From the NCBI GenBank assembly GCA_963785725.1, contig CAWAWS010000015.1, positions 320,001-384,000 of the forward strand: a stretch of 64,000 bases of DNA, given 5' to 3'. This DNA is from an uncultured delta proteobacterium. GTDB taxonomy: Bacteria; Myxococcota_A; Polyangia; Palsa-1104. Positions within the stretch are counted from its first letter, which is position 1, and every line of letters begins with the position of its first letter. Made by a program: the position numbers and the translations under genes. Below the pieces are notes generated by a model. It was given only the letters and a program-made list of their open reading frames with translations. It searched no databases and was not told the DNA's origin. Of the stretch, positions 1 to 64,000 are shown piece by piece.

Positions 1-217
1 GGCCTTGGCGCTCACGACGGGCGCGTTGTCGCTGCTGCTCTTGCCGTGGCTTCCGGCGCTGTTGGCGGCGGGCGTCGCGGCCGTGGTCGTCTGCTTGGCC
101 GCGCGGCGCTTTCGGCGCGACTTGGGCGGCGTCACCGGCGACGCGCTCGGCGCCGTCGTCAAGCTGACGGAATTCGCCACCTACGTCGTCGCCGCGGCCT
201 GGGCAGCGCGGCCATGA
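1..217 (+). CDS. cobS: Adenosylcobinamide-GDP ribazoletransferase (cobalamin synthase), 3' fragment
   Basis: Hydrophobic C-terminus with the LGGVTGDALGAVV motif typical of CobS; stop overlaps the cobU start (ATGA); 5' end is outside the window. Confidence 0.85.
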   Translation, partial: ALALTTGALSLLLLPWLPALLAAGVAAVVVCLAARRFRRDLGGVTGDALGAVVKLTEFATYVVAAAWAARP

Positions 218-756
218 TCGAGCGTGTGTCGAGCAGCCGCTACATCGTCGTCACCGGTGGCGCGCGCTCGGGCAAGAGCCGTTTTGCCGAGGCGCGCGTC
301 GCCGAGTTGGCGCCGGCCGGACCGTGGCTCTACCTCGCGACCGCCGAAGCCGGCGACGACGAGATGCGCGACCGAATCGCGCGGCATCGGCAGCGCCGCG
401 GCCGATTGTGGCGCACCGTCGAAGCGTCGCGCGACGTGGCCGGCTCGCTCAGCGGCGACCTGGGCGGCGCCCAAGCCGTGCTCATCGACTGCGCGACCTT
501 GTGGCTGTCGAACCGGCTGTTCGACGGGCTCGGCGACGACGCCATCCTCGCCGAAGCCGACGCCATCGCCGCCGCCGCCCGCGCCGCGCCGGTGCCGGTC
601 CTCATCGTCACCAACGAAGTCGGCGCCGGCATCGTGCCCGACAACGCGCTGGCGCGCCGCTTTCGCGACCTCGCCGGCTTGGCCAATCAGCGGCTGGCCG
701 CCGTCGCCGACGAGGTGGTCTTGGTCGCCTGCGGATTGCCGTTGCGGCTTCGCTGA
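214..756 (+). CDS. cobU: Bifunctional adenosylcobinamide kinase/adenosylcobinamide-phosphate guanylyltransferase
   Basis: VTGGARSGKSRFAE P-loop, RIARHR, LIDCATLW, VTNEVGAG and FRDLAGLANQ motifs; ATG at 214. Confidence 0.95.
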   Translation: MIERVSSSRYIVVTGGARSGKSRFAEARVAELAPAGPWLYLATAEAGDDEMRDRIARHRQRRGRLWRTVEASRDVAGSLSGDLGGAQAVLIDCATLWLSNRLFDGLGDDAILAEADAIAAAARAAPVPVLIVTNEVGAGIVPDNALARRFRDLAGLANQRLAAVADEVVLVACGLPLRLR

Positions 757-830
757 ATCGGCGCTTGACGCTGTCGCATATAGAAGCGTAAGAACAGCCT
801 AAGTTATAGATAACCGACAACCGAATAGCG

Positions 831-983
831 CCTCGAAGGCAGGGAAGCCGGTCGCAAATCCGGCACGGTCCCGCCACTGTAGACGGTTCGCCGGCTCGAC
901 AATGCCACTCGTCAGCGACGGGGAAGGCCGAGCTTGCCAGAGCGAGAGCGCTCTTGGCCGTGAGTCAGGAAACCTCCTTCGAG
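831..983 (+). ncRNA. Cobalamin (B12) riboswitch
   Basis: AGGGAAGCCGGT..AAATCCGGCACGGTCCCGCCACTGT, GCCACT..GGGAAGG and a B12 box AGTCAGGAAACCT; closing stem CTCGAAGG(832-839)/CCTTCGAG(976-983); upstream of the cbi operon. Confidence 0.93.
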
Positions 984-1016
984 CGCGTCGCTTTCAGATT
1001 CTCCGGAGGAGAGAAG

Positions 1017-2228
1017 CTGAGCAATCCGTCGCCCATTGGTCTCGCCATCGTCGTCATCGGTCACGGCAGCCGCGAAGCGGCCGCCAACGTCGAGCTGCAG
1101 GCGCTCGTCGACGGCTGGGCCGCACGCCGCGCTCCCGGCGCCGACGTGACGCTCGGCTTCGTCGAGCTGGCGCAGCCGACGGTGGCCGACGCGCTCGCCG
1201 CCGCCGCGCGCACGCACACCGAAGTCGTGGCGTTGCCGCTGTTTCTGTTCACCGCCGGCCACGTCAAGAACGACCTGCCGTTGGCGCTCGCCGCCGCGCG
1301 CGCGCAATTTCCCGACGTCAAGCTGACGAGCACGCGGGCGCTCGGCGTGCAGCCGGCGCTGGCGGAGCTGTCGTGGGCGCGCGCGCTCGCCGTCGCGCCC
1401 GAGCTGGCCGACGCCGCGGCCGCCAAGAAGTCGGCGCTGCTCGTCGTCGGGCGCGGCTCGAGCGATCCCGACGCCAACGGCGACTTCGTCAAGCAGACGC
1501 GCCTCGTCGGCGAAGGGCGCGGGCTCGGCGTCGTCGAGCCCGCGTTCTTGGGCATCACGCAGCCGTCGGTCGACGAGGCGCTGGAGCGACTGGCGCGCGC
1601 GCGGCCCGAGCGCATCGTCGTCGCGCCCTATCTTTTGACAGCCGGGCGGCTCATCGAGAAGCTGCGCGGGCAGCTGGACGCGTTTCATGCGCGCTATCCG
1701 TGGATCGCGGTGGCGCTGGCGGCGCATCTCGGCGCCGACGCGCGCTTGGAGGCGCTGCTCGACCAGCGCGTCAACGAGGCGCGCTTCGGCGCCGAGCCGC
1801 TCGCGTGCGACGGCTGCCAATACCGCGCACCGCTGCCCGGCAAAGAGCGCAACGTCGGCGGCCTGCGCGCGCTCTTGTGGAGCCTGCGCCACACCTTCAC
1901 CCACGCCCAGGCGGCGCCGCACGTGCACGCGCACAAGCCGCTCCAGAAGCACGTGCTGGTTTGCGTCAACGCCGATTGCGCCGAGCGCGGCTCGGTCGGG
2001 CTCGTCGACGAATTGCGCCGCAAGCTGAAGGACGCGGGCCACAACCGCGAGATCAAGATTACGAAGACGTCGTGCATGGGCCGCTGCGGCGAAGGGCCGA
2101 CGGTGGTCGTCTATCCCGACGGAATCTGGTATCGCGGCGTCATCGCCGCCGATGCCGACGAGCTGGTGCAGGAGCATCTGCTGGGCGATCGGTTGCTCGC
2201 TCGGCTCGTCGACAACATCATGCAGTAA
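1017..2228 (+). CDS. cbiX: Sirohydrochlorin cobaltochelatase CbiX (two-domain) fused to a C-terminal thioredoxin-like (2Fe-2S) ferredoxin
   Basis: GHGSR, GHVKNDLP, VGRGSSDPDAN, CDGC, His-rich HTFTHAQAAPHVHAH, then CVNADC...CMGRC..GPTVVVYPDGIWY; start probably CTG 1017 after SD GGAGGAG (the ORF-track start at 954 lies inside the riboswitch). Confidence 0.9.
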   Translation: MSNPSPIGLAIVVIGHGSREAAANVELQALVDGWAARRAPGADVTLGFVELAQPTVADALAAAARTHTEVVALPLFLFTAGHVKNDLPLALAAARAQFPDVKLTSTRALGVQPALAELSWARALAVAPELADAAAAKKSALLVVGRGSSDPDANGDFVKQTRLVGEGRGLGVVEPAFLGITQPSVDEALERLARARPERIVVAPYLLTAGRLIEKLRGQLDAFHARYPWIAVALAAHLGADARLEALLDQRVNEARFGAEPLACDGCQYRAPLPGKERNVGGLRALLWSLRHTFTHAQAAPHVHAHKPLQKHVLVCVNADCAERGSVGLVDELRRKLKDAGHNREIKITKTSCMGRCGEGPTVVVYPDGIWYRGVIAADADELVQEHLLGDRLLARLVDNIMQ

Positions 2229-2245
2229 GCGAGGAGACACGAAAA

Positions 2246-2626
2246 ATGGCTTGTCACGAAGTAGCGGCGCTGCGGCTCGGGCTCATGAACGTCCTCGGCA
2301 TCGTCGACGAGGCGGAGAAGCAGCACGAGCTGGCGGAGCTGGGCGCGGCGGCGACGCAGCCGGGGCCGATTCGCTCGTTGGCCAACGCGCGCGACTTGGG
2401 CGAGCTGCGCCGGCTGTACGAGACGTCGCTGGCGGGCCTGGGCGAGACGGTCGCCAAGACCGCCGCCGACGATCCGAAGCTGCCGTACCTGCGCTCGCTG
2501 CTCATCTTGACGAAGAAGGTCGAGCTCGAGCTGGCCAATCAGACGGAGATGATGAGCCGCTTTTATCGCGATCTCGAGGAGCTCCACGACTACGTGCACG
2601 AGATCTACCCGGCTCCGGGAGATTAG
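2246..2626 (+). CDS. DUF3209-like protein (cobalamin-cluster associated, helical)
   Basis: N-terminus MACHEVAALRLGLMNVLG resembles DUF3209; SD GAGGAG upstream. Confidence 0.75.
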   Translation: MACHEVAALRLGLMNVLGIVDEAEKQHELAELGAAATQPGPIRSLANARDLGELRRLYETSLAGLGETVAKTAADDPKLPYLRSLLILTKKVELELANQTEMMSRFYRDLEELHDYVHEIYPAPGD

Positions 2627-2630
2627 CGCG

Positions 2631-3338
2631 GTGGCGCAGCAGAAGACGGCGCGGATCGCGCATGTGCTCGACCTGTCGGAGACGACGCGCCTCGTCGAGC
2701 TGGAGCCCGAGGAGTCGCTCGACTTCGTCGGCGGGCAGTACATCATCATCAACTCCGGCATCGAGCTGCCCGACGGCAAGCTGGCCAAGCGGGCCTACTC
2801 GTTCGTGTCGGCCGATGCGCGCCAGGAGCGCCTGGTGCTGGCGGTCAAGCGCGTCGGGCCGGCGTCGAAGTGGATGCACGAGCGCTCGGTCGGCGACGAG
2901 GTGCCGTTTTCGGGGCCGTGGGGCAAGTGGCTGGCCGACGACGCGCGGCCGCGGCGCACGCTGGTCTTGGCCACCGACACCGGCATCACGGCGGCGCTGG
3001 GGCTGATTCGCGGGCGCGCCTTTGCGCCGCAGCTGACGACGGTGGAGCTGATGTGGCTCGTCGAGAGCGAGCGCTATTTCCTGCCCGACGCCTTCGTCCA
3101 GGCGGCGCTGCCGCAGGGCGTGTCCTATCGGCAGGAGCTCGTGCCCGCCGTCGGTCACGCCGATCGCGTGAGCGCGGCCGTCAATTGGGCGCGCGCGCTG
3201 GTCGCCGAAGCGGGCGTCTTCGAGAGCGTCTTTCTCGTCGGTGACGGCGCGGCCATCTATCCCGTGCGCGACGCGCTCGGCGCGAGCGAGGCCAAGCTCG
3301 AGTCGTTCTTCAACAACCCGGCCAAGAAGTCGGCATGA
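2631..3338 (+). CDS. Ferredoxin-NADP reductase-like FAD-binding oxidoreductase
   Basis: GQYIII, RAYSFVS (RxYS), GPWG, LATDTGIT and near-terminal ESFF motifs. Confidence 0.8.
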   Translation: MAQQKTARIAHVLDLSETTRLVELEPEESLDFVGGQYIIINSGIELPDGKLAKRAYSFVSADARQERLVLAVKRVGPASKWMHERSVGDEVPFSGPWGKWLADDARPRRTLVLATDTGITAALGLIRGRAFAPQLTTVELMWLVESERYFLPDAFVQAALPQGVSYRQELVPAVGHADRVSAAVNWARALVAEAGVFESVFLVGDGAAIYPVRDALGASEAKLESFFNNPAKKSA

Positions 3339-3676
3339 TCGACGCGCTGCGGGCGGCACTGGCGGAGCCGGACGCGCGCGTCGTCGTGCGCACGCCGTCG
3401 GCGATCTGCGAGCTGCCAGGGCCGTTGCCGCTGCGCGCGGGCGACGAGTGGCTGACGGTCGGTCAGGAGGGCCAGCCGCACATCCATTTACGCGCCCTAG
3501 ACCTCCACGCGCTTGCCTTCGCCGCGCCCGATGACGGCAACGTCGCTCTCGAAGTCGTGGATGCGGCGGGTGCGCGCGTCGTGCGCGTGGCCTTCGCGCG
3601 CACCAACCCGGCCAAGGCCGAGTGCGATCACGCGCGCCGGGCGGTCGTCATCGCGCGGTACGGCGATGGAGCCTAA
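3335..3676 (+). CDS. Small protein, possible ChuX/HutX/HemS-like tetrapyrrole-binding fold
   Basis: VVVRTPSAICEL...WLTVG...HIHL...ALEVVDAAGARVVRVAF pattern recalls HutX/HemS domains; coupled by an ATGA overlap. Confidence 0.5.
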   Translation: MIDALRAALAEPDARVVVRTPSAICELPGPLPLRAGDEWLTVGQEGQPHIHLRALDLHALAFAAPDDGNVALEVVDAAGARVVRVAFARTNPAKAECDHARRAVVIARYGDGA

Positions 3677-3684
3677 GCCAGCCG

Positions 3685-4797
3685 ATGCAAAACCGGCCGC
3701 CGAAGGCGGAGCCGAAGGTGCGCGGCACCCGCACGGGGTTCACGACCGGCGCCTGCGCGGCGGCGGCGGCCAAGGCGGCGACGCGGCTGCTCGTGCGCGG
3801 CGAGCCGATGACGGCCATCGAGACGACGCTGCCCAATCGTGACCGCGTGACGTTCGCGCTCCATCGCTGCGAGCAGGCGGTCGTCGCCGGCGTGGCGCGC
3901 GCGACCTGCAGCATCATCAAAGACGCCGGCGACGATCCCGACTGCACCCACGGCGCCGAGCTCGTCGCCACCGTCGAGTTGCGCGTCGAGCCCGGCATCG
4001 AGCTGCGCGGCGGCGCCGGCGTGGCGACGGTGACCAAGCCCGGCCTCGGCCTCGACGTCGGCGGCCCGGCGATCAACCCGGTGCCGCGCCGCAACATCAG
4101 CGACATGGTGCAAGAAGAGCTGGTCGAGCGCGGCGGCGGCGCGGTCGTGACGGTGAGCGTGCCGGGCGGCGAAGAGATGGCGCTCAAAACGCTGAACGCG
4201 CGGCTCGGGCTCATCGGCGGCATCTCGATCTTGGGGACGACCGGCATCGTCAAGCCCTACTCGACGGCGGCTTACAAAGCCTCGGTGGTGCAGGCGATCG
4301 ACGTGGCGCACAAGCGCGGCATCACGGAGCTGGTGCTGACGACCGGCGGCAAGTCGGAGGCCTACGCCATGCAGCTGTACCCGCGCTTCGTCGAGGAGGC
4401 GTTCATCCAAGTGGGCGACTTCATCGGCACCGGCGTCAAACACTGCGCGCGCCGCGGAGTCGAGCGCGCCATCGTCGTCGGCATGATGGGCAAGCTGTCG
4501 AAGATGGCCAACGGCAAGATGCAGACGCACGCCGCCGGCTCGGAAGTAAACATGGGGTTACTTGCGGAGCTGGCGGCGGAGCTGGGCGCGCGCGACGAGG
4601 TCGTGGCCGAGATCCGCGCGGCCAACACGGCGCGACACGTGCTCGAGCTGTGTCAGCGCGAGGGTTTGACGGGCGTGACGACGCGGGTGTGCAAGCGCGT
4701 CGCCGAAAACTGCGCGGCGCACGCCGGCGGCCGCCTCGACGTGCACGCGCGCCTCGTCGACTTCAACGGAACGTTATTGGGGAGCTGGCCAGAATGA
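3685..4797 (+). CDS. cbiD: Cobalt-precorrin-5B C1-methyltransferase
   Basis: RTGFTTGACAAAAAKAA, KDAGDDPDCTHG, AINPVPR, TLNARLGLIGGISILGTTGIV; start uncertain (ATG 3685, or ATG 3666 with an indel). Confidence 0.95.
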   Translation: MQNRPPKAEPKVRGTRTGFTTGACAAAAAKAATRLLVRGEPMTAIETTLPNRDRVTFALHRCEQAVVAGVARATCSIIKDAGDDPDCTHGAELVATVELRVEPGIELRGGAGVATVTKPGLGLDVGGPAINPVPRRNISDMVQEELVERGGGAVVTVSVPGGEEMALKTLNARLGLIGGISILGTTGIVKPYSTAAYKASVVQAIDVAHKRGITELVLTTGGKSEAYAMQLYPRFVEEAFIQVGDFIGTGVKHCARRGVERAIVVGMMGKLSKMANGKMQTHAAGSEVNMGLLAELAAELGARDEVVAEIRAANTARHVLELCQREGLTGVTTRVCKRVAENCAAHAGGRLDVHARLVDFNGTLLGSWPE

Positions 4798-4895
4798 GCG
4801 AGCGTAGGCGAGCGAGAGTGAGCGTCCGGCCGGTAGGGCCAGCGGAAGCGGATCGATGGATTCGCTCATGGGGCACCAACCCGGTGCGCCCATGA
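4794..4895 (+). CDS. Putative bridging mini-ORF (33 aa, MSERRRAR...)
   Basis: ATG overlaps the cbiD stop (ATGA) and its TGA overlaps the cbiC ATG (ATGA). Confidence 0.45.
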   Translation: MSERRRARVSVRPVGPAEADRWIRSWGTNPVRP

Positions 4896-5554
4896 GCAAT
4901 CAGACGAACGACATGCGGCAGCTGACCGGGCTCGGGCGCAGCATCGAGGACTCGAGCTTCGGCATCATCGACGCCGAGGCGGGCGCGCACGACTTCGACG
5001 CGCGGCAGTGGCAGGTCGTCCGCCGCGTCATCCACGCCACCGCCGACTTCGAGTTCAAGACGCTGATGCAGCTGACGCCCGACGCCATCGAATCCGGCAT
5101 CCGCGCGCTCACGAGCGGCTGCCCCATCGTCTGCGACGTCAAAATGATCATCGCCGGCTTGAACGAGGAGCGCCTGGCCTCGTACGGCTGCCGGACCTAC
5201 TGCTTCATCAGCGACGAGGACGTCATCGCCGAGGCCAAGGCGCGCAATTCGACGCGCGCCATCGAGGCCATGAAGAAGGCGCACGCGCTCGGCCTCCTCG
5301 ACGGCGCCGTCGTCGCCGTCGGCAACGCGCCCACCGCGCTCATCGAGACGGCGCGGCTGGTCAAGGAGCTGGGCGCCAAGCCGGCGCTCATCATCGGCGT
5401 GCCGGTCGGGTTCGTCTCAGCGGCGGAGTCGAAGGAGATCGCGATCGGGACGCCGGCGCCGTCGATCGTCGCGCGCGGCCGCAAAGGCGGCTCGACGATC
5501 GCCGTCGCCATCATTCACGCGCTCCTGCTCTTGTCGACGGAAGCCAAAGCGTGA
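4892..5554 (+). CDS. cbiC: Precorrin-8X methylmutase
   Basis: IEDSSFGII, VVRRVIHATADF, GNAPTAL, IIGVPVGFVSAAESK, GRKGGSTIAVA. Confidence 0.95.
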   Translation: MSNQTNDMRQLTGLGRSIEDSSFGIIDAEAGAHDFDARQWQVVRRVIHATADFEFKTLMQLTPDAIESGIRALTSGCPIVCDVKMIIAGLNEERLASYGCRTYCFISDEDVIAEAKARNSTRAIEAMKKAHALGLLDGAVVAVGNAPTALIETARLVKELGAKPALIIGVPVGFVSAAESKEIAIGTPAPSIVARGRKGGSTIAVAIIHALLLLSTEAKA

Positions 5555-6777
5555 GACGGGCGCTGACGCTCATCGGCATCAACGACGACGGCTGCGCCGG
5601 CCTGACGGCGCGCGCGGTCAACGCCGTCGCGGCCGCGCAGGTGCTGGCCGGCGGTGAGCGTCAATTGGCGTTTTTCCCGCAGTTCGTCGGCCAGCGCATC
5701 GTCTTGCAAGCGGGCTTGACGGAGGCGATCGAGCGACTGTCGCAGCTCGCCGACGAGCACCAAGTGGTGGTCTTGGCCTCGGGCGATCCGCTCTTCTTCG
5801 GCATCGGCGCGCTCCTGGTGAAGAAGCTGGGCGCAGAGCACGTCGAGATCGTGCCGGCGCCGTCGAGCATGCAGCTGGCGTTCGCGCGCGCGGGCCTGAA
5901 GTGGGACGACGCCGCCTTTGTGTCGCTGCACGGCCGTTCGCGCGCGGGCTTGCTGACGAAATTGCGCCGCCTGTCGAAGGTGGCGCTGTTCACCGACGAA
6001 GAGAATTCGCCGCGCTGGGTGGCGTCGCAGCTGCTGGCGCACGAGCAGCTCGGCTGGCACGCCTGGGTGTGCGAGAACTTGGGCGGCACCGACGAGCGCG
6101 TGCGCCGTTTTACGATCGCGGAGCTGGCTGGCTGCGACGACATCGCGCCGCTCAACGTGCTCATCTTGCAGCGCAGCGATCCCGATTGGCGGCCGCCGCC
6201 GGCGATCTCGTTCCTGCATGAAGACGACTTCGCCAAGCGCATGCCGAAAAAAGGGCTGATTACGAAGCGTGAGGCGCGGCTGTTGTCGCTGGCGCTCATG
6301 CAGCTGCGCCCGTCGAGCGTCGTCTGGGACGTCGGCGCCGGCTCGGGCTCGGTGTCGATCGAAGCGGCGATGCTGGCGCGCGAAGGCAGCGTCTTCGCCG
6401 TCGAGATCGATCCCGAAGGCGTGGAGATTTGTCGCGAAAACGTGCGCGCGCATGGCGTCGACAACGTCCGCGTCGTCGCCGGCCGCGCGCCCGAGGCGTT
6501 GACCGAATTGCCCGATCCCGACGCCGTCTTCGTCGGCGGCAGCAAAGGCTCGATGGCCGAGATCATCGAGGTCGCGCTGGCGCGGCTCAAGCCGGGCGGG
6601 CGGCTCGTCGTCAACGCCATCACGATGGAGAACGTGGGCGAGACCTACAAGTGCCTGCGCGAGCGTGATCTGCAGCCGGAAGTCATCCTCTTGAACGTGT
6701 CGCGGGCCGAGCCGCTGGCGCGCTACATGCGTTACGAAGCGCAAAACCCGATTCACATTTTCGCGGTGAATAAGTGA
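5551..6777 (+). CDS. cbiET: Bifunctional precorrin-6Y C5,15-methyltransferase CbiE/CbiT (CobL-type)
   Basis: VVLASGDPLFFGIG, SLHGR, ITKREAR, WDVGAGSGSVSIE, PDAVFVGGS; GTG 5551 overlaps the cbiC stop. Confidence 0.95.
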   Translation: MRRALTLIGINDDGCAGLTARAVNAVAAAQVLAGGERQLAFFPQFVGQRIVLQAGLTEAIERLSQLADEHQVVVLASGDPLFFGIGALLVKKLGAEHVEIVPAPSSMQLAFARAGLKWDDAAFVSLHGRSRAGLLTKLRRLSKVALFTDEENSPRWVASQLLAHEQLGWHAWVCENLGGTDERVRRFTIAELAGCDDIAPLNVLILQRSDPDWRPPPAISFLHEDDFAKRMPKKGLITKREARLLSLALMQLRPSSVVWDVGAGSGSVSIEAAMLAREGSVFAVEIDPEGVEICRENVRAHGVDNVRVVAGRAPEALTELPDPDAVFVGGSKGSMAEIIEVALARLKPGGRLVVNAITMENVGETYKCLRERDLQPEVILLNVSRAEPLARYMRYEAQNPIHIFAVNK

Positions 6778-7550
6778 AAACTGGCAAGCTATATGGCGTC
6801 GGCGTCGGTCCGGGCGCGCCCGATTTGGTGACGCTGCGCGCGCTCCACGTCATGCGCACCGTCGACGTCTTGGCGCTGCCGCGCTCGAACGACTGGGGCG
6901 AGTCGATGGCCTGGAAGATCGTCGCGCCGCATCTCGAGCATGAGGAAAAGGCGGAGAAACTATTCCTCACCTTTCCCATGAATAAAGATCCCGAGCGGCT
7001 GAGGCCGGCGATCGCCAAGGCGTTGGACGCGATCGGGCCGCGGTTGGCGGCGGGGAAGTCGGTCGCGTTCGTGACCGAAGGCGATCCCTCGCTCTATTCG
7101 ACGTTCATCTACGTCGCGGCCGAGGCGCGGCGTCGCTTCGACGGGCTGGAGGTCGAGGTCGTGCCGGCGGTGTCGTCGCCGATGGCGGTGGCGGCCGTGA
7201 CCGGCGTGCCGCTCGCCGACGGCCAAGAGCGCATCGCCATCATCCCCGGCAACTACGGCGTCGGCGATCTCGACGGCATCTTGCGCGCGTTCGACACCAT
7301 CGTGCTCATGAAGATCGGGCCCGAAATGCCGCAGATTCTCGCCGCGCTCGAGCGCTGCGGGCTCGTCGATCGCGCCGTCTACGTCGCCAAGGCCACGATG
7401 GCCGAGCAGCGCATCGTGCGCGACTTGGCGAGCGTGTCGGCCGAGCGCGGCGACTGCTTCGCCATGGTCATCGTGTCGAAGAAGGAGCGCGCCGGCGTGC
7501 TCGTCGGCGAGTCGCCGCCCGTCGTCATCGCCAACGAGGCCCAGTCGTGA
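6774..7550 (+). CDS. cbiL: Precorrin-2 C20-methyltransferase
   Basis: LYGVGVGPGAPDLVTLRA, FPM, EGDPSLYSTF, VLMKIG. Confidence 0.92.
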   Translation: MKTGKLYGVGVGPGAPDLVTLRALHVMRTVDVLALPRSNDWGESMAWKIVAPHLEHEEKAEKLFLTFPMNKDPERLRPAIAKALDAIGPRLAAGKSVAFVTEGDPSLYSTFIYVAAEARRRFDGLEVEVVPAVSSPMAVAAVTGVPLADGQERIAIIPGNYGVGDLDGILRAFDTIVLMKIGPEMPQILAALERCGLVDRAVYVAKATMAEQRIVRDLASVSAERGDCFAMVIVSKKERAGVLVGESPPVVIANEAQS

Positions 7551-8693
7551 GCGCGCGCAAACCGTGGGCGCTGTACGCGATCACGACGCACGGCATCGCC
7601 ATCGCCACCAAGCTCTTGCAGGCGCTGCCCGACGCCGATCTGTACGTGAGCGAGAAGTTGTTCGCCAAGGCGCCGCCGGGCGCGAAGCCGATGCCGTTGC
7701 CGATGGGGCCGACGCTGGCGGCGACGTTCACCGAATACGACTGCCACGTGCATGTCATCTCGGTCGGCGCCGTCGTGCGCATGGTCGCGCCGCTCCTGCA
7801 GAACAAGAAGGTCGACCCGGCCATCGTCTGCGTCGACGACGCCGCGCGCTTCGCCATCTGCGTCTTGTCCGGCCACGTCGGGCGCGGCAACGCCTTTTGC
7901 GATCGCGTCGCCGCCATCCTCGACGCCACGTCGGTCGTCACCACCGCCTCCGACGTGCGCGGCACGCTCACCGTCGACATCTTGGGCCGCGAGCTCGGCT
8001 GGACGCTCGAGGATCTCGACCGCAACGTCACGCGTGGCTGCGCCGCCGTCGTCAACGCCGCGCCGGTGCTGTTCGTGCAGGAGACGGGCGAGCCGGCGTT
8101 TTGGCCGCTCGATCGCGCGCTGCCCGAAGGCGTCACCTACGCGACCTCGCTCGACGGCGTCGATCCGGCGAAATACGAGATCCTGCTCATCGCCACCGAT
8201 CGCGAGATCCGCGAGACGGCACGCGCGCAGTGGGAGAACGCGGTCGTCTATCGGCCGCAGTCGCTGGTGCTCGGCATCGGCTGCGACAAGCTGACGCCGC
8301 CCGAGCTCGTCGAGCGCGGCGTGCGCCAGCTGTTGACGCGGCATGCGCTGGCGCTGCAATCGGTGCGCGCGATCGCCACCATCGACGTCAAGAAAGATGA
8401 ACCGGCGCTGCAAATGTTAACGCAAAAGTTGAATATTCCGCTGGTGACCTATACGGCGGCGGAGCTGGACGCGGTGGCCATGCCGACGCCGTCGGAGCTG
8501 GTCATGAAGCACGTGGGCACGCGCGGCGTGGCCGAGCCGGCGGCGCAGCTGGCGGCCGGCGCCATCGTGCCGTCGGCGCTGGGCGCGGCGGAGCTGATCG
8601 TTCCCGAAGCAGATTTACACGGAGGAGGGCGCGGGCCGCTCGATGACGTTCGCCGTCGCGCGCGTGCCGTTCGCCAAACGGGTGATCGCGTGA
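7547..8693 (+). CDS. cbiG: Cobalt-precorrin-5A hydrolase CbiG (one apparent frameshift near 8604)
   Basis: GAVVRMVAPLL..KKVDPAIVCVD, LSGHVGRGN, VVTTASD, LVLGIGC, GVAEPAA; shifted frame continues KQIY..SMTFAVA to TGA 8693. Confidence 0.9.
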
Positions 8694-9541
8694 GCGGTAT
8701 TCTCTATGTCGTCGGCATCGGGCCGGGCGCGGCCGAGCACACGACGCCGGCGGCGCTGGCGGCCATCGCCGACGCCGAGCTCGTCGTCGGCTATCGCACG
8801 TACATCGGGCTCGTCCAGCACCTCATCGACGGCAAGGAGGTCGTGCAGACGGGCATGACCGAGGAGATCGGCCGCGCGCGGGCGGCGGTCGAGCGGGCGC
8901 GCGACGGCGGCGAAGGTGGCGCTGATCTCGTCCGGCGACGCCGGCGTCTACGGCATGGCCGGCCTGGTCTTCGAGGTGCTGCGCGAGATCGGCTGGAAGC
9001 GGGGCGAGTCGCCCGAGCTGCGGATCATTCCGGGCATGACGGCGCTCAACTCCTGCGCGTCGCTGCGTCGGGGCGCCGCTCGTGCACGACTTCTGCGCGA
9101 TCTCGCTCTCGGACCTGCTGACGCCGTGGCCGGTGATCGAGAAGCGCCTCAGGCGGCGGCGGCGGCCGACTTCGTCATCGGGCTCTACAACCCGGCCAGC
9201 GGACGGCGCACGCGGCAGATCGTCGAGGCGCAGCGCATCTTGCTCGCGCATCGCGCGCCCGAGACGCCGGTGGCGCTGGTCAAGAGCGCGTACCGCGAGC
9301 TCGAGCAGATCGTGCTGACCGACCTCGATCACTTCCTCGGACTACGAGATCGGCATGCTGACGACGGTGCTCATCGGGAGCTCGCAACACGTTCATGTTC
9401 GAGGGCTACATGGTCACGCCGCGCGGCTACACGAACAAGTACACCTGGGACGGCGAGGTGCGGCCGGGGCAAAAGCCGGCGCGCTCGCTGGTCGTCGACG
9501 GAGCGCTGCCGACGGCGCCGCTGGCGAAGGCGAGCGAATGA
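8690..9541 (+). CDS. cbiH: Precorrin-3B C17-methyltransferase (several apparent frameshifts)
   Basis: [61 protein letters not shown] found across successive frames. Confidence 0.9.
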
Positions 9542-9920
9542 TGGCGCGCGTCGGGCGTTACAAAGGCGCGATCGTCGTCGAGACGAGCGGCGCGCAGTGG
9601 CTGGTCGGCAATCCCAAAGAGCCGTGCGCGGAAGTGCCGGATACGCTGGAGGCGCCTTATGTTCGCGTGCTCGCGACGACGGTGCCGCTCGCGTGCCCGG
9701 CTTCGTCGTCGACGGTGAAGAGGGGGCCGCGCTGGCGCTGGCGCTCGCCGGCAAGCTCGTCATCGCGCGCAACGGCAGCGTCTCGGAGCGGCTGTGGCGG
9801 CTCGTGTACGCGGCGAAGCGACCACGGGCGAGCCGCGCTTGCGAGTGGCTGGCCGGCGAGATGCCGGCAGCCGATCTGGGAGATCGTCCGCGACACAAGT
9901 CCTCGTGCAGGAGCTCATGA
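9538..9920 (+). CDS. Hypothetical protein inside the cbi operon (apparent frameshifts)
   Basis: [25 protein letters not shown].. continuing in another frame as ..LVIARNGSVSERLWRLV..IWEIVRD; ATGA overlaps at both ends. Confidence 0.55.
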
Positions 9921-10696
9921 GGTGCTACATCATCGGCGCCGGCCCCGGCGATCCCGAAGCTCATCACCGTCAGCGGCGCAGAGCTCATCGCGCGCTGCCC
10001 GGTCGTCTTCTACACGGGCTCGCTCGTGCCCGAGGCGGTCATCGCGCGCGCTCGCAAAGACGCCAAGGTGCTCGACTGCTCGGGCATGACGCTCGACGAA
10101 ATCGTCGCCGTCATCGTCGCCGCGCGCGACGCCAGCCAGGACGTCGCGCGCGTGCACACCGGCGATCCGTCGGTCTTCGGCTCGACGGCGGAGCAGATGC
10201 GGCGCCTGCACGAGCTCGGCATCGAGTGCGAGATCGTGCCCGGCGTGTCGTCGTTCTCGGCGGCGGCGGCGGCCATCGGCAAAGAGCTGACCCTGCCCGA
10301 GCTGTGTCAGACGGTCATCCTGACGCGCGCCGAAGGGCGGACGCCGATGCCGCCCGACGAGAAGCTCGAGGATCTGGCGCGTCACCGGGCGACCCTCTGC
10401 CTGTTCCTGTCGCATCACGCTGATGAAGGACGTGTCGACGGCGCTGACCCCGTCGTACGGCGCCGATTGCCCGGTGGCGGTCGTGCACAAGGCGTGGTGG
10501 CCCGATCAGCAGATCGTGTGGGCGACCGTCGGTGACATGGCGGAGCAGGTGGAAGCGGCGGGGTTGAAGGCGACGTGCATGGTGCTGGTCGGGCGCGTGC
10601 TTGACGGCCGAGGACTTCGCCGACTCGCGCCTGTACGCGCCGGAGTTTTCGCATGGTTTTCGGCGGGCGCGGCCGCGCGCGGGTGTCACGCGATGA
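9917..10696 (+). CDS. cbiF: Precorrin-4 C11-methyltransferase (apparent frameshifts)
   Basis: IIGAGPGDP, YTGSLVP, VARVHTGDPSVFG, ELTLPELCQTVILTR, CPVAVVHKA, SRLYAPEFSHGFR. Confidence 0.92.
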
Positions 10697-12141
10697 CGAT
10701 GGGCTTCGTCCATCTCGTCGGCGCGGGCCCGGGCGATCCGGCGCTGTTGACGGTGCGCGCGCGCCAGCTCCTCGACGGCTGCGATGTCGTGGCTTACGAC
10801 GAGCTGTGCTCGGACGCGCTCTTGGCCGGCGTGCCGGCGACGGCCGAGCTGTTGCCGGTCGGTCGGCGCGCCAATGATGGGCAGAGCCGCGAAGGTTGTC
10901 TGCATCCGGCGGTGCTCGAGCGTGCGCGAGCGGGCAAGCGCGTCGTGCGGTTGAAGGCGGGCGATCCGCTGATCTTCGGGCGCGGCGGCGAAGAGGCCGA
11001 GGAGTTGGCGGCTGCGGGCGTGCCGTTCGACATCGTCCCCGGCGTGTCGGCGGCGCTGGGCGCGGCGGCCTATGCCGGCATTCCGCTGACCCATCGCCAT
11101 CTGTCGTCGTCGGTTGCGTTTGCGACGGGCCACGAAGGCGAAGGCGCGCCCGACGCCGGCACGCTCGTCTTGTACATGGCGGGCAAGAAGTTGGCGGCGA
11201 ACCTGGCGCGCGTCATCGCCGACGGGCGCGCGGCGACGACGCCGGCCGCGTACGTCGCGTCGGCGACGACGGCACGGCAGCGGGTCATCGTCGGCACGCT
11301 GGCCGATTTGCCGGCGCGCGTGGCCGCCGCCGACGTCGACGCGGCGGCGCCGGCGCTCGTCATCGTCGGCGACGTCGTGGCCTTGCGCGACAAAGTCGGC
11401 TGGCGCGAAAAGCGGCCGCTTGCGGGTCGGCGTGTGCTCGTCGGCCGCGCGCGCCCCGGCCGCTCGCAGCTGACGGCGCGTCTGACCGCGCTCGGCGCCG
11501 AAGTCGTGGAGGCGCCCGACGTCAGCGTCGCGCCGCCCGCCGACTGGACGCCGTTCACCCACGCGCTCGAGGCGCTCGATCTCGTCGATGCCATCGTCTT
11601 CGCCAGTGCCGAAGCGGTGACGGCGACGGTGGCGCAATTGGGCGCGCTCGGTCGCGACCTGCGCTCCTTGCCCTGGCTGCCGTTCGTCGCCGTCGGCCTA
11701 CCCACCGCCGAGGCGCTGCGCCGGCATGGCCTCGTGCCGGCCATCGTCGCGCCGGGCGCCTGCGCCGATGCGCTCGCCGGCCACGCGGCGCTGGCGTCCG
11801 GTCGGCTGCTCGTGCTCGCCGATGACAGCGGCCGCCCGCAGCTGGCCGCGGAGTTGCGCGCGCTCGGGGCGCGCGTCGACGTCGTCGCCGTCTATCGGCA
11901 CGCGCTGTCGTGGCCGCGCTTGCGCGATCTGCAGTTCGATCTCGTCATCGCGCCCTCGTCGTCGGCGGCGCAGCATCTGGCCGACGGTCCGTACGGCGCC
12001 GAATTGCGCGCGCAGCGCTGGCTGGCGATGGGCCCTTTGACCGAAGCCGCCGCGCAAAAGCTGGGCGTCCGCACCATCCAGCGCGCCGCCAGCGACGACG
12101 TCGCCAGCTTGGCCGCGCGCGCCGAGGAGCTTTTGGCATGA
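10693..12141 (+). CDS. cobA: Uroporphyrinogen-III C-methyltransferase / uroporphyrinogen-III synthase fusion (CobA-HemD)
   Basis: HLVGAGPGDPALLT, VVRLKAGDPLIFGRGGEEA, GIPLTHR; C-terminal PLAGRRVLVGRA..LGAEV HemD-like half. Confidence 0.9.
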   Translation: MTMGFVHLVGAGPGDPALLTVRARQLLDGCDVVAYDELCSDALLAGVPATAELLPVGRRANDGQSREGCLHPAVLERARAGKRVVRLKAGDPLIFGRGGEEAEELAAAGVPFDIVPGVSAALGAAAYAGIPLTHRHLSSSVAFATGHEGEGAPDAGTLVLYMAGKKLAANLARVIADGRAATTPAAYVASATTARQRVIVGTLADLPARVAAADVDAAAPALVIVGDVVALRDKVGWREKRPLAGRRVLVGRARPGRSQLTARLTALGAEVVEAPDVSVAPPADWTPFTHALEALDLVDAIVFASAEAVTATVAQLGALGRDLRSLPWLPFVAVGLPTAEALRRHGLVPAIVAPGACADALAGHAALASGRLLVLADDSGRPQLAAELRALGARVDVVAVYRHALSWPRLRDLQFDLVIAPSSSAAQHLADGPYGAELRAQRWLAMGPLTEAAAQKLGVRTIQRAASDDVASLAARAEELLA

Positions 12142-12194
12142 GCGAACGTCAGCGCGCGGAGCGACCGATTTGGTCACGGGGTATCGGCGGATGA
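12138..12194 (+). CDS. Putative bridging mini-ORF (18 aa, MSERQRAE...)
   Basis: ATGA overlaps with both the cobA-hemD stop and the cobO start. Confidence 0.45.
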   Translation: MSERQRAERPIWSRGIGG

Positions 12195-12721
12195 GCGACG
12201 GCAAACCGGACGGCATCGTCATCGTCTACACCGGCAACGGCAAGGGCAAGACCACGGCGGCGTTGGGCTTGGCCTGGCGCGCGATGGGCCGCCAGCTCCC
12301 CGTCGCCGTCGTGCAGTTCATCAAAGGCAAGTGGAAGACGGGCGAGCGCAGCTTCGCCGAGCAGCTGCCGCAGCTCACGTTCCGCGTGATGGGCCTCGGC
12401 TTCACCTGGGACTCCGACGATCTGTCGCGCGACGCCGCGGCCGCCAAAGCCGCGTGGGCCGAGGCGCGCACGCTCATCGCGGCCGGCGCGCACGACGTCG
12501 TCGTCCTCGACGAGCTGACCTACGCCGTCAATTACGGCTTCGTCGCGCTGGCCGAGCTCCTGGCGACGCTGGCGGAGCGACCGCGCCACGTCACCGTCGT
12601 CATCACCGGCCGCAACGCGCCCGACGAGCTCGTCGCCGCCGCAGACTTGGTCACCGAGATGAAATCGATCAAGCACCCCTTCAGCGCGGGCAAAAAGGCG
12701 TTGCCCGGCGTGGACTACTGA
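12191..12721 (+). CDS. cobO: Cob(I)yrinic acid a,c-diamide adenosyltransferase
   Basis: YTGNGKGKTTAALG, VQFIKG, VVLDELTYA, VITGRNAP, ADLVTEM..KHPF. Confidence 0.95.
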   Translation: MSDGKPDGIVIVYTGNGKGKTTAALGLAWRAMGRQLPVAVVQFIKGKWKTGERSFAEQLPQLTFRVMGLGFTWDSDDLSRDAAAAKAAWAEARTLIAAGAHDVVVLDELTYAVNYGFVALAELLATLAERPRHVTVVITGRNAPDELVAAADLVTEMKSIKHPFSAGKKALPGVDY

Positions 12722-14089
12722 TGACGGCGCGGCTCGTCATCGCGGGCACGTCGAGCGGCGTCGGCAAGACGACGGTGACGCTGGCGTTGGCGGCGGCCTT
12801 GCGCGCGCGTGGCCTGCGCGTGGCGGCGTTCAAGTGCGGGCCCGACTATCTCGACCCGACGTATCACGCTCGCGCGACCGGCGGCAAGAGCCACAACCTC
12901 GACGGCTGGATGATGGGCCGAGACGCGGTGCTGGCGACGTTCGCGCGCGCTTGTGCCGCTGCCGATGTCGCGATCATCGAAGGTGTCATGGGCCTCTACG
13001 ACGGCGCGTCGCCCGACGGTGAAGAGGGCTCGGCCGCCGAGATCGCCAAGTGGCTGGCGGCGCCGGTGCTGGCCGTCGTCGACGCCGGCGGCATGGCGCG
13101 CACGATCGCCGCCGTCGGCGTCGGCCTGCGCGCGTTCGATCCCGAGCTGCGGCTGGCCGGCCTCGTCGCCAACCGGCTCGGCTCGCGCGGTCACCTCGAT
13201 CTGCTCAAGCGCGCCTGTCTGCCGCACGTGCCGGTCATGGGCGGCTTGCCGCGCGACGCCGCGCGCGCGTTTCCCGAGCGCCACTTGGGGCTGCGCACCG
13301 CCGATGCCGAGGTCGTGCCCGACGCGCTCGTGCAGGCGTGGGCCGCGACGTTCGCCGAGTGGAACGACGTCGACGCCTGGCTCGCGCTCGCCCGCTCGGC
13401 GCCGCCGCTCGACCTCCCGGCCGTCGCCGCGCCGGCGCCGACCGCGCGTCGCTGCCGCATCGCCATCGCCCGCGACGCCGCCTTTCACTTCTACTACGAC
13501 GACAACTTGGCGCGCCTGCGAGGCCTTGGGCGCCGAGCTGGTCCCGTTCTCGCCGCTCGCCGACGCGCAGCTGCCCGCCGTCGACGGCGTCTACTTGGGC
13601 GGCGGCTATCCCGAGGCGCACGCCGCGCAGCTGGCCGCCAACGCGCCGATGCGCGCCGCTTTACGCGCCTTCGCCGCCGCCGGCGGGCCCATCTACGCCG
13701 AATGCGGCGGCCTCATGTACCTCGGCGACGCCATCCGCACGCTCGACGGCACGACGCACCCGATGCTCGGCCTCGTCGCCGGCACCGCCGTCATGCACGA
13801 CAAGCTGCAGGCGCTCGGCTACGTCGAGGTCGAGACGCAGCGCCGCACCTTGCTCGGCGGCGCCGGCCTGCGCATGCGCGGCCATCAATTCCGCTATTCG
13901 ACGCTGCAAGGCGGCGCCGGCGACGCCTACAGCATCCGCAAACGCCGCGGCGGCTCGGTCGAGCTCGAGGGCTACGGCAGCGGCAACATCTTGGGCTCGT
14001 ACGTACACGTCCATTGGGCGTCGAATCCGCTCGTCGCCGAAGGCTTCGTCACCGCTTGCACCCGCTTTGCCGAGGAGCGCGCCACATGA
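12721..14089 (+). CDS. cbiA: Cobyrinate a,c-diamide synthase (one apparent frameshift near 13519)
   Basis: SSGVGKTT, FKCGPDYLDP, IEGVMGLYDG, ERHLGL, DAAFHFYY, then LGGGYPE, YAECGGLMYL, SYVHVHW. Confidence 0.95.
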
Positions 14090-14802
14090 TGCTGCCGTCG
14101 CTGCCCACGCTCGAGGATGAGGGTCGCCTCTTGGTCGTACGCTTCGAGAGGCCGCAGCGCACGCTGTCGTCGGCGATCGTCGGCGGCGGGTTCGGTCGCG
14201 CGCGCGCCGTCGCCTGGCGCTTCGTGCGCAACGCCGAGCTGCCGCACGACGTCGACCCGGCGGCGCTGCTCGACCGCGCGCTGACCGAAGCCGGCCTCGT
14301 CGAAGCCGTGGGCATGTTGACGGCGCGCGATCTGTCGCGCTTCGAGTGTGTGACCGAGGAGTCGGGCGGTCTCGGCGCGCGCGCCGTGGCCACCGTCGGC
14401 CTCGGCAACGCCGTCGCCGCCGGCGATCCGCCCGGTCCGCTCGCCGTCGGCACGATCAACGTGCTCGTGCAGCTGTCGCAGCCGCTCACCGATGGCGCGT
14501 TCGTCGAAGCGCTGGCGCTGGCTGCCGAAGCGCGCACGGCCGCGGTCATGGAGGCGCGCGTCTTGAGCCGGCGCTCCTGTCGCTGGGCGACGGGCACCGG
14601 CACCGACTGTCTCGTCGTCGCCGCGCCCATCGCCGCCGACGAGACCGCGCTGCATTACGTCGGCAAGCACACGCTGCTCGGGTCGCTGGCGGGCGCGGCC
14701 GTGTACGCGGCGGTGGGCGCGGGCGTGCGTCGGTGGATCGCCGAGCAGCAAGCGCCAGTGCCGCCGAGCGCGAACGAGAAGCCGCAGACGAGGGCGCATT
14801 GA
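14086..14802 (+). CDS. cbiZ: Adenosylcobinamide amidohydrolase
   Basis: LSSAIVGGG, VGMLTA, ATVGLGNA, GTINV, EARTAA, ATGTGTDC, GKHT motifs. Confidence 0.88.
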   Translation: MMLPSLPTLEDEGRLLVVRFERPQRTLSSAIVGGGFGRARAVAWRFVRNAELPHDVDPAALLDRALTEAGLVEAVGMLTARDLSRFECVTEESGGLGARAVATVGLGNAVAAGDPPGPLAVGTINVLVQLSQPLTDGAFVEALALAAEARTAAVMEARVLSRRSCRWATGTGTDCLVVAAPIAADETALHYVGKHTLLGSLAGAAVYAAVGAGVRRWIAEQQAPVPPSANEKPQTRAH

Positions 14803-15740
14803 CGGCGACGACCGAGGCGCTCGTCGTGCTCGGCGGCGCGTTGGCGCTCGACGTGTTCGTGGGCGAGCCGCCGAACGCGCTGCATCCGGTCGTGTGGATG
14901 GGGCACTACTATCGCGCGCTGCGCCGGCGCGCGCCCAAGTCGCCGGCGGCCGCGTTCGCTTACGGCGCGTTCATGGCGCTGTCGGGCCCGCTGTTGTTTG
15001 CCGTCGCGGCTTATGCCGCGGCGCGGGTGTCGGCGCCCTGGCCGTGGCTGCGCGTCGCGCTCGAGGCGTGGCTGCTCAAGTCGGCCTTCGCCATTCGCGC
15101 GCTCGGCGGCGCCGCGGTCGTCGTCGCGCGGGCGCTCGCCGCCGGCGATTTGGCGGGCGCGCGCCTCGGCCTGCGCAGCCTCGTGTCGCGCGACTGCTCG
15201 GCGCTGCCGGCGCCGCTCTTGGCCGCCGCCGCCGTCGAGTCGGTAGCCGAGAACGCCTCCGATTCGCTGGTCGCGCCGCTGGTCTATTTCGTCGTCGGCG
15301 GCGTGCCGGCGGCGCTGGCCTATCGCGCCTGCAACACGCTCGACGCCATGATCGGCTATCACGGCGAGACCGAGTGGCTCGGCAAGGCGGCGGCGCGCCT
15401 CGACGATGTGGCCAACCTCGTGCCGGCGCGGTTGACGGCTCTCTGCATCGTCGTCGCCAGCGGGCTTTTCCCAGCCGGCGGCGCCTCGGCGGTGGGTGCT
15501 TGGCGCTGCTGGTGGCGCGACGGCGGCCGCACCGAGAGCCCGAACGCCGGCCGGCCGATGGCGGCGATGGCCGGCGCGCTCGGCGTGCAGCTGGAAAAGG
15601 TCGGTCACTATCGGCTCGGCGACGGCGAGGCCGTCCTCGGCGCCGCCGCCATTTCGCGCGCGGTGACGCTCTTGTATGTCGCCTGCGCGCTGGCGTCGGC
15701 CCTGGCCGCGGCGGCGATCGTGTGGGTGCGACGTGGCTGA
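14799..15740 (+). CDS. cbiB: Adenosylcobinamide-phosphate synthase
   Basis: GEPPNALHPVVWMG, LVSRD, ESVAENASD, YRACNTLDAMIGY, AARLDD, SPNAG. Confidence 0.93.
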   Translation: MTATTEALVVLGGALALDVFVGEPPNALHPVVWMGHYYRALRRRAPKSPAAAFAYGAFMALSGPLLFAVAAYAAARVSAPWPWLRVALEAWLLKSAFAIRALGGAAVVVARALAAGDLAGARLGLRSLVSRDCSALPAPLLAAAAVESVAENASDSLVAPLVYFVVGGVPAALAYRACNTLDAMIGYHGETEWLGKAAARLDDVANLVPARLTALCIVVASGLFPAGGASAVGAWRCWWRDGGRTESPNAGRPMAAMAGALGVQLEKVGHYRLGDGEAVLGAAAISRAVTLLYVACALASALAAAAIVWVRRG

Positions 15741-16726
15741 GCGGCGCTTGCCGGCGCCGCGCCCCGAGCTGCGTGCGCTGCCGCCGGCCGTGCATGGCGG
15801 CGACGCGCCCGACGGCGTCGTCGACTGCTCGACCGGCGTGTCACCGCTGCCGCCGCCGCCGGCCGTGCTCGCCGCCATCGCCGCCGCCGATGTCACGCGC
15901 TATCCGCATCCGACGGCGCTGCCGCTGCGTCGCGCCATCGCCGCCGCGCACTCGGTCGACGTCGACTGCGTCGTCGCCGGCGCCGGCTCGGTCGAGCTCA
16001 TCTGGGCCTTGGCGCGCGCGTTCGGCGGCCCCGCGCGTCGCGTCGGCTATGTCGCGCCCGCGTTCGCCGAGTATGCGCAGGCGGCGCGCGCGTCCGGCGC
16101 CGAGGTGCTCGCCGTCGCCGACGCCGACGACGCGCGGCTCGCCGACGTCGACCTGGCCTTCGTCGCGCGGCCGGGCAATCCGACGCTGGCGCTGCCGACG
16201 CTGACGACGCTCACGGCGCCGCTTGACGATCGTGGACGAAGCCTATTTGCCGCTGTGCCAAGACGTGCAGCCGATGCAGCCGACGCCGCACGTCGCGGTC
16301 TTGCGCTCGCTCACGAAGCTGTTCGCGCTGCCGGGTTTGCGGCTCGGCTATCTCGTCGCCGACCGGCCGGTGGCCGCGGCGGTGCGCGCGGCGCTGCCGC
16401 CGTGGAATGTGTCGCAGCCGGCCATCGCCGCCGGCCTGGCCGCGCTCGCCGAGCCGACGGCGCCGGTGCGCGCGGCCATCGCAGCGCTGCGCGGCAGGCT
16501 GGTCGCGCGTCTGGCCGCGCTGCGCGCCGGCGTCGTCGCCGCCAACGGCACGTTCGTCGTCGTCGACGTCGGCGATGCGGCGGCGTTTTCGGCGGCGCTG
16601 CTCGCGCACGGCGCCCGCGTCCGCGACTGCACGAGCTTCGGCCTGCCGTCGCTGGTGCGCGTCGGCGTGCGCAACGACGACGATCAGGCGCGCCTCGTCG
16701 CCGCCTGGCGCCAGGTCATCGCATGA
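15733..16726 (+). CDS. cobD: Threonine-phosphate decarboxylase (PLP class I/II; apparent frameshift near 16225)
   Basis: HGG, RYP, GAGSVELI, PAFAEY, PGNPT, VDEAY, LRSLTKLFALPGLRLGY, VRDCTSFG. Confidence 0.85.
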
Positions 16727-18208
16727 CGAAGCCGGCACGCACCATCATGATCCAAGGGACCGCGTCGTCGGTGGGCAAGAGCCTGCGTGACGACGGCGCT
16801 GTGTCGTATTTGGGCGCGGCGTGGGCTGCGCGTGGCGCCGTTCAAGTCGCAGAACATGGCGCTCAACTCGGCGGTGACGCCCGACGGCGGCGAGATCGGC
16901 CGCGCGCAGTGGGCGCAAGCCGAGGCGGCGCGGCGCGCGTCCGCACGTCGACATGAACCCGATCCTGCTCAAGCCGGAGTCGACCTCGGCGTCGCAGGTG
17001 GTGGTGCTCGGTAAACCCATCGGCAGCATGCATTTCGGCGCCTATCACCGACAGAAGCCGGAGCTGCGCGGCGTCGTCGGCGCGGCGCTCGACCGGCTGC
17101 GCGCGGCCTACGAGCTCGTGGTCATCGAAGGCGCGGGCTCGCCGGCCGAGGTGAACCTGCAAAGATCGCGATCTCGTGAACATGTGGGTGGCGGAGCGCG
17201 CCGATGCGCCGGTCATCCTGGTGACCGACATCGAGCGCGGCGGGGCGCTGGCGGCGATCGTCGGCACCTTGGCCGCTGCTCGACGACCATGAGCGAGCGC
17301 GCGTGCGAGCGATCATCGTCAACAAGTTCCGCGGCGATCCGGCGCTGTTCGTCGACGGCGTGAAGTTCTTGGAGGCGCGCACGGGCGTGCCCGTCGCCGG
17401 CGTCATTCCGCACCTCGGCGACGCGCGCATCGCCAGCGAGGACTCGCTCGACCTTTTGCCGGCGCGCTCGGGACGAGGCGCGCGGACAATCGCCATCGTG
17501 AAGCTGCCGCGGCTGTCCAACTTCGACGAGTTCGAGCCGCTGCAGCGGATGTCGTCCTTACGCGTGCGCTTCGTCGAGCGGCCGGACGAGCTCGGCGACG
17601 CCGCGCTGGTGATCGTGCCCGGCACCAAATGCACCGTGGCCGATCTGGCGTGGCTGCGGCAAACGGGCCTGGCCGGCGCCATCGTCGCGCGCGCGGCCGC
17701 CGGCGGCGCCATCTTGGGCATTTGCGGCGGCTATCAGCTGCTGGGCGAGCGCATCCTCGATCCCGAAGGCGTCGAGTCGCGCGAGCCCGAAGTCGCCGGC
17801 CTCGGCCTGTTGCCCGTCGAGACCATCTTCCAGCGCGACAAAGTCACGCATCCGGTGCGCGTGCGGCTCGGCGACGGCGTCCCGCTGCTCGACGGCGCCG
17901 GCGGCCAGACGCTCGCCGGCTACGAGATCCACTGCGGCCGCGTCGCGATGACCCAAGACGCGGCCGGGCAGGGCGCGCGGCCGTTCGCGCGCGTCGTCCG
18001 CCGCGGCGACGACAGCGCCGACGAGCGCGAAGGCTGCATCCGCGGCGCCGTCGCCGGCACGCTCGTGCACGGCCTGTTCGAGAACGACCTCGTGCGCGCC
18101 GTCATCGACGGCGACGCCAGCTCGGCGAGCGATCCCTACGAGACGCTCGCCGATCACTTCGAGCGCGCCCTCGACATGCGTCACCTCGATGCGTTAGTGG
18201 GGCTATGA
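16723..18208 (+). CDS. cobQ: Cobyric acid synthase (several apparent frameshifts 16785-17280)
   Basis: [75 protein letters not shown]. Confidence 0.93.
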
Positions 18209-19965
18209 GCAGCGACTTCGGCGACGACGCGCGCCGCGCCATCTACGACGTCATCGGCCGCCGCCGCGACATCCGCCACTTTCGCGTGGGCGCGCCGCTG
18301 CCCGACGAGCAGCTCGTGCGCATCCTCGGCGCCGCGCATCAAGCGCCGTCGGTGGGCTACTCGCAGCCGTGGGACTTCATCGTCGTGCGCGATCGCGCGC
18401 GCCGCGAGCGCATTCGCGAGAGCTTTCTGCGCGTGCGGGCGGCCGAGGCGGCGCGCTTTCCGGCGGGCGAGCGGCGCGAGCAATATCTCGCCTACAAGCT
18501 CGAAGGCATCATCGAATCGGCGCTGAACCTGTGCGTGACCGTCGATCTGCGCCCGGCCGACGAAGCGGTGCTGGGCACGACCGCGCAGCCCGAGTCGTTG
18601 CGCTGGAGCGCCTGTTGCGCCGTGCAAAACCTGTGGCTGGCGGCGCGCGCCGAGGGCATCGGCGTCGGCTGGGTCAGCATCGTCGAGCCGGCGGTGCTGC
18701 GGCAAGAGCTCGGCCTGCCCGCGGGGATCGAGCCGGTGGCCTATCTGTGCGTCGGTGCGCCGATCGAATTTCGCGATCGACCGCTGCTGGAGGAGAGCGG
18801 CTGGCGTCCGCGCCGTCCGGTCGGCGACGCCATTCATCACGAACGTTATCGCGCGTCGGCAGTCGCAAACGCGCCCTCGTTGCCGCCGCGCGAGCCGCAA
18901 GCGGTCATCGCGCCGGCGTCGACGGCGGCGATGGACGCGGCGCGCGCGCAGCAAGACCGGCTGTGCAAGCCGCGCGGCAGCTTGGGCAAGCTGGAGGCGC
19001 TGGCGATTTGGTACGCCGGCGCGCGCGGCCAATTCCCGCTGCCGGCGCCGAAGTCGATCGAGCTCGTCGTCTTCGCCGGCGACCACGGCGTGGCCGCGCA
19101 AGGGGTCAGCGCCTATTCGTCGACGGTGACCGCGGCGATGGTCGGCAACTTCTTGGCCGGCGGCGCCGCCGGCAGCGTGTTGGCGCGCGGCGCCGGCATC
19201 GCCGTCACCGTCGTCGATGTCGGCGTGGCCGGCGATCTGGCGGCGCTGCCGCCGCTGCCCGAGCGGCGAGCGCGCTTCGTGGCCGCCAACGTGCGCGCCG
19301 GCACCGCCGACAGCACGCGCGAGCCGGCCATGTCGCGCCAGGAGGCCGAAGCCGCGCTCGCAGTCGGTCGCACGCTCGCGCACGCCGCGGCGCGCGTCGG
19401 CCGCGAGCTCCTGTGCGCCGGCGAGCTCGGCATCGGCAACAGCACCGCCGCCGCCGCGCTCTTGTGCGCGCTCGCCGACGTCGCGCCCGCCGACGCCGTC
19501 GGCCGCGGCACCGGCCTCGACGATCGCGCGCACGCCCACAAGATCGACGTCGTCACGCGCATGCTGACGCTGCATCGCCCGTCGGCGAACGATCCGTTGG
19601 GCGCGCTGGCGGCGGTCGGCGGCTTGGAGCTGGCGGCGCTGGCCGGCCTCATGCTCGGCGCGGCCGAAGCGCGCCTGCCGGTCGTCGTCGACGGCTTCAT
19701 CGCCGGCGCCGCCGCGCTCGTCGCCGCCACGCTGTCACCACGCGTGCGCGACTATCTCGTCCTGTCGCATCGCTCGGCGGAGGCGGGCGCGCAGCGCTTG
19801 TGCGACGCCCTGCAGCTGCAGCCGCTCGTCGATCTCGGCCTGCGGCTCGGCGAAGGCACGGGCGCGCTCTTGGCTGCCGAGCTCGTGCGCCAAGCGGTTC
19901 GGCTGCAGCACGAGATGGCGACGTTCTCGACCGCCGGCGTCGCCGACCGCGTGGCGATCGACTGA
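18205..19965 (+). CDS. bluB-cobT: BluB-CobT fusion: 5,6-dimethylbenzimidazole synthase + nicotinate-nucleotide-DMB phosphoribosyltransferase
   Basis: N-term RRDIRHF, APSVGYSQPWDF, QNLWLAARAEGIGVGWVS; C-term KPRGSLGKLE, FAGDHG, GELGIGNST, DGFI, LRLGEGTGA; one continuous frame. Confidence 0.93.
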   Translation: MSSDFGDDARRAIYDVIGRRRDIRHFRVGAPLPDEQLVRILGAAHQAPSVGYSQPWDFIVVRDRARRERIRESFLRVRAAEAARFPAGERREQYLAYKLEGIIESALNLCVTVDLRPADEAVLGTTAQPESLRWSACCAVQNLWLAARAEGIGVGWVSIVEPAVLRQELGLPAGIEPVAYLCVGAPIEFRDRPLLEESGWRPRRPVGDAIHHERYRASAVANAPSLPPREPQAVIAPASTAAMDAARAQQDRLCKPRGSLGKLEALAIWYAGARGQFPLPAPKSIELVVFAGDHGVAAQGVSAYSSTVTAAMVGNFLAGGAAGSVLARGAGIAVTVVDVGVAGDLAALPPLPERRARFVAANVRAGTADSTREPAMSRQEAEAALAVGRTLAHAAARVGRELLCAGELGIGNSTAAAALLCALADVAPADAVGRGTGLDDRAHAHKIDVVTRMLTLHRPSANDPLGALAAVGGLELAALAGLMLGAAEARLPVVVDGFIAGAAALVAATLSPRVRDYLVLSHRSAEAGAQRLCDALQLQPLVDLGLRLGEGTGALLAAELVRQAVRLQHEMATFSTAGVADRVAID

Positions 19966-19979
19966 TGGGCGACGACTGA

Positions 19980-20309
19980 CTAACGCTTGACGCGCGCGAT
20001 GTACTGCTTGAGCGTCTCGCGGCGCGGCTCGTCGAGCTCGAGGTAGCGAATGCCCATGTCCATCGGCGGCTCGCGATTGGTCCACACCACCTCACCGCGC
20101 AGCGACAGCGACGTGTTCAGCTCGGGGAAGTTGATGACCAGGTCGACGATGCTGCCGACCTCCTCGATGCTGGGCGTCTGAATGCAGATGCCGCCGAGCG
20201 AGATGTTCTGAATGCGGTGGTAGAGTAGGACTTCCGTGCCGGTGTAGTCGACGTAAGCGCTCACTTCGAAACGAGGGAACTCGCGCGAGCGCCGATCGGC
20301 TTCAACCAT
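19980..20309 (-). CDS. Stand-alone PilZ domain protein
   Basis: REFPR (RxxxR), NISLGG (NxSxxG), GEVVW, MGIRY. Confidence 0.88.
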   Translation of the reverse strand: MVEADRRSREFPRFEVSAYVDYTGTEVLLYHRIQNISLGGICIQTPSIEEVGSIVDLVINFPELNTSLSLRGEVVWTNREPPMDMGIRYLELDEPRRETLKQYIARVKR

Positions 20310-20416
20310 GAGGCTCCTCCGTCCGAAGTGGCTTATACCACATAAGTTTTGGCGCTAGCGAATCGACATGGAATAAGTATCGTACGACCGCGTTGAATGG
20401 GACGTCAGGAGTGGGC

Positions 20417-20890
20417 ATGAATCGCTTTGGACTGGTGCTCGGCGTTGTGACTTTGCTTTCGGCGGGCTGCGCCACCGTCAATACGATCCCGGGAACCAAG
20501 GTCATCGATACGAAGGCCAACCGCGACATCCTCAACTTGTGCGAGCGCTATCGGCACGCCATGGAGGATCGCGACGCCACGACGCTGTTGGCGATGGCGC
20601 ACCCGAATTATTACGAGGATTCGGGCACGCCGGGCGGCAGCGACGACTACGGCTACGACGGCCTGAAGGACGTGCTGCAGAAGCGCATGGCGGCGTTGAG
20701 GACGCTTCGCTACAACATCGAATATCGGCGCGTGCAGATCGAAGGACGGCGGGCGTTGGTCGACATCCGTTATGACGCGAGCTTCCAGCTGGCGACGGAG
20801 ATGGGCGATCGTTGGGAGCGCAAGCAGAACGACAAGCGCCTCGAGCTCGAGAACGACGGCCACCGCTGGCTCATCATCGCGGGCATGTAA
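20417..20890 (+). CDS. Lipoprotein with NTF2/SnoaL-like domain
   Basis: SD AGGAG, lipobox LSAGC, YRHAME.RDA..LL...Y pattern, C-terminal WLII. Confidence 0.65.
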   Translation: MNRFGLVLGVVTLLSAGCATVNTIPGTKVIDTKANRDILNLCERYRHAMEDRDATTLLAMAHPNYYEDSGTPGGSDDYGYDGLKDVLQKRMAALRTLRYNIEYRRVQIEGRRALVDIRYDASFQLATEMGDRWERKQNDKRLELENDGHRWLIIAGM

Positions 20891-21170
20891 TCCCATCGAG
20901 CTTCATCGCGAGCGTTTTCATGAGCCCGCGCCGCCCGTGTTCGGAAATCGCACCAAATGCGTAGCTTCGCGTCCCATCTTCGGGATACTTGCTAGGTTTT
21001 CGCGGCGACGCTCGCAATCGGCCCGGCCGAGCGGCCGCCGCGCGCGCGCCGTCGCCGGGCTGGCGCCTGGCGCTTCCGCTGTGGCCGCGCGCGCCACATC
21101 ATTGACAGCGGAGGAGCGAATCGCGTCGCCGATCTCCGCCGGCGGCGCGGCCCTCGCGTCGGGTCGCGCG

Positions 21171-21186
21171 CGGCACGCAACCTGCT
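21171..21186 (+). promoter_or_regulatory. Putative sigma-54 promoter
   Basis: CGGCACGCAACCTGCT = GG-N10-GC, 12 bp upstream of GTG 21199. Confidence 0.55.
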
Positions 21187-21198
21187 AACCTGCAGCGC

Positions 21199-21759
21199 GT
21201 GCGAATCGCCAGCATCCTGTGTACGATCTGGCTGCTGCTGTCGCCGTCCTTGGCGAAGGCGCAGGCGATGATCGAAGTGCCCAACGATCCGGAGTTGGCG
21301 GCACGCATCGCCGAGCAGAAGGCACGCATCGCCGAGCAGCAGCGCAAGGACGATGCTGCAGCGCGCGCGGCCGAGGAGGAGCGGCAGCGCCAGCTGCAGC
21401 AGCTGTTGCCGCCGCCGTCGCTGCAGCTGCCGCCGCCGCCACCGATCGTCGTCGCGGCGCCGCCGCCGCGGGGTCACTGGGAAACGCGCCGTCGCTGGGA
21501 GCTGCTCGGCATCTTCGGCAACGTCTTCGTCGTCAGCTACGGCATCAACGCCTTCGTCGGCGAGCGCGTCGACGGCAGGTTCTACATCCCCGTGGCCGGT
21601 CCGATCGCGTACGCGGTCAAGCTTGGCGGCGGCGACCTGGCGCCGATGATGGACTTCGGCTTGGCGCTCGACGCCATCGTCCAGGGCGGCAGCTTGGCGC
21701 TGGCCATCCTCGGACCGCTGCTGCACAAGAGAGTGTGGGTGGTCGACGGGGAGCGGTAG
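21199..21759 (+). CDS. Hypothetical secreted/membrane protein
   Basis: Signal peptide, coiled region with duplicated ARIAEQ, Pro-rich linker, hydrophobic C-terminal segments (YIPVAGP). Confidence 0.7.
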   Translation: MRIASILCTIWLLLSPSLAKAQAMIEVPNDPELAARIAEQKARIAEQQRKDDAAARAAEEERQRQLQQLLPPPSLQLPPPPPIVVAAPPPRGHWETRRRWELLGIFGNVFVVSYGINAFVGERVDGRFYIPVAGPIAYAVKLGGGDLAPMMDFGLALDAIVQGGSLALAILGPLLHKRVWVVDGER

Positions 21760-21801
21760 CGCCAGCGCGACTCCAACGATTGTCCGACAGCGGTGCGCTC
21801 A

Positions 21802-22305
21802 TCAGTCGTCTTCTGGCAGGTCCTCGTTGAACGCCGCCAACGGTACGCGACTATCCGCACGTCCTTCGACGTTGATCGTCATCTCGACGAAGTCGATGGT
21901 CAACTCCTCGCTCGGCCAGAAGAGGTACCTGTGGATGAGCGTGCTGTCTTGTTCGTCGAGGTCGACCTCGTGGTACAGCACGCAGGCGTCTCTGTCTCGT
22001 GCCACACGCCGCAGCGTTTCGACTCTCTGTCTGCCGAGCATGGCGCCGCGGTAGGTGAGCGACACGGCGCGGTAGCCGCTTTCGAGCGAGCCAGCGATGA
22101 AGCAGAGCTGCAACTCCTTCGTGTGCGGTGACCACCGAGCGGATTCGAGGATGGAGTCGTGGAGGCCTTCACTCGCGAGCTGCGCCAGCGGCGGTGGCAG
22201 GCGGGGCGCCAACTCGCGCAGGCGAGCCTGGTAGCCGGCCTCGGCTTCTTCGGCCTGTTTGTCGCTGTATTCGCCGTTGGCCCAGCCGCGCGTGAAGAAC
22301 CGCAT
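21802..22305 (-). CDS. Hypothetical protein (possibly DUF4085-like)
   Basis: MRFFTRGW...LHDS...LYHEVD pattern; family assignment is weak recall. Confidence 0.6.
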   Translation of the reverse strand: MRFFTRGWANGEYSDKQAEEAEAGYQARLRELAPRLPPPLAQLASEGLHDSILESARWSPHTKELQLCFIAGSLESGYRAVSLTYRGAMLGRQRVETLRRVARDRDACVLYHEVDLDEQDSTLIHRYLFWPSEELTIDFVEMTINVEGRADSRVPLAAFNEDLPEDD

Positions 22306-22374
22306 GCCGGCAGCTTACAATCGGTAGGCGACTCCGGCGCGCCGAAGTGCCCGGCGTACGCGTGTTCAGGCGCT

Positions 22375-23217
22375 TCAGCGCGCGACGCGAGCGGCGAAGC
22401 GCGCGATCAGCGACGCCACCTCGTCCGGCGCTTCGAGCTGCGGATAGTGCCCGACGGGCAGGGCCAGCGCCTCGGCGTCGGGCCGCTGCTGCTGCGCCCA
22501 TTGCAGCACGTGCGCGCCCGACACCGGATCGCGCACGCCCCACGCCAGCGCGATCGGCAGCCGTCGATCGCAAAAGGCCGCCACCCAACGTTCGCGCCGT
22601 CGACGGCGCTCGGCGATGTAATGCAAGAGCGCGTGCGTCCGTCGCTGCGCGCCGCGGGCGCTGATCGCGCGCCAGTGCTCGTCGACGTCGAAGCGCTCGG
22701 GACGCGCCAGGACGCGCGCCATCGAACGCGCGAACGTCGACTTGTGCACCAAGAGCGGCGCCAGCACGGCGCCGAGCGGGCTCGCCAGCAGCCGTTGGAT
22801 GGCGATGGGCCGATGCAGCCGCGGCTCGACGCCGCCGTTCAAGTAGACGACGCCATCGATCGCCGGCATCGCCGGCGCTCGCGCCACCAGCTCCTGCGCG
22901 ACGCTGACGCCGTAGTCGTGCGCGACCACGACAGCGCGCGTGACGCCGGCGTGCGCCGCCACCGCCAGCGTCAGCTCGGTCTGGCGATCGTAGTCGTAGC
23001 GCGCGATCGGATCGGAGTCGCCGAAGCCCCAGAAGTCGAACGCCACGCAGCGATAATGCTGCTCGAGGATGGCGATGCACGCGCTCCAATCGTAGCTGCT
23101 CGTCGGAAAGCCGTGGCAGAAGAGCAGCGTCGGACCGGCGCCCGAGACGCGCACGAACGCCTCTTTGCCGAGCAGTCGAACGCGCTCACCGCCGCCGTGC
23201 CATTCGTCGTATCGCAC
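22375..23217 (-). CDS. Alpha/beta hydrolase (MEST/epoxide hydrolase-like)
   Basis: HGFPTSSYDW, AFDFWGFGDSD, AHDYG, WGVRDPVSG, GHYPQLEAP; GTG start assumed. Confidence 0.88.
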   Translation of the reverse strand: MRYDEWHGGGERVRLLGKEAFVRVSGAGPTLLFCHGFPTSSYDWSACIAILEQHYRCVAFDFWGFGDSDPIARYDYDRQTELTLAVAAHAGVTRAVVVAHDYGVSVAQELVARAPAMPAIDGVVYLNGGVEPRLHRPIAIQRLLASPLGAVLAPLLVHKSTFARSMARVLARPERFDVDEHWRAISARGAQRRTHALLHYIAERRRRRERWVAAFCDRRLPIALAWGVRDPVSGAHVLQWAQQQRPDAEALALPVGHYPQLEAPDEVASLIARFAARVAR

Positions 23218-23374
23218 GTAGCGACTGTAGCAGTGGCCGCGACCTCTTGGCGCGGCGGCGCTTACCGCGTGGCGCCGAGCGTGCTCGTTGGCTCGGTCGC
23301 GCGCGAGTCGGCCGATGCGGGGCCGCCGCTGCTCGGGCCGCGCCAGCGGGCGGCGATCGTCGTACAATCGCCGC

Positions 23375-24629
23375 ATGCGTAGCCTCGACGTCGCCGTCGT
23401 CGGCGCGGGGACGGCGGGCGTCGCCGCCGCGCTCTTCCTCGCGCGCGCCGGCCATCGCGTCACCGTCTGCGAGCGCGTGCCGCAGCCGTCGGCCGTCGGC
23501 GCCGGCATCGTCCTGCAGCCGAGCGGCATGGCCGTGCTCGCCGACCTCGGCCTCCTCGACGGCGTCATCTCCCGCGGCGCGCGGCTCGATCGATTGCGCT
23601 GCGTGCGCGTCGGCGGCCGCCCGCTCTTCCAGCTCGACTACGCGAGCGTCGGCGGCGGACCCTTCGGCCTCGGCCTCCATCGCGGCGTCCTCTTCGAGGT
23701 CCTCCATCGCGCGCTCACCGCCGCCTCCGTGCCGCTCGCGTGCGATCGCGAGAATCGTCGCGCTGCACGGCGCCGGTGATCGCGTCAGGCTCGTCGACGC
23801 GCACGGCGGCCGCAGCCCGGCGGTCGACCTCGTCATCGTCGCCGACGGCGCCCGCTCCCGCCTGCGCGACGAGACCGATCCGGCGCTGGCCGAACGCCGC
23901 GTGCGCGACTATCGCTGGGGCGCCTTGTGGTTCGTCGGCCGCGATCCCGAGCGGCGCTTTACGGGCGAGCTGTATCAAGTCGTACAAGGCTCGAGCCGCA
24001 TGCTCGGCCTCTTGCCGACCGGCGCCGGCCCGCACGATGCGACGCCGCTGACGAGCCTCTTTTGGAGCATTCGCCGCGATCGCGTCGACGCGTGGCGCGC
24101 CGGCGGTCTTGCGCGCTGGCGCGACGAGCTCCTGCGCTGCGCGCCCGCCGCCGACGCGCTGGTGCGGCAGATCGAAGACCCGGCGCAGGTCACCTTCGCG
24201 GCCTATCACGACGTCACCTTGCGGCCCTGGCACACGCGCAACGTCGTGTTCCTCGGCGACGCCGCGCACGCCACGAGCCCGCAGCTCGGCCAGGGCTGCA
24301 ACCTGGCGCTCGCCGACGCGCAGGCGCTGGCCGACGCGCTCGCTGCCGCCGAGTCGCTGCCGGCGGCGCTCGCCGACTATTCGCGCGCGCGTCGCCGGCA
24401 GCTCGCGTTCTACCAACATGCGACGCGCTGGCTGACGCCGTTTTTCCAGAGTGACTCGCGCGTGGCCGGCCGGCTGCGCGACCTCGTCATGCCGCTCGGG
24501 ATGCGGCTGCCGTGGCTGCGGCGCCAGATGGTGCTGACGATGTGCGGCGTCAAACGCGGCCTCTTCTCGTCGCTGCCGCTGCCGTCGCTGCCGCGCGCCA
24601 AGGCGCTGCCGAAGGAGCGCGCCGCCTGA
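23375..24629 (+). CDS. FAD-dependent monooxygenase (UbiH/2-polyprenyl-6-methoxyphenol hydroxylase-like; apparent frameshift near 23745)
   Basis: VVGAGTAG, VGAGIVLQP, VIVADGARS, LGDAAHATSPQLGQGCNLALADA. Confidence 0.88.
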
Positions 24630-24750
24630 CGCCGTCACCCGCGCGAGACAGGCGCCGCGAGCAGGGCAGCCGCGTCGCGATCTGACAGCGATGTCCCGAA
24701 TACGGCGCCTTTTGTTGGTGTAAACTACCGAACTGATTGAGCGCCTACGC

Positions 24751-24766
24751 TGGTACGCGCTTCGCT
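24751..24766 (+). promoter_or_regulatory. Putative sigma-54 promoter
   Basis: TGGTACGCGCTTCGCT = GG-N10-GC, 12 bp upstream of ATG 24779. Confidence 0.55.
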
Positions 24767-24778
24767 TTGGGCTGCCAC

Positions 24779-25699
24779 ATGCGCACTTCAACGATGACCT
24801 TGGCCTTGGGCCTCTTTTTGACCTGCAGCGGCTGCTTGCTGGATGACAGCACGAGCAACGGCAAGACCAGCAACAACGTCACGATCGTCTTCGCCGGCGA
24901 TGGCGGCGATCTGGCGAGCCATCCCATCGCCGCCGGCGGCGCACAGACCGTCATCGACGTCTTCGGCGTCGCCTTCGACGGCGTGCAGTCGTCCAACCCG
25001 GCCGTCGCCACCTTCACCGTCGACAGCGGCTCCGTCGACGTCATCTCCGGCGTGGCCGGCTCGGCCGTCCTGCGGCTGACGAACGCCGGCCAGGTCGTCG
25101 CCAGCAGCACCGTCTTCGTCGTCAACACGACCGCGCTCGGCATCGTCAGCCAAGGCTGGAGCGGCAGCGCGCCCACGATCGTCGCCGGCGCCACCGAAGT
25201 CCTGCACGTCACCACCCTCGGCGCCGACGGCAACTCCACGCGCGGCGACGGCGCCGTCCGCTTTGCGCTGTCGGGCGACCTGGCCGCATCCGTCGTGCCC
25301 GTCTCGGGCGACGCCATCGGCTTCACCGGCACGTTGCCGCCGGGCACGCTCACCGGCAGCGGCACCATCACCGCCAGCTGCCCCGACACGACGTTGGCGC
25401 AGCCGATCACGATCGTCGATCCGTCGCTCGTGACCAGCTTGGCCACCACGACCCAGCCGGGCGCGACCAACGGCGGCACCAGCGTCGTCACCGTCGTCGC
25501 GATGACCGCCGACGGCGCCGTCTACACCGATCCATGCGACTGGACCGTTTCCGCGCCGTCGGTGACCTTGAACAGCCAGACGAGCGGGCTCGACCTCGGA
25601 CCGGGCGACCTCACCGTCTTCAACCTCACGGCGCCCGGCACCTTCACCGCCACGTGCACCATGGCCGGCCAGTCGACGACCGTCACCCTCCAGCGCTGA
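24779..25699 (+). CDS. Thr/Gly-rich lipoprotein, probable Ig-like beta domains
   Basis: Lipobox CSGC; SSNPAVATF motif; beta-rich composition. Confidence 0.7.
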   Translation: MRTSTMTLALGLFLTCSGCLLDDSTSNGKTSNNVTIVFAGDGGDLASHPIAAGGAQTVIDVFGVAFDGVQSSNPAVATFTVDSGSVDVISGVAGSAVLRLTNAGQVVASSTVFVVNTTALGIVSQGWSGSAPTIVAGATEVLHVTTLGADGNSTRGDGAVRFALSGDLAASVVPVSGDAIGFTGTLPPGTLTGSGTITASCPDTTLAQPITIVDPSLVTSLATTTQPGATNGGTSVVTVVAMTADGAVYTDPCDWTVSAPSVTLNSQTSGLDLGPGDLTVFNLTAPGTFTATCTMAGQSTTVTLQR

Positions 25700-25822
25700 A
25701 CACCGTTCAGCCTAAGTAAACGGCTGTTTACAAGATGTCGGCGTAAGGCTTACGTCGATCGCTGATGGCGCGCTCAAGTCGTGGCTGGCCGCTGCCGATG
25801 ATCGAGGCAAGACTGATCGCGC

Positions 25823-26368
25823 ATGCGGCTCAAAGCGTCCACGTTCCGCACGTACGTCGGGATCCTCGCCAAAGACGGGCGGCGCGACGCCGTCCTGGCG
25901 CTGGTGCCGCCGGCGACGGCCGCGCTCATGCGTGACCCGCCGCTGGCCGGCAGCTGGATGGATCTGACGCACATGCACGCCATCGATCAGGCGGTGGAGA
26001 CGCTGGGCGGCATGGCGGCGGTGCGCGACCTGGCGCGCCGCGGGACCGAGGCCGCGCGCAAGCCCTACATGGGCGTCGTCGAAGGCGTGCTCAAGCTCTT
26101 CGGCACCTCGCCGGCGACGCTGCTCAAGCGCATGAACACGCTCGTCGCGAGCTTCATCGAGGGCATCGACTACAAGTACATCGTGACCAGCGATCGGTCG
26201 GGCGTCATGGAAGTGACCTTCGCCGCCGATTACGAGCTGCCGACCTCGGCCTTCGTCGGGCAAATTCCCACGCTGCAGACGCTGCTCGATGCCTGCGGCG
26301 TCAAAGGTGTCGTGTCGGCGCCGGAGCGGCTGGGGCCGAATCGGGCGCGCTTCAAGATCCAGTGGTAA
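25823..26368 (+). CDS. Hypothetical protein (myxobacterial-type small ligand-binding-like fold)
   Basis: Clean ORF with high-GC codon usage; PPLAGSW..., terminal FKIQW. Confidence 0.65.
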   Translation: MRLKASTFRTYVGILAKDGRRDAVLALVPPATAALMRDPPLAGSWMDLTHMHAIDQAVETLGGMAAVRDLARRGTEAARKPYMGVVEGVLKLFGTSPATLLKRMNTLVASFIEGIDYKYIVTSDRSGVMEVTFAADYELPTSAFVGQIPTLQTLLDACGVKGVVSAPERLGPNRARFKIQW

Positions 26369-26380
26369 GTAAACAGTCGG

Positions 26381-28045
26381 TTACTTCGTCAGCACGAGCT
26401 GCAGCGGGAACTGCTCGTCGCCGTAGATGCACAGGCCGTGGGCGCGCGCGCCGGCCGGCACCTCCAGCCTGAGCACGTGGCGACCGCGGGGCAGGCGCGG
26501 CAGCGTTACGCGCTCGGCGCGACCGTGGCCGTCGTCGGGGATGACGTCGATGGGCGCGACGATGGTGTCGTCGACGCGAATGAGGACGCGCGAGCCGCCG
26601 TCGGCGGGCGCGCGATTGCCCGGCCACTCCGACGACAGGCGCGCGACCAACGTGGGCGAGGTCGCGCGCGGGAGGGTGAAGGCGTACTCGAACCAGCCGT
26701 CGCCGCCGCCGTAAGCGTGCGCGTCGGCGCCGCTGCCCCAGCTGCCGACGCGCTCCCAGCGCGCGCCGGCGAAGGCGCTCGGCGGGATTTCGATCGCGCC
26801 GTCGCGCAGGTGCTGATGCGGCGAGCGCGCTTCGGTGACGTACGGATCGTAGAGCAGCCGATCGCCGGCCGTGTCCGTCAGCCGCGGGTTGCGCGACGCC
26901 GGCGCCGCTTGCATGAGGCGCGCGTACTTTTGCATTTGCGCGCGCACGTCGTCGGTGTCGGCGCGGTCGACGTAGATGCCGAAGTCGCGCGCGTGGCCGG
27001 CCCACGGCTGGTAGATCCAGGCCAGCGCGCCGGCGGCGCCGTCGTAGACGGCGCGATCGAGGAAGCGGTCGAACCAGTCGGCGCGCGGGCGCGACAGCCA
27101 CTCGGCGCGATCGGTGTGAAAGCCGAACTCGCCGAAGACGATGGGCTTGTGCGCGACATGCTGCGCCAGCTGCACGCGATCGTCGATATAGGCTTGTAAG
27201 CGCGTCAACGAGGCCACGCGATCGGTCGTCTCCGGATACAAGTGGCTGTCGCAGTAATCGACCGACGGCAGCCGACACACGGCCAGCCACTCGGCGCGCT
27301 CTTGTCGCGACGTGTAGCCCATCACGCCCGGCGTCACGAGGTGATGGCCGTCGCGCGCCTTGATGAAGCGCGCCATCGACTCGATCCACTCGGCACGATC
27401 GGCTGCACCGGCCGGCGTCGCCACCATCGACTCGTTCATCAGCTCCCAGGCGAAGATGGTCGGATCGTCGACGTAGGCGACGCCGGTGATGCTGTTGACG
27501 CGGCCGAGCAGGTGCGTAAGGTGCGCGCGGTAAAAGGCGCGCGTGCGTTCGTCGCGGAAGAAGGCGTCGCGGTTGCCGAAGCCGTCGCTGGGCAGGCCGG
27601 CCCAGGCGAGATATTGGCGGATGCCGCCGAAGTCGTCCCAGTTGTTGGACAGCGTGATGATGACGCGCAGGCCGTGCTCGCGGGCGCTGGCGAGGACGCG
27701 ATCGAGCTGGCGGTCGGCGGCGTCGAGCCAGCGATCGGGCGCGACGCGGAACAGCTGGTACTGCTGCGACCACGGCGGCGACTGCGCGTCGCCTTCGCCG
27801 AGCGCCCAGATGCGGCCGACGGTCAGCCCGTCGGCGGCGGCGGCGGCGATGGTGTCGGCGGCGCGAGCGCGCGCTTGGCCGTGCATGACGTCGAGGTTGG
27901 CGCCGACGAAGGCGAACGGGCGGCCGCCGACGCTGAAGCGGCTGCCGTCGACGGTGACGAAGGCGCCGGCGGGGATGGCGGCAGCGGCAGTCGACCGAGC
28001 GCCGCCGAGCAGGCAAACCAACGTCGTGAGGGTGCGTAAATACAT
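26381..28045 (-). CDS. Secreted glycoside hydrolase family 5 (mannanase-like) with C-terminal beta module
   Basis: FVGAN, NNWDDFGGIRQY, RVNSITGVAYVDDPTIFAWELMNE (acid/base), HLYP, PIVFGEFG (nucleophile). Confidence 0.88.
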   Translation of the reverse strand: MYLRTLTTLVCLLGGARSTAAAAIPAGAFVTVDGSRFSVGGRPFAFVGANLDVMHGQARARAADTIAAAAADGLTVGRIWALGEGDAQSPPWSQQYQLFRVAPDRWLDAADRQLDRVLASAREHGLRVIITLSNNWDDFGGIRQYLAWAGLPSDGFGNRDAFFRDERTRAFYRAHLTHLLGRVNSITGVAYVDDPTIFAWELMNESMVATPAGAADRAEWIESMARFIKARDGHHLVTPGVMGYTSRQERAEWLAVCRLPSVDYCDSHLYPETTDRVASLTRLQAYIDDRVQLAQHVAHKPIVFGEFGFHTDRAEWLSRPRADWFDRFLDRAVYDGAAGALAWIYQPWAGHARDFGIYVDRADTDDVRAQMQKYARLMQAAPASRNPRLTDTAGDRLLYDPYVTEARSPHQHLRDGAIEIPPSAFAGARWERVGSWGSGADAHAYGGGDGWFEYAFTLPRATSPTLVARLSSEWPGNRAPADGGSRVLIRVDDTIVAPIDVIPDDGHGRAERVTLPRLPRGRHVLRLEVPAGARAHGLCIYGDEQFPLQLVLTK

Positions 28046-28063
28046 AGGTGCCTATATAAACGA

Positions 28064-28990
28064 TCAGGTTTTGACGATGGCGATGCGCGGGCCGATGGCC
28101 AGGTCGAGCTCGCTCGCGCGGAAGAGGTCGCCGTCGAGCGTGTAGCTGAGCGGCTCGGCGAAGCGGACGTGGACGCGCGTCGCCAGCCGGTCGACGTGCG
28201 GCTCGCCGCCGAGTGGCCGGCCGGTGACGACGCGCGGCAGCTGCAGCGCCATCGACGTCGTCGAGATGCCCGAGGCGACGAGGTGGAAGTGGCGCGGCTT
28301 TTGTCCCGCTTGCCAGGCGACGCGCATGCCGATGCCGACGTCGGGCACGACCGAGGCCACGAGCAGCCGATAGCGCGCGTCGGGCAGTCGCTCGCCGTCG
28401 ACGATGAGCTCGGTGACTGTGGGCGCGAACAGCCAGCCGGCGAACGGGCCTTGCACCAGCGACGACGCGGCCGTGCGCACCGCCAGCAGCGCCGCCCACG
28501 CCGGTCCCGGCGTCATCGAGTTGCGGTAGTAGGCCTCGAGGAAGCGCGCGCCCATCAACGACGCGCACAAGAAGCCGTAGCGGCCACCGACGGCGAGTAG
28601 GTCCTGATCGAACGTGGCGACGTGGCCGCCGCGCTGGGCGACGACGAGGCGCGCGGCCAGCTCTTCGGGGCGCCCGCGAATGCCGAGGTTGCCGGCGATG
28701 GTGTTGACGGTGCCGCCGCGCAGGATGGCAAAGCGCGGCAAGTTGTCGGGCCCGTATGCGCGCACGAGCTCGGTCAGCGTCGCCAGGTTGGTGCCGTCGC
28801 CGCCGCAGGCCGCGACGAGGTCGACGCCGTCGCCGGCGAGGCGGCGCGCGCACTCGGTCAGCTCGGCCGGCGTGTGCGTGACGACGACCTCGCCCAGCTC
28901 GCCGACGACGGCGCGCAGCCGCTGCACGAGGCCGGGCGCGCGCCGCACGCCGCGCGCGTTGGCATTGACGATCACCGCCAGCTTCGTCAT
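28064..28990 (-). CDS. Diacylglycerol/lipid kinase family protein
   Basis: IVNANA, CGGDGT, LRGGTVNTIA, YTLDGD. Confidence 0.88.
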   Translation of the reverse strand: MTKLAVIVNANARGVRRAPGLVQRLRAVVGELGEVVVTHTPAELTECARRLAGDGVDLVAACGGDGTNLATLTELVRAYGPDNLPRFAILRGGTVNTIAGNLGIRGRPEELAARLVVAQRGGHVATFDQDLLAVGGRYGFLCASLMGARFLEAYYRNSMTPGPAWAALLAVRTAASSLVQGPFAGWLFAPTVTELIVDGERLPDARYRLLVASVVPDVGIGMRVAWQAGQKPRHFHLVASGISTTSMALQLPRVVTGRPLGGEPHVDRLATRVHVRFAEPLSYTLDGDLFRASELDLAIGPRIAIVKT

Positions 28991-28997
28991 GGGCGCG

Positions 28998-31331
28998 TCA
29001 CGGGTGGCTTAGGACGAAGTCGCAGCGCTCGACCCAATCGGCGGCGTCGAGGCGGGCGCCCGTTTCGGCGTTCGCGTCGGCGGCCAGCCGCGCAAAGCGC
29101 GACTTGGCGCCGGCGATGTCACCGGCGCGATAGTGCGAAACGGCCAGCACGCGCGCCTCTTCGCGATCGAAGCGCGCGTCCGGCAGCGGCTCTTTGGGCT
29201 GCCCGTTCGTGTCATACAGCGCCACGATGTCGGCGAAGCGGCCGCGATTGAAGAGCTGCTTGGCCAACAGATAACGATAGAGCGCGCGATCGGGATCGCC
29301 GTCGAGAAGGCCGCGCAAGCTCATGAGGTCGACGCTCGGGTCGCGCGTGCTCGCCGGCGCCACCAGCAGCTGCGTAAGCGCCGCGCGCGACGGACCGGCA
29401 GGCCAGCCGGCGACGAGGTGCTTGACCGTCAACAGGCGCGCCTGCGCTTCGTCGGCCGGCAGCTGCAACGCGCGCTGATAGCGGTCGCGCGCTTCGACGG
29501 CCTGGCCATCGAGCAGCGCCAGGTCGCCGAGCGCGGTCTCGGCGTGCGCGCGCAGGATGCCGTTGAGGTCGGGGCGCGCCAAGATGCGCGCGGCGTAGGC
29601 GCGCGCTTCTGGCCGCGCGTCGGCGGCGACGGTGGCGTCGAGCGCGTCGACGAGGCCGTCGACGTCGCGCGGATCGTCGGCGCACAGCTGATCGAAGAGC
29701 GCCAAGGCGCGCGCGCGGTCGCCTGCCTGCGCCGCCTGATGCGCCGCCTGCCGCGCCAGCGCCAACGCATGCGCGCAGGGCTTGCCGAACACGCTCGGAT
29801 GGCGCAGCCGGTCGAGCGCCAGCGCCACCTCCGACCGCGGCACCGGCTGCGCGTCGATCATCGCGAGCCACTGCGTGCGCAGCTCGCCGAAGCTGGCACC
29901 ATAGATGCGCCGGTAGCCGGCGTCGCTGCCGGCGTCGCGATAGAGCGCGGCCAGCTTGTCGGCGCCGCGCGTGTCGAGCAGAAAGCGGCAGAACGAGCCG
30001 GCGACGTTGTAGGCCTGACCGGCGTTGAGCCCGAAGAAGCGCGGCCCCATCGTCTGCGCCAGCGTGTTTTCGTCGATGACCTTGGCGTCGCGCAGCACTT
30101 TGACGACTTGATGCGGCGTCAGCGGCGAGCCTGCCCACGACGCGGCCACGGCCACGCCTTCGATGAGCCCGACGTTGACGTCGAGCCCGCGCCGCGAAAT
30201 GGCCAAGAGCGAGTCGCCGAAGCGGCCCGCGAACACGTGCGCCAGCTCGTGCATCAGCGTCGGCGCCGGCCAGCCTTCGTGCTGCAAGTAGACTTCGCGC
30301 CGCCACGGCTTGGCCACCATCGTGTGCGCCGCGCCCATGAGCGCCCGTTTTTGCCCGGCGTTGTCGAAGAGGAACGCGTGAATGGGCGCTTGCGGCGTCG
30401 CGCCGAAGAGTCGCGACAGCTGTTGCCAGCGCAGCTCGAAGTCGGCGGCATCGAGCGCGATCTGCTTGGCGTACGGCCCGTTCGGCGAGTAGTGCAGCAC
30501 GAAATGCTCGGTGTGCCGCTCGGCGCCGAGCGCGCGCGCGACGTCGTCGCCGTCGAGCTGAAAGCCGAGCTGCGCCCGGCGCGCGTGCAGCGCTGCCGCG
30601 GCGAGCCCGCAGCCGACGACGACGAGCGCGATGCGCAGGCGGCCTTGCCAGCGCAGTCGCGCCGCCAGCGTCTTGCCGTCGAGCAAGAGCGCCATCGTCG
30701 CCAGCGCGGTCGCGGCCAAGGTCGCGTGATAGAGCCGCGCCCAGCCGAAGGCGGCGGAAATGGCGAGCTCCTCGTCGTACAGAGAGCCGGCGAAGTAGCC
30801 GACGAACGGGTCATAGCCGAAGATGGGCGGCGCCGAATAGAAGCGCCAAACGCCCCACACGATCGACCCGAAGACGCCGGCGAGCGCCAGAAGCGACGGC
30901 GACAGCGCCCGCTGCCAGGGTCGTACGAGGGCGATCGTCGTGCCGAGCGCCGTGCCCATCGTCGCCGACAAGAGCGGCAACAGGGCGAACCAGGCGAGGC
31001 CGGCCGAGAAGTCGCAGTTGCGGACCCGCAGCGCGTTGGCCGTCACGAGGCCGAGCGGCACCAGCAACAGCAGCCACGACGCGGCCACGTTTCCCGCGTA
31101 AAGCCGTGCGACAGTAGCACCTGGGTGGGCGGCGGCGGCCGTGGCCGCGGACGGCGCGCGGCTCGATCGGGCGGCCACCGTGCGCGCCGCCGCCAGCTGC
31201 GCCGCGGCGAACGAGACGGCGACCGCCAGCACCAGCGACCATTCGTAGCCGAGGACATTGAACAGCGGCACAAAGCAGAGCGCGCCGGCTAAAACGGCCA
31301 GCAGCACGGCCCAGATTCGGAAGGCGTCCAC
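28998..31331 (-). CDS. Membrane protein with gluzincin-like (peptidase MA) domain and C-terminal TPR-like helices
   Basis: N-terminal TM helices, HTEHFVLHY, HELAHVF...GLIEGVAV, AYNVAGSF; Ala-rich helical C-terminus; start uncertain. Confidence 0.75.
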   Translation of the reverse strand: MDAFRIWAVLLAVLAGALCFVPLFNVLGYEWSLVLAVAVSFAAAQLAAARTVAARSSRAPSAATAAAAHPGATVARLYAGNVAASWLLLLVPLGLVTANALRVRNCDFSAGLAWFALLPLLSATMGTALGTTIALVRPWQRALSPSLLALAGVFGSIVWGVWRFYSAPPIFGYDPFVGYFAGSLYDEELAISAAFGWARLYHATLAATALATMALLLDGKTLAARLRWQGRLRIALVVVGCGLAAAALHARRAQLGFQLDGDDVARALGAERHTEHFVLHYSPNGPYAKQIALDAADFELRWQQLSRLFGATPQAPIHAFLFDNAGQKRALMGAAHTMVAKPWRREVYLQHEGWPAPTLMHELAHVFAGRFGDSLLAISRRGLDVNVGLIEGVAVAASWAGSPLTPHQVVKVLRDAKVIDENTLAQTMGPRFFGLNAGQAYNVAGSFCRFLLDTRGADKLAALYRDAGSDAGYRRIYGASFGELRTQWLAMIDAQPVPRSEVALALDRLRHPSVFGKPCAHALALARQAAHQAAQAGDRARALALFDQLCADDPRDVDGLVDALDATVAADARPEARAYAARILARPDLNGILRAHAETALGDLALLDGQAVEARDRYQRALQLPADEAQARLLTVKHLVAGWPAGPSRAALTQLLVAPASTRDPSVDLMSLRGLLDGDPDRALYRYLLAKQLFNRGRFADIVALYDTNGQPKEPLPDARFDREEARVLAVSHYRAGDIAGAKSRFARLAADANAETGARLDAADWVERCDFVLSHP

Positions 31332-31390
31332 TTTCAACTTTATACTCTCGCTTCTTTCGCATAGCCTGTTCGGCCAAGGCACGCAATCCA

Positions 31391-31828
31391 ATGTCCGACG
31401 ACGAACGCCGCGAACAGCTGCGTGTCCCAATCCAGCTCAAGGTCGAATACAAGAAGCTGAACACCTTCTTCGCCGACTACACCAAGAACATCTGCAAGGG
31501 CGGCACGTTCATTCGCACCAAGAAGCCGCTCGATTTGGGCACCGTGTTCGTGTTCCAGCTGGGCGTGCCCAAGCTGAAGGAGCCGCTGGAGATCCGCGGC
31601 GAAGTGAAGTGGGTCAAGCGCGAAGGGCAGCCGTCGCCGCCGGGCGTGTCCGAGGATCACGAGCCGGGCATGGGCATTCGCTTCATTTACGACGATCCGG
31701 GCGAGCGCGAGCGGCTCGAAGGCGCGGTCGAGAAGATGATGATCGACTCGCTGGGCCAGCTCCTGTATTCGAAGCTGATGGGCAAAGGCAGCGGTCCGAG
31801 TGGAAGCGGCGGCAACGGCAACGGCTGA
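31391..31828 (+). CDS. PilZ-domain protein, myxobacterial TIGR02266-like
   Basis: RREQLRVPIQLKVEY, FFADYTKNICKGGTFI, GEVKW, PGMGIRF. Confidence 0.88.
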   Translation: MSDDERREQLRVPIQLKVEYKKLNTFFADYTKNICKGGTFIRTKKPLDLGTVFVFQLGVPKLKEPLEIRGEVKWVKREGQPSPPGVSEDHEPGMGIRFIYDDPGERERLEGAVEKMMIDSLGQLLYSKLMGKGSGPSGSGGNGNG

Positions 31829-32606
31829 GCCGCGTCGGGCCTGGTGGCGCTATGCGGCGCCGAACCTGGTCACGGCGACGAGCATCGTCTTCGGCGTCTT
31901 GGCGGTGGTGGCGGCGATCGACGGCCATCCCGTCGCCGCGGCGTGGTGGGCGCTGTATTGCACGCTGACCGATCGCGTCGACGGCGCGCTGGCCAAGGCG
32001 TTGAAGGGCGGCTCGGCGTTCGGCGTGCAGCTCGATTCGCTGGCCGACCTGGTCTCGTTCGGCGTCGCGCCGGCGGCGGTGTTTTACGCCTATTTCTCGC
32101 GGCAGCCGGCGCTCGGCTGGGCCGACGGCGGCGGTCGCGTCGCGCTCGTCGTCTTTTGCGCGCTGTGGACGTTGGCGACGGCGATGCGGCTGGCGCGCTT
32201 CAACGTCATCGCCGCCGGCGGCGCGGCCACGCATTACACCGGCACGCCGTCGACGATGACCGCCGGCACCGTCGGCGCGCTGTTCATCGCCGCCCTGAAG
32301 TATGCCGATCCGAAGTGGCGCGGCAGCGAATGGATCGACCACTGGCGCGTCTTGGGCGGCCTTACGACCGACGGCCTCTTGCGCTTCGTGCCGCTGCTGT
32401 TGCCCATCGGCGCCTTCGGCATGGTGTCGCCGCTGCGCGTGCCGCGGCTCGGTCGCACGCGCAGCCGCGTCACCGACGTCTTGCTCGCCGGCGGCGTCAT
32501 CTCCGGCTACACCGCAGGCTTGTTCCACCATCTGCCCGAGTATTTGGCGTTCGGCGGGCTCTACTACTTAGTCGTCTGCTTCGCCTATCATCTCCGCACG
32601 CGCTGA
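31800..32606 (+). CDS. pssA: CDP-alcohol phosphatidyltransferase (phosphatidylserine synthase-like)
   Basis: PNLVT, DRVDGALAK..SAFGVQLDSLADLVSFGVAPA, RLARFN. Confidence 0.85.
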   Translation: MEAAATATAEPRRAWWRYAAPNLVTATSIVFGVLAVVAAIDGHPVAAAWWALYCTLTDRVDGALAKALKGGSAFGVQLDSLADLVSFGVAPAAVFYAYFSRQPALGWADGGGRVALVVFCALWTLATAMRLARFNVIAAGGAATHYTGTPSTMTAGTVGALFIAALKYADPKWRGSEWIDHWRVLGGLTTDGLLRFVPLLLPIGAFGMVSPLRVPRLGRTRSRVTDVLLAGGVISGYTAGLFHHLPEYLAFGGLYYLVVCFAYHLRTR

Positions 32607-33503
32607 GGCTTTCCGCTCGTCCATCTCGTCGATCGACTTGGGCCAATCGCCGTGCAAGAGGCGCGACAGGCCGCGATCGGCGAGCAGCTTGCCGCCGGTC
32701 TGACAGGTCGCGCAGTAGTTCGTCTCGTTCTCGGCGTAGCGAATCCGCTGCACCGGCGTTTGGCACACCGGGCAGGGCTGGCGATACTTGCCGTGCACGG
32801 CGAACTCGTCGCGAAAGGCGGTCACCTTCTCGGGAAACTTCGTCGCCGACTCTTGGCGCAGCTTGTCGGTCCACTCGCGCAACAGCGACTCGGTGGCCTT
32901 GTGCAGCCGCGTAATCTCGGGCTCGCCCAGGCGTGACGTCAGCGCCACCGGGGACAGCTGCGCGCGGTGCAAGATCTCGTCGGAGTAGGCGTTGCCGATG
33001 CCGGAGAAGAGGCGCGGATCGGTCAACGTCCGCTTGACCGTGTGGTTCTCGCGCTGGATGACCTCGCGGAACGCCTGCTTGGTCGCGCCCAGCGGCTCGA
33101 GGCCGCCGCGATCGTGCTCGGCCAGGCCGGCCCGCCCTTGCACGACATGCAGCGACGCCCGCTTCTTCGTCGACGCCTCCGTCAGGATCAGCGTGCCCGA
33201 CGAGAAATCGAACGCCGCCAAGCCTACTTTGCCGGGGATCTTCGCGCCTTTTTGTCCCGGCCATTTCAGCCGACCGGCGACCATCAAGTGCAGGACGACA
33301 AAGACGTCGTCCTCGAGCGCGAAGACGATGCGCTTGCCGAGGCGCTCGAGACCGAGGACGCGCTTGCCGTCGACGGCCGACAGCGGCGGCGCCACCGAGC
33401 GCAACAGGAACGGGCTCGCCAGCCGCACGCGCTCCAGCGTCTGCCCGATGACCCGCTCGCCGACGCGCTCTACGTAGACGGTGACGTCCGGCAACTCCGG
33501 CAT
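32568..33503 (-). CDS. Fpg/Nei family DNA glycosylase
   Basis: MPELPDV, RLGKR, HLMVAG, SGIGNAYSDEIL (H2TH), CPVC..YCATCQ zinc finger. Confidence 0.92.
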   Translation of the reverse strand: MPELPDVTVYVERVGERVIGQTLERVRLASPFLLRSVAPPLSAVDGKRVLGLERLGKRIVFALEDDVFVVLHLMVAGRLKWPGQKGAKIPGKVGLAAFDFSSGTLILTEASTKKRASLHVVQGRAGLAEHDRGGLEPLGATKQAFREVIQRENHTVKRTLTDPRLFSGIGNAYSDEILHRAQLSPVALTSRLGEPEITRLHKATESLLREWTDKLRQESATKFPEKVTAFRDEFAVHGKYRQPCPVCQTPVQRIRYAENETNYCATCQTGGKLLADRGLSRLLHGDWPKSIDEMDERKASARAEMIGEADD

Positions 33504-33557
33504 GGTCTAGGTATCTTAACCATCCCGGAAGCGGCTTGCTGCTCGATTATTCGCCGG

Positions 33558-35018
33558 CTACTCGTGCGTGAAGAGCTCGATCGAGGCGGTGGGCTTGCCG
33601 TCGCTGCCGAGGCCGCCGGCGATGACGATGTCGCCGGTCTCGAGCAGCTGCGAGACGTGGTTGCGGCGCGGCGTGGCCAAGGGCACGGTAGCCTGGATGG
33701 CGTAGCTCGAGGTGTCGAGGATGTCGCAGCTGCCCTGCGCGGTGCCGGTGCCGTCGGCGCCGCCGCAGACGACGAGCACGCTGCCCGAGATGGTCGCCGA
33801 GTGGCCGACGCGCGCCACCGACAGCGCGGTCGGCAGCTGCGTCACCGTCGGCGGCGTCACGCCGGGCGAGATGACGATGCCGCCTTGCGAGACCGTGCCG
33901 TCGTCGTGCTGGCCGCCGAGGATGAGGACGTCGCCGTTGGGCATCGTCGTCGCCGTGGCGTCGACGAGGTTGGGCAGGGTCACGCCGAGCGAGTAGGCGG
34001 CGAACGTCTGGCCGACGAGCCGCTCGGCGACGGGCAGCGTCGAGCCGGCCGCCAAGCCACCGAACAAGATGGCGCCGTCACCGTCGGAGAAGTGGGCGGC
34101 GGCGACGGCGTGACCGCTGCGCGCGGCGGCCATCGGCGTGGCCAGCGCGGTCAAGCGGATGGCGCCCGACGGGTTGACGAGCCCGCCGGTGTTGAGCGGC
34201 ATGCCGTTGCCGTCGAGGCCGCCGGTGATGAGCGTGTCGCCCGAGGCCAAGACGGCGCCGTTGGGGAACGAGCGCGCCGTAAAGGCGTCGGTCGGCAGCG
34301 GCGCCCAGACGCCGAGGCCGGTCGTGGGGTCGAACAGCTCGATCGTGGACTGCGGCGTGCCGGTCGTGCCGATGCCGATCGACTGCGCGCCGCCGTAGGC
34401 CCACGCCTGCACGCTCGTCGAGGCGCCGGCCAGGCCGCCGGCGCGCGCGGTCTCCATGTCCGACGTGTTGATGATGGCCTGCGTAAAGACGTCGTAGACG
34501 GCGGTAGTGGGCAGCGCGTTGCCGTTGATGTCGCGTCCGCCGCAAAAGAGCACGCCGAGGCCCGTCACCGACGTCGACGCCATGTCGGTGCGCGGCGCGG
34601 GCGTGGCCGCTTGCGAGCCGTCGGCCAGCGTCGTCAAGACCGAGATGGCCGCCGACGTCGTCGCCACTTTGCCGGGGCGGCCGACCCAGACCGCGATCGG
34701 CCCTTGATCCATCGCCGACAGCTGCAGCGACGGCGTGACGCCGTGCGCGATGACGTTGCCGCCGGCGTCGAGCGCTTCGACGAGCACGGGACCGTCGGTG
34801 CTCTCGGGCTTCTGCTTGACGCTCAAGTTGAAGTGGCCGGCGGTGACGGTCTCGGTGTCGACGTTGGTGCTGTCGCCGATGGTGAAGCGCACCGACGCCG
34901 CGTCGGCGAACGGATCGTCGGTGGGCGAGACGACGATGTCGAGCGAGAGCGTGCCCGACTTTCCGCCGCACGCGGCCAAGCTAACCAAGAAAGCGGAGGC
35001 AATTAGGATTCGGTTCAT
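33558..35018 (-). CDS. Kelch-repeat lipoprotein
   Basis: Lipobox LAAC; repeats ARSGHA, ARVGHSAT, PRRNH with GG motifs. Confidence 0.8.
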   Translation of the reverse strand: MNRILIASAFLVSLAACGGKSGTLSLDIVVSPTDDPFADAASVRFTIGDSTNVDTETVTAGHFNLSVKQKPESTDGPVLVEALDAGGNVIAHGVTPSLQLSAMDQGPIAVWVGRPGKVATTSAAISVLTTLADGSQAATPAPRTDMASTSVTGLGVLFCGGRDINGNALPTTAVYDVFTQAIINTSDMETARAGGLAGASTSVQAWAYGGAQSIGIGTTGTPQSTIELFDPTTGLGVWAPLPTDAFTARSFPNGAVLASGDTLITGGLDGNGMPLNTGGLVNPSGAIRLTALATPMAAARSGHAVAAAHFSDGDGAILFGGLAAGSTLPVAERLVGQTFAAYSLGVTLPNLVDATATTMPNGDVLILGGQHDDGTVSQGGIVISPGVTPPTVTQLPTALSVARVGHSATISGSVLVVCGGADGTGTAQGSCDILDTSSYAIQATVPLATPRRNHVSQLLETGDIVIAGGLGSDGKPTASIELFTHE

Positions 35019-35312
35019 GTGTCCTCGAGCTGCGAGCGGAGCGCGGCGGGCGTGGCGCCCACGACGCGCACGGTCTTCTTGCGACCGGTCAGGCCGCGGA
35101 TGATGTGGATTCTGATTGCGTCGCGCACCCAGCTTTCGCGCCAGGAGCGTCACCAAGGCTTCGTTGGCGGCGCCGTCGACGGGCGGCGCGGTGAGCTGAA
35201 TCTTGAGCCGATCGCCGAGCACCGGGCCGAGCCGCTCCTTGGACGCGCGCGGAACGACCTGCACGTCGAAGGTGATGGCGTCGGCGGACTCGCTGATGGG
35301 CAACGTCGACAT
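35015..35312 (-). CDS. yggU: DUF167/YggU family protein (apparent frameshift near 35115)
   Basis: VQVVPRAS, LKIQLTAPPVDGAANEAL; shifted frame IIRGLTGRKK. Confidence 0.85.
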
Positions 35313-35314
35313 CG

Positions 35315-36142
<828 letters not shown>

Positions 36143-36203
36143 CGGCGGGGACTCTAGCAGAACTTTGGACGCGGATTGTGTAGCGCGAGTTCCCGTGCGC
36201 GGC

Positions 36204-37381
<1,178 letters not shown>

Positions 37382-37385
<4 letters not shown>

Positions 37386-37654
37386 TCGTCACCGTCGTCG
37401 CCGGCGGCGGCGAAGATCGCGAGCGGCGCCGGCTGCACGGGCGGGCGCGACGTGAAGGCCTCGACGCGCACGGAGCCGGCTTGGGCGCACAGGCGGGCGG
37501 CTTGCACCATGCACTCTTTGCCTTCGCAGGGGCCGGTGCCGAGGCCGGTGTAGCGCTTGATCTCCTCGACGCTGCCGTAGCCGAGGGCGATCGTGTGCTG
37601 GATGTCGGCGAGGGTCACGTCTTCGCAGCGGCAGACGATGGCTTTGGTGCTCAC
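37382..37654 (-). CDS. BFD-like (2Fe-2S) protein
   Basis: VCRCEDVT...IKRYTGLGTGPCEGKEC, TSRPP. Confidence 0.88.
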
Positions 37655-37667
37655 GAGCGCACCCGGG

Positions 37668-38981
37668 TCATTTCAAGCTCCCGGCGACGGCGTGGCCGCA
37701 GCGTTCGCCGCTCTGCCCCGCGCGCTCGCAGTTGACGAAGCCGGCCACGTCGCCGCACGCGAACAGCTCGGGCGTCGGCCCGCGACCGTCGCCGTCGACG
37801 CGACAGCTGAAGCCGCCGCCCGGCTCGTCGTACGCGACGGGCACGCCGTGTTGCCGCGGCAGCTCCGAGGCCGGCGCCGGCCGGGCCGCCACGGCCACGA
37901 GGTCACACTTGATCTTGCGCTTCGTCGTCTCGAGCGCGCGCACCCACGAATGGCCGTGCGCCGCGACCGGCTGCTCGTCGCGCCCATCGATGCGCGTGAC
38001 CTCGGCGCCGCCCGCGGCCAACGCGTCGGTCAGCGCCCGCGCGTAAGGCCCGTCGCCGATGACGACCGGTCGCGTCGCCGGCGCCACGCCGAAGCGCACG
38101 AGCAGCCGTCCGACGGCGCGCGCCGGCAAGACGCCCGGCCGGTCATTGTCGACGAAGATCGCATTCTGGTCGTAGGCGCCCGTCGCATACACGTAGCGCT
38201 TGGCCGTCAGCTTCACGAGACCCGCGGGCGCATGCAACGCCAACAATCCCGGCGCCGCGCCTTTGCTGGCCGCGTCTTCGGGATACCACGCGATCGCCGT
38301 CGTCGACGTCATGATGTCGACGCCGGCTGCTTGCGCCTCTTGCACCAGCGCATCGGCCGCGCGCGGACCGAACGCCGGATGCGCCAACAACGATCCGCCC
38401 GCACGATCCTGCTCATCGACGACCAGCGTCGCGTGACCGGCCTTGGCGCAGACGATCGCGCAGCGCAATCCCGCCGGACCGCCGCCGATGATGGCGACGT
38501 CGACGTGGCGCGTCCGCGGCTTCGGCAAGACCGGCGGCTTCGGCTGCGCGTCCGGCAGCTTGCCGAGCCCGCCCAGCTGTCGCACCACTTTGTTCAACAC
38601 CGCGTTCAGCGCCCGCGGCGACGTCATCATCGTGTGATGATCCATCCCCTTGGCGAAGAAGAAGTCGGCCGCGCCCAAGACGTCGAACCCGCCCGACGGG
38701 AAGGCGTTCTGCCGCTCGATGCGCAGGCCGTCCGTGACGGGCGTCTTGCAGGCGCGCACGTTGGGCTTGCCGTCGATGCGCATGAGGCAGGCGCCACAGT
38801 GGCCGGCGAGACAGAAAAAGCCGCGCGGCCGGTGATATTTGACCGAACGCGACAACACGCGCTGGCCCGACGCGAACAGCGCCACGGCCACCGACTCGCC
38901 GGCATGCGCCGTCACGTCGTCGCCTTCGAACTTCAGGGTCACCCGCTCACCGCGGGCGCGCTCGCTCAGTCGTCGGTCCAT
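37668..38981 (-). CDS. Sarcosine oxidase alpha / proline dehydrogenase alpha-like subunit (Fer2_4 + pyridine nucleotide-disulphide oxidoreductase)
   Basis: GESVAVAL, SRSVKYHRPRGFFCLAGHCGAC, VRAC, IIGGGPAG, FACGDVAG. Confidence 0.85.
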   Translation of the reverse strand: MDRRLSERARGERVTLKFEGDDVTAHAGESVAVALFASGQRVLSRSVKYHRPRGFFCLAGHCGACLMRIDGKPNVRACKTPVTDGLRIERQNAFPSGGFDVLGAADFFFAKGMDHHTMMTSPRALNAVLNKVVRQLGGLGKLPDAQPKPPVLPKPRTRHVDVAIIGGGPAGLRCAIVCAKAGHATLVVDEQDRAGGSLLAHPAFGPRAADALVQEAQAAGVDIMTSTTAIAWYPEDAASKGAAPGLLALHAPAGLVKLTAKRYVYATGAYDQNAIFVDNDRPGVLPARAVGRLLVRFGVAPATRPVVIGDGPYARALTDALAAGGAEVTRIDGRDEQPVAAHGHSWVRALETTKRKIKCDLVAVAARPAPASELPRQHGVPVAYDEPGGGFSCRVDGDGRGPTPELFACGDVAGFVNCERAGQSGERCGHAVAGSLK

Positions 38982-39015
38982 TGTCAACGCGGGAGGATGA
39001 CACTATCTTGCCGAG

Positions 39016-40650
39016 ATGCTCAACTCCATCCCGAAGGTCCCGCCGCCAATCAACGAACCGGTGTTGAATTATGGCCCGGGATCGCCCGAGAAGCAGGCGC
39101 TCAAGCGCGCGCTCGAGACCTTGGCGGCGACGCCGGCCGACGTGCCGCTGCTCATCGGTGGCGAGCGCCGTAAAGGCAGCGGGCAAGCGGACGTCTTCTC
39201 ACCGCACGCGAAGAAGAAAGTGGTCGCGCGCGTCGCGCAGGCCACGGCGGAAGATGCCGAGTCGGCGGTGAAGGCGGCGCTGGCGGCGCAGGCGTCGTGG
39301 GCGGCGACGCCGCTGCACGAGCGGCTGGCCGTCTTCTTGCGCGCGGCCGAGCTCTTGGCCGGCAAATATCGCCCGATCTTGAACGCGGCCACGATGCTCG
39401 GTCAGTCGAAGACGGCGCATCAGGCGGAGATCGACGCCGCCTGCGAATCGATCGACTTCTGGCGCTGGAATGCGCATTTTGCCGAGCGGATCGCCGCCGA
39501 GCAGCCGCATTCGGGGCCCGGCATGTGGAACCAGCTGGAGGCGCGGCCGCTCGAGGGCTTCGTCTTCGCGGTGACGCCGTTCAACTTCACGTCCATCGGC
39601 GCCAACTTGCCGACGGCGCCGGCGATGATGGGCTGTACCGTGGTCTGGAAGCCGGCGCCGACGGCGATGCTCTCGGCGCACTTCATCATGGAGATCCTGC
39701 GCGAAGCCGGGCTGCCCGACGGCGTCATCAACTTCGTTCCCGGCGCGCCCAAAGCCATCGGCGACGTCTGCTTGGGCCATCGCGACTTGGCCGGCGTGCA
39801 CTTCACCGGCTCGACCGGCGTCTTCCAGCACATGTGGCGCACCGTCGGCGAGAACATCGGCCGCTATCGCACGTATCCGCGGCTCATCGGCGAGACCGGC
39901 GGCAAAGACTTCATCGTCGCCCATCCGTCGGCCGATCCGGAGGCGCTCGCCGTCGCCATCGTCCGCGGCGGCTACGAATATCAGGGGCAGAAGTGCTCGG
40001 CCGCGTCGCGCGTCTACGTGCCCGAGTCGCTGTGGAAGGGCGGGCTCAAAGATCGCGTGCTGTCGCTCATCGGCGAAATCAAAATGGGCGACGTCGCCGA
40101 CTTCACGAACTTCATGGGCGCAGTCATCGACGAGCGCTCGTTCAAGAACATCGGCGGCTTCGTGCAGGCGGCGAAGGATTCGTCGACGATGAAGATCTTG
40201 GCCGGCGGCAACCTGAACGACGCGCAGGGCTGGTTCGTGCCGCCGACGCTGGTGCAGAGCGACGATCCGAAGTCGAAGCTGATGTCGGAGGAGATCTTCG
40301 GACCGGTGGTGACGGTGCACGTCTATCCCGACCATAAGTGGCAGGAGACGCTGCAGCTCGTCGACGAGACCTCGCCCTATGCGTTGACGGGCGCGATCTG
40401 GTCGCGTGAGCGCGCGCCGATCGAGGAGGCCAAGCAGCGGCTCAAGCAGGCGGCGGGCAACTTCTACGTCAACGACAAGCCGACGGGCGCGGTCGTCGGG
40501 CAGCAGCCGTTCGGCGGCGCGCGCGCGTCGGGCACGAACGACAAGGCCGGCTCGCTGTGGAACCTGATTCGCTGGGTCTCGCCGCGCACGATCAAGGAGA
40601 CGTTCGCGCCGCCGACCGACTTCCGCTATCCGTACATGCAGGAGCCGTAG
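39016..40650 (+). CDS. pruA: L-glutamate gamma-semialdehyde (P5C) dehydrogenase
   Basis: NEPVLNY, QAEIDAACE, PFNFT, HFTGST, GETGGKDF, EYQGQKCSAASR, EEIFGPV, GARASGTNDKAG. Confidence 0.95.
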   Translation: MLNSIPKVPPPINEPVLNYGPGSPEKQALKRALETLAATPADVPLLIGGERRKGSGQADVFSPHAKKKVVARVAQATAEDAESAVKAALAAQASWAATPLHERLAVFLRAAELLAGKYRPILNAATMLGQSKTAHQAEIDAACESIDFWRWNAHFAERIAAEQPHSGPGMWNQLEARPLEGFVFAVTPFNFTSIGANLPTAPAMMGCTVVWKPAPTAMLSAHFIMEILREAGLPDGVINFVPGAPKAIGDVCLGHRDLAGVHFTGSTGVFQHMWRTVGENIGRYRTYPRLIGETGGKDFIVAHPSADPEALAVAIVRGGYEYQGQKCSAASRVYVPESLWKGGLKDRVLSLIGEIKMGDVADFTNFMGAVIDERSFKNIGGFVQAAKDSSTMKILAGGNLNDAQGWFVPPTLVQSDDPKSKLMSEEIFGPVVTVHVYPDHKWQETLQLVDETSPYALTGAIWSRERAPIEEAKQRLKQAAGNFYVNDKPTGAVVGQQPFGGARASGTNDKAGSLWNLIRWVSPRTIKETFAPPTDFRYPYMQEP

Positions 40651-40871
40651 CGTCGCAGTCGTTCGTGCGTTGGTCGGGCCGATTGAGCGCCGGCGACGCG
40701 ATTCCCGCAGCTTCCCGTCGTCAGCGCCCACTCGAATTCGATTGTCGCGTCCGCACGCCGCTCACGATCGCAGCCAGCCCGCCTCGAATATCGCCACTGC
40801 CACTGCGAGCAGATCAGGCCCGACAGCGAGATCGGTGCGGCCGAATTCGGACGGATGCGCCGGGCGGAGGC

Positions 40872-41978
40872 TCAGTGCAGATGCAGGATCGTGCCGGCTT
40901 CGCCGACGAGGTAGACGTTCCGAGCGTCGCTGCCCCAGATGGCGTGCCAGTCGACCGTCGCCGGCAACGTGACGGGCGCGAACGTGTTGCCGTCGCTCGC
41001 GTGCAAGAGCTGCGAGCCCGCGACGTAGATGTCGGTGGCGCTCGAGCCCCAGACGGCGTTGGCGTCGTCGAGATCGGGGAGGGTGGCCGGCGCGAACGTC
41101 TGGCCGCCGTCGCTCGAGCGCAACAGTCGCCCGAACGTGCGCGGCACGTCGCTGGCGTTGGCGACGGCGTAGACGTTGGCGTCGCCCGCGCCCCAGGCGG
41201 CCTCGACGCAGCCCGACTGGCTGCCGCCGGCGGCGCTGAAGCTCGTCGTCCAGCTGCTGCCGCTGTCGCTCGACCGGCGGATCTCGAAGCTGCGCACGCC
41301 GCCCAACGCCAACAGCGCGCCGTCAGCGCCGACGAAGACGCCGTGCATCGCCGGCAGCGACGACACCGCCAGCAGCGTCGACGTCGCGAAGTCGTCGGTC
41401 GAGGCCAAGACGCCGCCGTAGACCGCGAGGTATAGCGTGCCGTCGGCGCCGCGCGCGAAGTTGTAAGCGGCCGTCGTCAGCTCGGTGCGCGTCCAGGTCG
41501 CGCCGTCGTCGGCCGAGCGCAAGAGCACGCCGCCGTCGCACAAGCCGCTGTCGCAGCGCAGTCCGGCGACCAAGAGCTGGCCGTCGGCGCCGATCACTGT
41601 CGTGTATTGATCGCTGTCGCCGCTGCGAACGATCGTCCAGCTGCCGTCGCCGCCCGACCGCAAGATCGAGTGCGTGCCGACGACCCAGGTCGCGCCGTGG
41701 CCGTCGCCCCATATGGCCGTGAGCGCGTCGGTCGTGCCGCTGACCTCGCTGTTCCATTGCGGGTCCACTTGCGTTCCGGTCGATGGCGCCGCCGTGCCTC
41801 CATCGCCGTTCGCGCCCGCTGGCGCTGCCGTTCCCGGCGTGACGGCAACAGGCGTCGCCGCGGTGCCATTGGCGGTTGCGGCGGCGGCCGGCGCGACCGT
41901 TGTCGATCCGGCGCCGGTGCAGCCGAGTGTGCAGAAACCGCAGGAGAGGACAATCCAAGAAGTGAACATTTTGCGCAT
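40872..41978 (-). CDS. Secreted beta-propeller (BNR/YCF48-like, VWGS repeat) lipoprotein
   Basis: Lipobox-like TLGC; SxDxGxTW BNR motifs; VWGSSATDIY repeats. Confidence 0.8.
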   Translation of the reverse strand: MRKMFTSWIVLSCGFCTLGCTGAGSTTVAPAAAATANGTAATPVAVTPGTAAPAGANGDGGTAAPSTGTQVDPQWNSEVSGTTDALTAIWGDGHGATWVVGTHSILRSGGDGSWTIVRSGDSDQYTTVIGADGQLLVAGLRCDSGLCDGGVLLRSADDGATWTRTELTTAAYNFARGADGTLYLAVYGGVLASTDDFATSTLLAVSSLPAMHGVFVGADGALLALGGVRSFEIRRSSDSGSSWTTSFSAAGGSQSGCVEAAWGAGDANVYAVANASDVPRTFGRLLRSSDGGQTFAPATLPDLDDANAVWGSSATDIYVAGSQLLHASDGNTFAPVTLPATVDWHAIWGSDARNVYLVGEAGTILHLH

Positions 41979-41981
41979 TGA

Positions 41982-43043
41982 TTAGCTCCGTCCGTGCACA
42001 ATCTGGCCGGCGCTGCCGACCACATAGATGTCGTTTGCCGACGAACCCCAAACCTTCGTGTAACCGGCGCTGCTGCTCGTCTGGGCCGGCAGCGTGACGG
42101 TCGTCCAGGTCACGCCGGCGTCGCTCGAGTGGACGAGACCGCCGCCCGACGCCAAGACGTCGACGTCGTTCGCGCCCGAGCCCCAGACGCTGACGAGGCC
42201 GCCGACGCCGGCGGGCGGCGTCAGCGTCTGCCAGGTCGCGCCGTCGTCGCTCGAGCGCGAGACGCTGGCCGGCGCGCCGACGGCCCAGATGTCGTTCGCG
42301 CTCGACCCCCAAGCCGCCAAGAGCCCATCGGGATTGCCCGGCACCGCCACGGCATAGTCGGCAAACGCGTCATGCGTCTTGGCGACCGCCTGCCGGTTCA
42401 GCGCGTCGTTGCCGAACGCGAAGACGTCGCCGGCGCTCGCGCCCCAAACCGCCACCGCCTGCAGCTGCGGCAACGCCGTCGTCGTCCAGCTCGCGCCGCG
42501 GTCGGTCGAGTGGTAGAGCGAGCCGTAGTCGGCGATGTAGACGTCGTCGGCGTCCGAGCCCCACACCGTCGCGTCGAAGCTGCCGGTGCGCGTCAGCGTC
42601 CATGTCGCGCCGCCGTCGACGGAGTGCTGCACCGAGCCGGTCCAGCTCGGATTGGCGACGGCGCCGACAACATAGACGTCGCTCGCCGAGGCGCCCCACA
42701 CGTCGTGCAAGTCGTCTTCGCAGCCGCTCGCGATGGCGGTCCAGCTGCCGTCGCCCGTCGAGCGCAGGATCGTGCCGCCGGCACCGACCGCGTAGACATC
42801 GTTCGCGCTCGATCCCCACACGCTCGTGAGCGCGGCATTGCCGGCCGCTTCGACGGACCAAACGAGCCCGCCCGAAGTCGTCGTCGTTGGAGCTGCCGTT
42901 GGCGCCGAGCCGCTCGTCGTTGCGGCGGTAGCGGTGGAGCTGGGTGCGAACGTCGTCGGCGTGGCCGTCGTGACAGTCGTCGACGGTGCAACGCCTCCAC
43001 AACCGACGACCGCCAGGCTCAAGAGCAAGCGACAACTGCGCAT
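41982..43043 (-). CDS. Secreted beta-propeller (BNR/YCF48-like, VWGS repeat) lipoprotein, paralog
   Basis: Lipobox VVGC; about 7 repeats of VWGSSANDVYAVG with SxDxGATW. Confidence 0.82.
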   Translation of the reverse strand: MRSCRLLLSLAVVGCGGVAPSTTVTTATPTTFAPSSTATAATTSGSAPTAAPTTTTSGGLVWSVEAAGNAALTSVWGSSANDVYAVGAGGTILRSTGDGSWTAIASGCEDDLHDVWGASASDVYVVGAVANPSWTGSVQHSVDGGATWTLTRTGSFDATVWGSDADDVYIADYGSLYHSTDRGASWTTTALPQLQAVAVWGASAGDVFAFGNDALNRQAVAKTHDAFADYAVAVPGNPDGLLAAWGSSANDIWAVGAPASVSRSSDDGATWQTLTPPAGVGGLVSVWGSGANDVDVLASGGGLVHSSDAGVTWTTVTLPAQTSSSAGYTKVWGSSANDIYVVGSAGQIVHGRS

Positions 43044-43056
43044 GGCCTGTACGCTG

Positions 43057-43072
43057 AGCAAACGACGTGCCG
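43057..43072 (-). promoter_or_regulatory. Putative sigma-54 promoter
   Basis: Minus strand CGGCACGTCGTTTGCT, near-consensus TGGCACG-N4-TTGC, 13 bp before ATG 43043. Confidence 0.7.
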
Positions 43073-43140
43073 CTCAGCTGAGCCCGCGAAACGAATCAGT
43101 TGTCGCGACACCCGTTGCCGATCGGCTTATACTGCCGCCC

Positions 43141-44112
43141 GTGTCGAACCGAACCCTGTCCGAAAAGCTGCGCGCTGTTTCCACGGTCATCAAGAACCGA
43201 GCGTTCGATGATCCTTTGAACATCACGCTCGAATTGACCCGTCGCTGCAACGCCAAGTGCGACTACTGCAATCACTGGCAGGAGCAGCGGCAGACCGAGC
43301 AGGACATCGCCGATTACGTGGCGGTCGTGCGTCGCTTCCGGCCGTTCTCGGTCACGATCTGCGGCGGCGAGCCGTTCATGCGCAAAGACGCGCTCGAGAT
43401 CATTCGCCGCGTCGTCGACGAGCCCGGCTGGCGCTACGTCTCGATCATCACCAACGGCTGGTTCTTGAGCGAGGATCGCGCCCAAAAGCTGCTCGACACC
43501 GGCATCGATCAGATCAACGTCTCGCTCAACTATCCCGACGAGCGCCAGGACACCGATCGCAAGTTGCCCGGTCTATTCAAGAAGATCTCGCACATCGTCC
43601 CGTGGATGGCGGCGCGCGGCGGCAACATTCAGCTCAACTCGATCATCATGAACGACAACCTCGACGACGTCGTTCCCATCGCGCAGCTCGCGCACAAATG
43701 GGGCGCGTCGGTGATGTACACGCTCTATTCGGAGCTTCCGGCGGACAATCACGGACATCTGTTTCCACTCGAGCGGCAAGCGCGGCTCTTCGAAGTCCTC
43801 GATGAGCTCACCCGGCTCAAGAAGGTCATGCCCGGTGTCGTCGCCAACACGCAGTGGTACTTCGACATGATCCCGACTTACGTCAGCGGGACGGTCATCG
43901 AAGGCTGCACCGCCGGCAAGAAGACGCTGCACATCTCGCCCGGCGGCATGGTGCGTCCGTGCGCCGAGCTGGCCCCGGTCTCGCACTACACCGAGTATGA
44001 CCACCGCGCGATCGCGCCGGTCACGTGCACGCGCTGCTTCCAGGCCTGCCGCGGCGAAGTGCAGGCGCCGCTGTCCATCTCCCGCGTCGCCGAAATCCTC
44101 CGCACGGCTTGA
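43141..44112 (+). CDS. Radical SAM protein with SPASM/twitch-like C-terminus
   Basis: CNAKCDYC, GGEPF, ITNG, CTAG..HISPGGMVRPC, CTRCFQAC. Confidence 0.9.
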   Translation: MSNRTLSEKLRAVSTVIKNRAFDDPLNITLELTRRCNAKCDYCNHWQEQRQTEQDIADYVAVVRRFRPFSVTICGGEPFMRKDALEIIRRVVDEPGWRYVSIITNGWFLSEDRAQKLLDTGIDQINVSLNYPDERQDTDRKLPGLFKKISHIVPWMAARGGNIQLNSIIMNDNLDDVVPIAQLAHKWGASVMYTLYSELPADNHGHLFPLERQARLFEVLDELTRLKKVMPGVVANTQWYFDMIPTYVSGTVIEGCTAGKKTLHISPGGMVRPCAELAPVSHYTEYDHRAIAPVTCTRCFQACRGEVQAPLSISRVAEILRTA

Positions 44113-44137
44113 AAACCGCCGCGAGCGGCCCAATCGC

Positions 44138-44208
44138 CGCGTTGTCGCTGCGGTCAGATGCTCACGGGCGCAGAGCCCGCTCCGCTTCGGTCGTCGCTCC
44201 GCCTTGCT
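44138..44208. repeat. REP/MITE-like palindromic intergenic element
   Basis: GCGTTG...GCTCACGGGC-GCAGA-GCCCGCTCCG...CGCCTTGC with internal GGGC/GCCC stem, between convergent genes. Confidence 0.35.
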
Positions 44209-44332
44209 CATCGTCTCGCCTGCTCAGTCGTTCGCCTTCTCCCGCGTATTCGCAACTCCCGTCGCTCGTCGCCTCGACCGCACGCGAACGTTACGGCGCG
44301 CCGGCTGCGCGCAACCGACCGCGCGTGAACGT

Positions 44333-44998
44333 CTACGGCGCGACGGGGTTGCGCGCGCCGAAGAGCGCGCTGCCGACGCGCACGATCGTCGCCCCCGCCG
44401 CGATCGCCGCGGCGAAATCGGCGCTCATGCCCATCGACAGCGTGCCCAGCTTCTCGGCCGCGGCCAACTGCGCCAAATTTTCAAAGAACGGTCGCGGCGG
44501 CGCGTCGTCGGGCGGAATGCACATCAGCCCTTCACAGCGCACCGACGGGCGCGACGCAAACGCTTGCACCAACGCGTGCACGTCGCCGACGGGACAGCCG
44601 CTCTTTTGCGCCTCGCCGCCGATGTTGACCTGCACCAAGCAGCGCTGCACGACGCCCAGCTTGTCCGCGCGCTCCGCGATCTCGTCGAGCAGCGGTAGCG
44701 AATCTACCGAATGGATCAGCTCGGCCACGCCGACGACGTACTTCACCTTGTTCCGCTGCAGCGGGCCGATGAAGTGCCAACGCGCGCCCTCGACCACGCG
44801 CGCCTTGTCGCGTAGCTCCTGCGCATAGTTCTCGCCGAACAACGTGTGCCCGGCGACAGCGATCGCCTCGCGCACGCGTTCGGCCGGCACGGTCTTCGAG
44901 ACCGCCAGCAACGTCACGGTTTCGGGCGCACGTCCGGCGGCGCGCGCTGCCTTTGCGAGCTCCTCACCAACATTGAAAAACTTATCGGCGAGGCTCAT
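44333..44998 (-). CDS. yggS: PLP homeostasis protein YggS
   Basis: LLAVSKT, FGENYAQE, WHFIGPLQRNK, QVNIGGEAQKSG, GLMCIPP, LSMGMSAD, VRVGSALFG. Confidence 0.96.
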   Translation of the reverse strand: MSLADKFFNVGEELAKAARAAGRAPETVTLLAVSKTVPAERVREAIAVAGHTLFGENYAQELRDKARVVEGARWHFIGPLQRNKVKYVVGVAELIHSVDSLPLLDEIAERADKLGVVQRCLVQVNIGGEAQKSGCPVGDVHALVQAFASRPSVRCEGLMCIPPDDAPPRPFFENLAQLAAAEKLGTLSMGMSADFAAAIAAGATIVRVGSALFGARNPVAP

Positions 44999-45652
44999 CA
45001 GAAGTTGCGTGGTCCGAGTAACTTTTTTTCGAAACGTTCGGCGCCGAGCGCCCAATCCGACGGTAAGGCCTCGAGCGCGTACAAGTCTTCGAGCACTTCG
45101 CACAGCGGCAGGCCGACGATGTTCGTATACGAGCCGTGCACGGCGCGCACGAACGCGGCTGCCAGACCTTGCACCGCGTAGCCGCCGGCTTTGTCTTCCC
45201 ATTCGCGCGAGCCGATGTAGCCTTCGAGCTCGGCCGGCGACAGCGCGCGAAACGTGACCGTCGTGCGTACCGCGCGACCGCGTTCGCTACCTTTATATAG
45301 CAGCGTATAGGCGGTCACGACCTCGTGCGTGCGACCGCTCAGCCGACCGAGCATCACGCGCGCCACCTCCGCCGACGCCGGCTTGCCGAGGATGCGCGGC
45401 TCGCCGTCGGGCAAATGCACGATCGTGTCGGCGCCCAGAGATCGGCCGCTCGGGCTCGACGCCGCTGGCCACGGCGCGCGCCTTCTCCGACGACAAACGG
45501 CGCGCATAATCGATGGCGTCCTCGTCGCTGCGCGGCGTCTCGTCGATATCGGCCGGGCGCACTTCGGGATCGAGGCCGGCCTTTTGCAACAGCTCGAGCC
45601 GGCGCGGCGAGGCCGACGCCAAGAGCAACCGCGGAATCAGCGTGATCGACAT
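44998..45652 (-). CDS. maf: Maf nucleotide pyrophosphatase (apparent frameshift near 45440)
   Basis: [52 protein letters not shown]. Confidence 0.93.
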
Positions 45653-45706
45653 TTTTTTCGTTCTACCACGCAACTTCTCGCGCCCCGAACCGATAAGCTT
45701 TGCCTG

Positions 45707-47860
45707 TTGGCGGCGATCTCTTCACCGGAGCTGCTCGAAGGCAACGTGCTGCGGGTCGTGTTCACGACGCCCGACGGCTCGTTCGCGGTCTTGCGCGTGC
45801 AGGTCGAAGGTCGCGACGAGCCGGTGAGCGTCGTCGGTCCGCTGGCCGATTCGACAGCCGGCGAGCACTTGAAGATGGAGGGCCACTGGGAACGACACGC
45901 GACGCACGGCGAGCAGTTCCGCGCCACCCGCGCCGTCGTCGAAATTCCGCGCACCTCCGACGGCGTCGCCCGTTATTTGGAGGGCATCAAGGGCATCGGT
46001 CCGATGTTGGCCGAGCGCCTCGTGGCGTCGTTCGGCGTCGAGGCGATCGAGGTCGTCGAGAAGGAGCCGTGGCGGGCGGCGCAGGTGCGCGGCGTCGGTA
46101 AACGGCGCGCCGATCGCGCGGCGCGCGACGCGGCCACGAAGCGGCAAGAGCGCGAGGTGATGGTGTTCTTGCAAGGCCTCGGCGTGTCGCTGGCGTACGC
46201 GGCCCGCATTCGCAAGGCTTACGGCGACAACGCGGTGGCGCGGGTGCAGGAGAATCCCTATCGACTGGCGCGCGATGTCGCGGGCATCGGCTTCGTCGTC
46301 GCCGATCGGATCGCGCAAGGGATGGGCGTTAGTCGCGACTCGCCGTTGCGGCTGCAAGCAGGCGTCTTGCACGTGCTCGATTCGCTCAGCGACGAAGGCC
46401 ATGTCTATTTCCCGGCAGCGGAGCTGACCGCGCGCGCGGCTGAAGCGCTGTCGATCGATGCCGCCCGCGCGACCGACGCGCTCGAGGGCCTGGCGCGCGA
46501 AGGGGCCGTCGTCATCGAAGGCGAAGCGGTGTTTCCGCCGCGGCTGCATCGCGCGGAGCTCGAGCTGGCGCGGCGCCTCGGCGAGCTGTTGAACGCCGAC
46601 CGCGAGCCGGCGCCGGCGCTCGTCGGCGGCGAGAAGCTGTCCGACGGGCAGCGGCGCGCGATCGGGCTGTGCGGCGAGGGCGGCGTCGCGGTCATCACCG
46701 GCGGTCCGGGCACCGGCAAGACGACGGTGGTGCGCGCGCTCGTGCAGAGCTGGGAGCAGGCGCGACGACGGGTGATGCTGGCGGCGCCGACGGGACGCGC
46801 GGCCAAGCGGCTGGCGGAAGCGACGGGGCGGCCGGCGCAGACGGTGCATCGGCTGCTCGAGTGGGGACGGCCGCAGCGCGACAGCGAAGGCGGCGTGCGT
46901 AAGGGCCCGTTCGGCCGCAGCGACGACAATCCGCTGGCGACCGATCTGCTCGTCGTCGATGAAGCGTCGATGCTCGATTTGTCGTTGGCGCGTGGCCTCG
47001 TGGCCGCGATCTCGCCGGGCACGACGCTGGTGCTGGTCGGCGACGTCGATCAGCTGCCGTCGGTCGGTCCGGGCCAGGTGCTGCGCGACGTGATCGAGTC
47101 GGGGCGCGTGCCGGTGGCGCGGCTGACCGAGGTGTTTCGTCAGGCGGAGGGCTCGGGAATCGTCGAGAACGCCTATCGAATTCTCGCGGGCGAGATGCCG
47201 ATCGGCTCGAAGGAGGCGACGGGCGACTTCTTCGTCATCACCGCCGACGAGCCCGAGCGGGCGCGCGACATGGTGGTCAAGCTGTGTCGCGAGCGGATTC
47301 CGTCGGCGTTCGGGCTCGATCCGCTGCGCGACGTGCAGGTGTTGGCGCCGATGCATCGTGGCGCGGCCGGGACCGAAGGGCTCAATCGCGCGCTGCAGGA
47401 GGCGCTGAATCCGGCGGGCGAAGCGGTGGCGCTGCCGGGACGCACGCTGCGCGTCGGTGACAAGGTCATGCAAGTGCGTAACGACTACGAGCGCGACGTG
47501 TTCAACGGCGACGTCGGCGTCATCGCGGCCGCGCGTCGCGACGATGAGGACGAAGCGGTGGTGGAGGTCGACTTCGACGGGCGGCGCGTGCGTTACGAAT
47601 CGGAGGCGCTGGGCGAGCTCGAGCTGGCGTATGCGGTGAGCGTGCACAAGAGCCAGGGCTCGGAATATCCAGCCGTGGTGGTGCCGTTGGTGATGCAGCA
47701 CTACATGTTGCTGCAGCGGAACCTCTTGTATACGGCGGTGACGCGCGGCAAGCGCCTCGTGGTGCTGGTCGGATCGGAGCGCGCGATTCGGCGGGCGGTG
47801 ACCGAAGCCGACGCATCGGCGCGTCATACCGGCTTGCGCGCGCGCTTGCAGGCTCTTTGA
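45707..47860 (+). CDS. recD2: ATP-dependent RecD-like DNA helicase
   Basis: [79 protein letters not shown] start assumed. Confidence 0.95.
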
Positions 47861-47867
47861 TAAGCTG

Positions 47868-49094
47868 ATGTGGATGAGGTGCGCGCTGTGGCTGACGTTG
47901 CTAATCGCCGGTTGTGGCAGCGGCGGCGAAACGTCTGACGCGGGCCAGTCGTCGGACATGAACATCGGCGACGTGGGCGCGGCCTTCGATGGGCCGGGGC
48001 CGCTGCGCGCGACGTTCACGGTGGTCGGCTGCGCCACGCTCGATACGTCGACGGGCGAGCCGCGCTGCAGCGGGCGGGCGCCGTTGGCGTTGACCTTCGT
48101 GCCGCTGGGCGCGGGGTTGAGCGCGTACGTGTGGACGTTCATGGGCGCGACGCCGGCCACGTCGAAGCAGATGTCGCCGTCGGTCACGTTCGCGACGCCG
48201 GGCACGTACACGGTGACGCTGGCGGCCGGCGGCGCGGCCGGCGCGACGACGGCGATGGGCACCGTCGTCGTCTCGGCGGGAACGACGGGCTCGCCGTGCC
48301 TGGCCGACACCGACTGCGACGCGGGCGCGGGGCTGTTTTGCGTCTGCACGCCGGGCCAGGCGGGCTGCGTCGGCGCGCTGGCGATCGGCTTCTGCTCGCG
48401 CGACTGCTCGGGCGCGCTCTGCGACGCCGGCCAAATCTGCGCCGACTTCACGCGCGGCGGAGCGTTCGTGCCCGCCAGCGTCGACGGTGGCGGCAGCGAC
48501 GTCGACGGCGGCACGGCGGCGTCGAGCGAGGTCTGGCGGCGCGCGCTGTGCGTCCCGAGCTGCACCGCCGACAGCGACTGCTCGAGCGGGCTGTCCTGCC
48601 GATCGTTGCCGGCGCTGGCGAGCGGCGCGGCTGCGGGCGGCAGCTTCAGCTGGCGGCAAGGCTGCTTCGCCGACGTCGACGGCGATGACGGCGACTCCTG
48701 CGTGTCGGTCACCGGCGCGCCCGACGACAGCCGCTGCTTGTCGGGGCGCTGCGATCCCTACGGCGCGCGCGGGCTCTGCACGTCGGAGTGCGCGACGAGC
48801 GCCGACTGCCCGACGACGGCGGCGTGCGCGACCTACGCCGACCCGATCGTGGCGGCCACGAAACAGGCGTGCCTGCGCCGCTGCGATACGACGTTCGCCT
48901 GCAGCGGCGATCCGCTGCTCGACTGCGAGCTGGCGCAGCAGCCGGGAGGGCTCGGCTTCACGACGACGCCGGCGGAAGCGGCGACGACGCGTTACTGCGC
49001 GCCGCTGCGCTGCATGACGACGACGCCCGCGCAGTGCGGACCGTCAGGCACGTGCACCGACGTCGGCAGCAGCTCGTTCTGCCTGCCCAACTAA
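47868..49094 (+). CDS. Cys-rich lipoprotein with PKD domain
   Basis: Lipobox IAGC; YVWTF...PSVTFATPGTYTVTL PKD motif; many C-x-x-D-x-D-C repeats. Confidence 0.85.
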   Translation: MWMRCALWLTLLIAGCGSGGETSDAGQSSDMNIGDVGAAFDGPGPLRATFTVVGCATLDTSTGEPRCSGRAPLALTFVPLGAGLSAYVWTFMGATPATSKQMSPSVTFATPGTYTVTLAAGGAAGATTAMGTVVVSAGTTGSPCLADTDCDAGAGLFCVCTPGQAGCVGALAIGFCSRDCSGALCDAGQICADFTRGGAFVPASVDGGGSDVDGGTAASSEVWRRALCVPSCTADSDCSSGLSCRSLPALASGAAAGGSFSWRQGCFADVDGDDGDSCVSVTGAPDDSRCLSGRCDPYGARGLCTSECATSADCPTTAACATYADPIVAATKQACLRRCDTTFACSGDPLLDCELAQQPGGLGFTTTPAEAATTRYCAPLRCMTTTPAQCGPSGTCTDVGSSSFCLPN

Positions 49095-49251
49095 GCAGCT
49101 CACTTGGCAGTGACCTTGGCTTTAGCGTCGATCTAATCGGATCCAATGGGCGGTTTCCGTTCGCTCCGCGGCGACGCCGTCTGGCTCACGCTCGCTGTAG
49201 CCCAACTGAGTAGCACTTTTGCTGCGGAATGCAGGCGCCCGCAAGCTGCCG

Positions 49252-51717
49252 TCAGCGCGGGCGTGGCGGGAGGATCGGCTCGGGCGGCGTGTACTTCCCG
49301 TCGCCGTCGCGGTCGAGATAGATCGGGTTCGTGATGGCCAGCGGCGTCGGGGGCGACTGCGTGTCGTTCGACGGCACGACCACCCCCAGCGGCGCATCCC
49401 CGCGCACGATGACGACGACATACGAGTCATGATCGACGCGCACATCGATCTCGCCCTTGTAACGCTGCGGCTTCGTCGACGCCGCGATATCGATGGGCTT
49501 ACCGCGGCGCGTCCCGTTGACGAACAGCTCGATGCGCCGCACGTCGATCCACGGCGCCGCCTCGATCTCGACGTCGAGCCGCGCATGGCCGCGCGGCGCC
49601 GGCGCGATCTGACCCATGCCGCGCCCGCCGACGGAGACGCGCACGAAGGGCCCGTTCGTGACCAGCGCCTCGCGCCGCTTGCGCACCGCCGCCACCCACG
49701 ACTCGGCCGTGATGGCGCCGCGATCGTCGGGCGGAATACAGGTGCGCGGGTAGCCGGCCTCCTGTCCGACGATGAGGTGGCTGTCGGAGCCGCCGACCGC
49801 CGTCAACGCGATGCCGTGATCGAGCAGCGCCAGCCAGTCGCGCAGCGGCGGCTCGACCCGCGCCGTATCCTTGCCGCTGAACACCTCCAGCGCATCGAAG
49901 CCGCTCACCTGATCCTTCGCCGCCGGCGCGTGCGGGTCGAAGCTGATGTTCTCGAAGTAGCCGGTGCGACCGCCCGCTCGCGGATGCGCCAGCGTCACGA
50001 CACGCTCGGGCGCGCGCATCATCTGCGCCAGCTCGCCCAGCGTGCGCTTGCCGATCTCGGGCGGCTGCCCGCTGAACGGCACGACCGTGAAGTGACCCAT
50101 CCGCTCCAGCGTCACCTCGTCGCCGCTCAAGAGCTGCAGCGTTCCCGCCGGCTGCAGCGCTTGCAACGTCGCCTGCCAATCGCCCGTCATGACGACGTTG
50201 TGATCGGTCATCGCCAACGCATCGAGCCCTTCGGCCAAGTTGCTCGCCAACCGATCGGCCGGCACCACCGCCGAATCCGACGACGGAAAGGCATGCTGAT
50301 GCGGATCGATGCAGCGCCAACCGAAGGCATCGACGACGCGCTTGATGGCGAAATCCGTGTGGCTGACCTCGCCGGCGGGCACCTCGACGTGCTGCTCGTC
50401 GATGGTGTAGGCCGGCCCGCGCGACGCGATGACGCGGTAGTGACCGGGCGGCAGCGGCAGCTCGCCTTCGCCGCTGGCGCTGACGACGACGTTGCCGCCG
50501 GGCGAGCCGAACGCCGGGCCCAGCCGCGGGTCGACCGTCGGTGGCACGCCGAATACGGTCAGCTTGGCCGGCACCGGCTTGTCGTCTTCGAGCACGCGAA
50601 AGCCGAGCGCGCCGCGCCGCGACATGAGCACGTCGTGATTGGCGCCTGCGATCTCACCGACGGTGACGTCGAGCTTGTCGGGACCGCTGCGGCCGGGACC
50701 TTCGGCGCGCACGCGATAGTCGCCCGGCGGCAACAGCACTTCATAGCCGGTGTCCGTCGAGCGCGTGAGCGCGACCGGGCCGTCGCGGTCGTCGAAGAGC
50801 ACGCGCGCGCCGGGCAACACCGAGCCCGTCGTGTCTTCGAGGATGCGTCCGGTCAGGCGCGACCAGCGATCTTTGCGTAGGTCGGCGATCATCTCGTAGC
50901 GGCTGGCGTCGGTGGGCGCGGCGACGACGAACCAGCGCGTCATGCCGACGGTGGCGCCGGCCGGCAGGGCGACGATGTGGACGTTGAAGTCGCTCCAGGC
51001 CCAGCCGTGCCGCCCGTCGAGCGCGCCTTCGCTGATGACATAGGCGTAAGCGGCGCCGTCACCGATGGCCTCGACCCAGCCGTCGTCGACCGCGAAGTGG
51101 CCGTCGGCGTCGAAGCCGCGACCGGGGATGAAGCGTTCGGCGCGACCCCATTCGACGGCGTCGCCGATGGCGAGCTTCGACAGATCGGTCGCGCCGCCGT
51201 TCTTGATCGCGGTCGTCATGGTGACGGCGTCGGAGCCAGGCGCCAGCGAGTAGCGCGTCTCGACGGCGAGCTGCGGATCGTCGGAGTCGACGCCGGTGAC
51301 GCGAATGACGGCGGTGCCGCGCTCGCTGACGATGTCGGCGTGTTGATAGATCGGCTGGCGCGGGAAGGCGTCGCCGAAGTAGCCGTAGAGCTGCTTGAGC
51401 TCGTCGGCGCCGCCGATGGGCGCGGCGTCGATGATGTTGCCGCCCGACGCGCCGAAGCCGAGCTTGTGGCGCGGCGCCGAGATGATGACGGCGATGCGGT
51501 CGTTTTCGAGCCGATAGTCGCCGATTTCGCCGTCGGCGGCGCGGCCGGTCAGCAGATCGCCGGCGTTGGCGACGACGAACGCGTGCGCCGGCTTGCCCGC
51601 GTGCGCCGTCGGATCGTCCGACATCACCGACGAGCCGGTCTCCGGATGCGGCAGGTCGAGCCGCGGCCCGAGGCAGCCCGCGGCCAGCGCCGCGACGACG
51701 ACGAGGGGCCTCTTCAC
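49252..51717 (-). CDS. CehA/McbA-like PHP-family metallohydrolase lipoprotein
   Basis: Lipobox AAGC; DPHQH, MTDHN, LAHPR, GGSDSH, GYPRT, VTNGP, AITNPIYLD. Confidence 0.85.
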   Translation of the reverse strand: MKRPLVVVAALAAGCLGPRLDLPHPETGSSVMSDDPTAHAGKPAHAFVVANAGDLLTGRAADGEIGDYRLENDRIAVIISAPRHKLGFGASGGNIIDAAPIGGADELKQLYGYFGDAFPRQPIYQHADIVSERGTAVIRVTGVDSDDPQLAVETRYSLAPGSDAVTMTTAIKNGGATDLSKLAIGDAVEWGRAERFIPGRGFDADGHFAVDDGWVEAIGDGAAYAYVISEGALDGRHGWAWSDFNVHIVALPAGATVGMTRWFVVAAPTDASRYEMIADLRKDRWSRLTGRILEDTTGSVLPGARVLFDDRDGPVALTRSTDTGYEVLLPPGDYRVRAEGPGRSGPDKLDVTVGEIAGANHDVLMSRRGALGFRVLEDDKPVPAKLTVFGVPPTVDPRLGPAFGSPGGNVVVSASGEGELPLPPGHYRVIASRGPAYTIDEQHVEVPAGEVSHTDFAIKRVVDAFGWRCIDPHQHAFPSSDSAVVPADRLASNLAEGLDALAMTDHNVVMTGDWQATLQALQPAGTLQLLSGDEVTLERMGHFTVVPFSGQPPEIGKRTLGELAQMMRAPERVVTLAHPRAGGRTGYFENISFDPHAPAAKDQVSGFDALEVFSGKDTARVEPPLRDWLALLDHGIALTAVGGSDSHLIVGQEAGYPRTCIPPDDRGAITAESWVAAVRKRREALVTNGPFVRVSVGGRGMGQIAPAPRGHARLDVEIEAAPWIDVRRIELFVNGTRRGKPIDIAASTKPQRYKGEIDVRVDHDSYVVVIVRGDAPLGVVVPSNDTQSPPTPLAITNPIYLDRDGDGKYTPPEPILPPRPR

Positions 51718-51802
51718 CGGGCGAGCGTAGACCAGCGCCGCCTTGCGTGGCAACGACTCGCGTGTTACCACGGTTTTGCGTCAACTACGCGGAAGGTGCC
51801 GC

Positions 51803-52548
<746 letters not shown>

Positions 52549-52549
<1 letters not shown>

Positions 52550-53055
52550 TGAGGATCCTGGGCATCGACCCGGGTACGCGATACTTCGGTTACGGCGTCA
52601 TCGAGCGCCTCGGGCCTGGGCGCGTCCGGTACATCGAGTGCGGCGTGTTGCAGCCGCGGCGCGGCGACGAGCTGGCGGCACGGCTGGCCGACATCGCCGG
52701 CAGCCTGCGCGAGGTCATCGCCGAGCTGGCGCCGACGGTCGTGGCGGTCGAAGGCGTGTTTCACGGCGTCAACGCGCGGTCGGCGCTGCAGCTGGGCCAT
52801 TCGCGCGGCGTGGCGTTGGCGGCGGCGGGGGCGGCGGCGTTGACCGTGCACGAGTATGCGCCGGCGACGGTCAAGCGCGCGGTGGCCGGCAACGGCGCGG
52901 CGACGAAGGATCAGGTGTCGACGATGGTGCGGGCGCTGTGCGGCTTGGGGCGCAGCCCGTCGCTGGACGCGTCGGATGCGCTGGCGGTGGCGATCTGTCA
53001 CGCCTTTCGCGGCGCGGCGGTGGGCGCGCTCGCCGCGCGGGTGGCGCGGCGGTGA
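52549..53055 (+). CDS. ruvC: Crossover junction endodeoxyribonuclease
   Basis: ILGIDPG, VAVEGVF, LGHSRGV, VKRAVAGNG, DASDALAVAICH. Confidence 0.96.
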
Positions 53056-53256
53056 CCGCCCGGCGGCCGACGATGTCGCGCGGCGACGAGCCCGTCGCGA
53101 CTGTCTTGTGCGGCGACGCGCGCGCGGCGGCTATTTACGCGACGATGCGTGCGCGGCGATGGTTCTGCGCGGCGAGCAGCCGCGGCCGCGACAGTCGCAC
53201 GCACGGTGCGCCGATCGTCGTCGGCCGCGCATGAGCGCGCAACGAAAGATGCATTC

Positions 53257-53847
53257 ATGATCGCGCAGCTCCGCGGCACGCTCGTCGAAAAAGGCATCGA
53301 CCACGTGCTCGTCGACGTCGGCGGCGTCGGTTTCCGCGTCGCCGTCTCGCTCAACACGCTGGCGACGCTGCCGTCGGTCGGGCACACGGCGCAGCTGCAT
53401 ACGCAGCTCATCGTGCGCATGAACGCCGAGGACGTGCTCTTGCTCGTCGGGTTTGCCACGAGCGAGGAGCGCGCGGCGTTCGATCTCATCACGAGCGTGC
53501 AAGGCATCGGGCCCAAGCTGGCGATGTCGATTCTGTCGACGCTCGAGGCGTCCGAGCTGGCGCGGGCCGTGCGCGCCGGCGACCACGCGCGGCTGACGCG
53601 GATTCCCGGCATCGGCAAGAAGACCGCCGAGCGCCTCGTCCTCGAGCTGCGCGACAAGTTCACGGCCACGCCCGCGCCGGCGACGGGCAAGCGGCCGCTC
53701 GGCGCGCCCGCGGTCAGCTCGGCGCTGATCAACCTCGGCTACAAGCCGGCCGAGGCCGATCGCGCCGCCGAGCAGGCCGCCGCCGCGCATCCCGGCGCCG
53801 GCGTGGCCGAGCTGGTTAAAGCGGCGCTGCGCATCCTCGCGGAGTAG
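53257..53847 (+). CDS. ruvA: Holliday junction branch migration protein RuvA
   Basis: MIAQLRG, VGGVGF, VQGIGPKLA, IPGIGKKTAERLVLEL, ALINLGY. Confidence 0.96.
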   Translation: MIAQLRGTLVEKGIDHVLVDVGGVGFRVAVSLNTLATLPSVGHTAQLHTQLIVRMNAEDVLLLVGFATSEERAAFDLITSVQGIGPKLAMSILSTLEASELARAVRAGDHARLTRIPGIGKKTAERLVLELRDKFTATPAPATGKRPLGAPAVSSALINLGYKPAEADRAAEQAAAAHPGAGVAELVKAALRILAE

Positions 53848-53855
53848 AGTAGGGC

Positions 53856-54947
53856 ATGCGCAAGAAGCACGACGAGGGCCCGGCGGACGCGTCGACCGAC
53901 CCGGCCTCGGCGGCGCGCGGCGAACGCGTCATCGACCGTCCCGGCGATCGCCCGCGCCTCGTCGACGCCAGCCTCCTCGACGACGACGCCGCGCTCCGTC
54001 CGCGCACGTTCGACGAGTACGTTGGCCAGCGCAAAGTCGTCGAGAACCTCAAGATCTTCGTGGCCGCGGCCCAGCAGCGTGGTGAAGCGCTCGATCACGT
54101 GCTGTTTTCGGGGCCGCCCGGCATCGGCAAGACGACGCTGGCGCACCTCATCGCGCACGCGCTCGGCGTGCCGCTGCGCGCGATCGGCGCGCCCGCCATC
54201 GAGCACAAAGGGACGCTCGCGTCGTACCTCACGTCGCTGTCGGAGCGCGGCGTGTTCTTCATCGACGAGGTCCATCGGCTGCAGCCCGTCGTCGAGGAGT
54301 ATCTGTACCCGGCGATGGAGGACTTTCGGCTCGAGATTCCCGTCGGTGAGGGCCCGAACGCCGAGATGCTGCCCATCCGGCTGCCGCGCTTCTCGTTGGT
54401 GGCGGCGACGACACGGACAGGCCTCTTGTCGGCGCCCTTTTTGTCGCGCTTCGGGATCGTGTTGCGTCTGGAGTACTACGCGCCGCTCGAGTTGACCGAG
54501 ATCGTGCGTCGTTCGGCCGACAAGCTGGGCGTGCCCATCGATCCGGCGGGCGCGGAAGAGATCGGCCGGCGCGCGCGCGGCACGCCGCGTATCGCCAATC
54601 ACCTGTTGAAGCGGGTGCGCGACTTCGCCGAAGTGGAGGCGGACGGTCGCGTGACGCAGACGCTGGCGGCGTCGGCGCTGCAGCGGCTGGGGGTGGATCA
54701 GCTGGGTCTCGACGAGCTCGATCGCTCGCTGTTGCGCACGATCATCACGAAGTTCGACGGTGGGCCGGTCGGCATCGAGTCGCTGGCGGCGGCGTGCGCG
54801 GAGGAGCGGGATACGCTCGAGGACGTGTGCGAGCCGTATCTGATTCAGGAGGGCCTGCTGATGCGCACGCCGCGCGGCCGCGTGGCGACGCGACGGGCGC
54901 ATGACCATCTCGGCCTGCCGCCGCCGCGCCAAGGCGCGCTGCTGTAA
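53856..54947 (+). CDS. ruvB: Holliday junction branch migration helicase RuvB
   Basis: [58 protein letters not shown]. Confidence 0.97.
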
Positions 54948-54970
54948 CCGAGCCGCCGTCGGACGCCGGG

Positions 54971-55198
54971 TGGACGGCCGACGTCGAGGTGGACGGCCGA
55001 CGTCGAGATGGACGGCCGACGCTGAGATGGACGGCCGACGCTGAGATGGACGGCCGACGCCGAGATGGACGGCCGACGCCGAGATGGACGGCCGACGCTG
55101 AGATGGACGGCCGACGCCGAGATGGACGGCCGACCACGAGATGGACGGCCTACGCCGAGATGGACGGCCGACCACGAGATGGACTGCCGACGCCGAGA
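54971..55198. repeat. 19-bp tandem repeat, 12 copies
   Basis: Unit TGGACGGCCGACG(C/T)(C/T)GAGA counted 12 times from 54971; variants mainly in positions 13-15. Confidence 0.95.
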
Positions 55199-55213
55199 TG
55201 GATCGCGACGGCC

Positions 55214-56052
55214 GTCCGCTCGAACGGACGAATCCGCTATATCAACTGCCGCGTACGCGCCCGCCAGGACGTCCGTTGGAGCGGATGAGTCCGCAATGAT
55301 CACCGCAGCGCGGCGCTGGCCTATCGTCCGCTCGAGCGGATGGATCTGCAATGACGACGGCGCAGTCGCCGCCGGCTGAGACGCCCGCTCGAACGGATGA
55401 ATCCGCCTCGGCGACGGGTAGAGCATAGAGCCGCGCGGGTAGAAACGTTCGCTCGAGCGGATAGATCCGCGACGACGACGGCGAGTCGGCGCGAGCAGAA
55501 GACGTCCGCTCGAACGGATGAGTCCGCCACGGCGACGCTGGCGTCGAGTCGTGTCCTTAAAACGTCCGCCAGAGCGGACAGATCAGCAATGACGACGGCG
55601 AGTCGGTTCTAGCAGAAGACGTCCGCTCGAACGGATCGGTCCGCCACGGTGACGCTGGCCTCGAGTAGGTGTCCTCAAAGGTCCGACAGATCGGACAGAT
55701 CGGACAGAATAGCAATGACGACGGCGAGTCGGCGCTTGCCGAGACGTCCGTTCGCGCCGATGGATCCGCAATGACGGCGGCAAAGTTGACGTTGGCGGAG
55801 ACAGCCGCTCGCGCGGCTGGAGCCTCAAAGACGACGGCATCGTGGCGTCCGTGCGTCGTCCGTTTCGACGGACGGATCCAGGTGCGACCCGCAGTCGCTG
55901 TCCGCTCGAACGGATGGATCCGCAATAGCGACTGCGTAGCTGGCGCCGGCGGAGGCGTCCGCCCCAGCGGACAAGTGTCGACCGATTTTCGCGCCGGGCT
56001 GTCGGCTGTCAGTCCGCGCTCGAACGGACGGATCCGCTATGGCGACGGCGAG
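55214..56052. repeat. Degenerate ~57-bp hairpin-repeat array, ~15 units
   Basis: Core GTCCGCTCGA(A/G)CGGA(T/C)G(G/A)ATCCGC.ATGACGACGGCG starting at about 55214, 55271, 55326, 55383, 55447, 55504, 55564, 55621, 55681, 55746, 55803, 55858, 55900, 55957, 56012. Confidence 0.9.
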
Positions 56053-56894
56053 GCCGGCGGCGGCGGCGGCGCCGGCTTGGGCGGCTGCTGTCGGTCGCCG
56101 GCGCGGCCCGCGCGTGCCCAATCGGGGAACATCCCCGTGGGCTCGAACGCGCCCCCCTGCGCCGCCGGTCGCGCCACGCGCACCTGCCGCTGCACATGCT
56201 CCTCGCCGGCGCTGGCTGTGACCGTCACGTCGACGAGCGTCCGCAGCTGCGCCGACGCCAGCCCCGGCCGCGCTGCCACCGTCATCGACGCGCCCGGCGC
56301 CGCCAGCTCAGGCACCGTCGCGCCCAGCGCGAACGCAAAGACCCGCGCCGCCACATCCGGCGCCACCTCCGCCGGCGTCAGCAGGAACACGCCGGGCGGC
56401 TTCGGCACGTCAATCGGCAGCTCCGTCGTCGTCCCATTGCCGGCGGCGTCGAGCGCCGTCACCGTCGCCGCACGCTCGCCGGGCCAGATCCAGGCGAGCA
56501 GTCGCGCATGGCCGCCGGCATCGGCGCGCGCCGTCGTCCGTCGCCCGTGAATGACCGCCACGACCTGCGCGCCCGGCTCCGTCTCGATGGGAATTTCGGT
56601 GCGCGCGCCCAACGGCAGCGTCGTCGCCGTCGCATCCCCGGTGGCGTCGTTCCAAGCGGCCAGCAGCGCGTAACCCGGCGCGCCCGTCGCCGGCGGACGA
56701 TAATCGGCCTCGAAGCGGCCCTCGCCCGTCGCTTCGGGCGTCGAAATCGCCCCCGTCGAGCACCACAGCCGCAGCTGCTTCACGCCCGGCGCGTTCACGA
56801 CGACGTGCACCGCGGCCGCGCCTGCTTCGATCCGCACCGGCGTCGCCGCGACGAGGATCCGAATGGCCAAGAGCAGCGCGCTCACGACCGCCAC
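56037..56894 (-). CDS. Hypothetical secreted protein, Ig-like beta domains, Pro-rich tail
   Basis: N-terminal hydrophobic leader; GRFEADYRPP, ETEPGAQV, TALDAAGN; stop falls inside the last array unit. Confidence 0.7.
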   Translation of the reverse strand: MAVVSALLLAIRILVAATPVRIEAGAAAVHVVVNAPGVKQLRLWCSTGAISTPEATGEGRFEADYRPPATGAPGYALLAAWNDATGDATATTLPLGARTEIPIETEPGAQVVAVIHGRRTTARADAGGHARLLAWIWPGERAATVTALDAAGNGTTTELPIDVPKPPGVFLLTPAEVAPDVAARVFAFALGATVPELAAPGASMTVAARPGLASAQLRTLVDVTVTASAGEEHVQRQVRVARPAAQGGAFEPTGMFPDWARAGRAGDRQQPPKPAPPPPPASPSP

Positions 56895-57136
56895 CGCCTC
56901 CCGCTACGCGCAATCGGTCGCACGATTCGTCGTCTGCTCTCGCGGTGTCCGTTCTGTCGATGAAGCGGGGCGCTAGGAACCATGAGCCCTCGCGCCAAAG
57001 CTGCGAACGCAACCAATATGACACCATTTCAACCCGTCGGCGGCCATCGCGAGGCGCCCGCGCTCGAATTACGCCGGCCAGCGGCGCCGACGCGCGCCTT
57101 GGCTCGCTTTGATGCTGTAACCGCCGCACCCGCTTG

Positions 57137-57640
57137 CGAGCGCGAAGTTGCCGCGCTCGTCGTCGCGTCAATCGCGCTCCCGACGAGCGGCCCGCGCCAC
57201 GAACGTAAGTCGCCGCTCGTCGTCGCATCAATTCGAGCTCCCGGCGGGCGTTGACGCTGCAGGCCGTCGGGTCCGCCCCCACGAGCGTGAATCGCCGGCC
57301 GCCGTCGCATCAATCGAGCTCCCGGCGGGCTTTGCCGGTGCCGTGGGCTCGCCCCGCGAACGCGAATTGCCGCTCGCCGTCGCATCAATCGAGCTCCCGG
57401 CGAGCTTTGCCGGTGCCGTGGGCTCGCCCCGCGAACGCGAATTGCCGCTCGCCGTTACATCAATCGTGCTCCGGCGGGCTTTGATGCTGCATCCGCCGGG
57501 CCCACCCCACGAACGCGAACTCGCTGCCCTTGTGCCGCCGGGCTCACCCCACGAACGCGAACTGCCGCTCGCGCCGGGCTCACCCACGAACGCCACTGCC
57601 GCCCGCCATCGCGCCCGCCGCACGAACGTGAATTGCCGTT
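57137..57640. repeat. Degenerate ~75-bp tandem repeat (about 5 full + 4 truncated units)
   Basis: Unit CGAACGCGAATTGCCGCTCGCCGTCGCATCAATCGAGCTCCCGGCGGGCTTTG...GGGCTCGCCCC at about 57137, 57200, 57282, 57357, 57432; partial copies at 57510, 57552, 57587, 57623. Confidence 0.88.
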
Positions 57641-57730
57641 AACGGAACGCGTCATTCGCCGCTGCCAATCGGCAAATTTGCCGCAAACTGCGCAGCCGGT
57701 TACAATCGAACCCGTGAGGCACGGCTCGTG

Positions 57731-58192
57731 ATGTCGCTGCCCGCCGGCGTAAGTGTTCGCCGCGCGCGCCCCGGAGACGCTTCGCACGTCTTCGGGCTCG
57801 TCGAGCAGTTGGGCTATCAGCCCGATCCGCGCGGCTACGACGAGACGTTCGCGCAGGTCGTCCGCCATCCCGAAGCCGCCGTATTCATCGCCGCCGAAGG
57901 CATGCGTGTCGTCGGCTACTTGGCCATGTCGCACCGCCCGCAGATCCGCTTGGGCGGACGCGCCGCCTACATCGACGAGCTCGTCGTCGCCGACAAACGC
58001 CGCGGCGAAGGCGTCGGCTCGGCGCTCCTGCAAGCGGCCCTCGACTACGCGCGCGGCCTCGGCTGTATGCGCGTCGACCTGCACACGGCGCGGGCGCGCC
58101 AGAGCTACGCGCGCGGCTTCTACGTCGGCCACGGCTTCGCCGAGGTCGAGTCGGCCGTGCTGCGGCTCAGTCTGGCCCGTACGCGAACGTGA
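57731..58192 (+). CDS. GNAT family N-acetyltransferase
   Basis: VRRARPGD, QLGY, IDELVV..RRGEGVGSALL, FYVGHGF. Confidence 0.92.
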   Translation: MSLPAGVSVRRARPGDASHVFGLVEQLGYQPDPRGYDETFAQVVRHPEAAVFIAAEGMRVVGYLAMSHRPQIRLGGRAAYIDELVVADKRRGEGVGSALLQAALDYARGLGCMRVDLHTARARQSYARGFYVGHGFAEVESAVLRLSLARTRT

Positions 58193-58554
58193 AAATCCTT
58201 CTCGTCGACGACGATCCGGGCATCCTCGAGGTCATGTCGAAGATGCTCGGCCACCGCGGCCACAGCGTGCAGACGTGTCCGACGCCGTTCGGTGTGTCGG
58301 CGACGATCGTGCGCGATCCGCCGGACGTGGTCGTGCTCGACGTCATGATGCCGGGCCTCGGCGGCGCCGCGCTGGCGACGTTGATAGCGAAGCTGGAGCT
58401 GCCGCGGGTGCCGCGCATGATCTTGTGGTCGGCGGTGGACGACGATGCGTTGCGCACGGCGAGCCGCGAAGCGGGCGGCGTGGCGACGGTGTCGAAGGCG
58501 ATGCGCGCGTCCGAAATCGCGACGGCGATCGAACGCATCGGCGCGCGCGCGTAG
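58189..58554 (+). CDS. Single-domain response regulator (receiver)
   Basis: KILLVDDD, PDVVVLDVMMPG, ILWS, VSK. Confidence 0.9.
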   Translation: MKILLVDDDPGILEVMSKMLGHRGHSVQTCPTPFGVSATIVRDPPDVVVLDVMMPGLGGAALATLIAKLELPRVPRMILWSAVDDDALRTASREAGGVATVSKAMRASEIATAIERIGARA

Positions 58555-58624
58555 CCTTTCGCCGCGCGGAAGTCCGCGCTCGGTTCAAACCATCTGGCCG
58601 CGTCGCGGTCGTCGTACTCCACGC

Positions 58625-58911
58625 GTCAACGCCGTAGAGGAGTTGGTCGAGAAGCTGTTCTCCGTCGGAGAGCGACTGCCGCGGCGGCTGCAGGAGCGAT
58701 CGTGGCCGCCGATTTCGCCGTCGGGTCGCGGCTGTGGCGGCTGATCGACGACGACGAGCCGTTCAACGTCGACGCGCGCAGCAAAGGCTGGGCCTCGTTA
58801 CCCGCCGTGGCTGGTGCGGCAGCGGCAACAAGAACGAGCACTGCCACCTCGCCGCCGACGCGCAGCACGATCGCGAGCCCGCCGATTAGCACTCCGACCG
58901 CACCAAGCTAA
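58625..58911 (+). pseudogene. Possible degraded gene fragment
   Basis: VNAVEELVEKLFSVGERLPRRLQER continuing in another frame as ..LWRLIDDDEPFNVDARSKGWA reads like a protein N-terminus; no intact ORF. Confidence 0.25.
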
Positions 58912-59068
58912 TCGGCAGTCGCACCGATTCGCGCGCACTGATTCGCGCGCGAGGCGAGTCGTGCGAATGACGCGCCGTCGATGGCCGCCCGAGTCGACCG
59001 CGCGCTCCGTGCCAGCAGGCTGAAGACAGCTGCGCCAAACGGGCGCGCGGCTTCAGCTACTGCACCGG

Positions 59069-60577
59069 TCATTCTTTCGGCTGCTCCTCCGACCCGTCAC
59101 CCGTCGGCGCCGACGCGCCATCCTTCGCGGCCGATGTCCCATCCTTCTTCGCCGCCGCCACGCCGCTCGTCGGCGCCGCGTCGTGTCGATGAAACGTGAC
59201 CTCCGGATCCCCATCGCCCAGCAGCAACGTCGTGAACCCATAGCCGCGCGCGCTCGCCTTCGGCCACGGCCCCGCGTGCGTCGCCGCCTGCGTCGTCACC
59301 ATCGCCGCCTTGCCGTGAATCGCCGCCGCCACGCCGTCGCCCGCGCCATCCGGCCAGCGCACGAACCCGAGCCCGCCAATCCCGCCGAGGCCATGCTCCA
59401 CCGGCTCCGCCTCGAACACGTCGTCCCAATGGGTATGTCCCGCCAAATGTAGGACCCGCTGCCCATGCGTCGCCGCGACCAACAGCATGCGCTCGAACGC
59501 GTCGTGCCCGTCGCGCATGTGCCCGAAGAGGCCGGCCTGCGACGGCGACGACTCGCCCGTCAGCACCGTCCGCGACGGCGCGTGGCTGAACAGCACGACG
59601 CCGCGCGTGCCCGACTTGGCCGCGCCGTCGAGCGCCCGCGTCAGCTGCGCGATCGTCTCCGGCGAGAGCCCACGCGTCAGGATCCGCGGCGACAGCGTCG
59701 ACGGCCCCGAGTCGAACCCGATGAAGCGATAGCCGCCCAGCTCGAGCTCGAACTCCAGGAACGGATGGAACGCGCGCGCGAAATTCTCCCAGCCCGCGCC
59801 GTACTGCTTGCCGACGAAGGTGCGAAACCCGATGTCGTGGTTGCCGATCACGATCGCCACCGGCGCCTTCAACCCGACGAGCAGCGCTTGCGCTCGCGGC
59901 GGCAGCGTCGCGTCGGTGCCTTGGTTCACGATGTCGCCGGTGATGAGGATGAGATCGGGCGCCTCCGCGTTCACCTCGTCGATGACCTGCTTCAGGTGCT
60001 CCTCGACCGCGTCCACGTGCTTGCCGATGTGGATGTCGCTCAGCTGCACGACTTTGACGTGGGCGAGCTGCGCCGGATCGTCGGCGCGCAGCCAGACCGC
60101 GCGCGGCGTCCGCGTCGGCGCGTCGCACGACGGGTGCAGATAGAGGTCGTACGCGCCCGGCGGCGCGGTCGCCGGCGCCGTCATCCGCACGCGCTCGACC
60201 GTCGGCGCCACGGCCTTACGGTCGACCGTCGTCAGCGCGAGCAGCTGGCAGCCGTCGATGACGGCGCCGCCGAGGCAGCGTTCGGCCGCCACGGCGTCGA
60301 CATCGGGCCGTACGAGCGCCGCGCGCACGGCGGTCGGCCCGCCGCGTTCGAGCAGCTCGACGGCGATCGCCGCGCCGGTCTGCGCGATCGCCGGCAGCCC
60401 GAAGCGCGGTCGCAACAGCCCCGCGTCATGCGCCAAATCGGGATCGCCATCGGCGGGATAGAAGGCGCGATAGTTCGCTGCCACCGACGTCAGCACCAGA
60501 TCCTGCCGATGCACCGCCAACGGCGCCGCGCAGCCGGCAGCCACCGTCGCGAGCAGCAAAGCCGCGCGTCGAAGCAT
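59069..60577 (-). CDS. Calcineurin-like metallophosphoesterase lipoprotein
   Basis: Lipobox AAGC; QLSDIHIG, ITGDIV, IGNHD, FSHAP, AGHTH. Confidence 0.9.
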   Translation of the reverse strand: MLRRAALLLATVAAGCAAPLAVHRQDLVLTSVAANYRAFYPADGDPDLAHDAGLLRPRFGLPAIAQTGAAIAVELLERGGPTAVRAALVRPDVDAVAAERCLGGAVIDGCQLLALTTVDRKAVAPTVERVRMTAPATAPPGAYDLYLHPSCDAPTRTPRAVWLRADDPAQLAHVKVVQLSDIHIGKHVDAVEEHLKQVIDEVNAEAPDLILITGDIVNQGTDATLPPRAQALLVGLKAPVAIVIGNHDIGFRTFVGKQYGAGWENFARAFHPFLEFELELGGYRFIGFDSGPSTLSPRILTRGLSPETIAQLTRALDGAAKSGTRGVVLFSHAPSRTVLTGESSPSQAGLFGHMRDGHDAFERMLLVAATHGQRVLHLAGHTHWDDVFEAEPVEHGLGGIGGLGFVRWPDGAGDGVAAAIHGKAAMVTTQAATHAGPWPKASARGYGFTTLLLGDGDPEVTFHRHDAAPTSGVAAAKKDGTSAAKDGASAPTGDGSEEQPKE

Positions 60578-60632
60578 TGCCGAGAGTATGACCGAGGATT
60601 TCGCCGACGCCTGCGTCGACGACGAGGCGAGC

Positions 60633-61265
60633 TTAGTTGGCGGGAGCGGGCGCGGCCGGCTTGGCCGGAGCGTCAGACTTCGACGACTTCGCAGCCGGAG
60701 CATCGGACTTGGCGGCCGGAGCATCGGACTTGGCGGCGGGCGCATCGGACTTGGCGGCGGGCGCATCGGACTTGGCGGCGGGCGTCGCAGCCTTGCCGTC
60801 GTCCTTCGCCGTGTCGGCCGGCGCCGTGCCCTTGGTCGTCGCGGGCGCCGTCGTGTCGCCGGCAGGCGTCGTCGTCGTGTCGCCCGCCGCCGCCGGCGTG
60901 ACTGTCACCGACTTGGCGCGCTCGGCGGCATCCTTCTGCACCTTGGCGTCGCCGGCCTTGGCATCGTCCGCCTTCTTCTGCTCGGCCGCCTGCTTCTGCT
61001 TCTGCGCCGTCAGCTTTTGCAAGCGCGACGAGTCCGACTGGCTCGCGAAGTACGCCAGCGTGATCGACGTCAGCATGAACACGATCGCCGTCCCCGCCGT
61101 CAGCTTCTCGAGGAACGAGCCGGCGCCGCGTCCACCGAACACCTGCGACGAGGTCGACGAGCCGAATGCGATACCCACGCCGCCGCCCTTGCCCGCCTGT
61201 AAAAGCACGACGAGAATCAAGAACAAGCAGACGAAAACATGAATGATCGTAATTAGTGTAACCAT
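60633..61265 (-). CDS. secG: Preprotein translocase subunit SecG with long low-complexity C-terminal extension
   Basis: ILVVLLQAGKGGGVGIAFG, SQVFGGRGAGSFLEKLT; follows tpiA. Confidence 0.92.
   Translation of the reverse strand: MVTLITIIHVFVCLFLILVVLLQAGKGGGVGIAFGSSTSSQVFGGRGAGSFLEKLTAGTAIVFMLTSITLAYFASQSDSSRLQKLTAQKQKQAAEQKKADDAKAGDAKVQKDAAERAKSVTVTPAAAGDTTTTPAGDTTAPATTKGTAPADTAKDDGKAATPAAKSDAPAAKSDAPAAKSDAPAAKSDAPAAKSSKSDAPAKPAAPAPAN
60698..60783. repeat. 21-bp coding tandem repeat (KSDAPAA x4) in the secG tail
   Basis: GCATCGGACTTGGCGGC(G/C)GG repeated four times. Confidence 0.85.
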
Positions 61266-61267
61266 TG

Positions 61268-62029
61268 CTAGCTGTTCCTATACTTCACGATCTTGAGAAA
61301 GTCATCCGCTTTCAGCGACGCGCCGCCCACCAGCGCGCCGTCGATGTCGGCCTGTCCCATGAGCTGCGCCGCGTTGTCCGGCTTGACGCTGCCGCCGTAC
61401 TGAATGCGCACGCGCTGCGCGACATCCGCGAACTGTTCCGAGAGCTTACCGCGAATGAACTGATGCATCTCTTGCGCTTGCTGCGGCGTCGCCGTGCGGC
61501 CCGTTCCGATGGCCCAAACCGGCTCGTAGGCGATGACGAGCCGCTCGGCATCCGCCGCCGTCAGCCCCGCCAAACCGCCTTCGAGATGGCGGCGCACGAC
61601 GTGAAAAGCCTCGCCCGCGTCGCGCTCGGCCAGCGTCTCGCCGACGCACAAGATCGGGTCGAGCCCGTTGCGCAGCGCCGCTTTGACCTTCAGGTTCGCG
61701 CTCGCGTCGAGCTCGCCGAAGTGCTGGCGGCGCTCGGAGTGGGCGATGATGACGTACTTACAGCCGACATCTTTCAATAGCTTGCAGGAGACCTCGCCCG
61801 TCCAGGCGCCTTGGTCTTCCCAAAAGCAGTTCTGCGCCGCCAGCGCCACCGACGAGCCTTCGAGCCGCTTGGCGACCGCGTGCAGCGCCGTGAACACCGG
61901 CGCCACGGCGACTTCGACATCGCGCACCGGTCCGACGGCGTTCTTGATCGCCGTCGCCAGCTCGAGCGACTCGGCGATCGTTTTGTGCAGCTTCCAGTTG
62001 CCGCAGATGAGCTTCGTCCGCTCGCTCAT
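61268..62029 (-). CDS. tpiA: Triosephosphate isomerase
   Basis: [46 protein letters not shown]. Confidence 0.98.
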
Positions 62030-62057
62030 GGTTGCACGCTCACGTCCGCGTGCTCGC

Positions 62058-63242
62058 TCACCCGGCGACCTCGAGCGCGGCGATGCCGGGCAGCGTCTTG
62101 CCTTCGATGAACTCGAGCGAGGCGCCGCCGCCGGTCGAGATGTGCTTGATGTCGCCGGCGAGGCCCATTTCGTTGACCGCCGCCACCGAGTCGCCGCCGC
62201 CGACGACCGTCAAGCCGCGGCAAGCCGCGACGGCTTTGGCGACCGCCAACGTTCCGGCGGCGAACGGCTTCTTCTCGAACACGCCCATCGGGCCGTTCCA
62301 GAAAACGGTGCGGGCGCGGGCGATGCGATCGGCGAACGCCGCCGCGGCGCGCGGTCCGATGTCGAGCGCCATCAACTCCGCCGGCACTGTCGTCGCTGCG
62401 CACGCTCGTGCCCGACGTCGCGTCGAGCCCCGCGGCCGCGATGACGTCTTCGGGCAACACGACATCGACGCTGCGATCTTCGGCGCGCTTCAAGAACGTG
62501 CGCGCGACGGCGAGCTTGTCCTCTTCGACGCGCGACTTGCCGACGTTGCCGCCTTTGGCCTTCAGGAACGTGTTGGCCATGGCGCCGCCGATGAGGAACG
62601 CGTTGACGCGGCCGAGGAGGTTCTCGAGCACGGCGATCTTGTCCGAGACCTTGGCGCCACCGAGGACGGCGATGTACGGCCGCTCGACTTCACCGAGCAG
62701 CTTGCCGAGAAACTGCACTTCCTTTTGCATGAGCAAGCCGGCGCCCTTTTCGGCGATGTACTTGATCATGCCGACCGTCGACGCGTGCGCGCGATGCGCC
62801 GTGCCGAACGCGTCGTTGACGTAGACGTCGGCGTAGGACGCCAGCTGGCGCGCGAAGCGCGTCGTCGTTGGCCTCTTCGCCCGGGAAAAAGCGCAGGTTC
62901 TCGAGCAGCGCCACGTCGCCGTCGCGCAGATCGTTGACCACTTTGCGCGCGCCGTCGCCGACCGCTTCGTCGGTGAGCAGCACCTCTTTGCCGAGCAGCT
63001 CGGCCAGGCGAACGCCTACCGGCTCTAGCGACAACGCCGGCGTCGGACCCTTGGGACGGCCGAGGTGCGACGCCAAGAATCACGCGCGCGCCGCGCTTGA
63101 CCGCCTCTTGAATCGTCGGCAGCGACGCCTTGATGCGCGAGTCGTCGGCGACGCCACGCGCGGGCGTCAGCGGCACGTTGAAGTCGACGCGAATGAAGAC
63201 CCGCCTGCCCTCGATGGGCAGGTCGGAGATGGACTTGATCAT
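62058..63242 (-). CDS. pgk: Phosphoglycerate kinase (apparent frameshifts near 63072, 62857, 62398)
   Basis: [67 protein letters not shown]. Confidence 0.95.
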
Positions 63243-63268
63243 GACGACCTCGCCAGCTGGGAAAGTGT

Positions 63269-64000
63269 TTAGAGGCCCTTGTTGGCGACGTACTTGGTCA
63301 GCTCGTAGAGCCGCGTGGCGTAGCCGGTCTCGTTGTCGTACCAGGCCACGACCTTGGCCAAGTCGCCGATGACGATCGTCGACTGCAGATCGACCGAGGC
63401 CGAGTGCGCGTCGCCGTTGAAGTCGATCGAGACCAGCGGCTCGTCGCTGACCGCGAGCACGCCCATGTACGAAGGATTCGCCGCCGCCTTCTTGAAGGCG
63501 TCGTTGATCGCTTCCTTCGTCGCCGGCTTCTCGGTGCGCACGGTCAAGTCGACCATCGACACGTTCGGCGTCGGCACGCGCACGGCGAAGCCATCGAGCT
63601 TGCCCTTGAGCGCCGGCAGGACCTCCGACAGCGCCTTGGCCGCGCCCGTCGTCGTCGGAATCTGCGACATCGCCGCCGCGCGCGCGCGCCGCAGATCCTT
63701 GTGCGGGACGTCGAGGATGACCTGATCGTTGGTGTACGAGTGCACCGTCGTCATGAGGCCGTGCACGATGCCGAACGTCTCGTGCAGCACCTTGGCGACC
63801 GGCGCCAGGCAGTTGGTCGTGCACGACGCGTTGGAGATGATGTGGTGCTTCTTGGCGTCGTAGGACTCGAAGTTGATGCCGATCGCCAGCGTCACGTCGT
63901 GGCCCTTGGCCGGCGCCGAGATGAGCACCTTCTTGACGCTGCCCGAGACGTGCTGCTTGGCCTTGTCGCCGTCGGTGAAGCGGCCCGTCGCCTCGATGAC
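63269..64000 (-). CDS. gap: Glyceraldehyde-3-phosphate dehydrogenase, 3' part
   Basis: [52 protein letters not shown]; 5' end is outside the window. Confidence 0.97.

Follow-up and report, generated by a model that had tools for sequence, protein, structure and literature searches.

We suggest that purifying selection keeps translational coupling in this genome of myxobacterial type by way of sacrificial open reading frames (ORFs), inserted into junctions at which two genes formerly overlapped in RTGA; on the sequence comparisons below we regard this as probable. Two kinds of insert would enter overlapping RTGA stop/start junctions, a hairpin repeat of ~90 bp and short tandem duplications of the junction itself. 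A ribosome would terminate at the old stop, restart on the mini-ORF and then once more at the downstream gene; the mini-ORF peptides would be by-products. The mini-ORFs are likely kept because the downstream gene would stay coupled through a stop-free frame that links the old stop with the rebuilt start. A spacer needs such bridging because coupling falls steeply with distance, and gaps of about 20 nt nearly abolish it (accessible text of PMC10666635).

The window, a stretch of 64,000 nucleotides, carries seven such mini-ORFs at six junctions. Their coordinates and RTGA ends, reported in the initial annotation, hold on recheck of the sequence, as do the start-to-start offsets recomputed from the window letters (98, 53, 11, 17, 32, 179 and 26) and the further TTGA/TGATG case at 47857..47868. 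GTG is the start codon of three of the seven.

4794..4895, plus strand: cbiD>cbiC relay ORF, 33 codons, a copy of the ~90-bp interspersed repeat in its full length (E 1e-18)
12138..12194, plus strand: cobA-hemD>cobO relay ORF, 18 codons, repeat likeness (0/200 shuffles)
28987..29001, minus strand: peptidase>lipid kinase relay ORF, 4 codons, RTGA ends
37651..37671, minus strand: sarcosine-oxidase-type alpha subunit>BFD-like relay ORF, 6 codons, RTGA ends
62026..62061, minus strand: pgk>tpiA relay ORF, 11 codons, repeat likeness (0/200 shuffles)
53052..53234, plus strand: ruvC>ruvA chain, first ORF, 60 codons, RTGA ends
53231..53260, plus strand: ruvC>ruvA chain, second ORF, 9 codons, RTGA ends
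47857..47868, plus strand: TTG-started ORF after recD2, 3 codons, TGATG end; a plain short gap is an equally good reading

Ten of the gene names given earlier are supported by NCBIfam and that of pgk by Pfam; the peptidase has a sub-threshold Pfam match only. The partners placed by NCBIfam are as follows.

3685..4797, plus strand: cbiD, upstream partner
4892..5554, plus strand: cbiC, precorrin-8X methylmutase type, downstream partner (matches under family cut-offs)
10423..12141, plus strand: cobA-hemD fusion, upstream partner
12191..12721, plus strand: cobO adenosyltransferase, downstream partner
52549..53055, plus strand: ruvC, upstream partner
53257..53847, plus strand: ruvA, downstream partner
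61268..62029, minus strand: tpiA, downstream partner

Sixteen co-directional junctions with an RTGA stop were scored in the window: nine direct overlaps, five single relays, one chain (ruvC) and an exception at 23779. The exception is a single FAD_binding_3 gene broken by a frameshift, and therefore the claim that the window holds no counter-example stands.

Many relays evidently derive from a single interspersed repeat, as copies or as remnants, a source missed earlier. The repeat evidently generated the cbiD>cbiC spacer, whose likeness to it is reached by 0/200 shuffles, and it probably generated the cobO and tpiA spacers: the former is likely an internally deleted copy, the latter a likely remnant made of the 5′ part and the 3′ end. 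The alpha>BFD spacer weakly resembles the ends of the repeat (1/200 shuffles). The peptidase>lipid kinase spacer has no repeat likeness (53/200 shuffles) and likely arose as a short duplication of the junction. At ruvC>ruvA, the 60-codon ORF that opens the chain matches no NCBIfam family, is not repeat-like (16/200 shuffles) and is the weakest relay case.

Many short relays, in turn, appear as tandem duplications of the junction, which had also been overlooked. Duplications across a junction have lengths of 2 mod 3 (relay) or 0 (in-frame extension), and 1 mod 3 is hardly seen. When a duplication of 2 mod 3 spans an RTGA overlap, it is necessarily open, because the downstream head and the upstream tail keep their own frames. 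In the mostly non-subscription journals searched, no literature on frame-selected junction duplications was found.

The repeat has 47 copies at 40 sites in the genome under study, and short tandem arrays also occur. Full units measure 87-102 bp in the alignment; that the lengths there are all 2 mod 3 is an effect of row selection and is excluded from evidence. The copies are placed on start codons in the sense orientation, with an RTGA start at the 3′ end. An unbroken frame chain leads into the next ORF at 39 of the 40 sites (35 by script, 4 by reading), and the repeat ORF starts exactly on the upstream stop at 29, with a 1-nt overlap at 2 more. Intact copies are not independent events, because their frame is partly inherited from a master copy. 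Shifted-start controls for the repeat sites proved degenerate and were left out of the evidence. Two subfamilies differ in length by 2 nt in the middle of the repeat and therefore have different C-terminal peptides.

Relatives hold 33 copies, of which 24 have a counterpart in the genome under study: 10 direct overlaps, 1 more that is likely so, 9 non-overlapped starts, 3 filled sites and 1 short relay. Among the copies of the relative G004, 4/25 contain an internal stop and 1/25 is not followed by a gene. An exact-pattern scan of 185,579 species genomes gave matches in only five records of Polyangia, Myxococcales and deltaproteobacterial MAGs. In 150 other genomes of the phylum none was found at E<=1e-4 (27 candidates scored per genome), no match occurred in plasmids or phages, and Rfam over 4600-5100 returned nothing close to the gathering score. 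The genome under study (88% complete) has 0 matches to Y1, the transposase known in REP repeats as RAYT, and 0 to IS110; the 30 Y1 loci (of 84 matches) and 17 IS110 loci of relatives have no clear flanking repeat copy (best 15.9 bits). No literature on a comparable Polyangia repeat was found in the mostly non-subscription journals searched. A 4-nt target duplication at the repeat was considered and rejected, as the purines of its two RTGA ends are independent (18/33 equal, p 0.73). Both ends have TGA in common and the flanks agree at background level, with no further duplication; old copies may have lost such a signal.

Each end of the repeat is predicted to fold locally, as seen in the cbiD>cbiC copy.

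4794..4817, plus strand: predicted 5′ hairpin with tandem GA mismatches, beginning at the upstream stop/mini-ORF start
4867..4894, plus strand: predicted 3′ hairpin, pairing the start codon of cbiC along with the bases immediately 5′ of it

Across copies the first base of the repeat covaries with position 24, a pair broken in the cbiD>cbiC copy, and covariation with the hairpin partner is seen for the last start base in 21/24 informative copies. Each terminal purine thus covaries with an internal partner, but the two do not covary mutually. The 3′ hairpin would conceal the host start codon, so that the host gene would need ribosomes coming through the insert. A bolder reading, which we hold as tentative and rather doubtful, is that the repeat might be a start-codon-seeking element, recognising its RTGA target via base pairing and guarding itself against loss, in that the 3′ hairpin would lock the host start and leave the element's mini-ORF as the only route to translation of the host gene; together with the duplications this would give a “mod-3 rule” for the growth of overlapping operon junctions.

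The same hairpins bear on another account of the mini-ORFs, which we consider unlikely: they would be translated and needed, and coupling would proceed by melting of the start hairpin for free 30S subunits, with no double restart. The predicted folding around the start averages -24.3 kcal/mol behind the repeat (n=16) vs -14.2 at direct overlaps (n=223), which, like the covarying start base, fits such melting, and the review PMC12548453, in its accessible part, leaves both models open. However, non-repeat relays fold at -13.6 kcal/mol (n=82), no stronger than ordinary starts, and have an equal frame bias; moreover, unfolding by itself would not require a stop precisely on the start. The folding of whole repeat units is unexceptional (z -2.65, -1.65 and -0.63; cobO remnant +1.88). 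The repeat opens with a predicted hairpin, which counts against the reinitiation reading; stable structure right behind a stop is reported to reduce reinitiation (accessible text of PMC7518266).

Retention of coupling is also approached through the same junctions in relatives. All six bridged window junctions are direct RTGA overlaps there: cbiD>cbiC (ATGA) and cobA-hemD>cobO in G003 and G012; peptidase>lipid kinase in G002, G003 and G004; alpha>BFD in G001 and G003, with another relay in G002; pgk>tpiA in 20/27 loci, with other relays in G004 and G001; and ruvC>ruvA in 10/14 loci, with a single 8-codon relay in G004. The recD2 junction is likewise a direct ATGA overlap in G003. These overlaps mark the spacers as insertions into junctions that once overlapped, one of the two origins put forward in the initial annotation. 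Of the other, gene-deletion scars, none is seen at the six junctions, where relatives overlap the same two genes directly. Where relatives have their own spacer behind an RTGA stop at these junctions, a relay is present in 4/4. One junction has been solved by unrelated spacers across genomes (pgk>tpiA three times, ruvC>ruvA and alpha>BFD twice each), and the peptides appear sacrificial, as had been proposed, since the same junction bears unrelated ones.

A polarised orthologue test covered 293 pairs and took junctions that overlap directly in one genome but have been opened in a second; the genomes are related and hence no independent samples. Single relays make up 16/21 opened junctions (p 7e-5 against 1/3), and of the remaining five, read by hand, three are chains. 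At another 21 orthologous junctions, one genome has a direct overlap where the other shows a gap behind a non-RTGA stop; several of these gaps measure 19-76 nt (with rough start calls). Loss of the overlap is therefore possible, and the strict form of the earlier proposal, that insertions are tolerated only with the coupling chain intact, is not supported.

Genome-wide, genes were called with a self-trained model (7600 genes, 81% coding); the start calls are rough, and therefore test and control classes were treated alike. Direct RTGA overlaps join 776/4296 scored co-directional pairs (18%), not most genes as initially stated, and only 98/364 gapped RTGA junctions (27%), some of the 364 produced by assembly frameshifts, are single relays; about 70% are something other, so that “every” is too strong. 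Bridging nevertheless lies above background: relative to the alternative frame of these junctions (30/364), the relay frame is over-represented about threefold. The single-relay rate after other stops is 9-10% (CTGA 50/515, TTGA 11/126, TAA 65/642, TAG 59/613), and with the repeat sites removed the comparison is 82/344 vs 173/1767 (p 1e-11). Counted by the next RTGA start, offsets of 2 vs 1 mod 3 number 73 vs 20 after RTGA stops, 36 vs 25 after CTGA and 13 vs 10 after TTGA.

Relatives were scored in the same way. Relays vs control are 16/52 vs 36/252 in G004 (1.2 of 7.8 Mb, 90% coding by the same caller), where 4 of the 16 relays are repeat copies and the TAA control class is also high (14/55); 5/13 vs 4/45 in G003; and 4/7 vs 5/44 in G010 (codon model). 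In G026, of another family, the codon model gives 0/6 at its six junctions; a retrained dicodon model, underpowered, gives 0/6 in G026 and 3/7 in G010. The genome-wide excess, the orthologue test and the relatives together argue that selection favours the relay frame, as had been proposed.

On another account the mini-ORFs would be neutral by-products, the commonest out-of-frame stop in high-GC DNA being NTG-A and small frameshifts near gene ends or duplications yielding RTGA-to-RTGA frames with no selection involved. The openness of length-2 duplications by construction and the background relay rate of ~10% speak for such an origin, and chance may account for an isolated long ORF like the 60-codon one at ruvC. 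The CTGA and TTGA stops, however, follow an equal codon logic and show no excess. Length-1 duplications, expected equally often, are nearly absent: for an exact shared stretch of at least 7 nt, offsets of 2 vs 1 mod 3 number 11 vs 0 here and 7 vs 1 in G004. Furthermore, A after an offset-2 start is enriched only behind RTGA stops (92/156 vs 44/175 CTGA, 68/208 TAA and 47/172 TAG). We regard the neutral origin as already disfavoured and highly improbable.

Indels of the assembly near true starts could remove a real N-terminus and imitate a relay, and frameshift errors do exist here, e.g. in pgk and around 9690-10599; one non-relay of the orthologue test resembles such an error. This is scarcely credible as the general cause, since orthologous proteins start at the downstream, not the upstream, start, and all 12 indels listed, out of 84, are surplus letters of the assembly, with which the control frame would gain, not the relay frame. 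A public metagenome contig crosses the cobO relay gap-free and another is net 53 bases shorter there; those listed at cbiD>cbiC end at the repeat. The excess is also present in G004 and G003. That the short peptides carry functions of their own, as the alike first ten codons of the repeat ORF might suggest, is rejected as next to impossible, since third-position divergence (0.115) is close to first-position divergence (0.103), the two subfamilies read the second half in two frames, and the peptides, unrelated at one junction across genomes, have no Pfam match.

The relays would work like MIRUs, the interspersed repetitive units of mycobacteria (Supply et al. 1997), for which the core relay idea of handing the ribosome on is already published (accessible text of PMC12548453 and PMC3184786). 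MIRUs are described there as 40-100 bp in length, with about 40-50 copies per genome, GC-rich hairpins, ORF ends overlapping the flanking genes, -4 spacing insertion at start codons and empty sites in relatives. The present repeat is alike in its length of about 90 bp and its 47 copies, in an ORF overlapping flanking genes of the same orientation, in GC-rich internal inverted repeats, and in having filled and empty orthologous sites (the window sites are empty in G003/G012). We do not class it as a MIRU: it belongs to a different phylum and was compared by described features, its terminal RTGA tetramers show no sign of being a copied direct repeat, each pairing instead with an internal partner, and the majority of this genome's relays cannot be recognised as copies of the repeat.

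The -4 RTGA geometry is that of termination-reinitiation coupling (PMC10666635, PMC6728339 and PMC12548453, accessible texts), used here twice in succession. Unlike the -4/-1 coupling published there for pairs of real genes, it involves a disposable middle ORF, on whose length class measurable selection acts. Delivery uORFs and synthetic bicistronic designs (PMC12548453, same text) share a short ORF whose sole job is ribosome delivery, and repeat copies ahead of non-overlapped starts have this layout; unlike these, most relays here lie inside operons and are fed from an upstream stop. Hairpin repeats of the REP/MITE type, moved by Y1 or IS110 transposases (PMC3184786, accessible text), are similarly small, non-autonomous, hairpin-rich, lineage-restricted and variable in copy number. 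However, the present repeat is strictly oriented on start codons. Unlike in REP/RAYT, no cognate Y1 transposase is flanked by it in this genome or at 30 of the 84 Y1 matches in relatives, and unlike in MITEs, each end forms its own local hairpin, the ends are not paired and no duplication extends past TGA.

Many tiny ORFs at operon junctions are to be taken with caution, as they would not be functional proteins. The repeat, with predicted hairpins over both ends, offers a ready test pair for reinitiation against unfolding. The inserts would provide comparative evidence from nature for functional coupling at many -4 overlaps and for selection on the frame of what enters them. The length class of an insertion could then mark coupling-dependent junctions without experiments, and the mod-3 rule, if true, would be a genome-only readout of the junctions that truly depend on coupling.

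Direct reading of the window reproduces the seven mini-ORFs that the initial annotation described at six gene junctions, as well as its weaker TTGA case. We use RTGA for the 4-nt stop/start overlap (ATGA or GTGA), relay for a mini-ORF running from an upstream RTGA stop to a downstream RTGA start, and chain for two or more relays in series. The 16 RTGA-ending junctions scored in the window comprise 9 direct overlaps, 5 relays, 1 chain and 1 frameshift artefact. The long first ORF of the chain at ruvC could be due to chance. The window's genome assembly (G000; 8.9 Mb, 68% GC, 47 contigs) does contain indel errors, with pgk divided between frames (62058-63240, minus strand) and, among the 12 of 84 indels listed, extra single letters in the cobalamin operon (9690-10599) relative to public contigs. 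Assembly frameshifts also lie at 16726-17300 and 23779, and a FAD monooxygenase-type gene of the window is placed across two frames by one. Given these frameshifts, the G000 gene calls should be treated with caution. The cobO relay is spanned gap-free by one public contig; another carries the empty allele of this junction, net 53 bases shorter.

With the G000 genes called by a self-trained caller, single RTGA-to-RTGA relays were found at 98 of 364 gapped RTGA junctions, against 30/364 in the alternative frame of the same junctions and 9-10% at control stops offering no ATG or GTG. Therefore, the bridging noted in the window is real and about threefold enriched genome-wide, but it is not universal. 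In the genomes of relatives, the portions examined give 5/13 versus 4/45 in G003 (0.23 of 7.9 Mb), 4/7 versus 5/44 in G010 (0.29 of 8.2 Mb) and 16/52 versus 36/252 in G004 (1.2 of 7.8 Mb), where the TAA control class is likewise high (14/55). No relays (0/6) occur in the 0.5 of 7.2 Mb examined of G026, from a different family. Relays with 1-nt overlaps (TAATG or TGATG at one or both ends) fall outside the main count; they are seen on G000 contigs (C33:133691 and C35:76665) and at loci L213 and L187.

Each of the six window junctions is a direct overlap in some relatives: cbiD>cbiC and hemD>cobO in 2 of 2 genomes, peptidase>kinase in 3 of 4 relatives, alpha>BFD in 2 of 4, pgk>tpiA at 20 of 27 loci and ruvC>ruvA at 10 of 14. 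Relatives that retain the RTGA stop and have a spacer carry an unrelated relay in 4/4 cases. A second ruvC-ruvA pair, with RuvA 46% identical to that of the window, lies on a 2.5-kb contig (L130, G003:C199) that is possibly a contaminant. Comparison of 293 orthologous gene pairs yielded 21 in which one genome has the direct overlap and the other a gap behind its RTGA stop. Single relays account for 16 of these, and the remaining five, by reading, are 3 chains, 1 longer overlap and 1 apparent assembly insertion. At another 21 junctions the overlap is gone together with the RTGA stop, leaving gaps that are mostly short, several being 19-76 nt by rough start calls. Hence, the relay does not hold as the absolute rule proposed initially.

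Half of the G000 relays (50/98) have at most 10 codons. Some are plain tandem duplications spanning the overlap, including one perfect 14-mer. Duplicated lengths of 2 mod 3 necessarily yield an open relay, those of 0 mod 3 extend the N-terminus, and those of 1 mod 3 sever the link. Where the junction shows a shared stretch of at least 7 nt, classes 2, 0 and 1 number 11, 3 and 0 in G000 and 7, 2 and 1 in G004. Small as these numbers are, the scarcity of class 1 is the clearest sign of purifying selection.

Listing all 98 relays of G000 also revealed a recurring peptide, and the DNA behind it is a ~90-bp interspersed repeat. With 100 candidates scored per genome, there are 47 matches in G000, 27 in G004, 18 in G002 and 10 in G001; G003, G005, G007 and G010 each have one or two strong matches. 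The named public records bearing it are MAGs of Polyangia, Myxococcales or deltaproteobacteria. The G000 copies occupy 40 sites, scored by script as 30 relays, 5 in-frame fusions and 5 breaks; four of these breaks enter ORFs of 198-456 codons missed by the caller, so that one true break is left. The sites include five arrays of two or three units, VNTR-like (G000 C39:296078-296340, C2:250611-250855, C6:34018-34200, C24:64020-64175 and C30:65992-66161), and in most of them the frame chain still reaches the next gene. The 25 G004 copies read by eye (E<1e-10) comprise 16 RTGA relays, 3 in-frame copies ending in TTGA or CTGA, 1 fusion, 1 orphan and 4 with an internal stop, each of the latter having a restart codon within 10 nt. 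With the repeat sites removed, relays in G000 are still at 82/344 versus 173/1767 in controls. In the window, a full copy makes up the cbiD>cbiC spacer, and the cobO and tpiA spacers give remnant scores exceeding all 200 shuffles; 16 of 60 other relays (18-110 nt) likewise lean toward repeat remnants.

The repeat is predicted to fold into a 5′ hairpin from the first RTGA, with tandem GA mismatches inside, a short central hairpin, and a 3′ hairpin ending in the last RTGA. Helices one and two outscore all 500 column shuffles by 4/5 measures, subject to the tool's relatedness caveat. For starts behind the copies, the predicted fold is much more stable (-24.3 kcal/mol) than for ordinary starts in overlaps (-14.2 kcal/mol). 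A central 2-nt difference separates two subfamilies, A and B, and puts their second halves in different frames; what is preserved is therefore not the peptide. An internal GTGA ~24 nt into the repeat serves as a second stop/start node if the first part shifts frame, and the chain goes on (L238, G000:C37:63422 and G000:C7:493178). At one junction, G004 and G000 carry copies of different subfamilies (L044, G004:C71, and G000:C12:16178), which would reflect repeated insertion or conversion between copies. At another, the repeat bridges in G004 (L046, C113) and a 23-nt junction duplication is found in G000 (C5:336220).

At 9 of 24 comparable sites a copy precedes a start that was never overlapped; thus, the target of the repeat is the start codon. 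Among informative copies, 27 of 29 pair the first purine of the repeat with position 24, and 21 of 24 pair its last purine with its own arm. The two purines are mutually independent, which speaks against a straightforward 4-nt target duplication. Both pairing-based target choice and later compensation fit this pairing. Searches tied no transposase to the repeat. Weak Y1-transposase matches, 11 to 27 per genome and mostly in frames of ~190-280 codons, are present in G012, G001, G008 and G010; none were found in G000 or G002.

We suggest that, most likely, the ribosome finishing the upstream gene would reinitiate at the overlapping RTG, traverse the insert and reinitiate once more at the host gene. 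Where the insert is a repeat copy, the second restart could be supplemented or replaced by the 3′ hairpin melting. As reported in one study, a ~20-nt gap nearly abolishes coupling (PMC10666635), which gives a selective reason for the relay; in spacers below ~10 nt it may be dispensable.

As described in two publications, MIRUs have a lifestyle nearly like that of the repeat (PMC12548453, PMC3184786), and the repeat probably works in a similar way. However, it comes from another phylum and is without the 4-nt direct repeat; it is therefore not classed as a MIRU, and the likeness is one of lifestyle, without implying sequence relatedness. This mode of life is already in print for MIRUs. Our literature search found no paper on the G000 repeat or on frame-selected junction duplications. 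We conclude that the relay mini-ORF pattern is a real, selected feature.
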